Positions 1 through 58,747 of a stretch of DNA of 58,747 bases are shown here, in pieces. Numbering within the stretch: position 1 is the first letter of the stretch; each line of letters begins with the position of its first letter. Under the pieces are notes generated by a model that ran no database searches, was not told where the DNA came from, and saw only the letters and a program-made list of their open reading frames with translations. The stretch covers positions 1-58,747 of the forward strand of contig JBEKWR010000013.1 in NCBI GenBank assembly GCA_049512935.1, read 5' to 3'. This stretch comes from Candidatus Bathyarchaeia archaeon. Its GTDB lineage: Archaea; Thermoproteota; Bathyarchaeia; Bathyarchaeales; Bathycorpusculaceae. The position numbers were made by a program, and so were the translations under genes.

Positions 1-599
1 TCTAGAATTTCAATCTTTTTCTTAAACGTGGGACCGTCAGTCACGACCGTGTGGTACTCGCCGCCTTCCCCGCACGCGTCAACGTTGCCGAGCTTAAGGA
101 TGTCATCGTAGAATTTCCTGTCCAAAGTTCTTCCAAGCCACTCCACACCCAGCTTCTCCAGATTCGTGCGGACCACCGTCGCCTTGAAACCCGTTTTCAG
201 GTAGTCAAGGTAAATCTGTTTTGTGTCACCCATCCACAGGGGCTTCACCGGTTTTAACCCGACCTCGCCTAGCACCCGACCCAGCCAGCCCTGCTCGTGT
301 CCCGCTACCTCGTAGATGTCGCCTGTGACTAAGCCTTCAACGCCCTCCGCCTTGAACCGCCGCAGCGCCCCTTTGAAGTCGTCCTCGTAGGTTTTAGGCG
401 TCGCCTGCTGTTTCACCAGAGGAATGCCGATGGCGTCAGACTGCGCGTCCAAGATGCCCGCTGGTATCATGTGGAAGTTTGATTTTTCCTTGCTCATCAT
501 CATGGTTAAGATTTTGACCACTTCGTGCCCCTGCTGGGTTGCCAAGTACTGAGCATAGGCACTGTCTTTGCCGCCGCTCCATGAAGCAACAACTTTCAT
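1..599 (-). CDS. DUF71/COG2102 (Dph6-like) ATP pyrophosphatase, partial (3' end beyond window)
   Basis: Manual translation from ATG at 599: MKVVASWSGGKDSAYA...VTGDI...PLW...DACGEGGEYHTVVTDGP; PP-loop SGGKDS and GEGGEYHT motifs. Absent from the ORF track because there is no stop in the window. Confidence 0.9.
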   Translation of the reverse strand, partial: MKVVASWSGGKDSAYAQYLATQQGHEVVKILTMMMSKEKSNFHMIPAGILDAQSDAIGIPLVKQQATPKTYEDDFKGALRRFKAEGVEGLVTGDIYEVAGHEQGWLGRVLGEVGLKPVKPLWMGDTKQIYLDYLKTGFKATVVRTNLEKLGVEWLGRTLDRKFYDDILKLGNVDACGEGGEYHTVVTDGPTFKKKIEIL

Positions 600-615
600 T
601 TCAATTTATCCTCCA

Positions 616-837
616 TTAAGTGTCTTCACCCTCAACCGTTAATTTCCCGTGTCTAAGGTGAACATGACTTGCAAACTTTTTAGGCTTTTTAAACTCGGAA
701 ACATGTGAACAGTAAAATTCAGTTTTAGCCTTCAAACATCCAGATAATTTGCCTGCCGATAGAAGCTTGAAAGAAACGAGCGCGTTTTTCTCGATGTACG
801 GCAAATTATCACACCAGAGTTTGGTTGGTTTATCCAA
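616..837 (-). CDS. Possible small hypothetical protein
   Basis: 73-aa TTG-start ORF directly upstream of the DUF71 gene on the same strand; no recognisable motif. Confidence 0.25.
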   Translation of the reverse strand: MDKPTKLWCDNLPYIEKNALVSFKLLSAGKLSGCLKAKTEFYCSHVSEFKKPKKFASHVHLRHGKLTVEGEDT

Positions 838-1006
838 CCTTTTTCATATAAGCATTACGGTATTCAGAAGTAAGAACACAAAAAAGAAAACTACGAAGAG
901 GGTCAACCTCGCGTTTGCGTTTGCCCTGCACCCGAGCGGTGCCCACCGTTTACCATAACGCTTATAATACCTGTTGATTGAGTGAAGTTCACTCGGTTGG
1001 GCTGGG

Positions 1007-2164
1007 ATGGTTCAAACAAGGCTATGCATCGTCACGCACACTTTTCTGCCCCATGTCGGCGGCATAGAAAGGGTCGTGTATGAACAAAGCAAGCGGCTGA
1101 TGCAGAGAAACTTCAAGCCCATGGTCATTACGAACCGCATTGGCACGCCGAAAAGCTACGTGGTTGACGGCATACCAGTCCAGTGCTACGAGTCTTTAAA
1201 CACGGGTTTCCGCCTCGGCATACCCTACTCGATTCCCACGCCGACGAGCCTTGAAACGTTTCTTAAGGCGGTGAAGTCAAGCGACTTGGTTCACGCTCAT
1301 GGTCACCCCTACCTAACGTCTCTTGTCGCCGCCAAGCTTGCGAAGAGGTATCACAAGCCGTTCGTTCTCACGCAGCACAACACCTTCATCGAGTACGACA
1401 GCATGTTCGACAAGGTGGAGCGCCTCAACGACTTGGTCGTCGGCAAGGAAACGCTCAAAGACGCAGACAGAATAATCACGGTGAGCAACGCCACCAAACA
1501 GTACGTGCTCAGTTTAGGAGCTAAACCAGAAAAAATCAGAGTCCTACACAACGGCGTTGACCTAGTTCATTTCAAGCCTCTGCCGGGAAAACGGGCGGAG
1601 ATGAGGAAGCGACTTGGGATCCCTCAGAACGCAATCGTAGCCTTAACGGTGAGGAGGCTTGTCTACAAGAACGGCATCGACACGTTGATTGAATGTGCAA
1701 ACCTGTCGGTGAAGAAGAACCCCAACGTTTTTTTCCTCGTCGTGGGTAAGGGACCTGACCAAAACAGTGTACAAGCGAGAATACGCTTGCTAGGGATAGA
1801 AAACAACTTCAAGCTAGCGGGTTTCGTCAGCGAAAAGGACTTGCCCAGCTACTACAACGCCGCAGACTTCTTCGTTTTGCCGTCGAAATCTGGAGAAGGA
1901 TTGCCGCTGGTTGCGCTTGAAGCCATGGCCTGCGGGTTGCCCGTGATAGCCACAAACGTGGGTGGAATTCGCGAGATTTTAATAGAGGACTTCGGAAAAC
2001 TAGTACAGCCAAACGAGCCAGAACTTATGGCTGATGCGGTCTTGGAGTATTCACGCGTCGACCCTTCCCGGGGCAAGTCAGAGCTTCGGGCAGTGGTTGA
2101 GGAAAAGTACAGCTGGGACAAAAACGTTGAAACACTGGTGGGAATATACGAAGAGCTTATTTAA
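1007..2164 (+). CDS. Glycosyltransferase family 4 (GT-B)
   Basis: PHVGGIE N-terminal motif, HNGVD, EGLPLVALEAMACGLPVIATNVGG (E-x7-E). Confidence 0.93.
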   Translation: MVQTRLCIVTHTFLPHVGGIERVVYEQSKRLMQRNFKPMVITNRIGTPKSYVVDGIPVQCYESLNTGFRLGIPYSIPTPTSLETFLKAVKSSDLVHAHGHPYLTSLVAAKLAKRYHKPFVLTQHNTFIEYDSMFDKVERLNDLVVGKETLKDADRIITVSNATKQYVLSLGAKPEKIRVLHNGVDLVHFKPLPGKRAEMRKRLGIPQNAIVALTVRRLVYKNGIDTLIECANLSVKKNPNVFFLVVGKGPDQNSVQARIRLLGIENNFKLAGFVSEKDLPSYYNAADFFVLPSKSGEGLPLVALEAMACGLPVIATNVGGIREILIEDFGKLVQPNEPELMADAVLEYSRVDPSRGKSELRAVVEEKYSWDKNVETLVGIYEELI

Positions 2165-2207
2165 CCACGATGCGGAGAATGTATAGCCTTCACGATGGGA
2201 ATGAGCC

Positions 2208-2945
2208 ATGACGTCAAAAGTTGATCTGATTTCGGTCGTTATTCCAACACTTAACGAAGCAGGAAACATCCTTGAAGCAGTTACCACCATCGAGAAAGAA
2301 CTGACCTACCCGAAGGAGATAATTGTTGTCGACGGAAACTCCACCGATGGGACGATGGAAATTGTTAAAGACACAAGCTTCTGCAAGCTGATTATTGAAC
2401 CCAGACGGGGCTACGGCGTCGCTCTTAGGACAGGCATGAAGTACGCTAAGGGCAACATCATCGTGATGGTTGACGGCGACGGAACATACGAGGTTAGCCA
2501 AATCAACCGTTTGGTTGAAAGGATGATTGAGAAAGACGCCGACATGGTTTTAGCCACGCGCATGTACGACCCGAACAAAGCCATGGGCTTGCTGAATTTC
2601 ATCGGAAACAAAGTCATCACCTACGTCTACGACTTCTTTTACAGTCAATTCCTCAGCGACACGCAATCGGGGTTCCGAGCGATTTCCCACGAAGCCATCG
2701 ACAACGTCCACTTGAAAGAGGGAGACATGGCGTTTGCAACTGAGATGCTGGTTCAATTCGCCAAGGTGGGGTACAACATGGTTGAAGTTCCCACGACTTA
2801 CAAAGCGCGTAAGTACGGCAAGACCAAGCTTAAACCATTTAAGTCAGGTATTGAGATATTTAGCACGATATTCAAGGGATTTCTTGATGCAGATACGGTT
2901 AGAACGTGTCAAAAACATTGGAAAGAAAATCGGTTTAAACGATGA
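2208..2945 (+). CDS. Glycosyltransferase family 2, polyprenol-phosphate sugar synthase (DPM1-like)
   Basis: SVVIPTLNE, VVDGNSTDGT, RGYG, MVDGDGTY, DTQSGFRA. Confidence 0.9.
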   Translation: MTSKVDLISVVIPTLNEAGNILEAVTTIEKELTYPKEIIVVDGNSTDGTMEIVKDTSFCKLIIEPRRGYGVALRTGMKYAKGNIIVMVDGDGTYEVSQINRLVERMIEKDADMVLATRMYDPNKAMGLLNFIGNKVITYVYDFFYSQFLSDTQSGFRAISHEAIDNVHLKEGDMAFATEMLVQFAKVGYNMVEVPTTYKARKYGKTKLKPFKSGIEIFSTIFKGFLDADTVRTCQKHWKENRFKR

Positions 2946-3414
2946 CAAAGGCTACGTTGTCGCGACCCTTCTTGCCTTAATCATCGTTGCCTCCATGCTG
3001 GGCGTGTACTACGCGTTTTTTAGGGGAGCGCCCTCTGGGTACAGCACGATTTACATTCTTGACGCGAAGGGCAAGGCGGTTGATTACCCGCAAGTTTTGG
3101 TTGCCAATCAGAACAGCACGTTTACTGTGCCGTTTACGGTTGTCAACAGCATGGGATGGACAACGCAGTATGAGGTCTTAGTGAAAGTTACAGGCGAGCC
3201 TCCCACGTTCCCAGTAAACACTTCGCCCGTCGCAAACTACACGATGACCCTTAAGAATGGGCAGACCTGGCAGAAAACCGCCACCATAACGGAGAATCAG
3301 CCGGGCAGTTACTGGGTGGTTTTTGAGCTTTGGTACTACAACCCGAGCGTGATGGCTTACCAGTTTAATCCTGCCGCTAACTACTGCGTCCTGCCAATCC
3401 AAGTTGTAAGCTAA
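2887..3414 (+). CDS. DUF1616-like protein, C-terminal half (one TM plus soluble domain)
   Basis: TM followed by YSTIYILDAKGKAVDYP...VVN, resembling the DUF1616 C-terminal part; in-frame ATG at 2887 preferred over the track start at 2734. Confidence 0.65.
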   Translation: MQIRLERVKNIGKKIGLNDDKGYVVATLLALIIVASMLGVYYAFFRGAPSGYSTIYILDAKGKAVDYPQVLVANQNSTFTVPFTVVNSMGWTTQYEVLVKVTGEPPTFPVNTSPVANYTMTLKNGQTWQKTATITENQPGSYWVVFELWYYNPSVMAYQFNPAANYCVLPIQVVS

Positions 3415-4877
3415 GCCTTCTTGTGCCTTTCAGCGTACTCTTTTTCGATGGCTACCCTGTGAATGTTGTTGTAGGCGCAGAAAGGTATGATTTTCTTGTC
3501 AGGCGTGATGTAGTGCACGACGCAGCGTCGGACGCGGTTCACGTCGAAGTTGTAGGAATCCATGAACGCCATGCAGCCGAGCAGAAAGATTCTTCGGCGG
3601 ATTTTTCCCAGCGACTGATAAGACGGCGAAAGGTGCATCCGCATGATTGAGTTTGTCAGCGTTAACATGCCGACTTTCCTCGTGACTAGAAGCATGTTCA
3701 TTGAAAGCATCGACGCCATGAACAGAGATGAGAGCAGGGAAAGCTTTCCTTTTGATTCAGCGTTTTCAGCTGTTTTTCGGATTTGGTTGAAGAATCTTTC
3801 GAAGTTGACGAAGCGGTTGATGGGGTACATTTTGCCGTCTTTCGCAACGTAGATCCAGTTCACTATGCCGCACTGTGGGCTACAAGAGAACAGTGGCCAA
3901 GGCTTCTGCATAAACTTCCGCATTATCTTGATTGGTGAAGTCATAACCGACATGGGGAACAGGTCGGTGGTTTTTATTTCGCCGTAAGTTTGTTTTTCCA
4001 CGTCTTCTGCAAAGGACCATTCTCGGAAGTTTTCTCGGAACGGGTTTTCAGTGGCTCTGCCTGTGAAGGCGATGGGTTGGAATATTAAGCCGCGGACGAT
4101 GTCGGTGTTTTTGGCTGCGAACCGTATCATGTCGCCGACTTCTTTGTCGTTTAAGCTTTTCATTAAGGTGTTGACGAGGATGATTTCCATGTCGTATTTC
4201 CGGCAGACATCGATTGCCTTGAGTTTCATGTCTACGAGCGCTTGTCCCCGGATCTTCTTGTTGAAGTCTTCGTGGAAACTGTCAAAGGATAAGTAAACGA
4301 TGTTTAAGCCGTTGTCCTTGAGCTTCTTCGCCAGCCCAGGAGTGTCGACCAAATGTGTGCCGTTGGTCGCCAGGATAGTCATGAACTTTAGCCTGTGTGC
4401 AGCCCCGATTATTTCAGGCATGTCTTCCCGTTCCAGGGGTTCGCCGCCTGAAAAGAGGATGGCGGGGGGTTTGGGGTTGGCTTTGCTTACGAACTCCAGC
4501 ATGTCTATTAGTGCTTCTTTGGTTGGTTCGTAATCTACTTCTTGCTGTGGGAAGGTTGAGAAGCAAACTGCACATTTAAAGTTGCAGCGTTTCGTAACGT
4601 CAATAACGCCGATGACCGTGCCCGAAGCATGGTTGGTGCAGGTTTCGCAGACGTAGGGGCAGCCCTGCGGGTCTTTGGGAGCGTTCAAGTCGCCCAGGTA
4701 CTGGAATTGGTCGTAACTTTGCATGTGCTCAAAGACGGGTAGGCTTTGCCAGTGTGTGGCTTCGAAATCGCCGTGTTCTGGGCACTGCTTCGTGATTTTT
4801 ATTTTGCCGTTAGCTTCGGTTAGCTGAGCGTCTATTTTCTTCTGGCATTCTGGGCAGATGCTTTTTGTGTCGCTCAC
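3411..4877 (-). CDS. tes: Tetraether lipid synthase (Tes/GDGT-MAS, MJ0619 family) radical SAM enzyme
   Basis: N-terminal CPEC...CPEHG metal site, GCPYVCETCTNH auxiliary-cluster motif, CNFKCAVC rSAM motif, VRGLIFQPIAFTGR, and C-terminal GCMAFMDSYNFDVNRVRRCVVHYITPDKKIIPFCAYN, all characteristic of Tes. Confidence 0.85.
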   Translation of the reverse strand: MSDTKSICPECQKKIDAQLTEANGKIKITKQCPEHGDFEATHWQSLPVFEHMQSYDQFQYLGDLNAPKDPQGCPYVCETCTNHASGTVIGVIDVTKRCNFKCAVCFSTFPQQEVDYEPTKEALIDMLEFVSKANPKPPAILFSGGEPLEREDMPEIIGAAHRLKFMTILATNGTHLVDTPGLAKKLKDNGLNIVYLSFDSFHEDFNKKIRGQALVDMKLKAIDVCRKYDMEIILVNTLMKSLNDKEVGDMIRFAAKNTDIVRGLIFQPIAFTGRATENPFRENFREWSFAEDVEKQTYGEIKTTDLFPMSVMTSPIKIMRKFMQKPWPLFSCSPQCGIVNWIYVAKDGKMYPINRFVNFERFFNQIRKTAENAESKGKLSLLSSLFMASMLSMNMLLVTRKVGMLTLTNSIMRMHLSPSYQSLGKIRRRIFLLGCMAFMDSYNFDVNRVRRCVVHYITPDKKIIPFCAYNNIHRVAIEKEYAERHKKA

Positions 4878-5765
4878 TTATAGCCCTCCGATAATGTGGG
4901 ATAAGGCTTCAAGAATTAACGCTAACGGAAGCAGAATCATCGACATAGTCACAACCCGTTCATACTTCCGCACGTTCATAACATTCGAAGATCCCGTTAC
5001 AAGGCGAACTGAAGAGTAAATTAAAAGCACGCTCCAAACAAGAATAGGCACCAGATAGTAGACATTGAAGTTACCGATTAAGAAGGGAAGAGGCGCAAAC
5101 AAGCCAGTCAACAGGAAAAACCCAGCCGCCACCTTCGCCGAGTTGCCTATGCCGATTTTCTGCGGAAGCGTCGGGTACCCCGTTTTCGAGTCGCCGTCAA
5201 GGCTTAAGACATCGCGTAGCACGTTGCCGCCTATCGTGCCCAGCGCTATCGGGTAGAGGCTCAGAGAAACTATGCTTATGGTCGGCGGGCTGGTGATTGT
5301 TGCTTCCCCGTACAGGAAGGCAGTGCCTGTTAGAATCCCAACCAGAATGTTGGCTGCAAACCCTGACTTACGCTTCACAACCGTCGAGTAAACCAGCAGC
5401 AAAACGGAGTCAGCGGCGATAATCGCGAAGCTCAGCCAGTTGATGAAGAAAGCCATGACTAAGCCTGCCGCGAAAAGCACGGTTGAAACCGCCACGACCT
5501 GCCGCAATGTCAGCGAGCCTGAGGGTATGGGGCGCTTCGGCTTGATTACTGCGTCGCTTTCCCTGTCGAAGTAGTCGTTTATGGCGAATCCTGCGGATGT
5601 GATGAACGCCATGGAGAAGAAAATCAGCAGAACCGTCTCCCCGCTTAGGCTTAACGGGTTCTTTGTGATGGCGAAAGCTGTAAGAAGCGATAAGCCGCCA
5701 GTCATCAGCCAGTAGGGAAGCCGCAGAAGAGCGATGAGTCCTCTGGCTGGGGCTGGAGCAGCCAT
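4878..5765 (-). CDS. UbiA-family prenyltransferase, digeranylgeranylglyceryl-phosphate synthase-like
   Basis: INDYFDRESDAVIKPKRPIPSG and RDVLSLDGD...TLP aspartate-rich motifs; multi-TM; abuts tes. Confidence 0.85.
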   Translation of the reverse strand: MAAPAPARGLIALLRLPYWLMTGGLSLLTAFAITKNPLSLSGETVLLIFFSMAFITSAGFAINDYFDRESDAVIKPKRPIPSGSLTLRQVVAVSTVLFAAGLVMAFFINWLSFAIIAADSVLLLVYSTVVKRKSGFAANILVGILTGTAFLYGEATITSPPTISIVSLSLYPIALGTIGGNVLRDVLSLDGDSKTGYPTLPQKIGIGNSAKVAAGFFLLTGLFAPLPFLIGNFNVYYLVPILVWSVLLIYSSVRLVTGSSNVMNVRKYERVVTMSMILLPLALILEALSHIIGGL

Positions 5766-6703
5766 TAAAGTTTCCTGTCAGCGATGACTTCTTTTATGCT
5801 TTCTTCAAGGGTTATTTTCGGATTCCAATTTAGCGCTTTTTTGGTTTTGGAGATGTCGAACCAGATCGTGTAGATGTCTCCCTGCCATGAAACGCCCGTG
5901 GTGGTTATGACGGTTTTGTTTTGTAAGTTGAGGATTTGAAGCATCAGTTTGGCGAGGTCGATTATTCTTGTGGTTTTTCCGATGCCGATGTTGTATACTT
6001 CGCCGTTGGTAGACTCGTCCGAACCCACGATCACGAGCGCGTCAACGACGTCTGCAACGTTAACGAGGTCGCGTGACTGCAAGCCTGTGCCGATTATCTC
6101 CAGTTTAGTTGGGTCTTTGGCGATTTTGTCTAAGAAGTCGTGGATGACGCCGTGGCATCTTAACCCGTAAACGTTGGCGAACCTCACGATGGTGACGTCT
6201 AAGCCGTACTGGTCCCTATACATGCCGCAGTACTCTTCCCCGACCACCTTGGACATGCCATAACATGAAACTGGGTGGAAACCGTACTCCTCCTTGGTTG
6301 GCAGCTGCGTCGGGTTTCCGTAGACTGCGGCGCTGGAGGCGAAAACAAGCTTCGCGTCGTCCTTTCGGGCTTTCTCGAGGACGTGCAGGGTTCCTTTGGC
6401 GTTGGTTTCGAAATCGATAAGCGGGTTCTCCATCGAGTAGGGGACGACGACTTGGGCGGCTAAGTGGTAGATTAAGTCGGCTTTCTCCACTGAATACAGC
6501 TTTTTCAGGTCCAGAATGTCGCCTTTCACAAGTTTAACTTTGCCAACGTCCCTGACGTTTTCCATTTTGCCGCTTGACAGGTCATCGTAAATCGTCAGGT
6601 TAGATGTTAAGCCTGAAAGACGCTTGCACAGGTGATAGCCGATGAAGCCTGCTCCGCCCGTGACAAGTATTTTTTTCCCCGTTAGTTCCCCCATGCCTAC
6701 CAC
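5765..6703 (-). CDS. NAD-dependent NDP-sugar epimerase/dehydratase
   Basis: TGGAGFIG, HLAA, SSAAVYG, YGMSK (YxxxK), NVYG. Confidence 0.92.
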   Translation of the reverse strand: MVGMGELTGKKILVTGGAGFIGYHLCKRLSGLTSNLTIYDDLSSGKMENVRDVGKVKLVKGDILDLKKLYSVEKADLIYHLAAQVVVPYSMENPLIDFETNAKGTLHVLEKARKDDAKLVFASSAAVYGNPTQLPTKEEYGFHPVSCYGMSKVVGEEYCGMYRDQYGLDVTIVRFANVYGLRCHGVIHDFLDKIAKDPTKLEIIGTGLQSRDLVNVADVVDALVIVGSDESTNGEVYNIGIGKTTRIIDLAKLMLQILNLQNKTVITTTGVSWQGDIYTIWFDISKTKKALNWNPKITLEESIKEVIADRKL

Positions 6704-6741
6704 GACAAAGCCTATATTCCCTTTCAGTAGTTGTAGGGTAT

Positions 6742-7572
6742 ATGTCCCCTGAGAAAGCTATAAAAACTTTTAGGGATTTGCTGTCCTTCCTAACAATAAT
6801 CCCCGCGGGCGGAAAAGAAGACTTCATATTCACAACGGCAGAGCACGTTTACCTTTTCCCCATCATCGGCGCATTAATCGGCGTTCTCGCAGGAGCCTAC
6901 TATCTCGGCGCAAACATCATCCTCCATTTCCTGCTCGGGGTAGTCAACTCGTTCATTTCCTTGCCAGTGGGCTTGTTGTCGAGGCTTGCGGTTTCCGCGA
7001 TGACCGTGGCTTTTCTGCTTGTCATAACTGGGCTGCAGCATTTCGACGGCTTAATCGACCTGGGCAACGCCTTAGGAAAGCGAAACCTGCATGACCGCAA
7101 AATGGTCGCGCACGCTTGGACCGTGACCCACTGGGGAGCCTTGCTAGCGCTGGTTGTGGAGTTCGCCGCGTTTGCAGGGTTGTTCCTGATTAACCCGCTT
7201 TACGCTTTCGGAGCCCTCGTCGCCGCGGAACTCTCAGCCAAACTATCCATGGTCACCATTATCTGGGTCGGCAAGCCCACGCATAAGGGGTTAGGATCGA
7301 TTTTCCTGCAGAAAGGAAAAACTAAACTTAACTTAATTGCCTACGCACTCTCCATTCTGATTGTCTATCCCTTCTTCATTTTGATAGGCAAACCCTACTT
7401 GGGCTTAGCAGCAATCGGGCTCGTTTTAGTCAGCATCCCTGTGGCGTTTGCGATGTCGAAGGTTTCGGAAAACGTTTTCGGCGGGGTTTCAGGCGACGCG
7501 ATTGGCGCGACAAACGAGGTTGCAAGGGCAGTTACGCTTATCTTGTTTGCAGGCGTGTTGATGCTAATATGA
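6742..7572 (+). CDS. cobS: Adenosylcobinamide-GDP ribazoletransferase (cobalamin synthase)
   Basis: SFLTIIP, TGLQHFDGLID, FGGVSGDAIGATNE; multi-TM. Confidence 0.9.
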   Translation: MSPEKAIKTFRDLLSFLTIIPAGGKEDFIFTTAEHVYLFPIIGALIGVLAGAYYLGANIILHFLLGVVNSFISLPVGLLSRLAVSAMTVAFLLVITGLQHFDGLIDLGNALGKRNLHDRKMVAHAWTVTHWGALLALVVEFAAFAGLFLINPLYAFGALVAAELSAKLSMVTIIWVGKPTHKGLGSIFLQKGKTKLNLIAYALSILIVYPFFILIGKPYLGLAAIGLVLVSIPVAFAMSKVSENVFGGVSGDAIGATNEVARAVTLILFAGVLMLI

Positions 7573-8186
7573 AAGTTCCCGCGTTGATCATGGCTGGCGG
7601 CAAAGGCAAACGCATCGGGTTGCCAGTTGAGAAGCCGCTTCTGCCGTTTCTGGGTAAACCGCTGGTTGACTGGGTTGCAGAGGCAGTTGAATGTGCAGAA
7701 AAGGTTTCGGAGTTTTACGTGGTGACGAGCCCGAACACGCCTGAGACTGAGAAGCACTGCCAAAGCATGGGCTGGAAGGTTCTGCGGACCGGCGCCAAAG
7801 GCTACCATAATGATCTAAAGCAGGCAACGCGGCAGGCTAACCTGATGGGTTCCGTCCTCACAATCCCCGCCGATTCCCCCGCCGTCACAGGCAAGTTCCT
7901 CGACAAAATCGTCAGCCAGTTTGAGGCGTGCGGGACTGATTTCTACGCGGTTTTCGTCCCAATCCAAGCCCGAGAAGAGTTGGGGCTCTCCGTTGACTCA
8001 ACCGACGAGTACAGGGGCGAATGGTACGCCGTGTCGGGGGTGAACATCATTAACGGCGCCAAAAGCCAAACGGAAGGAAAAATCGAGACAAACGCCTTAA
8101 TCACGCAGGAACTCGAGGTGCTACTCAACATTAACACGCTCAAAGATCTGGAAATAGCAGAAAAAATAATGAGAAACAAACCTTAG
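7569..8186 (+). CDS. cobY: Adenosylcobinamide-phosphate guanylyltransferase
   Basis: IMAGGKGKR...EKPLL, TSPNTPET, KGYHNDL, GVNII, NINTLKDL; overlaps the cobS stop. Confidence 0.88.
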   Translation: MKVPALIMAGGKGKRIGLPVEKPLLPFLGKPLVDWVAEAVECAEKVSEFYVVTSPNTPETEKHCQSMGWKVLRTGAKGYHNDLKQATRQANLMGSVLTIPADSPAVTGKFLDKIVSQFEACGTDFYAVFVPIQAREELGLSVDSTDEYRGEWYAVSGVNIINGAKSQTEGKIETNALITQELEVLLNINTLKDLEIAEKIMRNKP

Positions 8187-8260
8187 CGTTTTAGGGAAAT
8201 ATTTAACATCCCCGCATAACCTACTCTAAACCTGTTGCTGTTTCGGGAGGTCTACCTCGG

Positions 8261-9694
8261 ATGAGCCTGCTTAGCCATGATAGCTTCTGGAATGCGGTGA
8301 TAACGCTGCCCATGACTAAGCGGATGCTGCGGTTGTCGCTACAGAGATGCCCGGTGTGCGGCAGAACGGTTCTTGAAGCAGCCTTAGACGATTACGCTGG
8401 CAAAACCGACCTTAAATGCGAAAAATGCAGCGTACTGTACAGCCAGATTATTGGGTTTTGGGTTGAGTTCCTGCGGCGAAGCTTGAACTTTAAGCGGGAA
8501 AAAGTTGAAAAACTCCTCAGCGACCCCTACGCAAGGCGTGCAGTGATGAATTTAGCAAAAAGCTTCACTTACATGGGCATAAAAAAACCCATGTCACTTT
8601 ACGCGCCTTTCCTGATTGTTTGGGATTTCACTCACAAATGCAACCTGAGCTGCAAGCACTGCTACTCGAACAGCGGCGCCGTCAACGAGGAAGAGCTCAC
8701 GACGGAGCAGGCTAAGGCGGTGGTTGACCAGCTCGCAGACGCGGGGGTAACGGCACTGGCTTTTTCAGGCGGCGAACCCCTGACGCGAAAGGACTTCTTT
8801 GAGGTTGCTAGGCATGCGGCTGACCGCGGGCTCTACGTTTCCGTAGCGACAAATGGCACCCTGCTCACCAAGGAAACCGTGCAGAGGCTTAAGCAAGCCA
8901 AAGTCAACTATTTGGACATAAGCATTGACGGGGCGTCGGCGAGGACGCATGACGAGTTCCGAGGCGTGCCAGGCGCGTTTGACAGGGCAGTTGCAGGGCT
9001 GAAAAACTGTGTGGAAGCCGACCTTTGCGTGTGCATCGCGTCGACGGCGACGAAAAACAATTTTGAAGAGTTCCCCGCCATAATCGATTTAGCCGAGGAA
9101 GTGGGCGCTGAACGGTTCACCTACTTCAATTTCATACCTACGGGCAGGGGCAAAGCGCACTACGACGAGGACCTGTCGCCTGAAGAACGGGAAAAACTCA
9201 TGCGGTACCTTCTGGCAAGAATGTCGAAGGGCTGCAAAACAACCATCCTCACAACGGCGCCGCAGCTAGCCCGCGTCGGCTTGCAATGCCAAGGACCAGG
9301 GGGCACGGGCGAAGTGACCATGTCGATGGCGCACATGCAAACCGTCAAAGTCACCAAGAAAGCCGTGCCGCTGGCAGACTTCATCGGCGGCTGCGGAGCA
9401 GGCAGACTCTACTGTTCCCTATCGCCTCAGGGCGACGTGCACCCATGCGTCTTCCTGCCCGTGAACGTGGGCAACCTCAAAACCGAAAAGTTCCAAGACA
9501 TCTGGCTCAACGCGCCCCTCTTCAAATCATTGCGGAACCGAGGCAACCTCAAAGGCGCCTGCGGAAAATGCAGCTACAAGTACGTCTGCGGCGGATGCAG
9601 GGCGCGGTCAGCAGCCTACCACGGCGGCGACATGCTCAACTCTGACCCAGGCTGCATAATGGGAAAACAAACGGAGGGCGCCAAAAACGCCTGA
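8261..9694 (+). CDS. Radical SAM/SPASM protein with N-terminal CxxC...CxxC extension (candidate Gms-like lipid cross-linker)
   Basis: CNLSCKHC, SGGEP, GCGAGRLY...PC...CGKCSYKYVCGGCRAR...DPGC SPASM motif; N-terminal CPVC and CEKC. Confidence 0.85.
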   Translation: MSLLSHDSFWNAVITLPMTKRMLRLSLQRCPVCGRTVLEAALDDYAGKTDLKCEKCSVLYSQIIGFWVEFLRRSLNFKREKVEKLLSDPYARRAVMNLAKSFTYMGIKKPMSLYAPFLIVWDFTHKCNLSCKHCYSNSGAVNEEELTTEQAKAVVDQLADAGVTALAFSGGEPLTRKDFFEVARHAADRGLYVSVATNGTLLTKETVQRLKQAKVNYLDISIDGASARTHDEFRGVPGAFDRAVAGLKNCVEADLCVCIASTATKNNFEEFPAIIDLAEEVGAERFTYFNFIPTGRGKAHYDEDLSPEEREKLMRYLLARMSKGCKTTILTTAPQLARVGLQCQGPGGTGEVTMSMAHMQTVKVTKKAVPLADFIGGCGAGRLYCSLSPQGDVHPCVFLPVNVGNLKTEKFQDIWLNAPLFKSLRNRGNLKGACGKCSYKYVCGGCRARSAAYHGGDMLNSDPGCIMGKQTEGAKNA

Positions 9695-10646
9695 GCCAAA
9701 AACCGTTAAAATCGCCCGAGCGAAAGGCAGCATAAGCGGCATTCTGAGGCAAGCCGTCTCGGATTCAGGTTTGCGCGGCAAAAAGAAAATTTACGTTAAA
9801 CCGAACATGAGCCACCCCGAATACGTGCCAGGCGTCGTGACGTGCCCCCAGCTGCTGGGTGAGCTGGTCGGTTTGCTCCGTGACGGCAACAGCGAGGTCA
9901 TTGTGGGCGAATCGAACGGGTTTAACTACCCATGCAACTCAGCCTTCGAGAAGACAGGGATCGAAGCAGCTGTCAAACGGGCAGGCGGCAGCGTAATCAA
10001 TCTTTCAGAGGACAAAGTCGTCAAGGTAAAATTCCCAGACGCTGTCACGCCGCTGAAAGAGCTGCTTTTGCCAAAAACCGTTTTGGACGCGGACGCAGTG
10101 GTTGATTTGCCCTTGATGAAGACGCATGAGTTCACCATGTACAGCGGAGCCATAAAGAACCTTTTCGGCTGCGTCCCAAGCAACAGGCGAATATACCTGC
10201 ACCCGTACCTGCCAGAAGTCTTCTACCGCCTCTACACAATTTGCAAGCCGCAGCTGACCGTGATGGACGCAAGAATCGGCATCGAAGGCAACGGACCCAC
10301 AAAAGGCAACCCCGTCAAGATGGACCTGATGCTGACCAGCAACGACGCCTTAGCAATCGACATAACTGCCGCCAAAATCATGAAGCTCAGCTGGGAGCAA
10401 ACCTACCTCGGCTACATCGCCAAGAAAACGGGACTGAAAGAAAACGCCTTCACGGTGCAAGGCTTGCAGGTCAGCGAGGTGGCGCGCAAGTTTGAGCCGC
10501 CCCGAATCGATTTGCCCGTTAAAGCGCAGATGGAGATTTACCAGCACGAGTACCTGACGAAGCTGCTGTTCTGCTCGCTTGACGTGGTTAAGCTGTTCCA
10601 GAAGGTAACGATGGCTTACAGGCGAGAACCCGTGCAAGTCGCCTAG
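9687..10646 (+). CDS. DUF362-domain protein
   Basis: YVKPN, VIVGES, LMKTH, GAIKNLFG, GIEGNGP, DALAID. Track start is TTG 9771, but the frame is open back to ACG 9687, which follows GGAGG. Confidence 0.8.
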   Translation, partial: TPEPKTVKIARAKGSISGILRQAVSDSGLRGKKKIYVKPNMSHPEYVPGVVTCPQLLGELVGLLRDGNSEVIVGESNGFNYPCNSAFEKTGIEAAVKRAGGSVINLSEDKVVKVKFPDAVTPLKELLLPKTVLDADAVVDLPLMKTHEFTMYSGAIKNLFGCVPSNRRIYLHPYLPEVFYRLYTICKPQLTVMDARIGIEGNGPTKGNPVKMDLMLTSNDALAIDITAAKIMKLSWEQTYLGYIAKKTGLKENAFTVQGLQVSEVARKFEPPRIDLPVKAQMEIYQHEYLTKLLFCSLDVVKLFQKVTMAYRREPVQVA

Positions 10647-10692
10647 CAAGAGCTTAAATGCAAAATTCTCACTCTATGCAGAGGGCAATATT

Positions 10693-11385
10693 ATGGGGAC
10701 TTTGACCTCTGAGAACTTGGAAAAACTCGTTAGGTTAAATGATAACATCAAAAATTTGATATCAAACGAACCAGAACTTGACAATGCCCTCGACTTAAGC
10801 GGTAGGCTTAATGGAGTATTCGGAGAAGCTTTAGGGCTTGCTAAACTTTATAGCATCTACGGAAATTCGGCTAATTATGAGTGGGAAGGGAAACAAAAGA
10901 AAGGCTATGATATACAAATAACAAAGAACAACGAAAAAATCCGATTCCAGATCAAGTCATCGGCGCAAGAGAAATACGTTTTCAGAGTGATAAAAGTAGC
11001 CGATTTGGATGCAGAGAAAATTAGAAAACAACTAGCGAACAAAGATTTTTCTGAAATATTTAACAAAATAACATATGCGATAGACCATGCGCAAACTGAT
11101 GTGTGGTTATTAATCCATACACGAAAGGACAAACATGACTTTTATTGGATCGAGAAGGAAGCTATGAAAGATATAGTCACGAAACACTATGAAGATGCCT
11201 TTACCTTAAGAAAGCATGGACGAAAGGGAAAAGAATTTCATGAATACATAACCAACGGCATCTACCGCCCGCACATAACACAAAATGAAAAATGGGATAG
11301 AGAAAGGCTGGCTGCCCATAACAAAATCAAAGTGATTGAAGAAGAAGCGACGACGCGGAATACTCAACTTAAGACCTTATCGTAG
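10693..11385 (+). CDS. Hypothetical protein, possible PD-(D/E)XK nuclease
   Basis: AT-rich relative to neighbours; GEALG...GYDIQITKNNEKIRFQIKS resembles an E...D-x(n)-QxK catalytic arrangement. Confidence 0.5.
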   Translation: MGTLTSENLEKLVRLNDNIKNLISNEPELDNALDLSGRLNGVFGEALGLAKLYSIYGNSANYEWEGKQKKGYDIQITKNNEKIRFQIKSSAQEKYVFRVIKVADLDAEKIRKQLANKDFSEIFNKITYAIDHAQTDVWLLIHTRKDKHDFYWIEKEAMKDIVTKHYEDAFTLRKHGRKGKEFHEYITNGIYRPHITQNEKWDRERLAAHNKIKVIEEEATTRNTQLKTLS

Positions 11386-11402
11386 ACTTGAAAATCTCTC
11401 AA
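11364..11402 (-). pseudogene. Remnant 5' end of a HepT/DUF86 HEPN toxin gene
   Basis: TTG overlaps the MNT stop (TTGA) and reads MRDFQVYDKVLS*, similar to DUF86 N-termini (MRDxxxY), then terminates inside the opposing ORF. Confidence 0.45.
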
Positions 11403-11692
11403 ACGTAAACAGCCTCGCTTAAAATTCTCTCCTTCAGGCGAGGCTTAATCCCCTCTTTCATGACAAGGTCAACTTTAACCCCGAGAATATCGCTTAGATA
11501 GTTTTCAAGCTCAACAAACGTGAACAAGTCAATTGTCTCGTAGAAGGTTACCAAGATGTCTACATCGCTTCTCTTTTTTTGCTCCTGCCTAACGTAAGAA
11601 CCGAAAATCCCAATCTCTTTTACCTTAAACTTCATCCTTAATTCTTCTTTATGCAAAGCCAAAGTCGTTTTTAGCTTCTCGATCGTCTGCAT
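11399..11692 (-). CDS. Minimal nucleotidyltransferase (MNT antitoxin)
   Basis: GIFGSYVRQEQKKRSDVDILV, LGVKVDLV; 97 aa. Confidence 0.92.
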   Translation of the reverse strand: MQTIEKLKTTLALHKEELRMKFKVKEIGIFGSYVRQEQKKRSDVDILVTFYETIDLFTFVELENYLSDILGVKVDLVMKEGIKPRLKERILSEAVYV

Positions 11693-11762
11693 TTCTAATC
11701 GAAATACATTTAGTCTGTTCGCCTTTTAAAGAATACTGGCAGCGCCTAAGCTCAAGCCTCAT

Positions 11763-12959
11763 TTAGGCTAACGCTTGGTCGTAGACTTTCATGGCGTCTT
11801 TGACGACTATGCGCCAATCGTATTGTTCCACAATGGTTTTTCGAGCAAGCCGCCCCATCTCGACCGCCTCCGCTGGGTGCTCAACCAGATAAAGTATCTT
11901 GTCGGAGAACTGCTTTGCGTTGAAGGGCTCGACGAGGAAACCGTTTTTGCCGTTTTCAATCGTCTCAGGGATTCCGCCGACCCATGTTGTCACCACGGGC
12001 AACCCTGTTGCGAGCGCTTCGAGGACGGCGAAGGGGTGGTGCTCGTAGAAGGTGCTGAAGGCGAACACGTCTGCGGCTTGGTAGAGCTTAGGCAGTTCTT
12101 TGTCGGGTGTGTAGCCTGTGAAGACGATGCGGTCTTTGACGCCGACCCTTTCCGCGTGGGCGATGAGCTTGCGCATTTCGTCGCTTTGCCCCTTGCCTGA
12201 AACGATGAACTTCGCCTTCGGAAAACGTTTGACGACCGCTGGCATGCTGTCTATAAGCGTGAACAAGCCTTTGCGTGCGTACAGCCTGCCCACGGAAACA
12301 ATTGCGATGCCGTCTGGGTCAAAGCCGAGTTCCCGCTTGACCTTGCGCTTGTCTTGGGCGGGCTGGAACTTGCGGGTGTCCACGCCGTTGTGTATGACTT
12401 TGATTTTTCCCGCGGGAATGTTGTAGTAGCTTGTGAGTTCCCGTTTCGTGAAGTGGCTGACGGCGATTATTCTTCGCGCCCTGTGAAGCATGCCTTCCTC
12501 GAAAAACCGCAGAAACCAGTTGAAGCTGACGAGGAATTTTTCGTTCGCGTTCAGGCGGCTGTAGGGTTCGCCTCGGATGGCTTCCGCCTCGCCCTTCCAC
12601 GTCGAATGCACAGTGCAGACGAGGGTTTTCCCGAAGTTGGGCGGCACAGCGAAGTTGGGTGTCAACGGCAGCTGGGGATGGGTAACGTCGACGCCCGCGG
12701 TTTGGCGGACGCTTTGAAGTTTTCGGTAGCTTGCGCCTGCAAGCATAAACGATTTGACTATGGGCGTTTTGGGGATTTTTAGGAAGGACACGCCCAGTTG
12801 CGGGTTGACTTGGATGTCTTGGGCTTGGTTGCCTCCTGTGACGACGTAGATTTTATAGCCGTTCTTGAGCAGCTCGTTGGACAGGTAGTAGACGTAGGAG
12901 CCTGTGCCTCCCGTGAGCGGCCAGTACTCGGGCGATATGAAGCAGACCTTAGGCGGCAT
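11763..12959 (-). CDS. Glycosyltransferase family 4
   Basis: Likely start ATG 12959 (MPPKVCFISPEYWPLTGG); HNGVD, VGRLYARKG, EHHPFAVLEALATGLPVV. Confidence 0.92.
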   Translation of the reverse strand: MPPKVCFISPEYWPLTGGTGSYVYYLSNELLKNGYKIYVVTGGNQAQDIQVNPQLGVSFLKIPKTPIVKSFMLAGASYRKLQSVRQTAGVDVTHPQLPLTPNFAVPPNFGKTLVCTVHSTWKGEAEAIRGEPYSRLNANEKFLVSFNWFLRFFEEGMLHRARRIIAVSHFTKRELTSYYNIPAGKIKVIHNGVDTRKFQPAQDKRKVKRELGFDPDGIAIVSVGRLYARKGLFTLIDSMPAVVKRFPKAKFIVSGKGQSDEMRKLIAHAERVGVKDRIVFTGYTPDKELPKLYQAADVFAFSTFYEHHPFAVLEALATGLPVVTTWVGGIPETIENGKNGFLVEPFNAKQFSDKILYLVEHPAEAVEMGRLARKTIVEQYDWRIVVKDAMKVYDQALA

Positions 12960-13951
12960 TACCTGCGCCTCCCCGCTATGTACCGAACAGTGGTTGCTGT
13001 TGCGCCGACAAACCAAGCCGCCGCACGAACGAAGTAAAGCACAACCAGTCGAAAAGCGGACCCGTCGTGGAACTTGGCGGCAATTTTGGCGGCGCTGTAG
13101 ATGAAGTACAAAACCATGAACAATAGGATTAAGCCTGAACCGAGCCAAAGCAGCCTGACCGCTGGAACGATGCCCACGAGGAAAAACGCGATGACCGCCA
13201 AGAGCAGCACGGGCTGAACGTTCATTCCGAAATCCGTGATTTCATCGCCCTTCGCCAAGCCGCCATGTTTAAAGTACAGTCTAAGCGTGTTCTTGCCGTA
13301 CTGCCGCTGCTGCCTAAAATACGCCTTAAGCGTCGGCCTGTTGTAGTGGTAACAGACCGCGCTGGGCTCGTAAGCAATGCGGTAGCCTTTAGCGCTGACT
13401 CGGAAACCAAAGTCCGTGTCGTACTGGCTTGGCAAGTTCTCGTCCCATCCGCCAACCTCCTCAATCACCGCCCTTTTCAGAAGCAAGTTCATGGTGGCTA
13501 CGCGACCCGTGTACTTTCCAATACGCGAATAGCGGTTTTTAAGCTCGTAGCCGATGTTTCTCGCCCACGGGTTATCCACGTTCCAGGTTTCGATGCTGCC
13601 GCTGACGCCCGCCACCTTCGGCTCGTTCAAGCGGGGCACAAGCTTGCGAAGCCACTGGGGCTCCACCTTCGCGTCCGAATCGATGAACCCTAAAACCTCA
13701 TGGGCAGCCACGTTTTTCATGGCGTAGTTGTAGGCTGCAGGCGCGTTGAGGCGGATTGAAACAACTTTGACTGGGTATTTCTGCGCTTTCTTAACGGTGT
13801 CGTCTTTTGAAGCTCCATCCATCACGATGACTTCTACAAAGCCCGGGGGATAATCCAGCGCCAAAATCGATTTCAGGCATTCATCTATCGTTTGCTCATT
13901 GTTGTATGATGCCACAACAATCGAAACCTGGGGAAGTCCAGTTTCCGCCAA
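12959..13951 (-). CDS. Glycosyltransferase family 2 with C-terminal TM helices
   Basis: SIVVASYN, MDGASKDDT, FIDSD, GGWDE, RQQRQYG; hydrophobic C-terminus. Confidence 0.9.
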   Translation of the reverse strand: MAETGLPQVSIVVASYNNEQTIDECLKSILALDYPPGFVEVIVMDGASKDDTVKKAQKYPVKVVSIRLNAPAAYNYAMKNVAAHEVLGFIDSDAKVEPQWLRKLVPRLNEPKVAGVSGSIETWNVDNPWARNIGYELKNRYSRIGKYTGRVATMNLLLKRAVIEEVGGWDENLPSQYDTDFGFRVSAKGYRIAYEPSAVCYHYNRPTLKAYFRQQRQYGKNTLRLYFKHGGLAKGDEITDFGMNVQPVLLLAVIAFFLVGIVPAVRLLWLGSGLILLFMVLYFIYSAAKIAAKFHDGSAFRLVVLYFVRAAAWFVGATATTVRYIAGRRR

Positions 13952-13956
13952 CTTGC

Positions 13957-14640
13957 TTAGCCCTCTACACTAGCTAAAAATATCCAAAACAGAATTTTTG
14001 AGCCGTCAAACAATGGGTCAACGCCCGAGCGGCCGTAGGTTCGCTGCTCAAAACTAATCGGAACCTCGGTTATTCTAAAGTTTTTTTTAGCCGTCTTCAC
14101 AAGCATTTCAGACTCTATTTCGTACTCTCTGGAGTATAGCTTTTGGCTTTTCAACACTGTCCGCTTCATGGCGCGGTAGCCTGACTGCGAATCGGTGATG
14201 GCTACGCCTGTAGCCAACTCGATGAGAAGGTTGAATGCACGCACGCCAAACGCATTCAGCCGCCTTGTAGCCACCCTCTTATGATTGAGGAACCGTGAAC
14301 CGATGACAAGGTCTGCTTGGTCATGCAGAATTGGCGCCAAAACCTCAGGCAACTCTTCGGGAAGATGGGAGCCATCCGAATCTATTGTAACAATGATGTC
14401 GCCTGTGGCTTTAGCGAACCCAGCACGCAGCGCGTAGCCTTTGCCCAGATGTTCTTTTAGGCTGTAGAGTTTAATGCCGTGTTTTTTGGCAACCTCAACC
14501 GAGCGGTCATACGAGTGGTCGTCAATAACCAAAATTTCGCTTTTCAAGCCTGTTCGCATCACAACTGCTTTTACACGGTCGATTACGTCGCCTATGGTTA
14601 ATTCCTCGTTGTAAACGGGGATTATTATGGAAAGCAGCAA
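13957..14640 (-). CDS. Glycosyltransferase family 2, DPM1-like
   Basis: IIPVYNEE, IDDHSYD, GKG, IDSDGSH, TDSQSGYRA. Confidence 0.9.
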   Translation of the reverse strand: MLLSIIIPVYNEELTIGDVIDRVKAVVMRTGLKSEILVIDDHSYDRSVEVAKKHGIKLYSLKEHLGKGYALRAGFAKATGDIIVTIDSDGSHLPEELPEVLAPILHDQADLVIGSRFLNHKRVATRRLNAFGVRAFNLLIELATGVAITDSQSGYRAMKRTVLKSQKLYSREYEIESEMLVKTAKKNFRITEVPISFEQRTYGRSGVDPLFDGSKILFWIFLASVEG

Positions 14641-14739
14641 TTCCCCTCGGCTCGTTGATTCTTAGATGCCAATGGAAGAACTTATAAAGTTTGGGTGCTC
14701 CACCCTTGTTAACGCTTTAAAAGGGGATTTGGGGAGTAA

Positions 14740-15294
14740 ATGGATACCGCATCGCCAAGCAAAGTTTACGCTGACAGGAAAGTGTGGTTTTCCATGTGGT
14801 TTCTCTCGGCAGTTGCATCTTTCGGCGTCGCGTTCTTCCCCATGTTCTACCGCCTGCTAGACGGCAGAAACAAGCATTTCAATCATGAGGCAGACGTGGA
14901 AAAACAGGTTGCCGACTACCTGAGCAGCCGTGGGAAGCAGGCGCCGCCGTTAAGCAAGCGTTTGCCAGAGAGAAACACGAAGGCGTGGGTTGCAAGCGTC
15001 ATCCTAATTATCCCAGCTTTCGTCATCACCTACATTTTGTCAAGGGACCTGCTGATGCATGAGCGAAGCCAAGACGCTTTTTTGGCTTCTGCTTTTCCTG
15101 AGCGGATGTTTATGCCGCAGACGATACCGATAAAAACTTATGTTGTGGTTACAATCGTTACGCTGGGCGTCGGAGGCATCTACTGGTTGTACAAGACAGT
15201 CAACCTGTACAACGCTCACTTCAAGGCTCAAGCGCAAGTTGAAAAAGAAGTATTCAGGTTAATGGAGGAACAGAAAGATGGCGGGTCAATGTAA
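14740..15294 (+). CDS. Membrane protein, DUF4234-like
   Basis: Short TM segments, TIVTLGVGGIYWLYK...NAHF; overlaps the cobD start. Confidence 0.6.
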   Translation: MDTASPSKVYADRKVWFSMWFLSAVASFGVAFFPMFYRLLDGRNKHFNHEADVEKQVADYLSSRGKQAPPLSKRLPERNTKAWVASVILIIPAFVITYILSRDLLMHERSQDAFLASAFPERMFMPQTIPIKTYVVVTIVTLGVGGIYWLYKTVNLYNAHFKAQAQVEKEVFRLMEEQKDGGSM

Positions 15295-16384
15295 AGAACG
15301 CAGGTTCATCAGTCACGGCGGAGACATCTGGGGCTTCAGCCGAAAATACAAGGTACCCCTAGAAGAAGTGCTTGAGTTCAGCGGACCCATAAATTTCCTT
15401 GGACCCTCACCGAAAGCCGTGGAAGCCGTCAGAGAACAGGCGAAACTGATAAAGTTTTATCCCGACCCGAACCCCGTGGAGTTCAAAGCTGCAATAGCCA
15501 AGTACGTCGGACACGGTGTCGGGGAAGAAAACGTGGTTTTAGGAGACGGCTCAATCGAGCTCATCTACGCAATCACGCAGATTTTGCCCCGCGGATTCAA
15601 AGCTCTGATTCCAATCCCGTCCTTTAGCGAGTACGAGAAGGCTGCGATGCGGGTAGGCAGCGAAGTCATTTTTCTGCAGTTGCCAGAAAACTTTTCCATG
15701 GACAACGAAAAAATCAAGCGGGCAATAACGCCTGAAACAAAAATACTTTGCATCTGCAACCCGCACAGCCCATCGGGAACCCTTTACAGCAAAGAATCGG
15801 TTTTAGACCTCGTTGACTACTGCCACAAAAAAGACGTCATCTTCAGCATCGACGAAAACTACATCGAGTTCGCCGAAAAAGGTCAGGAAACCACGTTGGC
15901 TGGCATGGTTAAGCAATACGACAACCTGTTTGTGATTAGGTCAGTCACAAAGTTCTACGGCATGGCAGGCATACGCTTGGGCTACGGGTTAGCCTCGCCC
16001 GACATGGTGGAGAAACTGGAGAACGTCAGGCTACCCTGGAGCATCAACAGCCTCGCAAGCTGCGCGACGCTGGCGGCTTTCGGCGACACAGAATTCATCG
16101 AGAACACAAAGAAAACAATCGCCAAGGAAAGAGAGGTACTTGCCAGAAGCCTCGGCGGAATCGAAGGCTTACACGTTTACCCGTCGGTAACTAACTTTTT
16201 GCTCGTGAAGATCACGAACGGGAAAATCACGTCAACTAAACTCAAAGAAGCGCTGGTCAAGGAGCGGATGCTTATCCGTGACTGCTGCACCTTCATGGGA
16301 TTAGACGACAAGTACTTCAGAGTCACGGTGCGCTCAGCCAAAGACAACCAAAAACTCGTACAAGCAATAAAACGGGCATTTTGA
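15278..16384 (+). CDS. cobD: L-threonine-O-3-phosphate decarboxylase (PLP, HisC-like)
   Basis: HGGDI, YPDP, PSFSEYE, CNP, DENY, RSVTKFYGMAGIRLGY, IRDCCTFMGLDDKYFRV; cob gene context. Confidence 0.85.
   Translation: MAGQCKERRFISHGGDIWGFSRKYKVPLEEVLEFSGPINFLGPSPKAVEAVREQAKLIKFYPDPNPVEFKAAIAKYVGHGVGEENVVLGDGSIELIYAITQILPRGFKALIPIPSFSEYEKAAMRVGSEVIFLQLPENFSMDNEKIKRAITPETKILCICNPHSPSGTLYSKESVLDLVDYCHKKDVIFSIDENYIEFAEKGQETTLAGMVKQYDNLFVIRSVTKFYGMAGIRLGYGLASPDMVEKLENVRLPWSINSLASCATLAAFGDTEFIENTKKTIAKEREVLARSLGGIEGLHVYPSVTNFLLVKITNGKITSTKLKEALVKERMLIRDCCTFMGLDDKYFRVTVRSAKDNQKLVQAIKRAF
16268..16372 (+). repeat. Direct repeat copy 1 (3' end of cobD)
   Basis: 105 bp matching 18366-18470, about 7 mismatches counted by eye. 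Confidence 0.92.
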
Positions 16385-16392
16385 TAAAGAAA

Positions 16393-16524
16393 TTACGCGC
16401 CAGTTTTATTCTTAATCTGTTGTCGAATCCAGTTCAGGTCATCCGAGCTTTCGTAAAGATAATGTTTGGGGTTATTTTCATCCCAAGTTAGCTTTATACG
16501 TAACTTTTCTTCCCTACTTGTCAA
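16393..16524 (-). CDS. Small hypothetical protein (43 aa)
   Basis: Manual translation MTSREEKLRIKLTWDENNPKHYLYESSDDLNWIRQQIKNKTGA*, TTG start preceded by GAAGGGATGA; directly downstream of the 494-aa ORF. Confidence 0.4.
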   Translation of the reverse strand: MTSREEKLRIKLTWDENNPKHYLYESSDDLNWIRQQIKNKTGA

Positions 16525-16563
16525 AGGTCATCCCTTCGTAGTTTACTACTAATAATTAGTATA

Positions 16564-18048
16564 TTAATTTTGAGGATTTCGAAAGAATAAATTCCAAAAT
16601 GAATTTGTTAGTCTTCGTTGATCTGTAATCGCTCTAAAAGGACTATCTGATATTTCCTCTACGAGTAGCGAATAACCTTCTTCACTAGCTCTAACTTCAT
16701 CCTTATATTCTATGTGCTTAATTGAGAAACTCAGATTGTTCGTTAGAATTCTGCATAGCAAGTCAGCACATTCCTTGGGGCTTCTTACAACCAAGACACC
16801 ATTTGACACCCCAGTTTGGAGATCGACTTGCATTGCGAGTGGATGTATTTCTTTAAGCATTTTTGCTCTTTTGTCAAATCTGAAGCATTCTGCAACAGCC
16901 AGAATATCACATAGAGAATGAAAATCTCCCGAATCTTTGATGGACGCTTCACTCTCAGTCCATAGTCTCAAAGGTTGCTTCTTTAGAAATTCTTCAATTA
17001 TATTTAGGTACTTTTTAATTATTTTTTCAAAGTTTTTGTTCTTTTGCAGAAGTAATTCGTAGCATATTGGGTCATTGAAAATTTCTTCTGACTGGAGAAT
17101 TAGCATCCTTCTCTTGAAGAAATCCAAGGGGTACTTTGAGATTTTCTTGGAATAGTCGTCGCGGTTAGGATTGGGCACATAAGCAATCACGGGCTTCTTT
17201 TGCGCCAGCGTTGATGCAAGTTCTGAATCCTTTCCTAAAGTATCGCTTTCCTGCACCATATATACGGTACACGATGCTCGTTTAAGCATCAAGCCTTCAA
17301 TCATTCCTTTGTCTATACGGTTACCACATTTAGATTGAGTTGGATCGAAATATCGAAGAGACATTTTTGAAATTCGTTCATTGTTAATTACGTCATTTAT
17401 AAAATCGTAGACCTCCTCAAACTCAGAGATAGCTCTCATTGATGTAGCGAAATACACATCCATGTAGTCCCAAGTAAGATAGATATCAGTATTCTTTCGA
17501 GCAAGTTCTTGGACTATTTTTTCTTCTTCGTCTAATCTTATCAGCTTTTCAGCAAATTTTTCTAAATCCTGTTTTCTGAAGCCATAATCCCGATAATTTT
17601 CCATCAATTGCTTGAGTACCTTACCTTCGTTTTTGATTCTCCCAGCTGAAAGTTCCCCAACAAGCCATGTTTTCTCTTTGCCAATTAAATTAATTTCAAG
17701 CATTTTATCGGGTCTGCTGAGAAAACGTCTAATTAATTTCGAGGTCGATTGAGAGTAAGGGAAAAGCTCTCTTTCTATTTCAACCGTTGACTTATTTGCC
17801 AGCTTTTTATATGCATATTTTAGATTCCCAAAAAGCAGCATTGCAAACCCCTGAAATTGCATCACGCCTTTTTTAAGCTCGCTCAGCGAGATATTATCAG
17901 CTCCGAAGAAATAATTGAAGAAATCGAGCCCGACGGTATCCTCGTTCAAAAGAAGTAGCAGTTCATTGAATTGGTTATAATTTATTTTTCTTTTTTTACC
18001 AATATTCTCCATCAACTTAGAGACTAATTCCGCCTCTTCCTTCCGCAA
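16564..18048 (-). CDS. Hypothetical protein with nucleoside-deoxyribosyltransferase-like Rossmann segment
   Basis: AT-rich 494-aa ORF; DVYFATSMR...YFDP...ASCTVYMVQESDTLGKDSELASTLAQKKPVIAY. Confidence 0.6.
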   Translation of the reverse strand: MRKEEAELVSKLMENIGKKRKINYNQFNELLLLLNEDTVGLDFFNYFFGADNISLSELKKGVMQFQGFAMLLFGNLKYAYKKLANKSTVEIERELFPYSQSTSKLIRRFLSRPDKMLEINLIGKEKTWLVGELSAGRIKNEGKVLKQLMENYRDYGFRKQDLEKFAEKLIRLDEEEKIVQELARKNTDIYLTWDYMDVYFATSMRAISEFEEVYDFINDVINNERISKMSLRYFDPTQSKCGNRIDKGMIEGLMLKRASCTVYMVQESDTLGKDSELASTLAQKKPVIAYVPNPNRDDYSKKISKYPLDFFKRRMLILQSEEIFNDPICYELLLQKNKNFEKIIKKYLNIIEEFLKKQPLRLWTESEASIKDSGDFHSLCDILAVAECFRFDKRAKMLKEIHPLAMQVDLQTGVSNGVLVVRSPKECADLLCRILTNNLSFSIKHIEYKDEVRASEEGYSLLVEEISDSPFRAITDQRRLTNSFWNLFFRNPQN

Positions 18049-18365
18049 GTCAGGGGCGTAAATTTACCCGCACAAGCAGTTTATTATTAGATGCGATAAG
18101 CCGCTGGGTGATTCGATATCTAAACAAGCTATTGATCCATCTTTAAACTTCATTATTTTACTTACCTTTTGGTTCGGTTATTTAACTGTTTGATGTGTCT
18201 CCGAATTCTTTTAAGCCTTGCCACGACTGACCTCGACAAGTTGTACAAGTTGACAATACTTGCAGTACAATCCAAGAGTCTATAACTTATTTGTGCCGAC
18301 TTCGAACAAAGAACTTCTAACAATTGCTTTTTCAAGCACAAAAGAGTTCTGGCTAAGCAAGCTAT

Positions 18366-18497
18366 ATGCTTATCCGCGACTGCTGCACCTTCATGGGCTT
18401 AGACGACAAGTACTTCAGAGTCACGGTGCGCTCGGCGAAAGACAACCAAAAACTCGTCAAGGCAATAAAAGGAGTACTTGAAAAAGCGAAGAAATGA
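18366..18497 (+). pseudogene. Orphan second copy of cobD 3' end (direct repeat copy 2)
   Basis: Translates to MLIRDCCTFMGLDDKYFRVTVRSAKDNQKLVKAIKGVLEKAKK*, nearly identical to the CobD C-terminus. Confidence 0.9.
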
Positions 18498-18628
18498 AAT
18501 CCGTTGCGGTCAATTCAGTTAAGAGCGAGTGCCGCATGACTTTGTTAGTTTTCTGTAAATGCTTATTAGTTCACGTATGTTTATCCATCAGCCAATGGGT
18601 CTAAAATGAAACATTGGTGTTGTACCAG

Positions 18629-19375
18629 ATGAAAGTGGTTGTCCACTGGAGCGGCGGAAAAGACTGCTGCACGGCGCTGCATAAAGTAGTCGAGCAGGGT
18701 CACGAGGTAGCGTGCCTTGTCACGTACATTTACATGGAACCCTACGTTTTCCACAGCTTCAAAGTCATCGAGCAACAGGCCAAAGCCCTCGGCATGCCTC
18801 ACCAGTTCGTCAAAATCACGGATAATCGCTATGGCGATATCATGGGAACTTTGGAGCGGCTGCATAAGGAAGAGGGCGCCAAAGCCATAGTGACAGGCGA
18901 CATCGACAACGTACACCACCGCCGAGTATGGAAGGACGCGTGCAGAAAGCTGGGTGTCGAGCTTATGATGCCGCTGTGGGACCGCCCGTTCAACCTCATC
19001 CCGGGCAATCGCCACCGCAAACGGATCATGGAGATGGAGCAGACCACAGGGGTAAAGGCGATTCTTAGCTGCATCGACCAAAGGTACTTCACTGAGCAGT
19101 GGCTGGGAAGGCAGATTGACCGCAAATGCATCGAGGACATGCAGCCCCTAGTTGGTCCCGCAGGCAAAGGAATAGACGTTTCAGGCGAGCCAGGAGAGTA
19201 CCATTCAACGTCGCTTGATGCGCCGCTGTTTAAGCAACGCGTCGAAATAACCAAGTTCACAAAGAGAAGCAAAGTTGTGGATTTCGGCGGGTCCCCGTTC
19301 CGCGAAGGAAACTTCCTGTACATGGACGTAGAAGAAGCGACTCTGAAACCCAAAGAGGCAGCCAGCTCCGCCTAA
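18629..19375 (+). CDS. DUF71/COG2102 (Dph6-like) ATP pyrophosphatase
   Basis: MKVVVHWSGGKDCC, VTGDI, PLW, DVSGEPGEYHS, DAPLF. Confidence 0.88.
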   Translation: MKVVVHWSGGKDCCTALHKVVEQGHEVACLVTYIYMEPYVFHSFKVIEQQAKALGMPHQFVKITDNRYGDIMGTLERLHKEEGAKAIVTGDIDNVHHRRVWKDACRKLGVELMMPLWDRPFNLIPGNRHRKRIMEMEQTTGVKAILSCIDQRYFTEQWLGRQIDRKCIEDMQPLVGPAGKGIDVSGEPGEYHSTSLDAPLFKQRVEITKFTKRSKVVDFGGSPFREGNFLYMDVEEATLKPKEAASSA

Positions 19376-19451
19376 AAAAACGCGGCGCCCAACCATTTTA
19401 AGGTAATGTTGATTAGGGAAATGCGCTCCATAGAACAGAATTAGGCTTGAG

Positions 19452-19754
19452 TTGAAGCGGATGGTTGAAAGAGAAGTCGTCGGCAACCTGAACGTTGTCT
19501 GGCTCTGCGGCGGAACAACAGCGGACATCACTCCAGCTCAGCCGTTGAAGTTCAACATGAACGACGCGTGCGAAAAAATCAAGAAGCAAGGCAAAATCCG
19601 CGTGAAGTCGCCGATGGTTCTGATGTTTGATTACATGAAGCTTGACGTGAGCCTCTTCGACGGGGGACGCATGCTCATCAAGAATGTGCATGATAAAGAG
19701 ACTCCGCTTAAGGCTTACCGCGAAATCCTAAAAGCAATCAACATAACCATCTAA
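19452..19754 (+). CDS. Small hypothetical protein
   Basis: 100 aa; SLFDGGRMLIKNV resembles the small alpha/beta domain at the C-terminus of some MoeB/ThiF proteins. Confidence 0.55.
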   Translation: MKRMVEREVVGNLNVVWLCGGTTADITPAQPLKFNMNDACEKIKKQGKIRVKSPMVLMFDYMKLDVSLFDGGRMLIKNVHDKETPLKAYREILKAINITI

Positions 19755-19767
19755 AAAAAGGTTTTTC

Positions 19768-21138
19768 TCAAGTACGGTGAAAAACCGCTGATGCTCCTTT
19801 CTTGACTGCGCTGCCTAAGCCTTCCTGCCTTATCACTCGAAGCAGTTTGGACGCGGCGGGTTTCTGGCAGCCTCGTTGGAAGTCCCGCTGAATCTTGACG
19901 AGCATGTCGTAGTCGAACTCTGGGGTTTTTACTCTTGCCAAGTAGTTGTCCATTTGGTCGTAGAGGTGGTCGCGGATGACCTCATCGTAGAGTTGGCTGC
20001 CTGGGCACGCGATGTAAATGTTGAACATGCACCAGTCTGCCTTGAGCTTCTTGGCAAACTCGAAGGTAGCGTTCATGTCGGCTACTGTTTCGCCGGGGAT
20101 GCCCAGCATGAAAGAGGTAGCCGTCTGGATGCCAACTTGCCTGCAGAGCTCAAAGGTGCGGGTGACCTCTTGCAGGTCGATGCCTTTGTTTAGTTTCTGC
20201 TGGATTTTGGGCGAGCCTGATTCGACGCCGAAAAACATGGTTTGGCAGCCTGCGGATTTCATTTCAGCCAGCAACTCTTTGCTGATTAAGTCGGCTCTGG
20301 TTTCGCAGGTCCATTTCAGGTCAAGCTTGTTGTTCTTGATGAGCTGGCACAGCTCCAATGTTCGCTTCTTGTTTATGGTGAAGTTGTCGCCGACAAAATA
20401 GATGCCTCTGGTGCCGTAGGTTTCCTTCATATGCTTTATTTCATCGATGACTCTTTGGGGCGAAAAAGCTCGGCAAGCTGTTCCCCAAAGTTCTCTTGTT
20501 TCGCAGTAGGCACATCGGTATGGGCAACCCCTGTGGATGCTCATGGTATCTACGGGTTTAACTGTCAAGTAGCTTAACGCGCGGTCATACATCCCCATGG
20601 GCAGCAGGTGGCGGGCTGGAAAGGGAACCTCATCCAAGTTGCTGATGAACTGGGGCTCAGTTTTGACTATTTCTTCGCCGATTTTGCAGGCTACCCCAGG
20701 AATCTTCGCTATAGCCGCGTTTTGTTCTCGCTTCGTGATGGAAACGGCAAGCTGAACCATCGCATGCTCTCCCTCACCGATAACCACGTAATCTATCTCT
20801 GAATGGTCAAGCAGAGTTTGAGGCATGTACGAGGCATGCGGACCACCAACCACAACCGCGCAGGTTGGGCAAACCTCCTTGATAGCTTTTGCCAGCTCTA
20901 GGCAACGCTGATAAGCCAGAGAATTGCAGGTTATGCCTACAATTTGGGGCGACCGACGTCTTATCTCCGATTTGACTTCTTCAATGGGCCGCTCAAGCAA
21001 GTAGTTATCGTAAATTTCAACCTGAAAGCCATTCTTCTCCAGCATCGCTGCAATGTAGGCTAAGCCCAGTGGCGGAAGCCTCCCTGCCATGCCCCAAGGC
21101 GACTTCTCCGGCGGAGCAGTGGTCATCAGTAAAATCAA
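19768..21138 (-). CDS. Cobalamin-dependent radical SAM enzyme
   Basis: PPLGLAYIAA, VGGPHAS, GEGE, RGCPYRCAYC, FGVESGS. Confidence 0.92.
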   Translation of the reverse strand: MILLMTTAPPEKSPWGMAGRLPPLGLAYIAAMLEKNGFQVEIYDNYLLERPIEEVKSEIRRRSPQIVGITCNSLAYQRCLELAKAIKEVCPTCAVVVGGPHASYMPQTLLDHSEIDYVVIGEGEHAMVQLAVSITKREQNAAIAKIPGVACKIGEEIVKTEPQFISNLDEVPFPARHLLPMGMYDRALSYLTVKPVDTMSIHRGCPYRCAYCETRELWGTACRAFSPQRVIDEIKHMKETYGTRGIYFVGDNFTINKKRTLELCQLIKNNKLDLKWTCETRADLISKELLAEMKSAGCQTMFFGVESGSPKIQQKLNKGIDLQEVTRTFELCRQVGIQTATSFMLGIPGETVADMNATFEFAKKLKADWCMFNIYIACPGSQLYDEVIRDHLYDQMDNYLARVKTPEFDYDMLVKIQRDFQRGCQKPAASKLLRVIRQEGLGSAVKKGASAVFHRT

Positions 21139-21162
21139 GGTTTGCTCCTCCGCCGCCTGCCC

Positions 21163-22575
21163 TTATTTCAGGAGGCTGTTTGCTTTTGCCCTCACTGCCC
21201 TTCGAGCATGCGCAAAGATCAAACGGGTTGCGCCTAAACCCCACATCTTGCCCACCCTAAACATGCTCAGCGCGCTCACGAAGTAGGCTGGGCTGAGGTA
21301 GAAGCTTTGGAATGCCTGCTCGCGGATTTCAGTGAGTTCCTGCATGGTCATGTTCGGAATCTCAAAGGTCGGCGTCGCCGTGTCGTACTTGTCAAAGTCA
21401 GTTACCTTAAGCGAGCCGTTGGCTTTAACTTCCTCGTATAGGGGTGTTCCAGGGTACGGCGTGGCTATGTAGAAGCCGACGTCGTTTGGGTTAAGCTCCT
21501 TCACGAAGCGAATTGTCTCCCAAGCGCTCTCTTTAGTCTCGCCTGGAAAACCCAAGATTACGCCGGCAACCGTCATCAAACCCGCCTCCTTCGTCCACTT
21601 GAAGGCGCGTCTCGTCTGGTCAAGATTGAAGCCTTTGCCCATGCTGGTCAACAGCTTCTTGGAGCCTGACTCGACGCCGAACCAAACGGAGATGCAGCCT
21701 GCCTGTTTCATCTTGACGAGGAGTTCTTTGCTTACCATGTCCACGCGTGTTTCGCAGTCCCACTTGATTTTGAGCCCACGACGCTGGATTTCATCACATA
21801 TCTCAGCTGTCCTTGCCTGGTCCACGGTGAAGGCGTCGTCGTAGAAGGTGAATTGAGTGGCATAGTAGTTTCTGTGCAGGTACTCGAGTTCGTCGACGAC
21901 GTTTTTGGGGCTTCGCATGCGATAGCGTCTGCCGAACATTCGGACAGTAGTGCAGAAGTTGCACCAGTACACGCAGCCTCGGCTGGTCATGACTGGGTAG
22001 GGTATGGTGCCGTACTTACGCAGGTTTTCCATGTGCTGCCAGAGGTGAAGCGCGGGAAAAGGCAAGCTGTCAAGGTTTTCAAGGAAAGGTCGGTCAGCGT
22101 TCCGCACTGTTTCTGCGCCTTTCCTGCATGTCGTGCCAATCAAATCGGTGTAGGACTGGCCGTTTTCAATTCGCTGGGCAAGCTCAAGTATCGTTTCTTC
22201 CCCTTCTCGCCTGACAACAACATCCAAGGACGGCTCTTCCTGCAGTGCCTTGTCATCCCAAAAGGTCACGTGTGGACCACCCACCGCGGTTATGCAGTTC
22301 GGCCAAACCTCCTTGGCTATCTTAACAATTCTAAGCGCAGACTTGTAGGTGAGAGTGGTGCAGGTGACTCCCACTATGTCAGGCTGGACCCTGCTTATTT
22401 CTTCCTTGAACTGTTTGTGAGTGATCTTTTGCGCTTGGCAATCAATCACGTTAACGTTAAAATGGTTCTTGTACAACACGGCGCCCAAGTACCCGATGCC
22501 CAGCGGCATGAAGGGTGGATGCTGATGGCTGCCAGCAGGGTACGGCGGGTTGACAAGGGTTACGCGAGTTTTCAT
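21163..22575 (-). CDS. Cobalamin-dependent radical SAM enzyme
   Basis: LVNPP, PLGIGYLGA, GGPHVT, SRGCVYWCNFC, FYDDAF, FGVESGS, TPYPGT. Confidence 0.93.
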   Translation of the reverse strand: MKTRVTLVNPPYPAGSHQHPPFMPLGIGYLGAVLYKNHFNVNVIDCQAQKITHKQFKEEISRVQPDIVGVTCTTLTYKSALRIVKIAKEVWPNCITAVGGPHVTFWDDKALQEEPSLDVVVRREGEETILELAQRIENGQSYTDLIGTTCRKGAETVRNADRPFLENLDSLPFPALHLWQHMENLRKYGTIPYPVMTSRGCVYWCNFCTTVRMFGRRYRMRSPKNVVDELEYLHRNYYATQFTFYDDAFTVDQARTAEICDEIQRRGLKIKWDCETRVDMVSKELLVKMKQAGCISVWFGVESGSKKLLTSMGKGFNLDQTRRAFKWTKEAGLMTVAGVILGFPGETKESAWETIRFVKELNPNDVGFYIATPYPGTPLYEEVKANGSLKVTDFDKYDTATPTFEIPNMTMQELTEIREQAFQSFYLSPAYFVSALSMFRVGKMWGLGATRLIFAHARRAVRAKANSLLK

Positions 22576-22693
22576 GCTACCTTCTTCCCTGAAACAATAG
22601 AGTTGGTGCCTTGTGCTTCATTTACTTTATGCAAAAACAAACAATTTCCCGTAGAAGCCACTTTTACCAAGCAGAAGCGCAAAAGTTGGATGA

Positions 22694-23404
22694 TTACTGC
22701 TTCGATGCGTCTTTGGGTTTGAGGTAGCACTCTTTAACGTCCATGTAAAGCCAGTTTCTCTTCCAATTCTTCGATTTCTCTTTCTTCTTCTTGCTCTTGT
22801 ACTTGCCGATGACTATGTTTTCTTTGAAGAGGGGCGCCTCGACTACTGTGCTGTGGTAGCCTTGCCCATCTTCGCTAGCTACGTCTATGTCTTTTTCATC
22901 AGCCAGTTCTTTAAGTTCTTTGACGGATTCTGGGTCAAGTTTTTTTCCCAGCCAATCTTCACTGAAAAAGTTGGTGTTGATACAGTTTAATACAGGTCTT
23001 AAGCCCCTGCCCACGACATCTTTGAGCACTTCGTATGTGTCGCCTTCGTTAGGCATCATGAAGGCTAACCCCAACTGTTTAGCCATGCTCTCGTAGTAGC
23101 TTGAGTGTACAATGGCGCAACCTGCACCAGCTATGTCTCCTGTAACGATGCCTTCGATGCCCACCTCGTCCTTCAGTTTGCTTAAGGCGCCAAGGATGTC
23201 TTCATACGGCTTCTTAATTCGGACAACCTTGAGGGGTGTCCCCAATGTTTGGGATTGAAGCTGCATCAGCTGGAAACTGTGGAAGACATAGGGACGCTGG
23301 TATTCAAAGCTGAGAAGGCAAGCAACTTGATGTTCCTGCGCGATGACTTTGTGGTAAGCTAAGCAGCATTCTTTTCCTCCGCTCCAGTGAACAACAACTT
23401 TCAT
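22694..23404 (-). CDS. DUF71/COG2102 (Dph6-like) protein, divergent
   Basis: MKVVVHWSGGKECC, VTGDI, EDWLG, DVASEDGQGYHST, EAPLF. Confidence 0.85.
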   Translation of the reverse strand: MKVVVHWSGGKECCLAYHKVIAQEHQVACLLSFEYQRPYVFHSFQLMQLQSQTLGTPLKVVRIKKPYEDILGALSKLKDEVGIEGIVTGDIAGAGCAIVHSSYYESMAKQLGLAFMMPNEGDTYEVLKDVVGRGLRPVLNCINTNFFSEDWLGKKLDPESVKELKELADEKDIDVASEDGQGYHSTVVEAPLFKENIVIGKYKSKKKKEKSKNWKRNWLYMDVKECYLKPKDASKQ

Positions 23405-23627
23405 CTTCTAACCCCTCTTTCTTCTTGTGAAGGCTCTTGAAATGGCTATAAACCTTTTCATAAAAGCGATTCTCGCATAGTCGTCGATACAAACCCAAAA
23501 TGAAGAACCCTGCGCTTTACTGCTAAGCGGCTAAGCCCATGAACTTTTGGAATATTCCAAAACTGCAAACAAAAACCTCCCTTTTCCCTGCCCCTTCCAA
23601 TCCAAGCCCGCAACAGAATCACAACCC

Positions 23628-23722
23628 AAACCAAAAAAGCAACCCAAAACAAACCCCGAGCGGAAGCCGCCTAAGGGGGGAGGGGGTCTACTATTTACAT
23701 CGAAATTCCATTGTAAAGATGG
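23628..23722 (+). repeat. 95-bp dispersed intergenic repeat, copy 1
   Basis: Matches the reverse complement of 35405-35499 with one mismatch by eye. Confidence 0.93.
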
Positions 23723-23876
23723 GTTAATCTGGCAAATCAGCATTTATGGGCAGTGAAGTGGGGTAGGTGTCGGTTTCAGTTAAAGCTATTAACTTGTCAG
23801 GTTATCAAAATAGACAAACGTTTCATGGGGAAACAAACGTGCTGCTGCGTTCAAGGCTGGGTGTGGGTGGGCTGAC

Positions 23877-25253
23877 TTGATTCTTTTAATGACCACTGCC
23901 CCGCCTGAAAAAGCCGTATGGTACCTTGGCAAGCGGCTGCCGCCCATAGGCTTAATGTACGTTGCCGCCGCGCTTGAAAAAGCAGGCTTCGAAGTGCAGA
24001 TGCTCGACAACTACCTCCTAAAAAAACCGCTCAGCGAAGTCAAGCAGCTTGTTTCAAACGTTAACCCGCAAATCGTGGGCATTACATGCGGGTCAGCGAC
24101 CTATGCACGCTGCGTGGAGACCGCCAAGGCAATCAAAGAAGCATCTCCGACCTGCAAAGTGGTCGTTGGCGGATGGCACGCCTCTTACGTTCCTGACAGC
24201 CTTCTGGCAAACCCCGAGATCGACTATGTGGTTATGGGTGAAGGCGAACGGGCAATGACACAACTTGCCGCTTGCATAACAAATGGCAATGAATCGGCTG
24301 CCATGGCAATACCTGGAGTTGCATGCAGGCGTCAAGGCATAAACATCAAGAACCCGCCGAAGTTCATCGAGAACATGGATGAAATTCCCTACCCAGCAAG
24401 GCACCTGTTACCGCTTGAACTCTACGACAGAACAATTGAGTACTTGAACGTTAAACCCGCCGACATCATGAGCATCTCGCGGGGATGCGTCTTTAACTGT
24501 GGCTTTTGCGAAACAAGAAAACTCTGGGGAAACATCTGCCGAGCATTCAGCCCGCAAAGGATCATCGACGAGATAATGGATTTACAGAGCAAATACGGCA
24601 CAAAAGGAATCTACTTCATCAACGACAACTTCACCCTCAGAAAAAAAGAAACACTGGAACTATGCAACCTCATGCGCAAGAACAAGCTGGACTTAGAATG
24701 GGTCTGCGACACCCGCGTTGACTTAGTCAACCAAGAACTCTTGGGAGCAATGAGCAAAGCAGGATGCAAAACCATCTGGTTCGGAGTAGAGTCAGGATCG
24801 CAGAAAGTTCTGCAGCGCATCGGCAGAAACACAAGCCTTGCGCAGATAGAAACCGCGTTTAAGCTTTGCCGCAAAAACGGGATACAGACAGCCTGCTCAT
24901 TCATGCTTGGCGTACCCGATGAAACGCTCAAGGACATGGAAGAGTCGCTTAAGTTCGCTAAGAAACTGGATCCTGACTGGTGCGTATTCAACGTGTTCAT
25001 CGCCAACCCAGACAGCAGGCTCTACCAAGAAGTTTTAGATTCCAAGAGCTATGACCAGCTTGACGACTTTTTGCTCAGCGTCAAAACCAAAGAGTTCGAC
25101 TACAACTCGCTGCTTGCCATTCAGAGAAGGTTCTTCAGAAGCTTCCACAGGTCGCCGAGGCAGATAATGAAAAGGGTTAGGCGCGAAGGCGTTGTGAACT
25201 TTGCAAAACGAAGGCTAAACCCAAGTTCGCACAAGAACGTTGGAATAGCTTAA
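23877..25253 (+). CDS. Cobalamin-dependent radical SAM enzyme (close paralog of 19768-21138)
   Basis: Shares MILLMTTAPPEK, RLPP and FPARHLLP-type segments with 19768-21138; SRGCVFNCGFCETR. Confidence 0.92.
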   Translation: MILLMTTAPPEKAVWYLGKRLPPIGLMYVAAALEKAGFEVQMLDNYLLKKPLSEVKQLVSNVNPQIVGITCGSATYARCVETAKAIKEASPTCKVVVGGWHASYVPDSLLANPEIDYVVMGEGERAMTQLAACITNGNESAAMAIPGVACRRQGINIKNPPKFIENMDEIPYPARHLLPLELYDRTIEYLNVKPADIMSISRGCVFNCGFCETRKLWGNICRAFSPQRIIDEIMDLQSKYGTKGIYFINDNFTLRKKETLELCNLMRKNKLDLEWVCDTRVDLVNQELLGAMSKAGCKTIWFGVESGSQKVLQRIGRNTSLAQIETAFKLCRKNGIQTACSFMLGVPDETLKDMEESLKFAKKLDPDWCVFNVFIANPDSRLYQEVLDSKSYDQLDDFLLSVKTKEFDYNSLLAIQRRFFRSFHRSPRQIMKRVRREGVVNFAKRRLNPSSHKNVGIA

Positions 25254-26105
25254 TTATTTTTTGGCTACCCAACAACTCATTTCAGGACTGCAGATGAGAC
25301 GGTAAATTACGGATAAGGGATTGGGAAGCCACGTGCTGGTTTCATAATAGTCCGTTCGTGTCGCAGATGCGTAGTTTTCTTCTTTTAGCGTTTGCTGTAT
25401 GCTGCTGTGGTTTAGTGCGTGTTCTTTTTTATACCAGTAGTCCGATAGACGGTAATCGATTGATGGAACCCTAAGCCCAGTAATTTGGAAGAAGACACTG
25501 TTAAGAAGGGGGTTCGAGTGGAGATAGATGCCTTTTATGAGGTTGGCTAGGCTGCTTCGTTCAGTTTTCCAGTAGAACGGAGATGCTTCATGGTCAATGT
25601 AGATTACGCCGCCCTTTTTTAGGAACACAGAGAGGCTGCGGAGGGCGCCTAGGTAGTCAGGCAGGTGATGCAGCACAGAGTAGCAGGTTATCAAGTCAAA
25701 TTTGCCTGCTTTAAAAGCCAAATCTTCTATGGGTGAGCAAACTACTGCTAGCTTGCTGTTCAGCAGGTAGTCACGGTATTTTCTTTTCAGTATTGCGCAC
25801 ATTTCTGCCGAGATGTCTACGGCTGTAACAGTGTAGCCCATTTGCAAGAGTTTACCCGTCAGGTTTCCAGTGCCTGCTCCAACGTCGAGAGCGTTTTTTC
25901 GGTTGTCCGTCACAAGTTTGTCTATCATTTGCAGTTTTGAAGTTACTCTTTTTTGCTCTCGCTTGGAGTAAACCTCAGGATGCAGCAGCTCGTAATATTG
26001 TGCTTCAATTTGATGAACGGAAACGTTTGCTTGGTGAATTCTTTCTTTAAACGCCTGGTCTTGAAGCACTTTGTACTCCTCATTCTCGCGAGTTAGCCTT
26101 GCCAA
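25254..26105 (-). CDS. Class I SAM-dependent methyltransferase
   Basis: ALDVGAGTG, VDIS, FDLITCYSVLHHLPD, LKKGG. Confidence 0.9.
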   Translation of the reverse strand: MARLTRENEEYKVLQDQAFKERIHQANVSVHQIEAQYYELLHPEVYSKREQKRVTSKLQMIDKLVTDNRKNALDVGAGTGNLTGKLLQMGYTVTAVDISAEMCAILKRKYRDYLLNSKLAVVCSPIEDLAFKAGKFDLITCYSVLHHLPDYLGALRSLSVFLKKGGVIYIDHEASPFYWKTERSSLANLIKGIYLHSNPLLNSVFFQITGLRVPSIDYRLSDYWYKKEHALNHSSIQQTLKEENYASATRTDYYETSTWLPNPLSVIYRLICSPEMSCWVAKK

Positions 26106-26268
26106 TAAACGTTTTTTAACATTTAAACGATTTGAAAAATGGCTGTTCTTTCTCTAATTTAGAGCCGAAGGCTTGCGTTACTCTTGTTCGGGTTGTGCTT
26201 TTTTTGTTCTTTTTGTTTTGGTTTGCTTTCAACGTTTGGGGCTTGAAGGGTTGGCAGGTCACGTTTTT

Positions 26269-26324
26269 TCCCGTTCTTTCCCGTTGAATCCCGTTTATTC
26301 CCGTGGTTTCCCGTGTTTTCCCGT
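26269..26324. repeat. Six TCCCGT hexamers at exact 10-bp period
   Basis: TCCCGT at 26269, 26279, 26289, 26299, 26309 and 26319, with variable 4-nt spacers. Confidence 0.9.
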
Positions 26325-26602
26325 TCCTGCACGCCTTTTACCGACTGTCTGCGACCGCCGACGCCTATCAACACCTTTGAAGACTTAAGCGCACGAAGAA
26401 CGCGGATTTGCATGCGGTTAACTGAGGTTTACATTTCGAATGAAGAATCCAGAAAGCATGCTTGCGCGTGGAAGTTCGGATCAAGATTGGGCTGAAAATC
26501 AAGGTGCTGCAGACAAGAATCAATTTTGAGGTAGACCCGAAAAATGCTGGTTTAAGAGTTAAACAAAAAAGAGGGGGAAATTGGTTTTTTCCCTTGGTTG
26601 TT

Positions 26603-29413
26603 TTATGGTTTTCTCCGAACCATCATCAGCATAAGGACTGCGCCGATTATGATGATGACGATGATTATCGCTACGATTCCGTACGTTAGTGTGGTATTTG
26701 AGGCTAAGCCACTGGGTGGTGATGCTGTTGGCGCTGGAGAGGCTGCGGCTTTTTCAACTGTGAAAGATGTTTCAGCTGAAGATTGATAGTAACCGTTGTT
26801 GCCCGCGAAAGCTGCAGTGACAGTGAAGTTGCCTGGAATATCAGGAGTCCAAGTCAAGGTGTATGTGCCGGTTGCATCAGTTGTTGCTGTGCCTATGACT
26901 CTGGTGTTGCCGTTAGAATCGTGGACAGTTATCGAAACTGGAACGCCTGTGAAGTTAGTTGGTTCAGGTTGCTGCTGGTAAACATACTCCATCCATTGGC
27001 TCATGCTGGCGTCGGATGCGCATGGAACTCCGTGTGGGAAGTCTGCTGCTTGTTGAGCCTGCGTTGTGCCTGCGGATATGTCCATGACTGTGCCGCTTAT
27101 TACTACTGGTTGTCCATACGCTAGACCAGCGTCTGGTGCCGTAACTGTGGTAGAGCTTGGTCCCATGCCTACAACGTAGATTTGGTTGTCATAGCCATTG
27201 AACCATGTGTTGTACCCGTCTGCCATCGCGTAGCTCATAGCTGAGAATTCGCCGGTGTAGTCTGAGATTGTCCATATCTGCGCGCCTGTTGTTGCGTTGA
27301 TAGCAATTGCTTGAGCGCCCTTGTAGATTGGAGTGTTAATGGTGTGTTCGGATGCAACGACGTAGATGACTCCGTTACCAACGGCCTGTATGAACGTTGG
27401 ATAATCGCCGAAAGGCGTGTTAGGACCGGATGCAGTACTGTTGCCTTCGCCGCCGTTACCATAGGTGAAGAGGAGTTTTCCAGTCAAATCGTTGTAGCAG
27501 TAGAGTATTCCAGAGTATCCCATGCTGTAGAGGTTCCCGTAAGCGCATTGTCCCTGAATCAGGGGTGTGATTGGGTTGCCGTAGTAGTCAAGTGGATTTT
27601 GAGACGGAGTTGGACCCCAGATTTGCTTGCCTGTGGTTAGGCTGTATCCTACCCACTGCATGGTTTGCGCCCAGCCTTCGGTGAAGACGCCTGTCTCTGG
27701 ATCAGTTGGACCTAGTAAGACGGTTACGTTGCCTGGCGGTGCTTGAACTGTATTCGTCCACATTACTGAGCCCACTGCGCCTCTTGTAGAGTTCAGGTTG
27801 ATAGCAAAGTATTGGTAAGGTGCGCTGCTGATAGTGCTGTCTAGCGTGCTAATTTCAGTGTTCGGCATGGTGCCACTTTCGCATAGTATCATGTTGCCGT
27901 AGTACTCCGCAATCTGGTCTGCTGACGAGAATGAAGCTGGGATGTCGCTTGCTGGTGTTATTGTAATGTTCTGTGACGAGTGGAAGCCGTTTGCGTTTAT
28001 AGCCCCTAGATAGTCGTACATGCTTCCCGCGCCTAAATTGACCGTATTAGTGTATGTTACAGGGACATATGTAAATGTAGCAAAGCTGAATACTTCAAGG
28101 GTAAAGGTGGTTGTATCAGGGCTTGGCGAGCCTCCACCGGTTTCAACGTTCCAGTTCCAAATGTTAGACGAGTTCCACTCTGCAAGCTGCCAGTTTGGAC
28201 TTGCAACTGTTCCTATGTTAGTGATGACATAGCCTAAGATTTCCCCGTTTGGACCCAACGTTAATGGACCCATGCTGGGCATGTTGGCACAGGCGAACAG
28301 AGCTGTTCCTGTCCATGCATCGTAAGCTTCCGCAAAGCTGGCTGTGAACAGAATTGGCTGCTCAACTCCTTTTTGGTTGGGGTTTTGAGCGTCATAGATG
28401 TAACCGAATGAAAGTGCAGGTACGTTGGCATTGTACCAGAGTTGCTGTCCTGTCTGCAGGTTAACGGCGTAAGTTCCACCGCCCTGTCCTGCTCCGTTAT
28501 AATCGTAACCTAGCGGTGCAGTGTAGTAGAGTATTCCATCCATTATTATCGGGTTGTCATATCTTTGAATGTAAGCTGAACCTTCGAAGTAGCTGTCTCC
28601 CGCAATTTGGAAGTTGTCTCCTCCGACGATTCCTCCTTGATCAAGCGGCTTTGTCCACATGATGTGGCTTGTCATAGAGCCGACAGCGTCGCCTGGATAT
28701 CTATTGAGCCCTGCGCCTGTAAATAGACTGTTCGCACCGTAAGCGGCGATGGCGCCTGAACCGACGCAAGATTCAACGGGTGAACCGGAGCCTAGCCAGT
28801 TGGACGAAACTGTATACCAGTTAGAGTTGTAGCCGTATATGGGGCGTGTCCAGTAAGCCGTTGGAAGCGGAGTTGTTGGATATCCGGGTATTGCTGTTTG
28901 CTGTACAGTGATTGTTACTTGTGCGCTGCTTGGCAGGTAAGTGTCGCCGAGGTATGGTTCAGGTTCAGAAACTCCAAAAAGAGTTACAACCTGAGTATCA
29001 TGTGCGTATTCATTAAAGGGTTGCCCTGGGAAAGTGAAGTTGAAAGTGTACGTGCCAGTTTGGGTGGGAGTGTACGAGTAGTCCTGATCTGACGTTGGGT
29101 CTGAGACAGTGGAAAAAGTAACTTCTGTTGTTTTTCCGTTAGGCGGCGTAATGAAGAGTTCGTAGTTGTGGAATCTGTAATCGTTTCCCAATCCTGATTC
29201 TGGCGAGAAGAGGTTGGTTAGCCACATGATAACGAGTACTGGTTGATTCACGCCTGTTGGGTTAGGTGCAACACTGATGTAAGCGTACGTTGGAAGATTA
29301 GTGCTTGATGTTTGCGCTCTAGCGCTGGGCATTAGCATAAGAGAAGCAGACATTGAAAATGTTAAGAATATCGCAATCGCAATAGCTGCTGTTTTGTTTT
29401 TACCAATTTGCAT
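26603..29413 (-). CDS. Secreted, C-terminally anchored PQQ-like beta-propeller protein with Ig-like domains
   Basis: Signal peptide; repeated A-x-[ND]-x-x-TG-x-x-x-W motifs; YTLTWTPDIPG Ig-like domain; C-terminal TM followed by RRKP. Confidence 0.85.
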   Translation of the reverse strand: MQIGKNKTAAIAIAIFLTFSMSASLMLMPSARAQTSSTNLPTYAYISVAPNPTGVNQPVLVIMWLTNLFSPESGLGNDYRFHNYELFITPPNGKTTEVTFSTVSDPTSDQDYSYTPTQTGTYTFNFTFPGQPFNEYAHDTQVVTLFGVSEPEPYLGDTYLPSSAQVTITVQQTAIPGYPTTPLPTAYWTRPIYGYNSNWYTVSSNWLGSGSPVESCVGSGAIAAYGANSLFTGAGLNRYPGDAVGSMTSHIMWTKPLDQGGIVGGDNFQIAGDSYFEGSAYIQRYDNPIIMDGILYYTAPLGYDYNGAGQGGGTYAVNLQTGQQLWYNANVPALSFGYIYDAQNPNQKGVEQPILFTASFAEAYDAWTGTALFACANMPSMGPLTLGPNGEILGYVITNIGTVASPNWQLAEWNSSNIWNWNVETGGGSPSPDTTTFTLEVFSFATFTYVPVTYTNTVNLGAGSMYDYLGAINANGFHSSQNITITPASDIPASFSSADQIAEYYGNMILCESGTMPNTEISTLDSTISSAPYQYFAINLNSTRGAVGSVMWTNTVQAPPGNVTVLLGPTDPETGVFTEGWAQTMQWVGYSLTTGKQIWGPTPSQNPLDYYGNPITPLIQGQCAYGNLYSMGYSGILYCYNDLTGKLLFTYGNGGEGNSTASGPNTPFGDYPTFIQAVGNGVIYVVASEHTINTPIYKGAQAIAINATTGAQIWTISDYTGEFSAMSYAMADGYNTWFNGYDNQIYVVGMGPSSTTVTAPDAGLAYGQPVVISGTVMDISAGTTQAQQAADFPHGVPCASDASMSQWMEYVYQQQPEPTNFTGVPVSITVHDSNGNTRVIGTATTDATGTYTLTWTPDIPGNFTVTAAFAGNNGYYQSSAETSFTVEKAAASPAPTASPPSGLASNTTLTYGIVAIIIVIIIIGAVLMLMMVRRKP

Positions 29414-29462
29414 TTTTTTTCTTTCTCCTTAAAATTTATATTTTATATTACAGAAAGAAAGT

Positions 29463-29477
29463 ATTTATAAACTTATT
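29463..29477 (-). promoter_or_regulatory. Probable BRE/TATA promoter of the beta-propeller gene
   Basis: Minus strand reads AATAAGTTTATAAAT about 50 nt upstream of ATG 29413; AAGGAG lies just before the start. Confidence 0.5.
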
Positions 29478-29939
29478 GCTAACTGTTCAAAAAAGCGCTT
29501 CCTTCGCCATAAAAAAGTTCTTTTTGATATTTTTTACATCCGAAGTCTACACTAAAAATTTACCTGAAAAGCTGAAGACCTCTAACCTGAAGCCACAGTT
29601 GGATTCCCAACAGATTTAAACCACTGAAAGCAGCGTTTATTGTCTTTTAGTCAGGGAAAGATGAAGTAATTCTTGCACGGCACAGGATTAATCAAAGTAA
29701 TGTTTGAGTACCAAGCAAGCCCTGTGTACTCACTGAAAAATAACGAAGTTGGTTGCAATATAAGAATCTTTTTGTTAAAAGTTGCGTTTGAACGACATTT
29801 TGAAACTTAATTCTCCGTCACTATCGTTCAGTAAAACGAATTTTCTGCTTTGATAAGCGACATTTTTATATGTAATGATAAGAAATTTTATATAAAGCGG
29901 CAGCGTGTTCCAGATATTTGATTTCAAGGGTTACTGAGT

Positions 29940-30971
29940 TTGGCGGCAAAAATAGATGAAATTGATTCGAAAATTCTTAGAATGCTACTTTTAGAGTCGC
30001 GAACAAGTTTCACAGACATTGCTAAGGAATGTAAAATTACCGTTACCGCAGTTAGAATGCGCTATAAACGTTTATGCAGGGACGACGTAATCACCGGCGA
30101 AACAATGCTCGTCAATCCTCACTCCTTGGGATATCAGCATATCGCTGATTTAGGAATAGTTACCGCTTTTGAAAACGAAACAGAAGTTAAAAAGTTTCTA
30201 GAAAGTAAACCATACATCGGCGAATTAATAGGTCCGATGGGTCAATACAGGTTTTGGGGAAAAGTTGCATTACGCGACTTGAACAAAATGCACGACATAA
30301 TTGAAGATTTAGAGTCTAACGGCGGCATTAAGCATGTTGACGCTCTTATCTGGGCAGAAGCAGTGAACATAGAGTTCCCTCAGAACCTAGTCATCAAGCC
30401 GATGGAGCATGATGATTCGCGAAAAATCATCGCGCAGCCTCCTTTAACTAACCATGGTCAAGCACCGCTTGACTTGGATGATACTGATAGAAAAATTGCA
30501 ATAATTCTCTCACAAAACTCCCGGACGCCTTTTAAAAGCATTTCAACGCAATTGCAGATTTCAAGCAAGACTGTGATTCAACGTTACGAAAAGCTTAGAA
30601 AAGGCTTGTTGACGCTTTCAACCATATCCGTCAACTTGAAAAAGCTTGGGTACAATGCGCTAGCCAACGTGTTCGTTAAAGTTTCAAATCGCAGCAAAAT
30701 GCCTGAGATACATTCACGGTTGCTTCAGATTCCCAACGTAATTGTTATCATAAGAACGATGGGTGCTTATGATTTATATTGCGCAGTCGTCGTTGAAGAT
30801 TTTGAGAAACTGTTTGAAGTCAAACGCAAAATCATAAATATCGTAGGTGTAGAGACGGCGGAAATCTTCCTAACATCAGTTCCGCGCGCTTGGCCTTTAA
30901 ACTTGTTCCCATCACTGCTTGAAAGCGAATGCATGAAACCGAAATATTGGGATACAAAACTAGAAAAATAA
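29940..30971 (+). CDS. Tandem (double) Lrp/AsnC transcriptional regulator
   Basis: Two HTH units (DEIDSKIL...SRTSFTDIA; DDTDRKIA...SRTPFKSI), each followed by a RAM-like domain; divergent from the propeller gene. Confidence 0.9.
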   Translation: MAAKIDEIDSKILRMLLLESRTSFTDIAKECKITVTAVRMRYKRLCRDDVITGETMLVNPHSLGYQHIADLGIVTAFENETEVKKFLESKPYIGELIGPMGQYRFWGKVALRDLNKMHDIIEDLESNGGIKHVDALIWAEAVNIEFPQNLVIKPMEHDDSRKIIAQPPLTNHGQAPLDLDDTDRKIAIILSQNSRTPFKSISTQLQISSKTVIQRYEKLRKGLLTLSTISVNLKKLGYNALANVFVKVSNRSKMPEIHSRLLQIPNVIVIIRTMGAYDLYCAVVVEDFEKLFEVKRKIINIVGVETAEIFLTSVPRAWPLNLFPSLLESECMKPKYWDTKLEK

Positions 30972-31246
30972 TTTGCCAGCCTTCCATAACCACCGAAGGT
31001 CAAAGTTGGAAAGTTTTGGTTGATTCTCCGTCGTTTCAAGCACTCAAAACTGGTCTTTTTCTGAACAAGAACAACCGCCAAGTAATGCTGTGAGAAGCAG
31101 CAAAATCTTGTGTGCTTGCATCAAAATGCGAGGCACTTAAAAGTTTGTCAAAAGTTTCTTCCGTTTCGTTTTTGGCTGAAAATGCGAAATGTTTAAGCAT
31201 CAAACATCTCCTTTTGAGGGATAAACAGTGAAGCTGTGAACAGAAA

Positions 31247-32632
31247 ATGAAGCCTCATGTAACCTTAGTTAACCCTGCCGCTCCCGTTGGCGCTGCAATG
31301 CACATGCCCTTCGCCCTGTTAGGTTTGGGGTATTTGGGTGCCGTTTTAGAAAAAAACGAGTACAAGGTTGACTTGATTGATTGCCAAGTGCTGAAGCTGT
31401 CTCTGGAAGATTTTAAAAGTGAGATTAGCAAGCGCCAACCAGATATTGTTGGGGTTACCTCTTCCACTCTAACGTACAACGCTGCGATGAAGTTGGTAAA
31501 GATTGCAAAAGAAGCTTGTCCCAACTGCATAACGGTTGCTGGTGGAGCACACGTAACGTTCTGGGATGATAAAGCGCTTGAGGAATGCCCAGAACTGGAC
31601 GTTGTCGTAAGGAAAGAGGGTGAAAACACGCTTTTGGAGTTGACTCAGAGGATAGAAGCAGGCAAAAGCTACTATGATGTCATCGGGACAACCTGCAGGA
31701 AAGAAGGAAAAATCGTTAAGAACCCAGACAGACCCTACATCGAAGACTTGGATTCTCTTCCGTTTCCAGCGCGGCATCTTTGGCCTATGGAGCGTTTTCG
31801 CGAATACGAGGACATCCTCTACCTTGCGACAAGCAGAGGCTGCGTCTACTGGTGCGAATTCTGCTCGACAGTAAGAATGCACGGACGCAAGTACCGCATG
31901 CGAAGCCCAAAAAACGTGGTGGACGAACTTGAGTACCTGCAAAAAACTTACGGCATCAGCAAGTTCACGTTCTGCGACGATGCGTTCACCGTTGACCAAG
32001 CGCGAACCGAGGCGCTCTGCAGCGAAATCCTAAAGCGCGGTTTAAAGATCGAGTGGAACTGCGGCACACGCGTTGACATGCTGACAAAAGAATTGCTCGC
32101 AAAGATGAAGGAGGCTGGATGCATCACTGTTTGGTTCGGCGTCGAGTCAGGCTCTCAGCAGGTTCTAGACGCCATGAAAAAAGGCATCACTCCCGAGTTA
32201 ACCATGAAAGTTCTCGGTTGGGTAAGAGAGTTGGGCATGAAGCCTATCCCAAACGTCATCTTAGGCTTTCCAGGAGAAACAAAAGAAAGCGCTTGGAAAA
32301 CTATAAAGTTCGTTGAGAAGATTGCTCCTGACGATTTAGCCTTCTACAACGTTGCCACGCCTTTTCCAGGAACCCCGATGTACGACACGGTTAAGGAAAA
32401 AGGCTGGCTCAAAGTAACCAACTTTGACATGTACGACACGACACACCCCACTTTTGAGACACCGTGGCTCAGCATGAAAGACCTTGGCAAGTTGCGTGAA
32501 GGGGCGTTTCATCACTTCTACCTGCGACGAGCATACTTCTGGGATAAAAGAAGAAGATTCAAAACGTACACGCCGCTGATTGTTGCATCAAACCTCATCG
32601 CCGACATTAAACTTAAATTGAGAAGAAGTTAA
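31247..32632 (+). CDS. Cobalamin-dependent radical SAM enzyme (close paralog of 21163-22575)
   Basis: LGLGYLGAVL, GGAHVTFWDDKAL, TSRGCVYWCEFC, FGVESGS. Confidence 0.93.
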   Translation: MKPHVTLVNPAAPVGAAMHMPFALLGLGYLGAVLEKNEYKVDLIDCQVLKLSLEDFKSEISKRQPDIVGVTSSTLTYNAAMKLVKIAKEACPNCITVAGGAHVTFWDDKALEECPELDVVVRKEGENTLLELTQRIEAGKSYYDVIGTTCRKEGKIVKNPDRPYIEDLDSLPFPARHLWPMERFREYEDILYLATSRGCVYWCEFCSTVRMHGRKYRMRSPKNVVDELEYLQKTYGISKFTFCDDAFTVDQARTEALCSEILKRGLKIEWNCGTRVDMLTKELLAKMKEAGCITVWFGVESGSQQVLDAMKKGITPELTMKVLGWVRELGMKPIPNVILGFPGETKESAWKTIKFVEKIAPDDLAFYNVATPFPGTPMYDTVKEKGWLKVTNFDMYDTTHPTFETPWLSMKDLGKLREGAFHHFYLRRAYFWDKRRRFKTYTPLIVASNLIADIKLKLRRS

Positions 32633-32820
32633 GAAAACAACGTTCGACTAATGCTCGCGCTATGCTGGTACTGAACTCTGGGCAGGGAATAAGGCACTAT
32701 TTATCTTGTGACTGCTAAGTCACCCGAGACGCCGACAACATGAAGCCGAAAGAAAATGCTTGCGCCGCGACCGTAATTGATATTAGTTTTTGACAGCAAT
32801 GTTAGCGTAACTCTCGGCTG

Positions 32821-33807
32821 GTGTCAAACATAATAAACATACTAATCGCAATCGCCGTCTTGGCCTTAGCCATCGTCTTAGACTTAGTTGTCGGCGACCC
32901 GTCTCCGAATTATCCTGACAGGTGGGTTTTCAAGCTTCACCCAACCGTGTTGATGGGCAATTTCACGAAGAAAATTGAGCCATACTTCAAAAGTCCAGAC
33001 CCGAAAATAGAGAAGTTTCTCGGCGTGCTCTTGGCGCTGACGGTGATCTGCGCCTTTGCTGTTCCAGCGTATTTTGGTTTGTGGGCGCTCTACACTTACG
33101 TCAGCATCTTCGTTTACGCGTTCTTCGGCATCATACTGCTGAAGATGACTATCTGCATTAAGCTTGAAACTGACTGGGCAAAGGCGGCTGCCAAGGCAAT
33201 TCAGGCAGACGAGGTTGAGGAGGCGAAGAAGTACAGCCACTTCTCAAGAAGAGACTCAACAAACCTCAACGGAAGGCAGATGTGCAGCGCAGTCATCGAG
33301 TCCATGGCTGAAAACCTGATTGACTTCAAACTCTCACCCATGATGTCCTTCGCCCTGTTCGGCGTCACAGGAGCAATTGCTTTTCGGGCCATAAACACGC
33401 TTGACGGGACCGTCGGCTTCAAAGACAAAGAGCACATTAACACGGGTTGGTTCAGTGCGAACTTGGACACCGTCGTCAACTACATTCCGACGAGGCTAAC
33501 TGCCATGCTAATGATTGTGTCGGCTGCCCTGCTGCGGATGGACGCGAAGAACGCTTGGAGAATAGCGCGCAGAGACCACAAGAAGACGCCGAGCAGGAAC
33601 CACGGTTGGCCGATGGCTGCGATGGCTGGCGCGTTGCGGGTGCAGTTGGAGAAGCCTGGGTAGTACGTTCTCGGGGACAGCCAGGAGCCCCTGTCTGGTG
33701 ACAAGATTCGTGGTGCCTTGCGGGTCAGGGACGTGACGATTCTTTTGTGGGCGTTTATCTGCGTCGGCGTCATCGTTGGCGTGCGGCTTTACTTTGTGCC
33801 TATTTAG
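32821..33807 (+). pseudogene. cbiB: Adenosylcobinamide-phosphate synthase CbiB with in-frame TAG at 33661-33663 (nonsense allele, sequencing error or readthrough)
   Basis: GDP...HP, IESMAENLID, FRAINTLDG, LDTVVNYIPTRL, SRNHGWPMAAMAGAL, LEKPG*YVLGD...; the frame continues as a CbiB-like C-terminal TM to TAG at 33807. Confidence 0.85.
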
Positions 33808-33861
33808 TGCAAAGTTTTAATCGCAGCCCATTGGTATTTATGGTTTCAGAAGTGCCATGGC

Positions 33862-35313
33862 ATGCGCGTTTGCTTGATTAATCCGCCTCGAATCCAGCCT
33901 AAGGCTTGGGGGAAACCGAACGTTGTTCCGCCTATACTGTTGGCTTCGGTTGCTGCTGTTCTTGAGAAGAGGCATGTTGCGTCGATTATTGATGCGTCGA
34001 CTGAGGGTTGGAGGAACGTTGAGGAGCTGGATGAAACTAAATACCGTGCCGGTTTAAGCGCTCAGGCAATTGCTGAACGCGTCGGCAAGTGGGGCGCTGA
34101 CGTCGTCGTTATTGAGATTCCGTTTTCTGGTTGGTCGAAGACCGCTTTTGAAGTTGTGCACGCTATTAAGGCGGTAAACGCTAAAGTTGTTGTCGTGTTG
34201 ATTGGTCAGCATCCCTCCGCGCGGCCTGAAGCTTGCCTTTCAGATTTGGATGTTGATTTCGTCGTGATCGGCGAGCCTGAGATGACGGTTCTTGAGCTTG
34301 TCAACGCGCTTGAGGATGGCGTAAGTGATTTCGGCGGCGTCGACGGTTTAGGCTTCAGGAAGGATGGGAAGCCGACTCTTACGGGCAAGCGCGCGATCAT
34401 AGCGGATATGGATTCTTTGCCTTTTCCCGCTAGGCACCTGTTGCCGATGGAGTTGTACAACGAGGTGGTCCGGGAGAACCCTTTGCGCGGCGAGGTCAGC
34501 AAGCCGTGGACTATAGTTACGACCAGCAGGGGTTGCCCGTACAGATGCGTGTTCTGCACAAGCTTTCTTGTTTGGGGCAGAAAGTGGCGTGCGAGAAGCG
34601 CCAGGAACGTGGTGGATGAGCTTGAGAGCGTGGTGAAGACTTACGGGGTTAAGCAGGTTGACTTCTACGATGAGAACATGACGCTGGACAAGAAGCGCGT
34701 GGCGGACATCTGCGACCTAATCGTTGAGCGAGGCCTGCACATCGAATGGTTCACGCCTAACGGGGTTAGGGCGGACACTTTGGATGAGCCGCTGCTTCGG
34801 AAGATGAAGAGGTCTGGCTGCAGAAAGATCCGTGTGGCTCCCGAATCGGGCGTTCAACGGGTCGTTAACGACGTGATCGGCAAGAACCTGGATTTGACGG
34901 CTGTCGAGCGGGCTGTTGTCTTGTGCAGGAAGGTCGGCGTCAAGGTGGGCTGCTTCTTCGTGTTGGGTTTGATCGGCGAAACCAAGGCGGACATTGAAGC
35001 GACGATCAAGTTTGCGTACAAGCTTAGGCGTTTAGGCGCTGACAGCCTCATATTCAGCATAGCCATGCCCATCTACGGGACGGCGTTGTACGAGCAGGCG
35101 AAGCAGGGCGGGTACCTGCGGGAAGGGTTCTGCGACTACGCGTTGGCCGCGACGGAGCCGCTGATTGAGACGCCCGAGTGGTCGGCTGAGGATCTGATGC
35201 GGCTGTGCGCGAGGGCGAACATGGCGAACCCCACGTTTACCAGAGCCAAGATCGCAAGAGGCATACGGCACCCCAAAAAGACCCTCAAGATACTGCTTAA
35301 AAGAACAGGCTAG
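33862..35313 (+). CDS. Cobalamin-dependent radical SAM enzyme
   Basis: LINPP, GQHPS, GEPE, TSRGCPYRCVFC, FYDEN, APESG. Confidence 0.92.
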   Translation: MRVCLINPPRIQPKAWGKPNVVPPILLASVAAVLEKRHVASIIDASTEGWRNVEELDETKYRAGLSAQAIAERVGKWGADVVVIEIPFSGWSKTAFEVVHAIKAVNAKVVVVLIGQHPSARPEACLSDLDVDFVVIGEPEMTVLELVNALEDGVSDFGGVDGLGFRKDGKPTLTGKRAIIADMDSLPFPARHLLPMELYNEVVRENPLRGEVSKPWTIVTTSRGCPYRCVFCTSFLVWGRKWRARSARNVVDELESVVKTYGVKQVDFYDENMTLDKKRVADICDLIVERGLHIEWFTPNGVRADTLDEPLLRKMKRSGCRKIRVAPESGVQRVVNDVIGKNLDLTAVERAVVLCRKVGVKVGCFFVLGLIGETKADIEATIKFAYKLRRLGADSLIFSIAMPIYGTALYEQAKQGGYLREGFCDYALAATEPLIETPEWSAEDLMRLCARANMANPTFTRAKIARGIRHPKKTLKILLKRTG

Positions 35314-35404
35314 AAGAGAGAGCAGAGAAGCCTGAATCAACATATCCCATATTTGTGATGGTTTCTGGTCACAAATACTAGACCCCCTCCCTCCGTCTTT
35401 GAAA

Positions 35405-35499
35405 CCATCTTTACAATGGAATTTTGATGTAAATAGTAGACCCCCTCCCCCCTTAGGCGGCTTCCGCTCGGGGTTTGTTTTGGGTTGCTTTTTTGGTTT
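35405..35499 (-). repeat. 95-bp dispersed intergenic repeat, copy 2 (inverted)
   Basis: Reverse complement of 23628-23722; an extra TAGACCCCCTCCC sub-motif lies at about 35379-35391. Confidence 0.93.
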
Positions 35500-35668
35500 A
35501 GGGCTTGAAAACGCAATTAGGCTGTGGAAGAGCCGTTGGTAGAAATGCATCGAAAGCGCTCGCGAAGCATATTTGGGGGATCTAGAGGAGCCAAATAGGC
35601 AAGCAGGCAAGAGCCAAGATACAGTTTCTCGCAAGTTTTATAATGCCCTTCAGGGCTCTTATTGCGGC

Positions 35669-35932
35669 ATGAACCGTTCAACCAGCAGACTAATGCTTAT
35701 CGTCAAGGTCATTGGCGAAACGCTGTTCCTCTTCGGGTTGCTAGCGTGGCTTAACGGCGTAGTCATACAGTTTACTCACCCCGACTGGCTGCCGCTGCCC
35801 GTCTCGCACCTTCTCAACGTCAGAACAGACACCTTCACCATAATAATGTTCTTCGTCAGCGCCTTCGGATTCTTCGTCTGGAGACTCATGGCGGAACTGC
35901 TTAAGTCAGAGCAGAACAAACCAGCACAGTGA
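35669..35932 (+). CDS. Small two-TM membrane protein
   Basis: ATG 35669; two hydrophobic helices (GETLFLFGLLAWLNGVVI; FTIIMFFVSAFGFFVW). Confidence 0.65.
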   Translation: MNRSTSRLMLIVKVIGETLFLFGLLAWLNGVVIQFTHPDWLPLPVSHLLNVRTDTFTIIMFFVSAFGFFVWRLMAELLKSEQNKPAQ

Positions 35933-35943
35933 CCGAGCCCGTT

Positions 35944-37509
35944 TTAGTGTTTGGGATGAACAGGTTTCCCGTTTACAATTGTCATTTCAACGTTGATACT
36001 CTTGATTTCGTCTGGTGAAACAAGCATGGGGTCTTCGGACAAAACCGTCAAGTCCGCCAGCTTGCCTTCCTCGATTGAACCCTTGACCTTCTCCTCGCCT
36101 GAGCAGTAGGCGGCGTCCAACGTGTACATGCGGAGTGCTTCTTCAACGCTTAAACGCTGCTCACTAAAACTGGCTCTTTGAACGGCTTCTTGCACGCCTA
36201 GCAGCGGGTTCAGGGGCTCCATAGGGCAGTCTGAGCCGCCTGCAACCTTGACGCCAGCATCCAGCAGCGTCTTGAGCGGGTGAAGCCACCTTGCCCTTTC
36301 AACGCCCAGATGCGCCGCGGCTGACCAGACGGCGAATTCCGTGGCGATAACCGTTGGCTGAACCGTGACGACGACCGCTTGGGCTTTCAAACGCCTGATT
36401 AATCCGCTGTTGAGAAGTGCTGCTTGCTCCATGCGAAAGCGGATGCCCTTGCTGGATGCGGCTTGGGCTTGCTCGATTACCTTCAACACCTCGTCAACGG
36501 CCTCGTCGCCCATCGCATGAATGACTGGTTGAAGACCCAACGCCAAAACCCGCTTAACTGAAGCCGCTAACTCTTGCTGGGTTAGAAGCAGTTTGCCCCT
36601 ATTGTCTGGGTCATCGCTGTAGGCTTGCTCCAAAGCGGCTGTTTTGGAGTCCAAGTACCCGTCTGTCGTGATTAAAACTCCGCCGACGCGTAACATGGAT
36701 AGGTCAGCTGGCTCGAAACCATCTGTTTCCTTCAAAAACTCATAGGGAACTATAACGTTGACCCTGACTGGAAGCTTCCCTTCTGCATGAAGCCTTTGAA
36801 CTATTTGAGACTCGTTCTGCGAGATAAGTATCCAGTGGATGCTGGTTATTCCTGCTTCAACTATTTCCCTGCATGCCAGCGCCGCCGCTTCAACAAGCTC
36901 ATCCACTATCGGTTCAGGAACAGCTTGCCAAACTAGGCTGGTGGCGGTGTCCCGAAAAATGCCTGTGATCTTGCCCGTCTGCGGGGCCTTGTCGATGGAG
37001 CCGCCTGAAGGAACAGCCGTTTGCTCGTTGACGCCAGCTAAAGTCAAGGCTTTACCGTTTACAGCGCACACCATCGCCGCTTCACGGTAAAGAATGACAG
37101 GGTTGTCGGGCGCAGCCTCGTCTAAGTCTGAAACGTTTACCGTACGTTTTTCTCTGAAGCGGTTCTCGTTCCACCCGCGACCGATAATCCATTTGCCCGA
37201 GGGGGTTTGCTTTGCCTTCTCGCTTATCATGCGTTGCAGCTCTTTGATGGAGTCTGCGCTGGTTAAGTCAAGCCACAGCAGGCATCGGCCGAAGTCGGCG
37301 ACGTGAATGTGGGTGTCAATCAAGCCGGGGATAACGGTTTTGCCGTTTAGGCTGATAACCCGTGTGCCTTTGCCTATTAGCGCGGTTATTTCTTGGTTGG
37401 TTCCAACTTTGACGATCCTGTTCTTTTTTATTGCCACCGCTTGAGCATCAGGCTTACGTGGGTTCATTGTTCGAACGTTCGCGTTTATTAGGGCTAAGTC
37501 TGCTGACAA
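35944..37509 (-). CDS. Amidohydrolase family 3 (YtcJ-like), variant metal site
   Basis: PGLIDTHIH, GRGW, IHAMGD, GSDCP, GSIEEGKLADLTVL. Confidence 0.88.
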   Translation of the reverse strand: MSADLALINANVRTMNPRKPDAQAVAIKKNRIVKVGTNQEITALIGKGTRVISLNGKTVIPGLIDTHIHVADFGRCLLWLDLTSADSIKELQRMISEKAKQTPSGKWIIGRGWNENRFREKRTVNVSDLDEAAPDNPVILYREAAMVCAVNGKALTLAGVNEQTAVPSGGSIDKAPQTGKITGIFRDTATSLVWQAVPEPIVDELVEAAALACREIVEAGITSIHWILISQNESQIVQRLHAEGKLPVRVNVIVPYEFLKETDGFEPADLSMLRVGGVLITTDGYLDSKTAALEQAYSDDPDNRGKLLLTQQELAASVKRVLALGLQPVIHAMGDEAVDEVLKVIEQAQAASSKGIRFRMEQAALLNSGLIRRLKAQAVVVTVQPTVIATEFAVWSAAAHLGVERARWLHPLKTLLDAGVKVAGGSDCPMEPLNPLLGVQEAVQRASFSEQRLSVEEALRMYTLDAAYCSGEEKVKGSIEEGKLADLTVLSEDPMLVSPDEIKSINVEMTIVNGKPVHPKH

Positions 37510-37614
37510 ACTGTCATTTCACCGAGCTGTGCCAATTCGCTATTTGGCGCTTGACATAAAACACTTGCGCTTAATCATACTGTTAGGTCAGCCTTGCGCC
37601 AAGAAAGAAAGGGG

Positions 37615-40305
37615 TCAAGAATGAGCCTGTGGCGTTTGTGGCTCGCCTTGCACGGATGGCTGGGCTTTTTTGTTTTTCGATGTGTCCATGGAGCCGACTA
37701 TTGCAAGTATAGCCATCGCCAATACAACAACCCCGATAATCACTGCCATTGAGGTCGATGTTAACGTTATACTGTATCCTGACGTGGTAGTTGGCGTCGT
37801 GGTCGAAGCCTGGCTGCTGACGTTTCCAGAGTAGCAGTAGACGTTCCAGTCGTTGCATCCGATGTATAGCATGCCGTTGGCTATTGCTGGTGATGACCAA
37901 CTGCTGGAGGGGGTGGTGGCGGTGTCGATTTTTGTTCCGTTCTCCGCTGTGTTGAGGACGTATACGTGGCGTTGGCTGGTTGCAACGTAGATGTAGCCGC
38001 TGGCGTAGGATGGCGAAACGTACAGCTCGTCGCCTGTGTAGGCGCTCCAGAGCACGTGGCCGTTCGTTGCGTTGAGGCAGGCTATGTTGAATATGTCGAT
38101 GATGTAGAGGTTGCCGTTCACGTAGATCGGTGAGGAAACGATGAACTCGATTGCGACGGGGTTGATTAAATCCCAAATTACCCTGCCTGTAGTTTCGTTT
38201 ACAGCGTAGTAAGCGCCCCAGTCCCCTGATGCGAAGACCATTCCTGCCGCGATCGATGGGGAACCAAGCATCTCTGTGCCGCCGACAAATGAGTGCTGGT
38301 AGGGAAGCGGTAGAGTCCAGAGCACGTTTCCAGTGTTTGCGTCGAGTTTAAAGAGCATGCCCGTGGATGGCTGTTGCGAAGTGAAGAAGACGGCGCCGTC
38401 TGCAAACGCGGGAGAGCACTCGATCGGTCCACCCGCAGACGCCTCCCAAACTATGACGCCAGTGTTCGCGTTAAGGCCGTACATGTTGCCGTCCAACGAG
38501 CCGATGTAAACCATGCCGTTCGACACTACAGGTGAAGATGTAAGCTCCAAGTTCGCGTAGGTAAACTGCTGGTTGCTGTCGACGTAGGTGTGCCAGACGA
38601 GCGACCCAGTGTTAGCATTGAGGCAGTAAACGTAGCCGTCGTCGGCTTCAATGTAAACCATCCCGTTTGCAACAGCCGGCGAATCTTCAATTGAGCCTCC
38701 CGTCGCGTATTTCCAGATTAGCTTGCCGTTCAAAGCGTTGATGGCGTAAAGGTTCTTGTCCTGTGAACCGACATAAACTACTTGGTTTACAACGGTCGGC
38801 GAAGAGACAACTGACCCATCGGTTGTGAATTTCCAAGCTAAATTAAGGGTGGAGGGACCCACGGCGGCGGTGCAGGAATGCGTAGGGTCGGCTCTAAACA
38901 TGGTCCAGTTGCTAACAACTGAAGTTGTAACTGGGGCAAACGGAGGCGCGGGTGTGGGTGTTGGCGTTGGAATCGCCGGGATTGTCGGAGGCGGAGTGTT
39001 AAGAGGTCCTGTTGGTGGCGTGGTGCTGCCTATTGCCCAAAGTTGGCTGTCCGTTGAGTATTCCGTTCCTGAGGTCGTGTCAACTGCGGTTGTGACTTCG
39101 CCAGGAATTATGTATAAGTTTCCGTACGCCACAATGTTGGATTCCCGGGGCGCCAACGCCTCTATTGGAAGCGTCCAAATGACCTGCCCAGTGAAGGCGT
39201 TTATGCATGAAAATTGAGAGGCTCCGGCTGGACCGTTATACGCTGCATGTTGACCTGACGTTACGTAGATCATTCCGTCGGCAACCGTGGGCATTCCGGG
39301 CCAAATCAATGTGCTGTCGGCGCCTTTGTAGGTCCACAGTAGATCGCCGTTTTGCTCGTTGAAGGCGTAGAGGTACCCGTCTTTGTTCATTTCATAAACG
39401 TTCCCATAAGCCACGGCGGGCCCCGTTGTGAAGTATCCAGACGGGTCTGACGGTGGCGTGTATGTCCACACGATTTTCCCAGTGGTCGCGTCAAAAGCGT
39501 ACATTGTGTTGTCGTCTGTTCCTCCTCTGAAGAAGAGACCGTCAGAGTAGGCGCCGTTGAAGATCATAGGCCCCTTCGTGAGCGTGTCCCACACGATTTT
39601 TCCAGTGGTCGCGTTGAGCGCCAACTGCTGGTTTAGAAAAGAGCCTGCAAAGACCAAACCGTCACCGTACGTTGTCCCGATGCCGGTTAAGCCTCCGCCT
39701 GGAATGTAAGTCGTCCAAGCAACGGTGGGCGGTTTTGAGGGGTCAGCAAAACTCCAAGCGATGATGTAGGAGTTATCTTTCACGTAAAACATTTTTTGAT
39801 CTGGACTGTAGACGTTATTGGTGAATATTCCAGTGTCGGCGCAGAACGACGTGCTTGTCCACAGGATTTTTCCCGTGGTCGGGTTGAGGCAGCTGCCTTC
39901 CACAACCAAGTGTGAAGAGTCGATTTCATAGGCTATCGGCCAAGTTTTGTTCATCGGGATTACCGTGCTCCAAGCGATCTGCCCAGCTTGCGTTACTGCG
40001 ACGAGGGACGTGTTTGTGCCGACAAAGATTAGCCCGTCGAAGGCTGTGATGTAGGGTTGGATGCCGGGCACGCTCGCCTTCCACAGTATGTTTGATGTGT
40101 CAGGGGCTGGTCCTGCCGAGAAACGGGTGAACGACTGATCCCCTTGCAGTTGGGGCCAATCGTACTGATTCAAATTAGTGGAGCCTGAAGTTGTGGCAGC
40201 GTTCGTTTGACCGCTCGCACTCATCTGAATGCTTACCGAGGTGAAAAATGAGACAAGTAACAGGATTGAAACGATCAAGACTAATAATTTTTTGGAAATT
40301 AACAT
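37615..40305 (-). CDS. Secreted PQQ-like double beta-propeller protein with Pro/Thr linker and C-terminal TM
   Basis: Signal peptide, repeated A-x-x-A-x-TG-x-x-x-W motifs, TPPPTIPAIPTPTPTP linker, second domain starting WTMFRAD. Confidence 0.88.
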   Translation of the reverse strand: MLISKKLLVLIVSILLLVSFFTSVSIQMSASGQTNAATTSGSTNLNQYDWPQLQGDQSFTRFSAGPAPDTSNILWKASVPGIQPYITAFDGLIFVGTNTSLVAVTQAGQIAWSTVIPMNKTWPIAYEIDSSHLVVEGSCLNPTTGKILWTSTSFCADTGIFTNNVYSPDQKMFYVKDNSYIIAWSFADPSKPPTVAWTTYIPGGGLTGIGTTYGDGLVFAGSFLNQQLALNATTGKIVWDTLTKGPMIFNGAYSDGLFFRGGTDDNTMYAFDATTGKIVWTYTPPSDPSGYFTTGPAVAYGNVYEMNKDGYLYAFNEQNGDLLWTYKGADSTLIWPGMPTVADGMIYVTSGQHAAYNGPAGASQFSCINAFTGQVIWTLPIEALAPRESNIVAYGNLYIIPGEVTTAVDTTSGTEYSTDSQLWAIGSTTPPTGPLNTPPPTIPAIPTPTPTPAPPFAPVTTSVVSNWTMFRADPTHSCTAAVGPSTLNLAWKFTTDGSVVSSPTVVNQVVYVGSQDKNLYAINALNGKLIWKYATGGSIEDSPAVANGMVYIEADDGYVYCLNANTGSLVWHTYVDSNQQFTYANLELTSSPVVSNGMVYIGSLDGNMYGLNANTGVIVWEASAGGPIECSPAFADGAVFFTSQQPSTGMLFKLDANTGNVLWTLPLPYQHSFVGGTEMLGSPSIAAGMVFASGDWGAYYAVNETTGRVIWDLINPVAIEFIVSSPIYVNGNLYIIDIFNIACLNATNGHVLWSAYTGDELYVSPSYASGYIYVATSQRHVYVLNTAENGTKIDTATTPSSSWSSPAIANGMLYIGCNDWNVYCYSGNVSSQASTTTPTTTSGYSITLTSTSMAVIIGVVVLAMAILAIVGSMDTSKNKKAQPSVQGEPQTPQAHS

Positions 40306-40554
40306 TGCCCCCCGAAATTTAACTTTGGATTTCCCGTTAAGTGGCTAAGCGTTATCACCCTTATGATAATGATTTCACTATAAGCCTTGCGGAAATAAAC
40401 CTTACGGGAAACCATGCCTGCCCCATTTGAGCCTAAGAACCTACTGATAGGGTGCTGCTGCCGTTAAAAACGCAAAAAACAGGGGAACCGCACAATCTTT
40501 TTTAGGTTGAAAGGAAACGTTAAGGTAAATAATGAATCAGCGTAGAGAATCAAG

Positions 40555-41640
40555 GTGGGTTTTGGCTTGACAAGTAAGGGTCCTTTACTTATGACTTCTT
40601 GGAGGGCGACAGGCGCCTGCAACGCAAGATGCCGATACTGCAACGTTGACGCTACGGGTAAGCATGCCCCAAGAGAGATGACTACGAAAGAGGCGTTGCA
40701 CTTGGTTGATGAAGTGCACAAGTTCGGCGTAAGATGGTTCGGCTTAAAAGGCGGCGAACCGCTCATGCGCGAAGACATTTTTGAAATCGTCACCTACGCG
40801 AAAAGCTTAGGCCTCAACGTGTGCCTGCTGACTAACGGGTGCTTCGTGGACGGGAAAATCTACGATAACTTGGTCAAGAACCAAGTCTGGACGTCAGTGA
40901 GCATTGATGGACCTGAAGAGATTAACGATCAACTGCGAGGGAAGGGTTCTTACAAGAAGGCGTTGGCAGCCATCGAGAAGTTGTCAGCGGGCAAAATCTT
41001 AAACGGGTTGGCATGCGCAATCACCACCATCAACTACAAGTATCTGGACCACGTCGCAGAGTTAGCTGACAAGTACCACGCAAACTTTGTCTGGTACAAC
41101 CATCTCGTGCCCAGCGGCAGAGCCAAATCAACTATGGAACTGACCCCGACGCCTGAAGAGTACGAGTGGACTCTCAATCATATATGGGACTTAAGTGTAA
41201 AGTATGAGGGAAAATTCGAAATCCACGTTCACTGCCCCCACTTTGCACGCGTGGTGAAACAGCGAAACATCCCGAACTTTGACGAGTGGTATGAACGCAA
41301 GTTTCACGGAAAATGCACTTACTTCGCCTTCGGCGGCTACCTAAGCGTAACCGAAAACGGCGACTTAATCCCCTGCTTCTACACGGACCTTCAGCCTTCA
41401 GAGCCTATGATGCTGGGAAACGTCAGAGACAAAAGCCTCAGCACCGCATGGAAGGAAGTTCAAGAGTCAAAGTACTACCGCAGCTTCCAAAACAGGAACC
41501 TCTTGAAAGGCAAATGCGGCGTCTGCGAGTACCGGGAAATCTGCGGAGGCTGCCGAAACAGGGCTTACGCTTACACGGGCGACATCTACGAGTCTGACCC
41601 AGCGTGCGTGTACATACCGAAAAGTCTGCGCAAGAAATAG
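40555..41640 (+). CDS. Radical SAM/SPASM protein (NirJ/Ahb-like)
   Basis: CNARCRYC, GGEP, LVPSGR, CGVCEYREICGGCRNRAY...DPAC. Confidence 0.9.
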   Translation: MGFGLTSKGPLLMTSWRATGACNARCRYCNVDATGKHAPREMTTKEALHLVDEVHKFGVRWFGLKGGEPLMREDIFEIVTYAKSLGLNVCLLTNGCFVDGKIYDNLVKNQVWTSVSIDGPEEINDQLRGKGSYKKALAAIEKLSAGKILNGLACAITTINYKYLDHVAELADKYHANFVWYNHLVPSGRAKSTMELTPTPEEYEWTLNHIWDLSVKYEGKFEIHVHCPHFARVVKQRNIPNFDEWYERKFHGKCTYFAFGGYLSVTENGDLIPCFYTDLQPSEPMMLGNVRDKSLSTAWKEVQESKYYRSFQNRNLLKGKCGVCEYREICGGCRNRAYAYTGDIYESDPACVYIPKSLRKK

Positions 41641-41710
41641 CCCTGAATTTTTCAGGTTTCAAAAGAAAACGTCTTTAAGCCTACAAGAACGATGATAATC
41701 AGAGCAAAAA

Positions 41711-43948
41711 ATGAAAACAGTGGCTACTATTTCTCTTGTTCTGATAGTGCTGTTTTTAGCCTCAGGCATTTCCGCGATCGTTGTCTCCGCAGAAGGCGTA
41801 AGCGGGGACGCGTGGCCCATGTTTCACGGCGACGTCTCGCATTCAGGCTACTCAAACTCTTTAGCGCCGCAGACTAATCAGACCCTGTGGACGTTTAACA
41901 CCGGCGGCCAAGTGGATTCGCCCACGGTCGTTGACGGCGTGGTTTACGTTGGCTCATACGACCATAAGATCTACGCTTTTAACGCCTCGAGCGGCGCAGT
42001 CATTTGGGATTCACTTACTGGGGGAATAGTGATTTCTCGTCCCGCGGTGGTGAACGGCGCGGTGTACGTTGGTTCGGAAGACCATAACCTCTACGCTTTT
42101 GACGCGGCAAACGGCGACAAACTGTGGAACTACACGACGGGGTACTATGTTGACTGCGACCCAGCCGTGGCTTACGGCATGGTTTTTTTCGGTTCTGAAG
42201 ACAGGAACGTCTACGCTTTGAACGCGGCGACGGGAGCGTACGTGTGGAATTACACCACGGGCTACAAGATTATGTTGTCCTCGCCCACGGTGAATGATGG
42301 GATAGTTTACATCGGCTCTGAAGACGGCAAGCTTTACGCGTTAAACGCTTACAGCGGCGCGCTGGTTTGGAGCTACACGACGAAAGGCGCAATCGTCTCT
42401 TCCCCCGCCCAAAGCAACGGCGTGGTGTACGTGGGCTCAGTGGACGGCAACATCTACGCATTAGATTCTTTCAGCGGCAAGCCAGTTTGGAATTTCACAT
42501 CTGGCGGCTCCATCTACTCTTCTCCATTTGTTGCGAACGGGTTGGTCTACGTCGGATCGACGGACAACAGAGTCTACGCGCTCAACGCGCAGAGTGGTAA
42601 GGCTGCTTGGAACTTCACAACCGGCGCCGAGGTGGCTTCTTCCCCGATGGTTGCTGGCGGCGTCGTTTACGTGGGTTCGGAGGATAACAGGGTTTACGCG
42701 CTTAACGCCGTGGACGGGGGATTTCTGTGGAGCTTTTTGACTGGTGACTTTGTGATTTCTCGCCCCGCCGTGGCGGAAGGCTTCGTTTACGTTGGCTCGT
42801 TCGACGGAAAACTTTACGCCCTGAACGCGTCTGACGGCGGCTACGTTTGGAGTTTTGCGACTGGCGGCGAAATTGATTCGTCACCGACGGTTTCCGGCGG
42901 CTTGGTGTACGTGGGCTCGCATGACGGCAAAGTGTACGCGCTGAACGCTTCCACAGGCATGGTCGGCTTCAATTTGGAGGAGCACAACAGCGACGTGTGG
43001 ACATACTCGACAGGGAACATGGTTATGTTTTCGTCCCCAGCGGTTGCTGACGGCGTTCTTTACGTCGGATCATACGACGGCAACCTTTACGCCCTGAACG
43101 CAACAACGGGCGCTTTCATCTGGAGTTACAAGACGGGCGGACCCGTGGTTTCTTCACCTTCGGTGGAAAACGGCGTGGTCTACGTGGGTTCGGAGGATCA
43201 TTGCGTTTACGCTTTGAACGCCTCCAATGGAGCTTTAGAGTGGAGGTACGTGACGGGCGGGCAGATCATAGCGTCCTCTCCAGCCATTTACGAGGGCAGA
43301 GTCTACATTGGCTCAGACGACGAAAACGTGTACTGCTTAAACGCGTCTAGCGGCAGGCTCATGTGGAACTACACCACGGGCAGCTACGTGGTTTCTTCCC
43401 CAACCATCGCAAACGGCTTGGTCTACGCTGGCTCCTACGACCACAGCATTTACGCGTTGAACGCTTTGACGGGAAAGCTGGCTTGGAGCTTCGCCACGGA
43501 CGGGAACGTGACTTCGACGCCAGCCGTTGCAAAGGGCGTAGTCTACGCGGGTTCAGCGGACGGCAAGGTTTATGCTCTGCGCGCATCCGACGGCAAGATG
43601 CTTTGGAGCTACGCGACTGGAGGCGAGGTTGCTTCGTCACCCGCGGTGGCGGACGGAGTGGTTTACGTGGGATCTTTCGACGGCTCCCTTTACGCTCTGC
43701 AAGCCGCTTCTGGCAAGTTGGTTTGGAGTTACGCGACTGGCGGAATGGTGGTTTCTTCACCCGCCGTGGCCGACAACACCGTTTTCGTCGGCTCTTACAA
43801 TCACATGCTCTACGCGTTCGGACCAGCCCAAAGCAAGCAAACCAGCGCCTCCCTTAACGCGACTCTTGCTTTGGCAATTGCTGCGGTGGCTGTCGCACTT
43901 GCGGTGGTTTTGACGATTGCGCTCTACAGAATGCGGCGAAAGGCGTAG
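41711..43948 (+). CDS. Secreted BamB/PQQ-repeat protein (16 repeats) with C-terminal TM
   Basis: 16 repeats of about 40 aa, SSPxVxxGxVYVGSxDxxxYALNAxxGxxxW; signal peptide; C-terminal anchor followed by RMRRKA. Confidence 0.92.
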   Translation: MKTVATISLVLIVLFLASGISAIVVSAEGVSGDAWPMFHGDVSHSGYSNSLAPQTNQTLWTFNTGGQVDSPTVVDGVVYVGSYDHKIYAFNASSGAVIWDSLTGGIVISRPAVVNGAVYVGSEDHNLYAFDAANGDKLWNYTTGYYVDCDPAVAYGMVFFGSEDRNVYALNAATGAYVWNYTTGYKIMLSSPTVNDGIVYIGSEDGKLYALNAYSGALVWSYTTKGAIVSSPAQSNGVVYVGSVDGNIYALDSFSGKPVWNFTSGGSIYSSPFVANGLVYVGSTDNRVYALNAQSGKAAWNFTTGAEVASSPMVAGGVVYVGSEDNRVYALNAVDGGFLWSFLTGDFVISRPAVAEGFVYVGSFDGKLYALNASDGGYVWSFATGGEIDSSPTVSGGLVYVGSHDGKVYALNASTGMVGFNLEEHNSDVWTYSTGNMVMFSSPAVADGVLYVGSYDGNLYALNATTGAFIWSYKTGGPVVSSPSVENGVVYVGSEDHCVYALNASNGALEWRYVTGGQIIASSPAIYEGRVYIGSDDENVYCLNASSGRLMWNYTTGSYVVSSPTIANGLVYAGSYDHSIYALNALTGKLAWSFATDGNVTSTPAVAKGVVYAGSADGKVYALRASDGKMLWSYATGGEVASSPAVADGVVYVGSFDGSLYALQAASGKLVWSYATGGMVVSSPAVADNTVFVGSYNHMLYAFGPAQSKQTSASLNATLALAIAAVAVALAVVLTIALYRMRRKA

Positions 43949-44111
43949 TTTAAGCCTCGGAAACTCGGTTTTTCACTGGAAAGCACCTCGTTTTTCTTTT
44001 CGCCTTCTAACTTGCCGTTCAGCGTAACCTTAAAATTCTCAGACAACATTGCCTAACACTATACTCTGGACAGAATGACATGTTCATTCATGCAACTTGC
44101 ATTAAACGTGT

Positions 44112-45521
44112 ATGTTTATGACCGCAAACAAGACGAAGATTGCTCTGGTTAATTCGCCTCTGATTCAAGACGTTGGGCACCATCCACTCTTCCCGCCGCT
44201 TGGCTTAGCGTACATGACGGGCGTGCTGGAGCAGAACGGTTTTGAAGTGAAAATTTACGATTGCCCAGTCTGCCAGATGGACCATGAAAAGCTTAAGGCT
44301 GAACTGGCGTCTTTCCAGCCGACCATCGTTGGAATTGGCTCCATGACGCCGACGATTGAGTCAGCGCTCAAATCCGCCAGGGTCGCCAAAGAAGCCTGTC
44401 CCGACGCCAAAGTTGTGATGGGAGGACCGCACGCGACTTTCGCTGGCGAACAGATTCTCAACGACGAAAAAACCGTCGATGTCGTCGTGAGGGGCGAAGG
44501 TGAAGAAACCCTTTTGGAGTTGGCGAAGCAGGCGCCTGACTTGACGAAAATCAGCGAGGTGAAGGGCGTGACTTATCGGCGGGATAACCAGATTGTTCAG
44601 TCGCCCAACAGGCCTTTCATCGAGAACCTTGACGCTTTGCCGCGTCCAGCCTACGATCACCTTCAGGTTGACAAGTACAGGATTTACGGGCGGAAACTTT
44701 TGCCGATGATGTCAAGCCGCGGATGCCCCTTCCAATGCAGCTTCTGCGTTGCGTCTCAAATGTTCGGCGCAAGGTTCAGGGGAAGAAGCCCAAGCAACGT
44801 GCTTGACGAGATGGAGTGGCTCAGAGACGAGTACGGGGCAGAAGGCATCACGTTCCAAGATGATACGTTAACGTTCGACAGGAAAAGGGCGGTTGAAATC
44901 TGCGACGGAATCTTGGAGAGAAAAATAAATCTGCCTTGGGGCTGCGGAACAAGGGCAGACTTGGTTTCAGAGGAGCTTTTGGCGAAGATGAGCAAGGCTC
45001 ACTGCAACGAGATATGCTTCGGTGTGGAGTCAGGCTGCCAAAGGATCCGTGACGCGCTCAAGAAGAGGGTTACGACGGCACAGTGCGAAAACGCCATTAA
45101 ATGGGCGAAGGCGGCAGGAATTTTCGTTACGGCGTCCATCATCATCGGGTACCCTGGCGAGACAAAAGAGTCTCTGCAGGAAACCCTTGATTTCGTGCGT
45201 AAAGTGGAGCCTGACGACGTCTACTTGAACCACGCGACGCCTTACCCGGGAACTGAGCTGCGCGCTTTGATTGAGAGCTTCGGCTGGAAGATGGTGGAGG
45301 ACTGGAAACTCTACAACACCATGACCCCGATCTTCGAGGACCCAGCCTTGCCGTCCAACGAGATCGCTCAGATGCGCAAGAACTTCTACAACAAGTTTTA
45401 CGGTCCACGCTACATCATGCGTCAAGGCGTCAAAGGCTACTTGAAGGGCAACCTGTACAGCAAGATCATGGCGCGGACAGCCGTGAACTACAACCTCTGG
45501 CGAATCATGGCCCGCATGTAA
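44112..45521 (+). CDS. Cobalamin-dependent radical SAM enzyme
   Basis: PPLGLAYM, GGPHAT, GEGE, SSRGCPFQCSFC, FQDD, FGVESG, TPYPGT. Confidence 0.93.
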   Translation: MFMTANKTKIALVNSPLIQDVGHHPLFPPLGLAYMTGVLEQNGFEVKIYDCPVCQMDHEKLKAELASFQPTIVGIGSMTPTIESALKSARVAKEACPDAKVVMGGPHATFAGEQILNDEKTVDVVVRGEGEETLLELAKQAPDLTKISEVKGVTYRRDNQIVQSPNRPFIENLDALPRPAYDHLQVDKYRIYGRKLLPMMSSRGCPFQCSFCVASQMFGARFRGRSPSNVLDEMEWLRDEYGAEGITFQDDTLTFDRKRAVEICDGILERKINLPWGCGTRADLVSEELLAKMSKAHCNEICFGVESGCQRIRDALKKRVTTAQCENAIKWAKAAGIFVTASIIIGYPGETKESLQETLDFVRKVEPDDVYLNHATPYPGTELRALIESFGWKMVEDWKLYNTMTPIFEDPALPSNEIAQMRKNFYNKFYGPRYIMRQGVKGYLKGNLYSKIMARTAVNYNLWRIMARM

Positions 45522-45618
45522 CCTTGCTTCACAAAATGAGAAACATGCGACGACGCTTTTTACGTAAACTTTATTATGGCATCGAACGGTTTTAAAACGG
45601 TAAACCGAGGAGAGACAC

Positions 45619-46920
45619 ATGCAAAAGCAATCTGCGCTTAAGGAAGGCAAGTCGGAAGTTTACGAGTCACGCGAGAACTGGCCGCCCTACACTTACAGGG
45701 ATTACCCAGACATCAAACCTGAAATGTACCACGCGTTCATGGAGTTCCTTGACACCGAAAACAAGTCAGGCAGGCTGATGGAGCTGCAGCCGTGGATATC
45801 GGTGTGCGACTCAAGATGCGCGTTTTGCTATTTTCCCACCACCGCCACGAGCAAAGTGAAGATTGAGCCGTACCTTGCGCTGCTCAAGAAAGAGCTCGAA
45901 ATGTACGCCAAGACTAAATATGTGAAGACCAGTTGTTTTGACGAGATCGTCTTGGGCGGGGGAACGCCCAGCGTTTTGACCGCTGAGCAGATGATTGACC
46001 TCATCGACTTCTGCAAGGCAAACTTCAACATAAACAAGGAGTACTTCATCAAAGTAACAGGCTCCTCAAAAACGCTCGCGCTAAACAAAATCGAAAAGCT
46101 CGCCAAGTACGGCGTCTACCAAGTGGACATGGGAGCGCAAACCTTCGACGACAAACTGCGGAAAAACCTTTGCCTCCCCGACAGCGCAGCAGATGTTGAA
46201 AAGGCAATTCGGCACGCCCGAAAACTCAACCTGTGCGTCTGCGTGGATCTCATGTACAATCTTCCAGGGCAAACCATGGAAAGCTGGATCGAGACCCTCA
46301 AGAAAACCATTGAGCTTGACGTGGAGGTTGACACTTACTCGTTGCACGTGGATCCGGGCACGGTGCTTGAAAAAATGATTAAAACAGGCGTTTCTCCACC
46401 CACAGGCGACCCAGAATACGAGAAACAAATGTACCTGACGGCGTACAACATGTTAACTGCCGCGGGTTACAAGGCGGTGGGTCACGACCGCTTCAGCAGG
46501 GTGGAGTGGCACATGCGCGAGAACTGCCTGAACGGTTGGCCATGGGGGGGCATACTCACCACGGGCGCAGGCTGCTTCATGGGTTACCTGCAACAGTTCA
46601 GTTACTCCAACATTGAAAACATAAACGATTACATGGCAACGGTGAAAGCTGAGAAACTGCCTATTAGCAGGCTTTCGGAATCCACGACTGAGGATATGAT
46701 GAGGCGAACGATGACGCGGCTTTACCTGCGGTTGCCAGTCAACAAAGCGGAGTTTATGCAGAAATTCGGCACCACGCCTGAGAAGGTTTTTCCGAAGCAA
46801 CTTCAAAAGCTGAAAGACAAGGGTTTGATCGAAATCAACGACAAAGAAATAAGGATAACGAAGTTGGGTGAGATTTGGAAAGGCAATATCGCTTGGGAAT
46901 TCGCGCCAAACCAAGCTTAA
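45619..46920 (+). CDS. HemN/HemW-like radical SAM protein
   Basis: CDSRCAFC, GGGTPS, GAQTFD, DLMYNLPGQT, and a HemN-like C-terminal region (L..KGLIE...ITKLG). Confidence 0.88.
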   Translation: MQKQSALKEGKSEVYESRENWPPYTYRDYPDIKPEMYHAFMEFLDTENKSGRLMELQPWISVCDSRCAFCYFPTTATSKVKIEPYLALLKKELEMYAKTKYVKTSCFDEIVLGGGTPSVLTAEQMIDLIDFCKANFNINKEYFIKVTGSSKTLALNKIEKLAKYGVYQVDMGAQTFDDKLRKNLCLPDSAADVEKAIRHARKLNLCVCVDLMYNLPGQTMESWIETLKKTIELDVEVDTYSLHVDPGTVLEKMIKTGVSPPTGDPEYEKQMYLTAYNMLTAAGYKAVGHDRFSRVEWHMRENCLNGWPWGGILTTGAGCFMGYLQQFSYSNIENINDYMATVKAEKLPISRLSESTTEDMMRRTMTRLYLRLPVNKAEFMQKFGTTPEKVFPKQLQKLKDKGLIEINDKEIRITKLGEIWKGNIAWEFAPNQA

Positions 46921-47023
46921 CCCATTTGGAATTCTTGTCTTAATCATTGAACAATTTTGTTGCCACTTTCGCTCTTGAGACTGGTTTTTCTCCTTTCAAC
47001 CAAGAAAACTACAGTTTGTATTT

Positions 47024-47043
47024 AAAAAAGAAAAGGAAAGGGG
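47024..47043 (-). terminator. Probable archaeal pyrimidine-rich terminator
   Basis: Minus strand CCCCTTTCCTTTTCTTTTTT immediately after the stop at 47047. Confidence 0.5.
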
Positions 47044-47046
47044 ATT

Positions 47047-47772
47047 TTATTGATGCCTCATCGGCTGCAGACCGTACCAAGTCATTACTTTGGCAATAAC
47101 TGGCACTATTATGCCCAAAGCAATGCCGGGAACGAAGGCCAATGTGAAGCCATACAAGACAGTTCCCGCTGTGTATCCTCCTGTCGATGTTTGCCAAGCT
47201 TGGTGAGCCATGAGTCGCGGTGTATACTTCATGATCGATCCAGTTCCGCCTGCAAAGTCAAGCGAATAATTGTAGTTCATGTAGAATTGGAGGAATGCCG
47301 TTATTACGCTAGCTGTTAAGCCTGCGCCTAACATTCGTTTGAAATTCGTTGATCCATTGTTCAATGCTCCAGCCATGTAGCCGATAATAACTCCGTTAAC
47401 GAGCCAAGTGAGCATACTCAGGTCGCCGTAAAAGTTGTGGTAGGGTACAGTCGATCCAAGATAAGCATATGCACCATTATAATATCCTGCGCTGGCAACG
47501 TAATAGATGCCGCCCATAATGAAACCAGCCGCGCCTCCAGCCCATTTATTCCATAGCAAGCCTAGCACTAGTGGTACGCCGAGAATAATCATTTGAGCAA
47601 AACCTTGACTTAAGATGACACTAATTGTGGTGGCCAAAAAGGACGTCCCTAAGATCATTTTGTTTCCGCCGGGGTTTAGATAGATTGCTAATAGGAAGAT
47701 TAGCAAGAATAAGATTAGCGGTATGATTACGGCATAGAATATGTCAGCTAGTTTAAATTTTGGTGTTTCCAA
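47047..47772 (-). CDS. Multi-pass membrane protein, possibly ECF S-component-like
   Basis: About 6 TM; LGLLWNKWAGGAAGFIMG and GVIIGYMAGAL small-residue helices. Confidence 0.6.
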   Translation of the reverse strand: METPKFKLADIFYAVIIPLILFLLIFLLAIYLNPGGNKMILGTSFLATTISVILSQGFAQMIILGVPLVLGLLWNKWAGGAAGFIMGGIYYVASAGYYNGAYAYLGSTVPYHNFYGDLSMLTWLVNGVIIGYMAGALNNGSTNFKRMLGAGLTASVITAFLQFYMNYNYSLDFAGGTGSIMKYTPRLMAHQAWQTSTGGYTAGTVLYGFTLAFVPGIALGIIVPVIAKVMTWYGLQPMRHQ

Positions 47773-47955
47773 TTTTTATCCCTTGACTTATTTACGTTGT
47801 GGCATGTTTATAAGCTTAATGCTTGGAAGCTTGACATGTAAGAACGCTATATACCGAATATCAATTTAAGATCGGGAAAGTGAAAATAAGCGTTGGAAAC
47901 GGGTTAGGTTTTAGGGAAAAAAGTAAAAATAAAGAAAAGGTTAAGGAAATGGGTT

Positions 47956-49341
47956 TTATTGTTGCTGTCGCAACATCCCTTTTGCCATTAGCACCGATTT
48001 TCTTAGGTCGATTCTTGCTGGGCAAACATAGGTGCAGTGACCGCAGCCTGTGCAGTAATCAGCGTTAAGTTTGATCATGGCGTCGAAGTTCATTTTGTCA
48101 AATGCTTGCTTAATCAGGATTGGGCTGAGGTTGTGGCAGCACACACGCATACAAGCGCCGCATCTCATGCACTGGTATTCTTTGACCTTTTCAGGGGCGA
48201 ATGCTTGAGCTTTAGGCAGTTTAGGTTCCTTAGATTCGGTGGTTGGTTTGAGTCTTCCGACCTTGTCAAGTGCAGGCACTGTTAAGTTCATAATCACTAG
48301 CGCGACGAACGAGGCTCCGAAGAACTGGAAGTACGTGATCATCAGTACCGTCAGTATTGCCGTGCCAACTCCGAAGATTATCTGTCCCATGTACGTAAGC
48401 GGGGTTGTTGCAGGATCTGTCGCCATAAAGAACGCTAAGAATATCGAGCTTCCAATGAACAGCAGGAAGAGCAGTCGAACCAGATAGTCTGTGTCGCCGT
48501 ACGCAGCAGAAAAGATTATTGACATTATCGCAACGGTTACTATGTAGCTGCCTGTTATTCTCCATTTAATGTAGTTGCGTGCCACGATAAAGAAGGCGAT
48601 GCCGACCACAATAACTGCGATTGTTGATGCGCCGCCTGGCCACCCGTGGAATTTGTCCAGAAGCATCGCTGAAAGCAAATTGTTAGTTGTTGCTGCAGGA
48701 GCCGCATGGCTGGCGTTTGAGAAGCAACTGATTACGTAGGAACCAAATCCAGCAGATTCGCCGGCCTTCCCCGGATAACCGTTGGTTCCAACGACGCTGG
48801 CTAAGCCGATTGGACCTGAAAGCGAAGGCACTTCGAGCAGAGAGCTTTTCAAGTGGTCAATTGCGATTAGTAACGTGCCAATGAAAGGTATCATGACAAC
48901 AACTTTTGCCGCTGCGGCAGGGTTGACGTATTTTCTGCCTGAAAGACCTACAAGCTTCTTGAAAACAATCAAGCCTATTAGACTCATCCCGGCGACAAAC
49001 GCGAAGCACTGGGGTGCCTCCAGAGGGAACAGCTCAACTGTACGCATGACGGGAACGCCGAGCGTGTAGCAGTCTGTAACGATTAAGCCGAAAACAGCAG
49101 CCGACATCAGGTTAAGTGGACTATCAACCGCAACTTTGTGTAGAAGAGCGTCAAGCCCTACTGCGATACCGACAGAGATTATTGCGTTAATGGCTAATGT
49201 AAGCCCCAAATTCCAGCCTGAGGGGGTTTTCTCTTGTGACCAGATAGCAGCCGTGACGATTGTGAGAATAAGCAAAGAAAAGAATGTGTAAGTCATTAGT
49301 TTGTCTTTAGTCATCCATGAATATTCCTTAGGTTTAGACAT
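47956..49341 (-). CDS. RnfD/NqrB-like membrane protein fused to a 2x[4Fe-4S] RnfC-like ferredoxin domain
   Basis: SAAVFGLI, KKLVGLSGRKYVNPA, AFFMATDPATTP, FVALVIMNLTVPALD; C-terminal CMRCGACMRVC and CTGCGHCTYVCP. Confidence 0.88.
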   Translation of the reverse strand: MSKPKEYSWMTKDKLMTYTFFSLLILTIVTAAIWSQEKTPSGWNLGLTLAINAIISVGIAVGLDALLHKVAVDSPLNLMSAAVFGLIVTDCYTLGVPVMRTVELFPLEAPQCFAFVAGMSLIGLIVFKKLVGLSGRKYVNPAAAAKVVVMIPFIGTLLIAIDHLKSSLLEVPSLSGPIGLASVVGTNGYPGKAGESAGFGSYVISCFSNASHAAPAATTNNLLSAMLLDKFHGWPGGASTIAVIVVGIAFFIVARNYIKWRITGSYIVTVAIMSIIFSAAYGDTDYLVRLLFLLFIGSSIFLAFFMATDPATTPLTYMGQIIFGVGTAILTVLMITYFQFFGASFVALVIMNLTVPALDKVGRLKPTTESKEPKLPKAQAFAPEKVKEYQCMRCGACMRVCCHNLSPILIKQAFDKMNFDAMIKLNADYCTGCGHCTYVCPARIDLRKSVLMAKGMLRQQQ

Positions 49342-49616
49342 TATTTTTCACTTTCTCCTTGATTTCTCAGTTCAATTTAGCGCTAGTTAGTTTAATAAGA
49401 CTTTCCCATAAGACAATGAAAGCGCCATATTTTTACAAGAAAAAAAGAAGTGAGAGAATACGATTTTTGATCGATTCAAGCGTTGGTCGAGAAAAATCAG
49501 GGACAAAAAGGATCAGAGACTTTTCCAGCGGGTAAAAAAGACTGCAAAAAGACACTTGCTTTTGAATAAAGCTAATACGGGTAAACCTGCACTTTCATCT
49601 TATTCAGGGACTAACC

Positions 49617-50168
49617 ATGGCTAAGGACAATAACGACGAGTTGGAAGGCATAACTCTAGACGTGTACTTGCACGTTCTGAAGAAAGGCAAACCCGTCGGT
49701 CCGCGCGAAGTAATGAAAGAAGCCAATCTTAGCAGTCCCAGCGTGGCGTATAGGCACCTGCAAAGGCTCGAAGACCTTGGATATTTGCAAAAAAACGAGT
49801 ACGGAGAGTACGTAACAAAAAACAAAGCCCACGTTTCAGGGTATGTTTGGATAGGCAACCGCTTAATGCCTAAAATGTGGCGTTACTCCATCATTTTCCT
49901 TGCCATTCTGGCACTTGAAGCCATAGTTTTGTACATCCATTACGAAGTTGAAACTTACGAATTCAAAGTCTTCTTCTTGCTGTTAATCCTTATAACAGGG
50001 TTCGCACTGGCAGTTTTCACCGTCGAGGGGCTTCTTCAAATTAGGCAAAGACGCATCAGATACAAACATCCAAAAATCAGCCTCGGAAACGATCACGATT
50101 CAAAAACAGAAAAGGAAGACCGCGATGGCGCAACGGCTAGATTGCTCCTGCAACCTTTTGCAATCTAA
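49617..50168 (+). CDS. Winged-helix DNA-binding protein with two C-terminal TM helices
   Basis: VGPREVMKEANLSSPSVAYRHLQRLEDLGYLQKNEYGEY followed by hydrophobic segments. Confidence 0.8.
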   Translation: MAKDNNDELEGITLDVYLHVLKKGKPVGPREVMKEANLSSPSVAYRHLQRLEDLGYLQKNEYGEYVTKNKAHVSGYVWIGNRLMPKMWRYSIIFLAILALEAIVLYIHYEVETYEFKVFFLLLILITGFALAVFTVEGLLQIRQRRIRYKHPKISLGNDHDSKTEKEDRDGATARLLLQPFAI

Positions 50169-50236
50169 ACAAAAATGAGTTTTAGGAGTAAGTTTTATAT
50201 CGTATCGGCGAATCTATTTCCACTCGGGAATATCTG

Positions 50237-51316
50237 ATGGCTTCATCTAAGTCACCATTATACATGGTCGTTTGGCGCTGTACAAGAAACTGCGTCGGCA
50301 ACTGCATGTACTGCAGCTACACTAAAGACTACGCTGCCGACACCGAACTTGACACCGAAGGCGCCAAAAAAATGGTTGACGAAATTCACGATTTCGGCTC
50401 GCCGTGGTTTGGCATCAGCGGCGGAGAACCTTTGGTTCGAAAGGACATTTTTGACGTTATCGCCTATGCTGAAGAAAAATATGACATGAAAGTTAGCCTA
50501 ATAACAAGCGGCTTTGCGTGGGACGAAGAACGATACGATATGCTTAGGAAGTACAATGTTCACACAGCCATCAGTCTTGATGGAAACAAAGAATCGAATG
50601 AAATTATTCGTCGTAAAGGCAGCTATGACAAAGCAGTACACGCAATGAAGAAACTTTCTGAAGTTGGATTACTTGACTGCATAGTCACAACCATGACCAA
50701 ATACAACATCAAACACATGGCACATCCCGCGGCGCTCGCAGAGGAATACAAGGCGCGCATGGTGGTTTACCACAATCTAGTTCCCGTCGGCAGAGCAGGA
50801 AGCAACATGCCAGATTTAGCTCCAACGCCTGAACAGTACGAGGAAGCTTTCGACGAGATTTATGATATTCAACGAAAATTGTACGGCAAAGTTAAAGTCA
50901 ATGTTTACTCGCCTTTCTACGCCAGAATCGTACGCCAGAAAAACCCAGTTGACTTCTGGGATTGGTACCATGAAGGCTACCTTGGCAGATGCACCATCGG
51001 CGGCAACTACATTGGCATAACCGAAAACGGCGACTACCGAAGCTGCGGTTTCCACGAAGGGTACCGCTTAGGCAACGTCAAAGACAAGAAACTGACGAAC
51101 GTTTGGAATGACCTGCAAAAAAGCGAACTTCACCTCAAGCTGAGAGACAAAAGCAACATCAAAGGCAGATGCGGAATCTGCGAGTACCGAGAAATCTGCG
51201 GCGGATGCAGAACACGCGCTGAATACTACACGGGCGACCTGTTCGAATCAGACCCAGCCTGCAAATACATACCTAAAGTTCTACAAGAAGACCCGAACTA
51301 CTTCAAAAAACAGTAA
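50237..51316 (+). CDS. Radical SAM/SPASM protein (paralog of 40555-41640)
   Basis: CVGNCMYC, GGEP, YHNLVPVGR, CGICEYREICGGCRTRA...ESDPAC. Confidence 0.9.
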   Translation: MASSKSPLYMVVWRCTRNCVGNCMYCSYTKDYAADTELDTEGAKKMVDEIHDFGSPWFGISGGEPLVRKDIFDVIAYAEEKYDMKVSLITSGFAWDEERYDMLRKYNVHTAISLDGNKESNEIIRRKGSYDKAVHAMKKLSEVGLLDCIVTTMTKYNIKHMAHPAALAEEYKARMVVYHNLVPVGRAGSNMPDLAPTPEQYEEAFDEIYDIQRKLYGKVKVNVYSPFYARIVRQKNPVDFWDWYHEGYLGRCTIGGNYIGITENGDYRSCGFHEGYRLGNVKDKKLTNVWNDLQKSELHLKLRDKSNIKGRCGICEYREICGGCRTRAEYYTGDLFESDPACKYIPKVLQEDPNYFKKQ

Positions 51317-51395
51317 AACACCTGCCCCTCTTCTTTTCTGTTTAATCTAATCGATTAGCGCACAAAACTGTCTAAGCGCCGGAGTTTTCTAACTG

Positions 51396-53801
51396 CTAAG
51401 TCTGGTTGTAATTGCTCAAGACTTTAAAGATCACGTATCGGTCGTTCGAGTAGATCTGCTGCAGGAATTTGCATCGCGAGATGTTAGGGTCAAGCTGGTT
51501 CTTGTCGTAAACGATGAATCCTATGTTGTTTTCTGCGATGTAATCTTTGAAGTCTCGGGTCGACACTGTGAACTGACCTGGATTGTAGCTGAGGAGGCTT
51601 TCAAGAATGTTTGGCTGCAACGTTGGAAAATTGTTTTTTGACAGGCAAAGAACTTGGTACTGCCGTGTAACTGTCTGGTTGGCGTTGATTTCGCTAAATT
51701 GGTATTCAAACCTCACGGCATCTATTTGCCTGTTTGCCAAGGCACCGATGTTTCCCCAATCAGGCAAATCTGTAAAGTTAAGCGCGTAACCAATTTGATT
51801 CTTATCATCGTAAACACCGATATACTTGTCCGTCAACGCTGAACCTGAAAAACTGACGGCTGCCCATAGTGTTCCGTCAGTGGTTTTCGAAGGCATGTCC
51901 CAAGGGTTAGCCCAGTTCGTGAATTGAGGTATCTGCGCCTTATCAAAATCAAACTGCCCGTCAAAATAGTTAGTTATGTAGAGGGTGACGTTCGATATGC
52001 CGCTGGTTAAGGGGGACAGACCCCAAGAAACGTTGGTTGCATAACTGTCGTTTTGAACAAGCAGCGTCTCTGTTAATGCCACATAATTATTTGAGAACAC
52101 AGTTTCTAACTGGGTGGAACTACTATTGTCGTTGAAGTTTGTGTCTCGCGCTAAGTCGGAAAGGGGAAAGTCGTAGTACGTGCCATTTTGAGTGAATGAG
52201 ACAAAATCCCCCGCTGTCGAAGAATAGGACACCCGATACCAAACTTGATTAATAGAAACATAATTCTCTTCGCTGATATCTCCATATGCGTCGTAAACTT
52301 TCAACAAGTTTTGAGGAGTCTGAATTTGATAAGACAGACTTAAAACTGACCCGGCAATGTCGTTCGTGTTCACCGTCGCCGCAGTTTCCGCAATAACGTT
52401 TTTGCCGGAAAAAGCAGAGAACCAAAAACCAGGAACCTCTGTATCAACTACCGTGGCGTTATTCGGGTAGTTTTGCTTAAGCCAAACGCCCGCGTCATAC
52501 GCCTTGATGTCGGTTGTCGAATAGAAAACGCTGGCTTGTAATATCTTCCCGTAAACTACGTCCGAACGGAAAACGAGCACAACAACCATCAACACAACAA
52601 GAGAAACCGTCAGTATCTTGAGCCAGTTTTTGCGAACGGGGTCAATCAGGCGACGCCTAAGAGCGGCTTGAAAGCCGCCGAGAAACTTGTATCCATGAAC
52701 TCCAAATGCTCCAGACTGGAGAGGGACCCCGTATGCAATGGTTTTTTGTCTATTTTTTGCGTAATATGACAGAAACTTTTCTTCAAAAAACACGACGGAA
52801 ACAGCAGCGAAGATAGCCAGCGGAGGCGTCAAGTAATACATAAACCATTGGAAAGGCATGAAGAAACCAAAAAGATAAGACTCGGCGAAGAAAAGCGGAA
52901 CAAAGAAACTGAGCATCAATATCACATATGAAATTAACTTCTGTTCTTTTCTCAGTAAAAAGTATGAGATAGCAATACCTGCCACGCCTAAGAAGAAGAT
53001 GAAGCCGAAATTGTACATGAAAGCGTTAAAGCTGACGTACGGAATCTGGTAAGCGTAGGTTTTCACGGCAAAAAACACGTATTCAACGACAAGCCCGATG
53101 TAGCCAATCATGGCTTGGAAATAGTAGAGGAAGAAAGCTATGCCGCCGCCCAGAATCAACGCCACTACGACTTTAAGGTAGGCACCTTTAGATTTTACAA
53201 GCATGTAAAGCAGGATCGGCGGCAGCATTATAACGGCTAAGAAAGCAGCAAGCTGATGGGACAAAACAACTGCAAAAGCCGCAAGAAAAGTAACCACGAG
53301 GTAACCGAACTGCTCTATTGCCTTTGTTAAGTAAAGAAGCAGAAAAACGATAAACGTTATACCCAGCACCGTAGTGTAGCCGCCAAACTGGTTAGCTTCA
53401 TACACTGGAAAACACATCAGCAACAAAACAACACTCACAGCCCCAACTTTCTTGCTAAAAAACCTGCTAGCAATCAAATAAACACCCATGAAAAGCAGCC
53501 AATCAACAATTGCCGCCAAAGCTTTCACTAAAAAAATCATCTGCCCCACACCCGTTGCGCCGCTAAAAGAAATCAGCATCGCAAGCAAAAGCTCGTAAAG
53601 AGGCGGCGTCCAACCCAAGTTAGCCAAGGGAATGTTACCAGTCTGCAGGAAAATCTGGGCTTTAACTAAGTGAACGGCCGGATCATTCCCAAGCACTACA
53701 CCATTCATGGATATGACGGTGTAGAAGATGAGCAAGACAAGCACAGAGAAAACAGTGAGGAAACCGATTTCAAGCTGCCTTTCTCTAAGTTTACTCATCA
53801 A
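51396..53801 (-). CDS. Polytopic membrane protein, GT-C-type glycosyltransferase-like
   Basis: GNDPAVH in the first loop, WTPPLY, more than 10 TMs, then a soluble domain starting AGVWLKQNYP...GFWF. Confidence 0.7.
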   Translation of the reverse strand: MMSKLRERQLEIGFLTVFSVLVLLIFYTVISMNGVVLGNDPAVHLVKAQIFLQTGNIPLANLGWTPPLYELLLAMLISFSGATGVGQMIFLVKALAAIVDWLLFMGVYLIASRFFSKKVGAVSVVLLLMCFPVYEANQFGGYTTVLGITFIVFLLLYLTKAIEQFGYLVVTFLAAFAVVLSHQLAAFLAVIMLPPILLYMLVKSKGAYLKVVVALILGGGIAFFLYYFQAMIGYIGLVVEYVFFAVKTYAYQIPYVSFNAFMYNFGFIFFLGVAGIAISYFLLRKEQKLISYVILMLSFFVPLFFAESYLFGFFMPFQWFMYYLTPPLAIFAAVSVVFFEEKFLSYYAKNRQKTIAYGVPLQSGAFGVHGYKFLGGFQAALRRRLIDPVRKNWLKILTVSLVVLMVVVLVFRSDVVYGKILQASVFYSTTDIKAYDAGVWLKQNYPNNATVVDTEVPGFWFSAFSGKNVIAETAATVNTNDIAGSVLSLSYQIQTPQNLLKVYDAYGDISEENYVSINQVWYRVSYSSTAGDFVSFTQNGTYYDFPLSDLARDTNFNDNSSSTQLETVFSNNYVALTETLLVQNDSYATNVSWGLSPLTSGISNVTLYITNYFDGQFDFDKAQIPQFTNWANPWDMPSKTTDGTLWAAVSFSGSALTDKYIGVYDDKNQIGYALNFTDLPDWGNIGALANRQIDAVRFEYQFSEINANQTVTRQYQVLCLSKNNFPTLQPNILESLLSYNPGQFTVSTRDFKDYIAENNIGFIVYDKNQLDPNISRCKFLQQIYSNDRYVIFKVLSNYNQT
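52638..52730. mobile_element. 93-bp in-frame hairpin-rich element with terminal inverted repeats (MITE-like or intron-like)
   Basis: ACGGGGTC (52636-52643) and GACCCCGT (52725-52732) form a perfect inverted repeat; three internal inverted repeats. Confidence 0.4.
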
Positions 53802-53809
53802 GGAGTTAC

Positions 53810-56116
53810 TTATCCCCCGATCTGATTGATGTCCGATCTAACCTTAAAAATGGCAACTTCATTGTTAATAAATACAAGGCTAAACTCGGGGTCACACGCA
53901 AATTTGGCGTTTACGCCAAAATCTCGGTTTGCAACGTAGGAAATCGAGTTCGCCTGCAAAGCCTCTTTATAATCAAACGTGGTGATAGGCAAAGTTTCAA
54001 CTGGTTTCTGCGCGTTTTGAACGTTATCCATCAACGTCTTGTTAAGGCTCGCCGGGTTCACAACATCATTTTCCGTGACCTGGTAGACTCCAACCAAAAT
54101 CTGTATTTCCGCAGAAGACTTCCCCTGCAAATTGTAAGAGAGCTGTGTGACACATGGGTTTGCCGCGTTAAACGAGGAGATTAAGGGCTGATTTTTCACG
54201 AAAATTAGTTGACCGACCTCTTTCAATCCTGGATCCAACATCGCAATGGTGTTGTTGAACGGCTGCAGAAATTCGCCTTGGGCATTCATCACGAAATTGA
54301 TCCAGTCTAAGGAGACATTCTGGTTGATGCTTTGAACCACTATGGTCATGTTTGCGAAGGCAACGCCCTGGGAAACCGTCAGGATTTCTGAGTAACTGAA
54401 GTCGCTGTTCGCCTTCTCAACCACGATTGACGGGCTGCTACTCTGCGCGCCTACCATTTGCATGTTGGTTACAGGGACCTGTGTTATGTCAGTGGACTGC
54501 ACAGACCCAGCATTCTGCGAAAGCAACGTGATTTCGCTATCGTTAAACTGAAAGAACGGAAACGGGAAATAAGTCCAGTTAAGGTCTGCCAGAAACTCAG
54601 GATTATGTCTCCCAACGTAACCGCCATCTTCTCTAACTTGAACGTAACCGTTATCGATAACATAATCCGTGTCAAGCAGGTTAGATGCAACAGTCGCTGG
54701 GGCTAACTCGCTGTTAACCGTTAAGTACTGCGGTTGAACCGCGCTTAAGGTTGGCCGCTGTGCAAAACCGCCAAGCCACCACCCGTAAAGAGCGTCAGAC
54801 ACAAACACCGAGCCGGGCGGAGTGTTTTGCTGGGCCCATTGAATGGCTTGGTAACCAGGATTGTCCATCACTTGATAGAAACTTTGAATTGTAACGCCTT
54901 GCCACGGCGTAAGAAAGATCGGGAGAGTTAGTAGAAAAATAAGAATGAAGCCTAATGCGAACAGTGAATAAACTCTCTTACCTGTTAAACCGGCTGAGAT
55001 ACGCGATGCCCACTTGTTCGCGTTCCGCTTTGTCTTCTGAATTTGGCTGGTAAGAGCGCGGTAAGTGTCTGTCAGGTGTGAAAAGTACGCTGCGCCGTGG
55101 TCTATCATGACGGCGAAAACTATTATGACAGGCAAGACCAAAAAGTAAAGAAACCGATTGTAATCAACGTAGAGCCCAAACATGAAGCCCTGCGTAAGCA
55201 CCAAGGGAACGAAAAGCCACATGATCAGCAGGAAACTTGGAAGCGAAAGGAATCGGCGTTTGTATTTTTTGGACAACAAGAAGAGCGGCAAAAGACAAGC
55301 GAAGAGAGCTAACACTTCATCGAGAGGAAGCACCCTCGTCGAAAGAATCGCTTGATTAATAGCGTTAACAGCGGAAAATGAAGAGTTAGCGCTCAAATAA
55401 GCTGGAACTGCACTTGCCAAGAAAGGCGAAACAAGAAGGGCTCCGCCTAACAGCGGGAGCAGCCAAAAGGAAACGTTTTTTCTCGTTGTCCCGAAAGTTT
55501 TAGGAAAAAGCAGCCCAAAAAGAACTGTAGAGACAGTGATGCCGACAAAAACGACGGCGCTCAAGGAGTGCGTCAGGAAAATTGAACCCACCAGAATTGA
55601 GGTTGAAACAAGAAACGGCGCAGACGACAACTTTTCTCTACGGAGAAACAAGTAGAAGGTCACAGGAATCAAAAGCAGAGTTATTACGTTGGGGTAGCCT
55701 GCCCACATAAGCATCTCAATATCGAAGCGGGAGACCGCGACCAAAAAAGCAACAATGAAAGCCGCTGATTCACTCCACACCGCCCGAGTTATCAAGAAAG
55801 CAGCTAAAACAATAAACGAGGAAAAGAAAGCTACAGTGACCGCTTGCGCCACGTAGTCGGACATGCCAGTCACGAGGATTACGCCTGAAGTGAAAATGTG
55901 GAAACCAGGGAACGTTAACGATTGCCCTCCCCCCATCTGGTAGTAATCATACAGAAAATTGGTGTGCCCCGACGGATTGATCGAGTTAATGACGCTGGCA
56001 TGCAAGCCTATGTCGGCACCAGGCGGAAAACCCTGCCAAAACATTAGAACTACGCGGTAAATGAACGCGAAAACGAGGATTAAGGGCAGTAGCACATATT
56101 TTTTTTCTTTGAACAT
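53810..56116 (-). CDS. Polytopic membrane protein, GT-C-type glycosyltransferase-like (paralog of 51396-53801)
   Basis: GADIGLH, FPGFH, WAGYPN, THSLS, then AIQWAQQNTP...SDALYGWW. Confidence 0.7.
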   Translation of the reverse strand: MFKEKKYVLLPLILVFAFIYRVVLMFWQGFPPGADIGLHASVINSINPSGHTNFLYDYYQMGGGQSLTFPGFHIFTSGVILVTGMSDYVAQAVTVAFFSSFIVLAAFLITRAVWSESAAFIVAFLVAVSRFDIEMLMWAGYPNVITLLLIPVTFYLFLRREKLSSAPFLVSTSILVGSIFLTHSLSAVVFVGITVSTVLFGLLFPKTFGTTRKNVSFWLLPLLGGALLVSPFLASAVPAYLSANSSFSAVNAINQAILSTRVLPLDEVLALFACLLPLFLLSKKYKRRFLSLPSFLLIMWLFVPLVLTQGFMFGLYVDYNRFLYFLVLPVIIVFAVMIDHGAAYFSHLTDTYRALTSQIQKTKRNANKWASRISAGLTGKRVYSLFALGFILIFLLTLPIFLTPWQGVTIQSFYQVMDNPGYQAIQWAQQNTPPGSVFVSDALYGWWLGGFAQRPTLSAVQPQYLTVNSELAPATVASNLLDTDYVIDNGYVQVREDGGYVGRHNPEFLADLNWTYFPFPFFQFNDSEITLLSQNAGSVQSTDITQVPVTNMQMVGAQSSSPSIVVEKANSDFSYSEILTVSQGVAFANMTIVVQSINQNVSLDWINFVMNAQGEFLQPFNNTIAMLDPGLKEVGQLIFVKNQPLISSFNAANPCVTQLSYNLQGKSSAEIQILVGVYQVTENDVVNPASLNKTLMDNVQNAQKPVETLPITTFDYKEALQANSISYVANRDFGVNAKFACDPEFSLVFINNEVAIFKVRSDINQIGG

Positions 56117-56170
56117 TTGCTTCCTTCTCTTTCCGTAGTCTGCTTTTGTGTTTAACCGAAATCCTTAGTC

Positions 56171-56182
56171 AAAGCTTAAATA
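56171..56182 (+). promoter_or_regulatory. Probable BRE/TATA promoter of the corrinoid-MtrH operon
   Basis: AAAGCTTAAATA about 55 nt upstream of ATG 56236. Confidence 0.4.
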
Positions 56183-56235
56183 TGGAACTCGAGTATAAAA
56201 AGCCCAGAGTAATAAAAAGGAAAAAAGGTGTTTAA

Positions 56236-56664
56236 ATGTCTTGGCTTAAATCTATGATGGAGAAAGAGCCTCCAGAACCAGAGAATCCAATCGGCGTTGT
56301 CGTTATTGGCAATATCGAACCGGACATGCATGACACAGCAAAAGAAGCAGTCAGAAGGTCACTAAAACGCGCTGGGTTTAAAACAATCGACGTTGGCAAA
56401 AGCGTTGCCCCGCAAGTCTTCGTTGACAAGGCAAGAGAGAACAACGCAGACCTTATCGCAATTTCGGTGAACACGGTGCCAGCTAAGAACAATCTGCCGA
56501 AGCTTGATGAAGCGTTAAAGGCCGCCGGACTCAAAGGCAAAGTCGCCATAATCATGGGCGGTGCCGCCGTCAAAAAAGAAGACGCTGACGCTATGGGTGC
56601 ACTCTTTGGCAAAAACAAGGAAGAGGCTCCTGAACTCGCAAAGAAAGCAATAGGCAAAAAATAA
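56236..56664 (+). CDS. Stand-alone cobalamin-binding (corrinoid) protein
   Basis: IEPDMHDTAK (DxH motif), DVG, IAIS, IMGGAAV; B12 Rossmann domain only. Confidence 0.88.
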   Translation: MSWLKSMMEKEPPEPENPIGVVVIGNIEPDMHDTAKEAVRRSLKRAGFKTIDVGKSVAPQVFVDKARENNADLIAISVNTVPAKNNLPKLDEALKAAGLKGKVAIIMGGAAVKKEDADAMGALFGKNKEEAPELAKKAIGKK

Positions 56665-56682
56665 TTCTTCAGATGAGGAAAA

Positions 56683-57594
56683 ATGTCCTTTAAATTCAAC
56701 ACGGAACAAAAGATATACACTGTCGGACGGGCTAAAGTAGGCGGTCAGCCAGGAGAACTACCGACTTTCCTGATTGGCTCCATCTTTTGGCTTGGCCAGA
56801 AAATGGTTCAAGACGCAAACAAGGGTATTTTTGATGCGAAGGCAGCTGAGGACATAATCAACACGATGCAGACTCAAAGTGACATTACGGGTGTGCAGTT
56901 CGCTTTTGACATTGTTGGAACTACTGATATGGCCTTTGAGAAGTACATTGACTTCGTTGCAAAACACAGTGAAGCACCGTTGATGCTTGATGCCATGAGT
57001 CCAAAGACACGTATGATGGCGGCTACTACCGCGAAGAAGATGGGTCTTGCAGACAGATGTCTCTACAACTCAGTTTACAAAGGTGTAACTGATGTTGAAT
57101 TGGCGAATTTGAAAGAAAGCGGCGTCAAAATGTCCATAGTGCTTGCTGATGACCCTAAAGATACCACCATGGAGGGTAAAATGAAGGTTATCCAGGAAGC
57201 ATTAGCGTTGGCAGAAAAAGGTGGAATCACGAAGCCTTTGATTGACACAGCTATTCCCGCGTTCGCTCCAGACATGGGCACTGCCGTTAGAACTATACCG
57301 ATCATGAAAGAGAAGTATGGTCACCCAGTAGGCTTGGGCAGCGGAAACGTTGTCACAACCATGGGTTGGGTTAAAGCTAACGTTGCTAAAGAATTTCGCC
57401 CCGGATGCAGAACCTCAACCAACTCGATAATGCAGACAGCAGGCGCAAACTGGCTAATGATTGGACCCGCAGAGCAGGCAGAATGGATTTTCCCAGCCGT
57501 TGCAGTAACTGACACGTATATTGCTTCAGCCGCAGGCGACCTTGGAACGAGACCAATAGACGAGACTCACCCGATCTACAAGATGTTCATGTAA
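56683..57594 (+). CDS. mtrH: Methyl-H4MPT/H4F:corrinoid methyltransferase, MtrH/MtgA-like
   Basis: FKF...GGQPGELPTFLIGSIF, PLMLD, LYNS, PLIDTA, KYGHPVGLGSGN. Confidence 0.85.
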   Translation: MSFKFNTEQKIYTVGRAKVGGQPGELPTFLIGSIFWLGQKMVQDANKGIFDAKAAEDIINTMQTQSDITGVQFAFDIVGTTDMAFEKYIDFVAKHSEAPLMLDAMSPKTRMMAATTAKKMGLADRCLYNSVYKGVTDVELANLKESGVKMSIVLADDPKDTTMEGKMKVIQEALALAEKGGITKPLIDTAIPAFAPDMGTAVRTIPIMKEKYGHPVGLGSGNVVTTMGWVKANVAKEFRPGCRTSTNSIMQTAGANWLMIGPAEQAEWIFPAVAVTDTYIASAAGDLGTRPIDETHPIYKMFM

Positions 57595-57597
57595 AAA

Positions 57598-57618
57598 CCC
57601 CTTTCCTTATTTTTTATT
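57598..57618 (+). terminator. Probable pyrimidine-rich terminator
   Basis: CCCCTTTCCTTATTTTTTATT just after the mtrH stop. Confidence 0.5.
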
Positions 57619-57643
57619 GTTAAAGTTTTGAAGCGCGGAAAAT

Positions 57644-58036
57644 CTGAAGCCTCTTAGATGGTTTGAAATTATCGTTGCCTTCACGGTTCTAACGTTAGCT
57701 GTGACTTACTTTATTCCCGGCAACTCGTTTTTTGCGGTTTTGCGTTATGTTTTCGGTTTTGTCTTTGTCGTTTTTCTTCCCGGTTACTGTTTGATTAATG
57801 CTTTGTTTACGGGCAAGAACAGGCTTGATTCTGTCGAGCAGCTTGTGTTGTCGGTGGCGTTGAGTTTTGGTTTAGATGGTTTGATAGGTTTGTTTCTGGG
57901 TCTTTCGCCCATAGGCATCAATTTTACTTCGATAACGGTTTCGCTTAGCGCTGTGGTGCTGGTTTTTGCGGCTGTCGCGTTGGCGAGAATGCTACGAGAG
58001 CCTGATGTGCAGAGCTCTGAGCAGGTAAGCGCCTGA
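57644..58036 (+). CDS. DUF1616-like protein, N-terminal membrane half
   Basis: LRYVFGFVFVVFLPGY...LDSVEQLVLSVALS...LGLSPIGI. Track start is GTG 57701; the frame is open to CTG 57644, which adds a first TM. Confidence 0.75.
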   Translation: MKPLRWFEIIVAFTVLTLAVTYFIPGNSFFAVLRYVFGFVFVVFLPGYCLINALFTGKNRLDSVEQLVLSVALSFGLDGLIGLFLGLSPIGINFTSITVSLSAVVLVFAAVALARMLREPDVQSSEQVSA

Positions 58037-58747
58037 AGTTTTCACCGCTGACTTCCCGTATGTTCCGCCCCTGCGCATCATGTGAAGAACGTATCCTGGG
58101 CGCAGGTAGAATTGCTGGTAGGCTTTGTAGCGGATTTCCGAGAGTTTCTCCATGGTCAGCCACGGGGTTTCAAAGGTTGGTCCCGCCGTGTCGTATTTGT
58201 CGAAGTCTGTGACCCGTAGCCAACCGTTCTTCTTAACTTGCTCGTACATGGGCGTTCCTGGGTAAGGCGTAGCAACGTAGAAGCCGACGTCATCGAGTTT
58301 AAGTTCCTTAACAAAGCGAATCGTTTCTTTTGCTGTCTGCTCCGTTTCGCCTGGGAAACCCAACACAACGTTCCCAATCGTCATTAACCCAACTTCAGTT
58401 GCTGTCTTAAATGCTGTGCGTGTTTGGTCAAGCTTGATTTTCTTGTTCATCTTACCCAAAATCACTTCGGAACCTGACTCGACGCCCATCCAAACAGCTA
58501 TGCAGCCTGCTTCATGCATGGTTTTGAGCATTTCTCGGTCAACCATGTCGACGCGTGTGCCGCAGTCCCACGTCATGTCGAGTTTTCGGGCGTGGAGTTC
58601 CTCGCAGATTTTGAGGACTCGGTCGCGGTTAACTGAGAAGGCGTCGTCGTAGAAGGTGACTTGGTCTACGCCGTACTTGTCGTGGACTAGCTGCATTTCG
58701 TCGACGACGTTTTTGGGGCTTCTGAAACGGTAGCCTCTGCCGAACAT
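57992..58747 (-). CDS. Cobalamin-dependent radical SAM enzyme, partial (5' end beyond window)
   Basis: FYDDAF, CGTRVD, GVESGS, DVGFYVATPYPGT; close to the C-terminal halves of 21163-22575 and 31247-32632. Confidence 0.88.
   Translation of the reverse strand: MFGRGYRFRSPKNVVDEMQLVHDKYGVDQVTFYDDAFSVNRDRVLKICEELHARKLDMTWDCGTRVDMVDREMLKTMHEAGCIAVWMGVESGSEVILGKMNKKIKLDQTRTAFKTATEVGLMTIGNVVLGFPGETEQTAKETIRFVKELKLDDVGFYVATPYPGTPMYEQVKKNGWLRVTDFDKYDTAGPTFETPWLTMEKLSEIRYKAYQQFYLRPGYVLHMMRRGGTYGKSAVKTSGAYLLRALHIRLS

Follow-up and report, generated by a model that had tools for sequence, protein, structure and literature searches.

Gms, the GMGT synthase, is AhbD-like, and Gmm is BchE/HpnJ-like. In its published description, Gms is an AhbD homolog extended N-terminally by ~100 aa and often clustered with a gene for a B12-dependent radical SAM enzyme (B12-rSAM), and the same source reports several ‘Gmm2’-clade homologs in many Bathyarchaeota (PMC11214058). 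A Bathyarchaeal B12-rSAM is described as a tetraether desaturase (10.1101/2025.10.20.683597). In M. acetivorans, the second Tes homolog MA_1114 was expressed and is reported to have yielded no GDGT (PMC8941075); a Tes paralog thus need not produce tetraethers.

The window analyzed here, a stretch of 58,747 nucleotides, is the entire contig C13 and 2.56% of the 2.30-Mb genome of a Bathy-6 Bathyarchaeon, a peat archaeon. Domains were called with Pfam on 51 ORFs and with NCBIfam on 48. The contig corresponds to a ~55-60 kb island conserved among peat and soil Bathy-6 Bathyarchaeia, with two separable, co-inherited parts (~1-16.4 kb and ~18.6-58.7 kb). We describe the island by its domain content, paralog status, synteny, shared distribution and gms-linked B12-rSAM relationship, and infer the substrates and lipid product of what we tentatively consider its best-supported role, lipid tailoring. 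With a second Tes copy, many B12-rSAM genes and cobamide genes, it is a strong candidate locus for unusual archaeal membrane lipids. The first part comprises the following genes.

3..599 (−), DUF71_a, PP-loop ATP pyrophosphatase-like, truncated at the contig start (PF01902, 164 bits; TIGR03679 (Dph6) 133 bits, below the cut-off of 197); its place beside the core module is conserved in family f1
1007..2164 (+), GT4_a glycosyltransferase, core module (PF00534, PF13439)
2208..2945 (+), GT2_a, AglJ/Dol-P-hexose-synthase-like, core module, syntenic (PF00535; TIGR04182 165 bits, below the cut-off of 325)
2734..3414 (+), DUF1616 C-part membrane protein, core module, syntenic (PF07760, 44.9 bits); its start is uncertain because the ORF overlaps GT2_a
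3411..4877 (−), Tes2, divergent tetraether synthase paralog of the GDGT-MAS family (NF045702, 459.5 against a cut-off of 450)
4878..5765 (−), UbiA2, second copy of a DGGGPS-like prenyltransferase (PF01040)
5765..6703 (−), SDR, NAD-dependent epimerase/dehydratase (PF01370, 182 bits)
6742..7572 (+), CobS2, divergent CobS paralog (TIGR00317, 106.2, below the cut-off of 110)
7569..8186 (+), CobY2, divergent CobY-like guanylyltransferase (63 bits to M. jannaschii CobY, 2MZB)
8261..9694 (+), SPASM_a, Gms-like; an AhbD-like rSAM-SPASM extended by 117 aa at the N-terminus (TIGR04545)
9771..10646 (+), DUF362 protein downstream of SPASM_a (PF04015, 161.6 bits)
11763..13148 (−), GT4_b, syntenic (PF00534, PF13439)
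12959..13951 (−), GT2_b, syntenic (PF13641, PF00535)
13957..14640 (−), GT2_c, AglJ-like (PF00535; TIGR04182 166 bits, below the cut-off of 325)
14740..15294 (+), hyp184, small protein with 3 TM segments whose gene overlaps the start of cobD (TM scan)
15278..16384 (+), CobD, threonine-phosphate decarboxylase (TIGR01140, 283.1 against a cut-off of 290.55)

The second part contains the B12-rSAM genes, of which B12_1 to B12_6 were examined by Pfam, NCBIfam and a tree.

18614..19375 (+), DUF71_b (PF01902, 127 bits); among the genomes compared for gene order, an ortholog was seen in G012 only
19768..21138 (−), B12_1, class B radical SAM, subfamily A (PF02310, PF04055; tree)
21163..22575 (−), B12_2, subfamily B
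22694..23404 (−), DUF71_c (PF01902, 107.9 bits)
23877..25253 (+), B12_3, subfamily A
25254..26105 (−), class I SAM methyltransferase (PF08241), syntenic in G014, G012, G001 and G040
26603..29413 (−), 936-aa Ig-like surface protein with signal/TM segments at both ends, from a multi-copy family
29940..30971 (+), tandem Lrp/AsnC regulator (PF13404, PF01037)
31247..32632 (+), B12_4, subfamily B
32821..33663 (+), CbiB (TIGR00380, 217.2, above the cut-off of 165.9)
33862..35313 (+), B12_5, subfamily D
35944..37509 (−), amidohydrolase (Amidohydro_3; PF07969, 321 bits), syntenic, also in G040
37615..40305 (−), PQQ896, PQQ-like beta-propeller surface protein (PF13360)
40555..41640 (+), SPASM_b rSAM (PF04055, PF13186; AhbD model 215.8, below the cut-off of 500)
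41711..43948 (+), PQQ-like beta-propeller surface protein (Pfam)
44112..45521 (+), B12_6, subfamily C
45619..46920 (+), HemN-like (class C) rSAM (PF04055, PF06969; ChuW/HutW model 186 bits, below the cut-off of 400), with another copy on contig C10
47047..47772 (−), hyp241, ~4-TM protein syntenic with HemN and RnfD-ferredoxin (TM scan)
47956..49341 (−), fusion of an RnfD-like membrane protein with a 2x[4Fe-4S] ferredoxin domain (PF03116, Fer4 families)
49617..50168 (+), membrane-anchored winged-helix protein (Pfam, TM scan)
50237..51316 (+), SPASM_c rSAM (Pfam, NCBIfam)
51396..53801 (−), 801-aa, ~12-TM protein, possible GT-C (TM scan)
53810..56116 (−), 768-aa, ~12-TM protein, possible GT-C (TM scan, protein-atlas lead)
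56236..56664 (+), MtgC-like corrinoid protein (PF02310)
56683..57594 (+), MtrH/MtgA-like methyltransferase (PF02007, 253.8 bits; TIGR01114, 262, short of the 271.4 cut-off)
57701..58036 (+), DUF1616 N-part membrane protein (PF07760, 75.5 bits)
57992..58747 (−), B12_7, subfamily B, truncated at the contig end (Radical_SAM profile from position 22)

Every gene class named in the original prediction is found in the window by Pfam and NCBIfam: seven B12-rSAM genes (six complete, one cut), three SPASM rSAMs and one HemN-like rSAM, cobS, cobY, cobD and cbiB, three DUF71 genes, a corrinoid protein with MtrH, five glycosyltransferases (two GT4, three GT2) and an orphan RnfD-ferredoxin, tblastn finding no other RnfD in the genome. 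The radical SAM enrichment is real: 12 of the genome's 37 PF04055 matches fall in the window where 0.95 is expected (binomial P = 8e-11, a value that exaggerates the enrichment because paralogs originate side by side), as do 7 of 11 PF02310 matches and 7 of 10 B12-rSAM genes. Only the radical SAM half of B12_7 is visible, and its full-length ortholog in G014 is 83% identical. Two low-GC insertions in the window are strain-specific.

The eight-gene core, GT4-GT2-DUF1616 / Tes2-UbiA2-SDR / CobS2-CobY2, keeps its order in every Tes2 lineage. Residues 4-482 of Tes2 align full-length with M. jannaschii GDGT-MAS (PDB 7TOL, 369 bits), with the rubredoxin-like, N-terminal-cluster, CX3CX2C and C-terminal Cys motifs all in register, and this retention of the whole Tes architecture favors lipid tailoring. 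The noted adjacency of a Tes homolog to a DGGGP-synthase-like gene is present, but Tes2 is not the organism's canonical tetraether synthase: it belongs to a clade separate from canonical Tes, whose copy in the same genome is split across the ends of contigs C12 and C16. UbiA2 retains the first Asp-rich motif and scores 171.8 bits with PRK12884 (cut-off 269), against 249.1 for the copy on contig C22. Tes2, UbiA2 and SDR are separated by 0-1 nt, SDR and UbiA2 overlapping by 1 nt; among species of the genus UbiA2 adjoins Tes2 in 79 of 80 loci, and SDR adjoins the pair in 78 of 80. The three genes are also adjacent in genera g18, g21, g22, g28 and g16, and GT4_a stays beside Tes2 in these and in g1. 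Such tight packing, maintained across genera, likewise favors a lipid function. A metatranscriptome run contains three contigs with mismatch-free matches to Tes2 and SDR, a weak hint of expression for which DNA carry-over could also account.

SPASM_a matches the architecture described for Gms (PMC11214058). Its TIGR04545 match (316 bits, below the cut-off of 500) covers residues 118-467; across the order, 92 of 151 genomes have full-length homologs, with the N-extension conserved, and a search for a solved homolog of that extension found none. The DUF362 gene that follows is syntenic in 49 of 80 loci and was not found in the G040 island. In 7 of 15 Tes2-lacking genomes examined, a SPASM_a homolog is immediately followed by a B12-rSAM gene. 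A quick tree places these gms-linked B12-rSAMs as sister to the B12_2/B12_4/B12_6 clade (SH-aLRT 91); with B12_7, left out of the tree as truncated and 58% identical to B12_2, four of the seven window B12-rSAMs appear by sequence to belong to this sister clade. B12_6 is the closest window match (40-43% identity) for six of seven gms-linked enzymes, and that of G033 matches B12_2 best. The fit of SPASM_a to Gms and this kinship again favor lipid tailoring.

If the island tailors lipids, its first part would be a second ether-lipid module, in which UbiA2 would join a prenyl chain to a polyol-phosphate backbone, like DGGGP synthase; Tes2 would couple saturated isoprenoid chain ends by radical C-C chemistry, like Tes; SPASM_a would introduce an additional C-C bridge; and SDR with the GT4/GT2 enzymes would add sugars. 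In the second part, seven cobamide-dependent (class B) radical SAM enzymes from four old subfamilies would, together with two further SPASM enzymes and the HemN-like enzyme, modify alkyl chains in the manner of Gmm, Cgm or Ted, through C-methylation or similar radical chemistry, and CbiB, CobD, CobS and CobY would complete the cobamide that these enzymes require. The original prediction that the locus assembles, methylates and glycosylates unusual tetraethers gains from conservation, shared distribution and the Gms-like enzyme, and loses the canonical tetraether synthase role. No result ties the locus to BDGT or PDGT lipids. In the literature consulted, a marine Bathy-8 genus is credited with BDGTs (PMC12694404), and the island is confined to a peat and soil lineage of Bathy-6.

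Tblastn finds CobD in a single copy in the genome, and CbiB is likewise single; that both lie in the window favors the lipid reading. The claim that the locus encodes its own cofactor supply holds for these two and is only partly right for CobS2 and CobY2, which overlap by 4 nt, because they are divergent second copies that travel with Tes2, and a canonical CobT-CobS-CobY operon lies on contig C15. The C15 copies score 155 bits for CobS (TIGR00317, against 106.2) and 91.9 for CobY (2MZB, against 63); all 40 low-scoring CobS matches lie within 6 kb of Tes2. Gene hyp184 is syntenic with CobD, G040 included.

This wealth of cobamide genes counts against lipid tailoring, as do two further observations: nearly all best-match families of the rSAMs (BchE, AhbD/NirJ, HemN/ChuW) act on tetrapyrroles, and none of the seven B12-rSAMs reaches an NCBIfam cut-off. 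The B12-, SPASM- and HemN-like enzymes might instead modify the corrinoid, its lower ligand or another tetrapyrrole cofactor, with the Tes2 module a mere neighbor. CobT-CobS1-CobY1 probably lies just outside the window start, the G040 island additionally has CbiZ and a CobQ/CbiP-like gene, and BzaCDE homologs are reported at a B12 locus of Bathy-6 (PMC11697101). We nevertheless consider this unlikely. All scores fall far below the NCBIfam cut-offs (the highest are 144 for BzaD, cut-off 450; 257 for BchE, the best model of the B12-rSAMs, cut-off 481; and 316 for AhbD, cut-off 500); tetrapyrrole-family best matches do not discriminate, since Gms and Gmm share them; and genus g30, with any CobS in just 2 of 20 genomes, also has pairs of a Gms-like and a B12-rSAM gene.

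The secreted propeller proteins beside SPASM_b and SPASM_c also speak against lipids. PQQ896 orthologs adjoin SPASM_b or SPASM_c in G014, G012, G001 and G040, a B12-rSAM on contig C1 adjoins a propeller::PMT_2 fusion, and the top-scoring models include those for ApyD and RiPP C-methyltransferase. The B12 and SPASM enzymes could accordingly mature secreted proteins of the propeller or Ig-like type, or small peptides, ahead of export, with the GT2 (two AglJ-like Dol-P-hexose synthases) and GT-C-like proteins glycosylating them. The predicted GT-C label for the two 12-TM proteins is plausible from sequence: they are distant paralogs (E 4e-7), each with ~12 predicted TM segments and a large C-terminal domain, and a protein atlas links one to clusters with PMT_2/STT3 in 11-57% of members (score 0.92), but neither has a Pfam or NCBIfam match, and BLASTP of a possible GT-C gene against the same-genome PMT_2 domain gave none (E 2.4). 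Envelope maturation seems improbable to us. The 16 intergenic gaps searched held no conserved precursor-like small ORF (those conserved encode proteins of 100 and 119 aa and a TM peptide of 29 aa), and two propeller proteins per 59 kb is close to expectation for a large multi-copy family, of which one complete Bathy-6 genome is reported to have 46 (PMC11697101).

Tes2 spans two families of one order, in 42 of 151 genomes and 7 of 63 genera. B12_2 orthologs occur in exactly these seven genera and none besides: 41 genomes have both, one has Tes2 only, four the B12 gene only, and 105 neither, although kin are non-independent and as few as two gains or losses could underlie the pattern. The two parts lie within 50 kb of each other in 23 of the 42 genomes (hand tally) and farther apart or on separate contigs in 19, including all 12 of g18, g21, g22 and g28. 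This unlinking argues against lipid tailoring and would suit a plastic, paralog-rich stretch where second copies pile up, held together by descent alone. Most window genes are indeed extra copies (Tes, UbiA, CobS, CobY, HemN, MtrH, corrinoid protein, DUF71, SPASM and B12 all have second or further copies), and the two low-GC insertions fit as well. We give the absence of any common function little credence, however, as co-occurrence is nearly perfect and linkage outlasts family-level divergence and reshuffled order: G040, from another family and with a Tes2 45% identical, retains 28 of the 46 window ORFs within a single stretch of 55 kb. The cluster, conserved across two families, is no chance neighborhood, and co-occurrence and retention of the G040 island favor lipid tailoring.

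The suggestion of an own methyl supply is unsupported, because SAM is the methyl donor of class B radical SAM methylases and the MtrH/corrinoid pair is MtgA/MtgC-like. That the B12-rSAMs and PQQ-domain proteins act on lignin fragments, with that pair (also at the edge of the G040 island) moving methoxy methyls, is very unlikely, since rSAM enzymes are cytoplasmic, Pfam and NCBIfam reveal no aromatic-degradation genes in the window, and the shared distribution with Tes2-UbiA2 and the gms-linked kinship would go unexplained. The lignin proposal, made for Bathy-6 with 7-20 B12-rSAM genes per MAG and PQQ proteins, is as presented there built on annotation alone; the same source's description of MtgA/MtgC in methoxy-group metabolism fits a pair of this kind (PMC11697101). 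The predicted electron supply would, quite speculatively, come from the RnfD-ferredoxin fusion kept in the island, which is conserved in G014, G012, G040, G110 and G122.

The locus appears, from its gene content and sequence relationships, to be a new, expanded form of the known GDGT-modification clusters, built on a lineage-specific Tes paralog. Pfam and NCBIfam searches of the window confirm every gene class named in the original prediction. Its interpretation, the assembly, methylation and glycosylation of unusual tetraethers with a co-encoded cofactor supply, stands in part: the cluster resembles those of the GDGT-modification type, and its Tes, UbiA, CobS and CobY are second copies, here designated Tes2, UbiA2, CobS2 and CobY2. 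The two membrane proteins called GT-C-like each carry about 12 predicted transmembrane segments and draw a lead in the protein atlas (score 0.92), but lack a family match; Pfam searches of the pair at E ≤ 5 return nothing apart from one stray match, and BLASTP of the 768-aa membrane protein against a PMT_2 domain is not significant.

The 58,747 bases are an entire contig (C13) of a 2.30-Mb genome in 49 contigs that is 93% complete, and their GC content (49.0% versus 47.7% for the genome) lies inside the range of other 58.7-kb windows. Representing 2.56% of the genome, the window holds 12 of its 37 Radical_SAM matches (0.95 expected), seven of its 11 B12-binding matches and seven of its 10 B12-binding radical SAM (B12-rSAM) genes, whereas of the other three C1 and C7 carry one each and the third is divided between C36 and C3. 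Neither an Rfam nor a tRNA scan finds anything in the window. Several studies of peat and wetland metagenomes contain positions 1000-10700, and the contigs of runs X4, X5 and X6 that match there are mostly at least 99% identical.

Tes2 passes NF045702 with 459.5 bits against a cut-off of 450. Scanning 41 genomes with this model separates two score classes, about 34 matches at 556-690 bits and 20 full-length matches at 451-494 bits, and the window gene falls in the lower class; the canonical, high-scoring Tes of the same genome is split over the contig ends of C12 and C16. In a quick maximum-likelihood tree of 27 chosen rows (12 Tes2, 14 canonical and one aberrant), the Tes2 rows all group together (SH-aLRT 100) and a long branch separates them from the canonical copies that these genomes also encode, and identity to canonical Tes of the same order is only 34-39%. 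With a separate clade for Tes2 and a canonical copy on C12/C16, these comparisons indicate that Tes2 is not the orthologous Tes of the lineage. Few sequences stand near its clade: of 1.84 billion representative proteins, one full-length sequence is close (46% identity, 472 bits), the next full-length match reaching at most 314 bits. A donor lineage was sought among the nearest non-Tes2 relatives, which include one named organism, an Aenigmatarchaeota (37% identity), and none is assignable. The sole Tes match of G032, a genome of family f9, is aberrant (G032:C42:4483-5952, L164; 443.8 bits, 26% identity to Tes2, very long tree branch).

Residues 4-482 of Tes2 align with GDGT-MAS (PDB 7TOL) at 369 bits, a full-length homology in which all metal-site motifs are kept: the rubredoxin-like CxxC...CPEHG, GCPYxCxxCxNH, CX3CX2C and C-terminal Cys motifs line up with those of 7TOL throughout. 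Tes carries four metal sites, namely a rubredoxin-like site, an N-terminal cluster, the radical-SAM CX3CX2C cluster and a C-terminal cluster, according to the accessible text of PMC13459092. The Cys motifs of Tes2 correspond to these four sites, and Tes2 is predicted to be a complete Tes-type enzyme. UbiA2 retains the UbiA fold (PF01040 at 116 bits; NDxxDxxxD at residues 63-71) and scores below the equivalog cut-offs of the DGGGP synthase models PRK12884 (171.8 versus 269) and PRK12882 (171.3 versus 296), the paralog on C22 scoring 249.1 and 188.7.

MA_1114, likewise a second copy beside a canonical Tes, yielded no GDGT when expressed, according to the available portion of Zeng et al. (2022, PMC8941075), and second Tes homologs have since had no assigned function. 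Tes2 differs both from Tes/GDGT-MAS and from such second homologs in being always tied to UbiA2, an SDR gene, CobS2 and CobY2; these fixed partners, together with two glycosyltransferases, point to a co-expression set. Three mismatch-free metatranscriptome contigs map to Tes2 (3691-3915) and the SDR gene (5842-6109 and 6169-6394), a faint hint of expression given that DNA is possible in such libraries. RNA run X24 leaves most of 1-20000 uncovered, which bears on expression in neither direction.

The arrangement of this core module is tight. SDR, UbiA2 and Tes2 are joined by one 1-nt overlap followed by a zero gap, and CobS2 and CobY2, which overlap by 4 nt, are divergently oriented to the SDR gene with 38 bp between. 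The 10-kb surroundings of Tes2 were compared in 80 species-level genomes of the genus: UbiA2 is present in 79, the SDR gene in 78, CobS2 in 75-76 and CobY in 75 (59 at 50% identity or above), and the Gms-like SPASM radical SAM gene SPASM_a in 53, where 61 loci extended at least 8 kb on that side. The order GT4_a, GT2_a, DUF1616, Tes2, UbiA2, SDR, CobS2, CobY2 is the same in six genomes from genera g18, g21, g22 and g28. Eighty public loci with 82-96% identical Tes2 belong to Candidatus Bathyarchaeota or Bathyarchaeia, to "Bathy6" MAGs and to several Candidatus Bathycorpusculum species. Of the 151 genomes of the order, which span 63 genera and 12 families, 42 encode a Tes2-type gene; they come from seven genera, six in family f1 and one (g16) in family f7. 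Class-wide, 38 of 301 genomes encode a Tes2-type protein (44% identity or more), in f1 and in g16 of f7 alone, and all remaining matches are canonical Tes at 39-42%.

B12_2- and B12_6-type genes follow the same distribution. Taken together, B12_2 orthologs and B12_6-type matches (E ≤ 1e-120) are present in 45 of the 151, from precisely the seven Tes2 genera; 41 genomes have both Tes2 and the B12 genes, one (84% complete) has Tes2 alone, four (81-90% complete) have the B12 genes alone and 105 have neither, a pattern that a few events may underlie because the genomes are kin. By hand tally, 23 of 42 genomes have a B12_2-type match on the Tes2 contig at a distance of no more than 50 kb: 9/12 in g1, 2/2 in g23, 12/16 in g16 and 0/12 in g18, g21, g22 and g28 together. 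The closed genome G040 (g16, f7), whose Tes2 is 45% identical, keeps homologs of 28 of the 46 window ORFs (at least 35% identity and 70% coverage) within 432,010-486,519 in a changed order; this stretch also carries CbiZ, a CobQ/CbiP-like gene and more methyltransferases, and borders GatB/GatA. G008 has its B12 genes on a different contig from the Tes2 block. Because the two are linked in part of the genomes and lie on separate contigs in G008, the island consists of two co-inherited modules that are often, though not always, adjacent.

Gms, the GMGT synthase, is homologous to AhbD, carries about 100 additional N-terminal residues that form a domain of six helices matching COG4001, and is often clustered with the B12-rSAM Gmm (Garcia et al., 2024, PMC11214058, in its accessible part). 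SPASM_a has a similar layout: 117 residues precede a core that is AhbD-like without being AhbD itself (TIGR04545, 316 bits over residues 118-467, cut-off 500). COG4001 is a "predicted metal-binding protein" family. PDB sequence matches to the SPASM_a profile never start before position 80, nearly all starting at 113-126, and a full-length homolog that keeps the extension is encoded by 92 of the 151 genomes, representing 42 of 63 genera. A homolog search gave at least 120 matches, and those listed are all 78-94% identical Bathyarchaeial proteins labelled just "radical SAM protein". SPASM_a is a single gene in Tes2-bearing genomes, beside either the Tes2 block or the B12 cluster; among 15 Tes2-lacking genomes examined, seven have the homolog directly followed by a B12-rSAM gene, and the distance to the nearest B12-rSAM gene in the window is 10 kb.

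Six of the window B12-rSAM genes are complete and encode an N-terminal B12-binding domain followed by a radical SAM domain; the seventh (57992-58747) is cut by the contig end, and its radical-SAM half alone is visible. All seven lie far under every cut-off of the BzaD, BchE, HpnJ and HpnR models, and assignment of B12_1 and B12_3 as BzaD/BzaE was rejected on score. A quick tree of 27 rows, which leaves out B12_7 and the gene split over C36/C3, joins the B12-rSAMs adjoining SPASM_a homologs in Tes2-lacking relatives into one clade (SH-aLRT 97), sister (91) to a clade of B12_6, B12_2 and B12_4. B12_7 is 58% identical to B12_2, and B12_1/B12_3 and B12_5 represent separate old subfamilies. Every window subfamily has orthologs in G012 as well as in G040. 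Querying the protein atlas with B12_2 recovers generic B12-rSAM clusters alone (Bathyarchaeota, Planctomycetota, Nitrospinota and Methanobacteriota). In the available text of PMC11214058, the Gms family is delimited at E ≤ 1e-80 to T. guaymasensis Gms and the Gmm clade at E ≤ 1e-65 to Tg-Gmm plus tree position, many Bathyarchaeota having several Gmm2-clade homologs. Going by these published descriptions, the window proteins are putative members of the Gms and Gmm families.

As far as the accessible parts of the published accounts go, the closest known systems are the gms-gmm(-grs) clusters of Thermococcales and other archaea, which likewise place an extended AhbD-like SPASM radical SAM gene near B12-rSAM genes, and the bacterial clusters that combine gms with tes or mss, as the window does (PMC11214058). 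The window differs in having seven B12-rSAMs of four subfamilies in place of one and in adding Tes and UbiA paralogs, cobamide genes and glycosyltransferases. The Ted-Hgs-Grs locus of Ca. Bathyarchaeota B1_G15 offers a second parallel: there, an enzyme of a Bathyarchaeon, from the broader Gmm group of B12-rSAMs, acts on GDGT tails, its function having been guessed from the gene neighbourhood (Garcia et al., 2025, 10.1101/2025.10.20.683597, likewise in part). The window, however, has no AttH-like hydratase, and its enzymes measure 456-483 aa, whereas Ted homologs were collected at 500 aa or longer. Our literature search found no account of the island, or of any Tes paralog linked with UbiA, CobS and CobY; the supplements of PMC11697101 (Fig. 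S7, Table S4), which lay outside the search, may show positions.

Several observations count against a lipid role. The best-matching families, BchE, AhbD/NirJ and ChuW/HemN, act on tetrapyrroles, the island is rich in cobamide genes, and none of the window B12-rSAMs reaches a curated cut-off. A gene for a secreted propeller protein accompanies the two further SPASM genes, SPASM_b and SPASM_c. The 16 intergenic gaps searched contain no conserved precursor-like peptide, a result against the rival reading of peptide maturation. Outside the window, on C1 (L104:9068-13367), a B12-rSAM gene (493 aa) is followed by an 801-aa fusion of a PQQ-like beta-propeller to a PMT_2 (GT-C) domain, which counts against a lipid role as well and hints at an envelope function, not necessarily a dehydrogenase activity, for the "PQQ" propellers of this lineage. 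The B12-rSAM and PQQ proteins of the same lineage, Bathy-6, at 7-20 B12-rSAM genes per MAG, have been read without experiments as lignin-related (PMC11697101); the available part of that report mentions neither clustering with a Tes paralog nor a lipid role. As for the butanetriol tetraethers named in the original prediction, no result here ties them to the locus, and BDGTs are described as a marker of a marine Bathy-8 genus in the available text of PMC12694404. The proposal of a co-encoded methyl supply is unsupported. The methyl donor of class B radical SAM methylases is SAM, so the MtrH/corrinoid pair need not serve the window B12-rSAMs.

The cobamide genes of the window also occur partly in duplicate. 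CbiB and CobD are the sole copies of the genome, and HemN, MtrH and the corrinoid protein have further copies elsewhere. CbiB passes TIGR00380 (217.2 versus 165.9) with the final 40 or so profile positions absent, and a hydrophobic 29-aa ORF downstream (33718-33807, in the CbiB region 32821-33807) is kept in G012, G014 and G001; this may reflect a split CbiB in the lineage or a faulty gene call. CobS2 scores 106.2 on TIGR00317 against a cut-off of 110, with the C15 copy at 155. CobY2 scores 91.6 versus 250 on NF045495 and 121.8 versus 174.7 on TIGR00454, and the C15 copy is also under both (122.3 and 152.2); the solved CobY of M. jannaschii aligns with CobY2 end to end at 63 bits versus 91.9 for the C15 copy. 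Both C15 genes belong to a CobT-like/CobS/CobY operon next to a CbiQ-type transporter. Compared with a cobamide nucleotide-loop operon (CobT-CobS-CobY with CbiB, CobD and CbiZ), the window shares a CbiB that passes its model and a CobD and a CobS that each fall a few bits short of theirs, but CobS2 and CobY2 are the lower-scoring pair of two and are linked to a lipid-type operon instead of CobT.

Across the order, CobS scores are bimodal (122-152 and 82-105 bits). By hand tally, all 40 low-scoring full-length CobS matches share a contig with Tes2, at most 6 kb away from it, and the order-wide scan finds no low-scoring CobS in genomes without Tes2. CobS2 and CobY2 remain beside Tes2-UbiA2-SDR in g18, g22 and g28, where the B12-rSAM genes lie elsewhere, an association that the cofactor-supply role in the original prediction does not predict. 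Either the pair hitch-hikes within a cobamide-themed island or it has been recruited to the lipid pathway. Under recruitment, CobY2 would activate a phosphate ester with GTP, and the membrane enzyme CobS2 would move the activated ester onto a hydroxyl group to give a phosphodiester, which would explain why, in every genome, even where the B12-rSAM cluster lies elsewhere, the two track Tes2 and UbiA2 rather than the B12-rSAM genes. That the eight-gene core, from GT4_a to CobY2, makes a new class of membrane-spanning glyco- or phospholipid by such a GDP-dependent counterpart of the CDP-alcohol head-group route is a long shot.

Bathyarchaeia rank among the commonest archaea of peat and sediments, and bridged and methylated tetraethers serve as environmental proxies. 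For a peat lineage, the locus supplies roughly a dozen candidates for the enzymes behind such lipids, testable in the hosts used for Gms, Gmm and Ted. It also unites a high need for cobamide (the genome has 10 B12-rSAM genes, seven of them in the island) with loop-assembly genes, which bears on the B12 ecology of anoxic soils. Most Gms sequences from peat metagenomes cluster with Bathyarchaeota, according to the accessible text of PMC11214058.

The assembly breaks inside paralogous genes: the canonical Tes spans C12 (68880-69494) and C16 (7-471), and a B12_5-like gene spans C36 (6-386) and C3 (1-1047). We rejected the C36 fragment as the lost N-terminus of B12_7, since it goes with the gene at the C3 start. 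Synteny with G012 and G001 indicates that the C15 end carrying the canonical CobT-CobS-CobY probably adjoins the window start. The most divergent B12-rSAM of the genome, on C7 (L105:1197-6456), is near a TetR regulator and an MFS transporter, a neighbourhood similar to that given for the cyclized-GDGT methylase gene cgm in the available text of 10.1101/2025.10.20.683597. Within the window, the following minor features stand out.

2208-3414: GT2_a and DUF1616 C-part ORFs, overlapping by about 200 nt in different frames, as they also do in G001 and G012, so that where the DUF1616 gene truly begins is uncertain
10647-11762: strain-specific low-GC (38.5%) insertion with a 230-aa ORF (hyp230) that has no matches and a 97-aa MntA-like nucleotidyltransferase
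16268-16381 (3' end of cobD) and 18366-18479: 114-nt direct repeat, 90% identical, flanking a 2.1-kb insertion of 37% GC
19452-19754 (+): unannotated 100-aa ORF between DUF71_b and B12_1, 65% identical in G012, with no Pfam match
35573-35932 (+): unannotated 119-aa ORF with a hydrophobic stretch between B12_5 and an amidohydrolase gene, 55-58% identical in G012 and G001, with no Pfam match

PADLOC returns nothing for hyp494 or hyp230; the nucleotidyltransferase matches its candidate system PDC-S09 at 103 bits. The repeat-flanked insertion at 16268-18479, which encodes one 494-aa ORF (hyp494) without a homolog in relatives, looks like a small integrating element, and an X5 contig connects 18398 back to 16301, as expected of a circle or a tandem copy of a 2098-bp unit.
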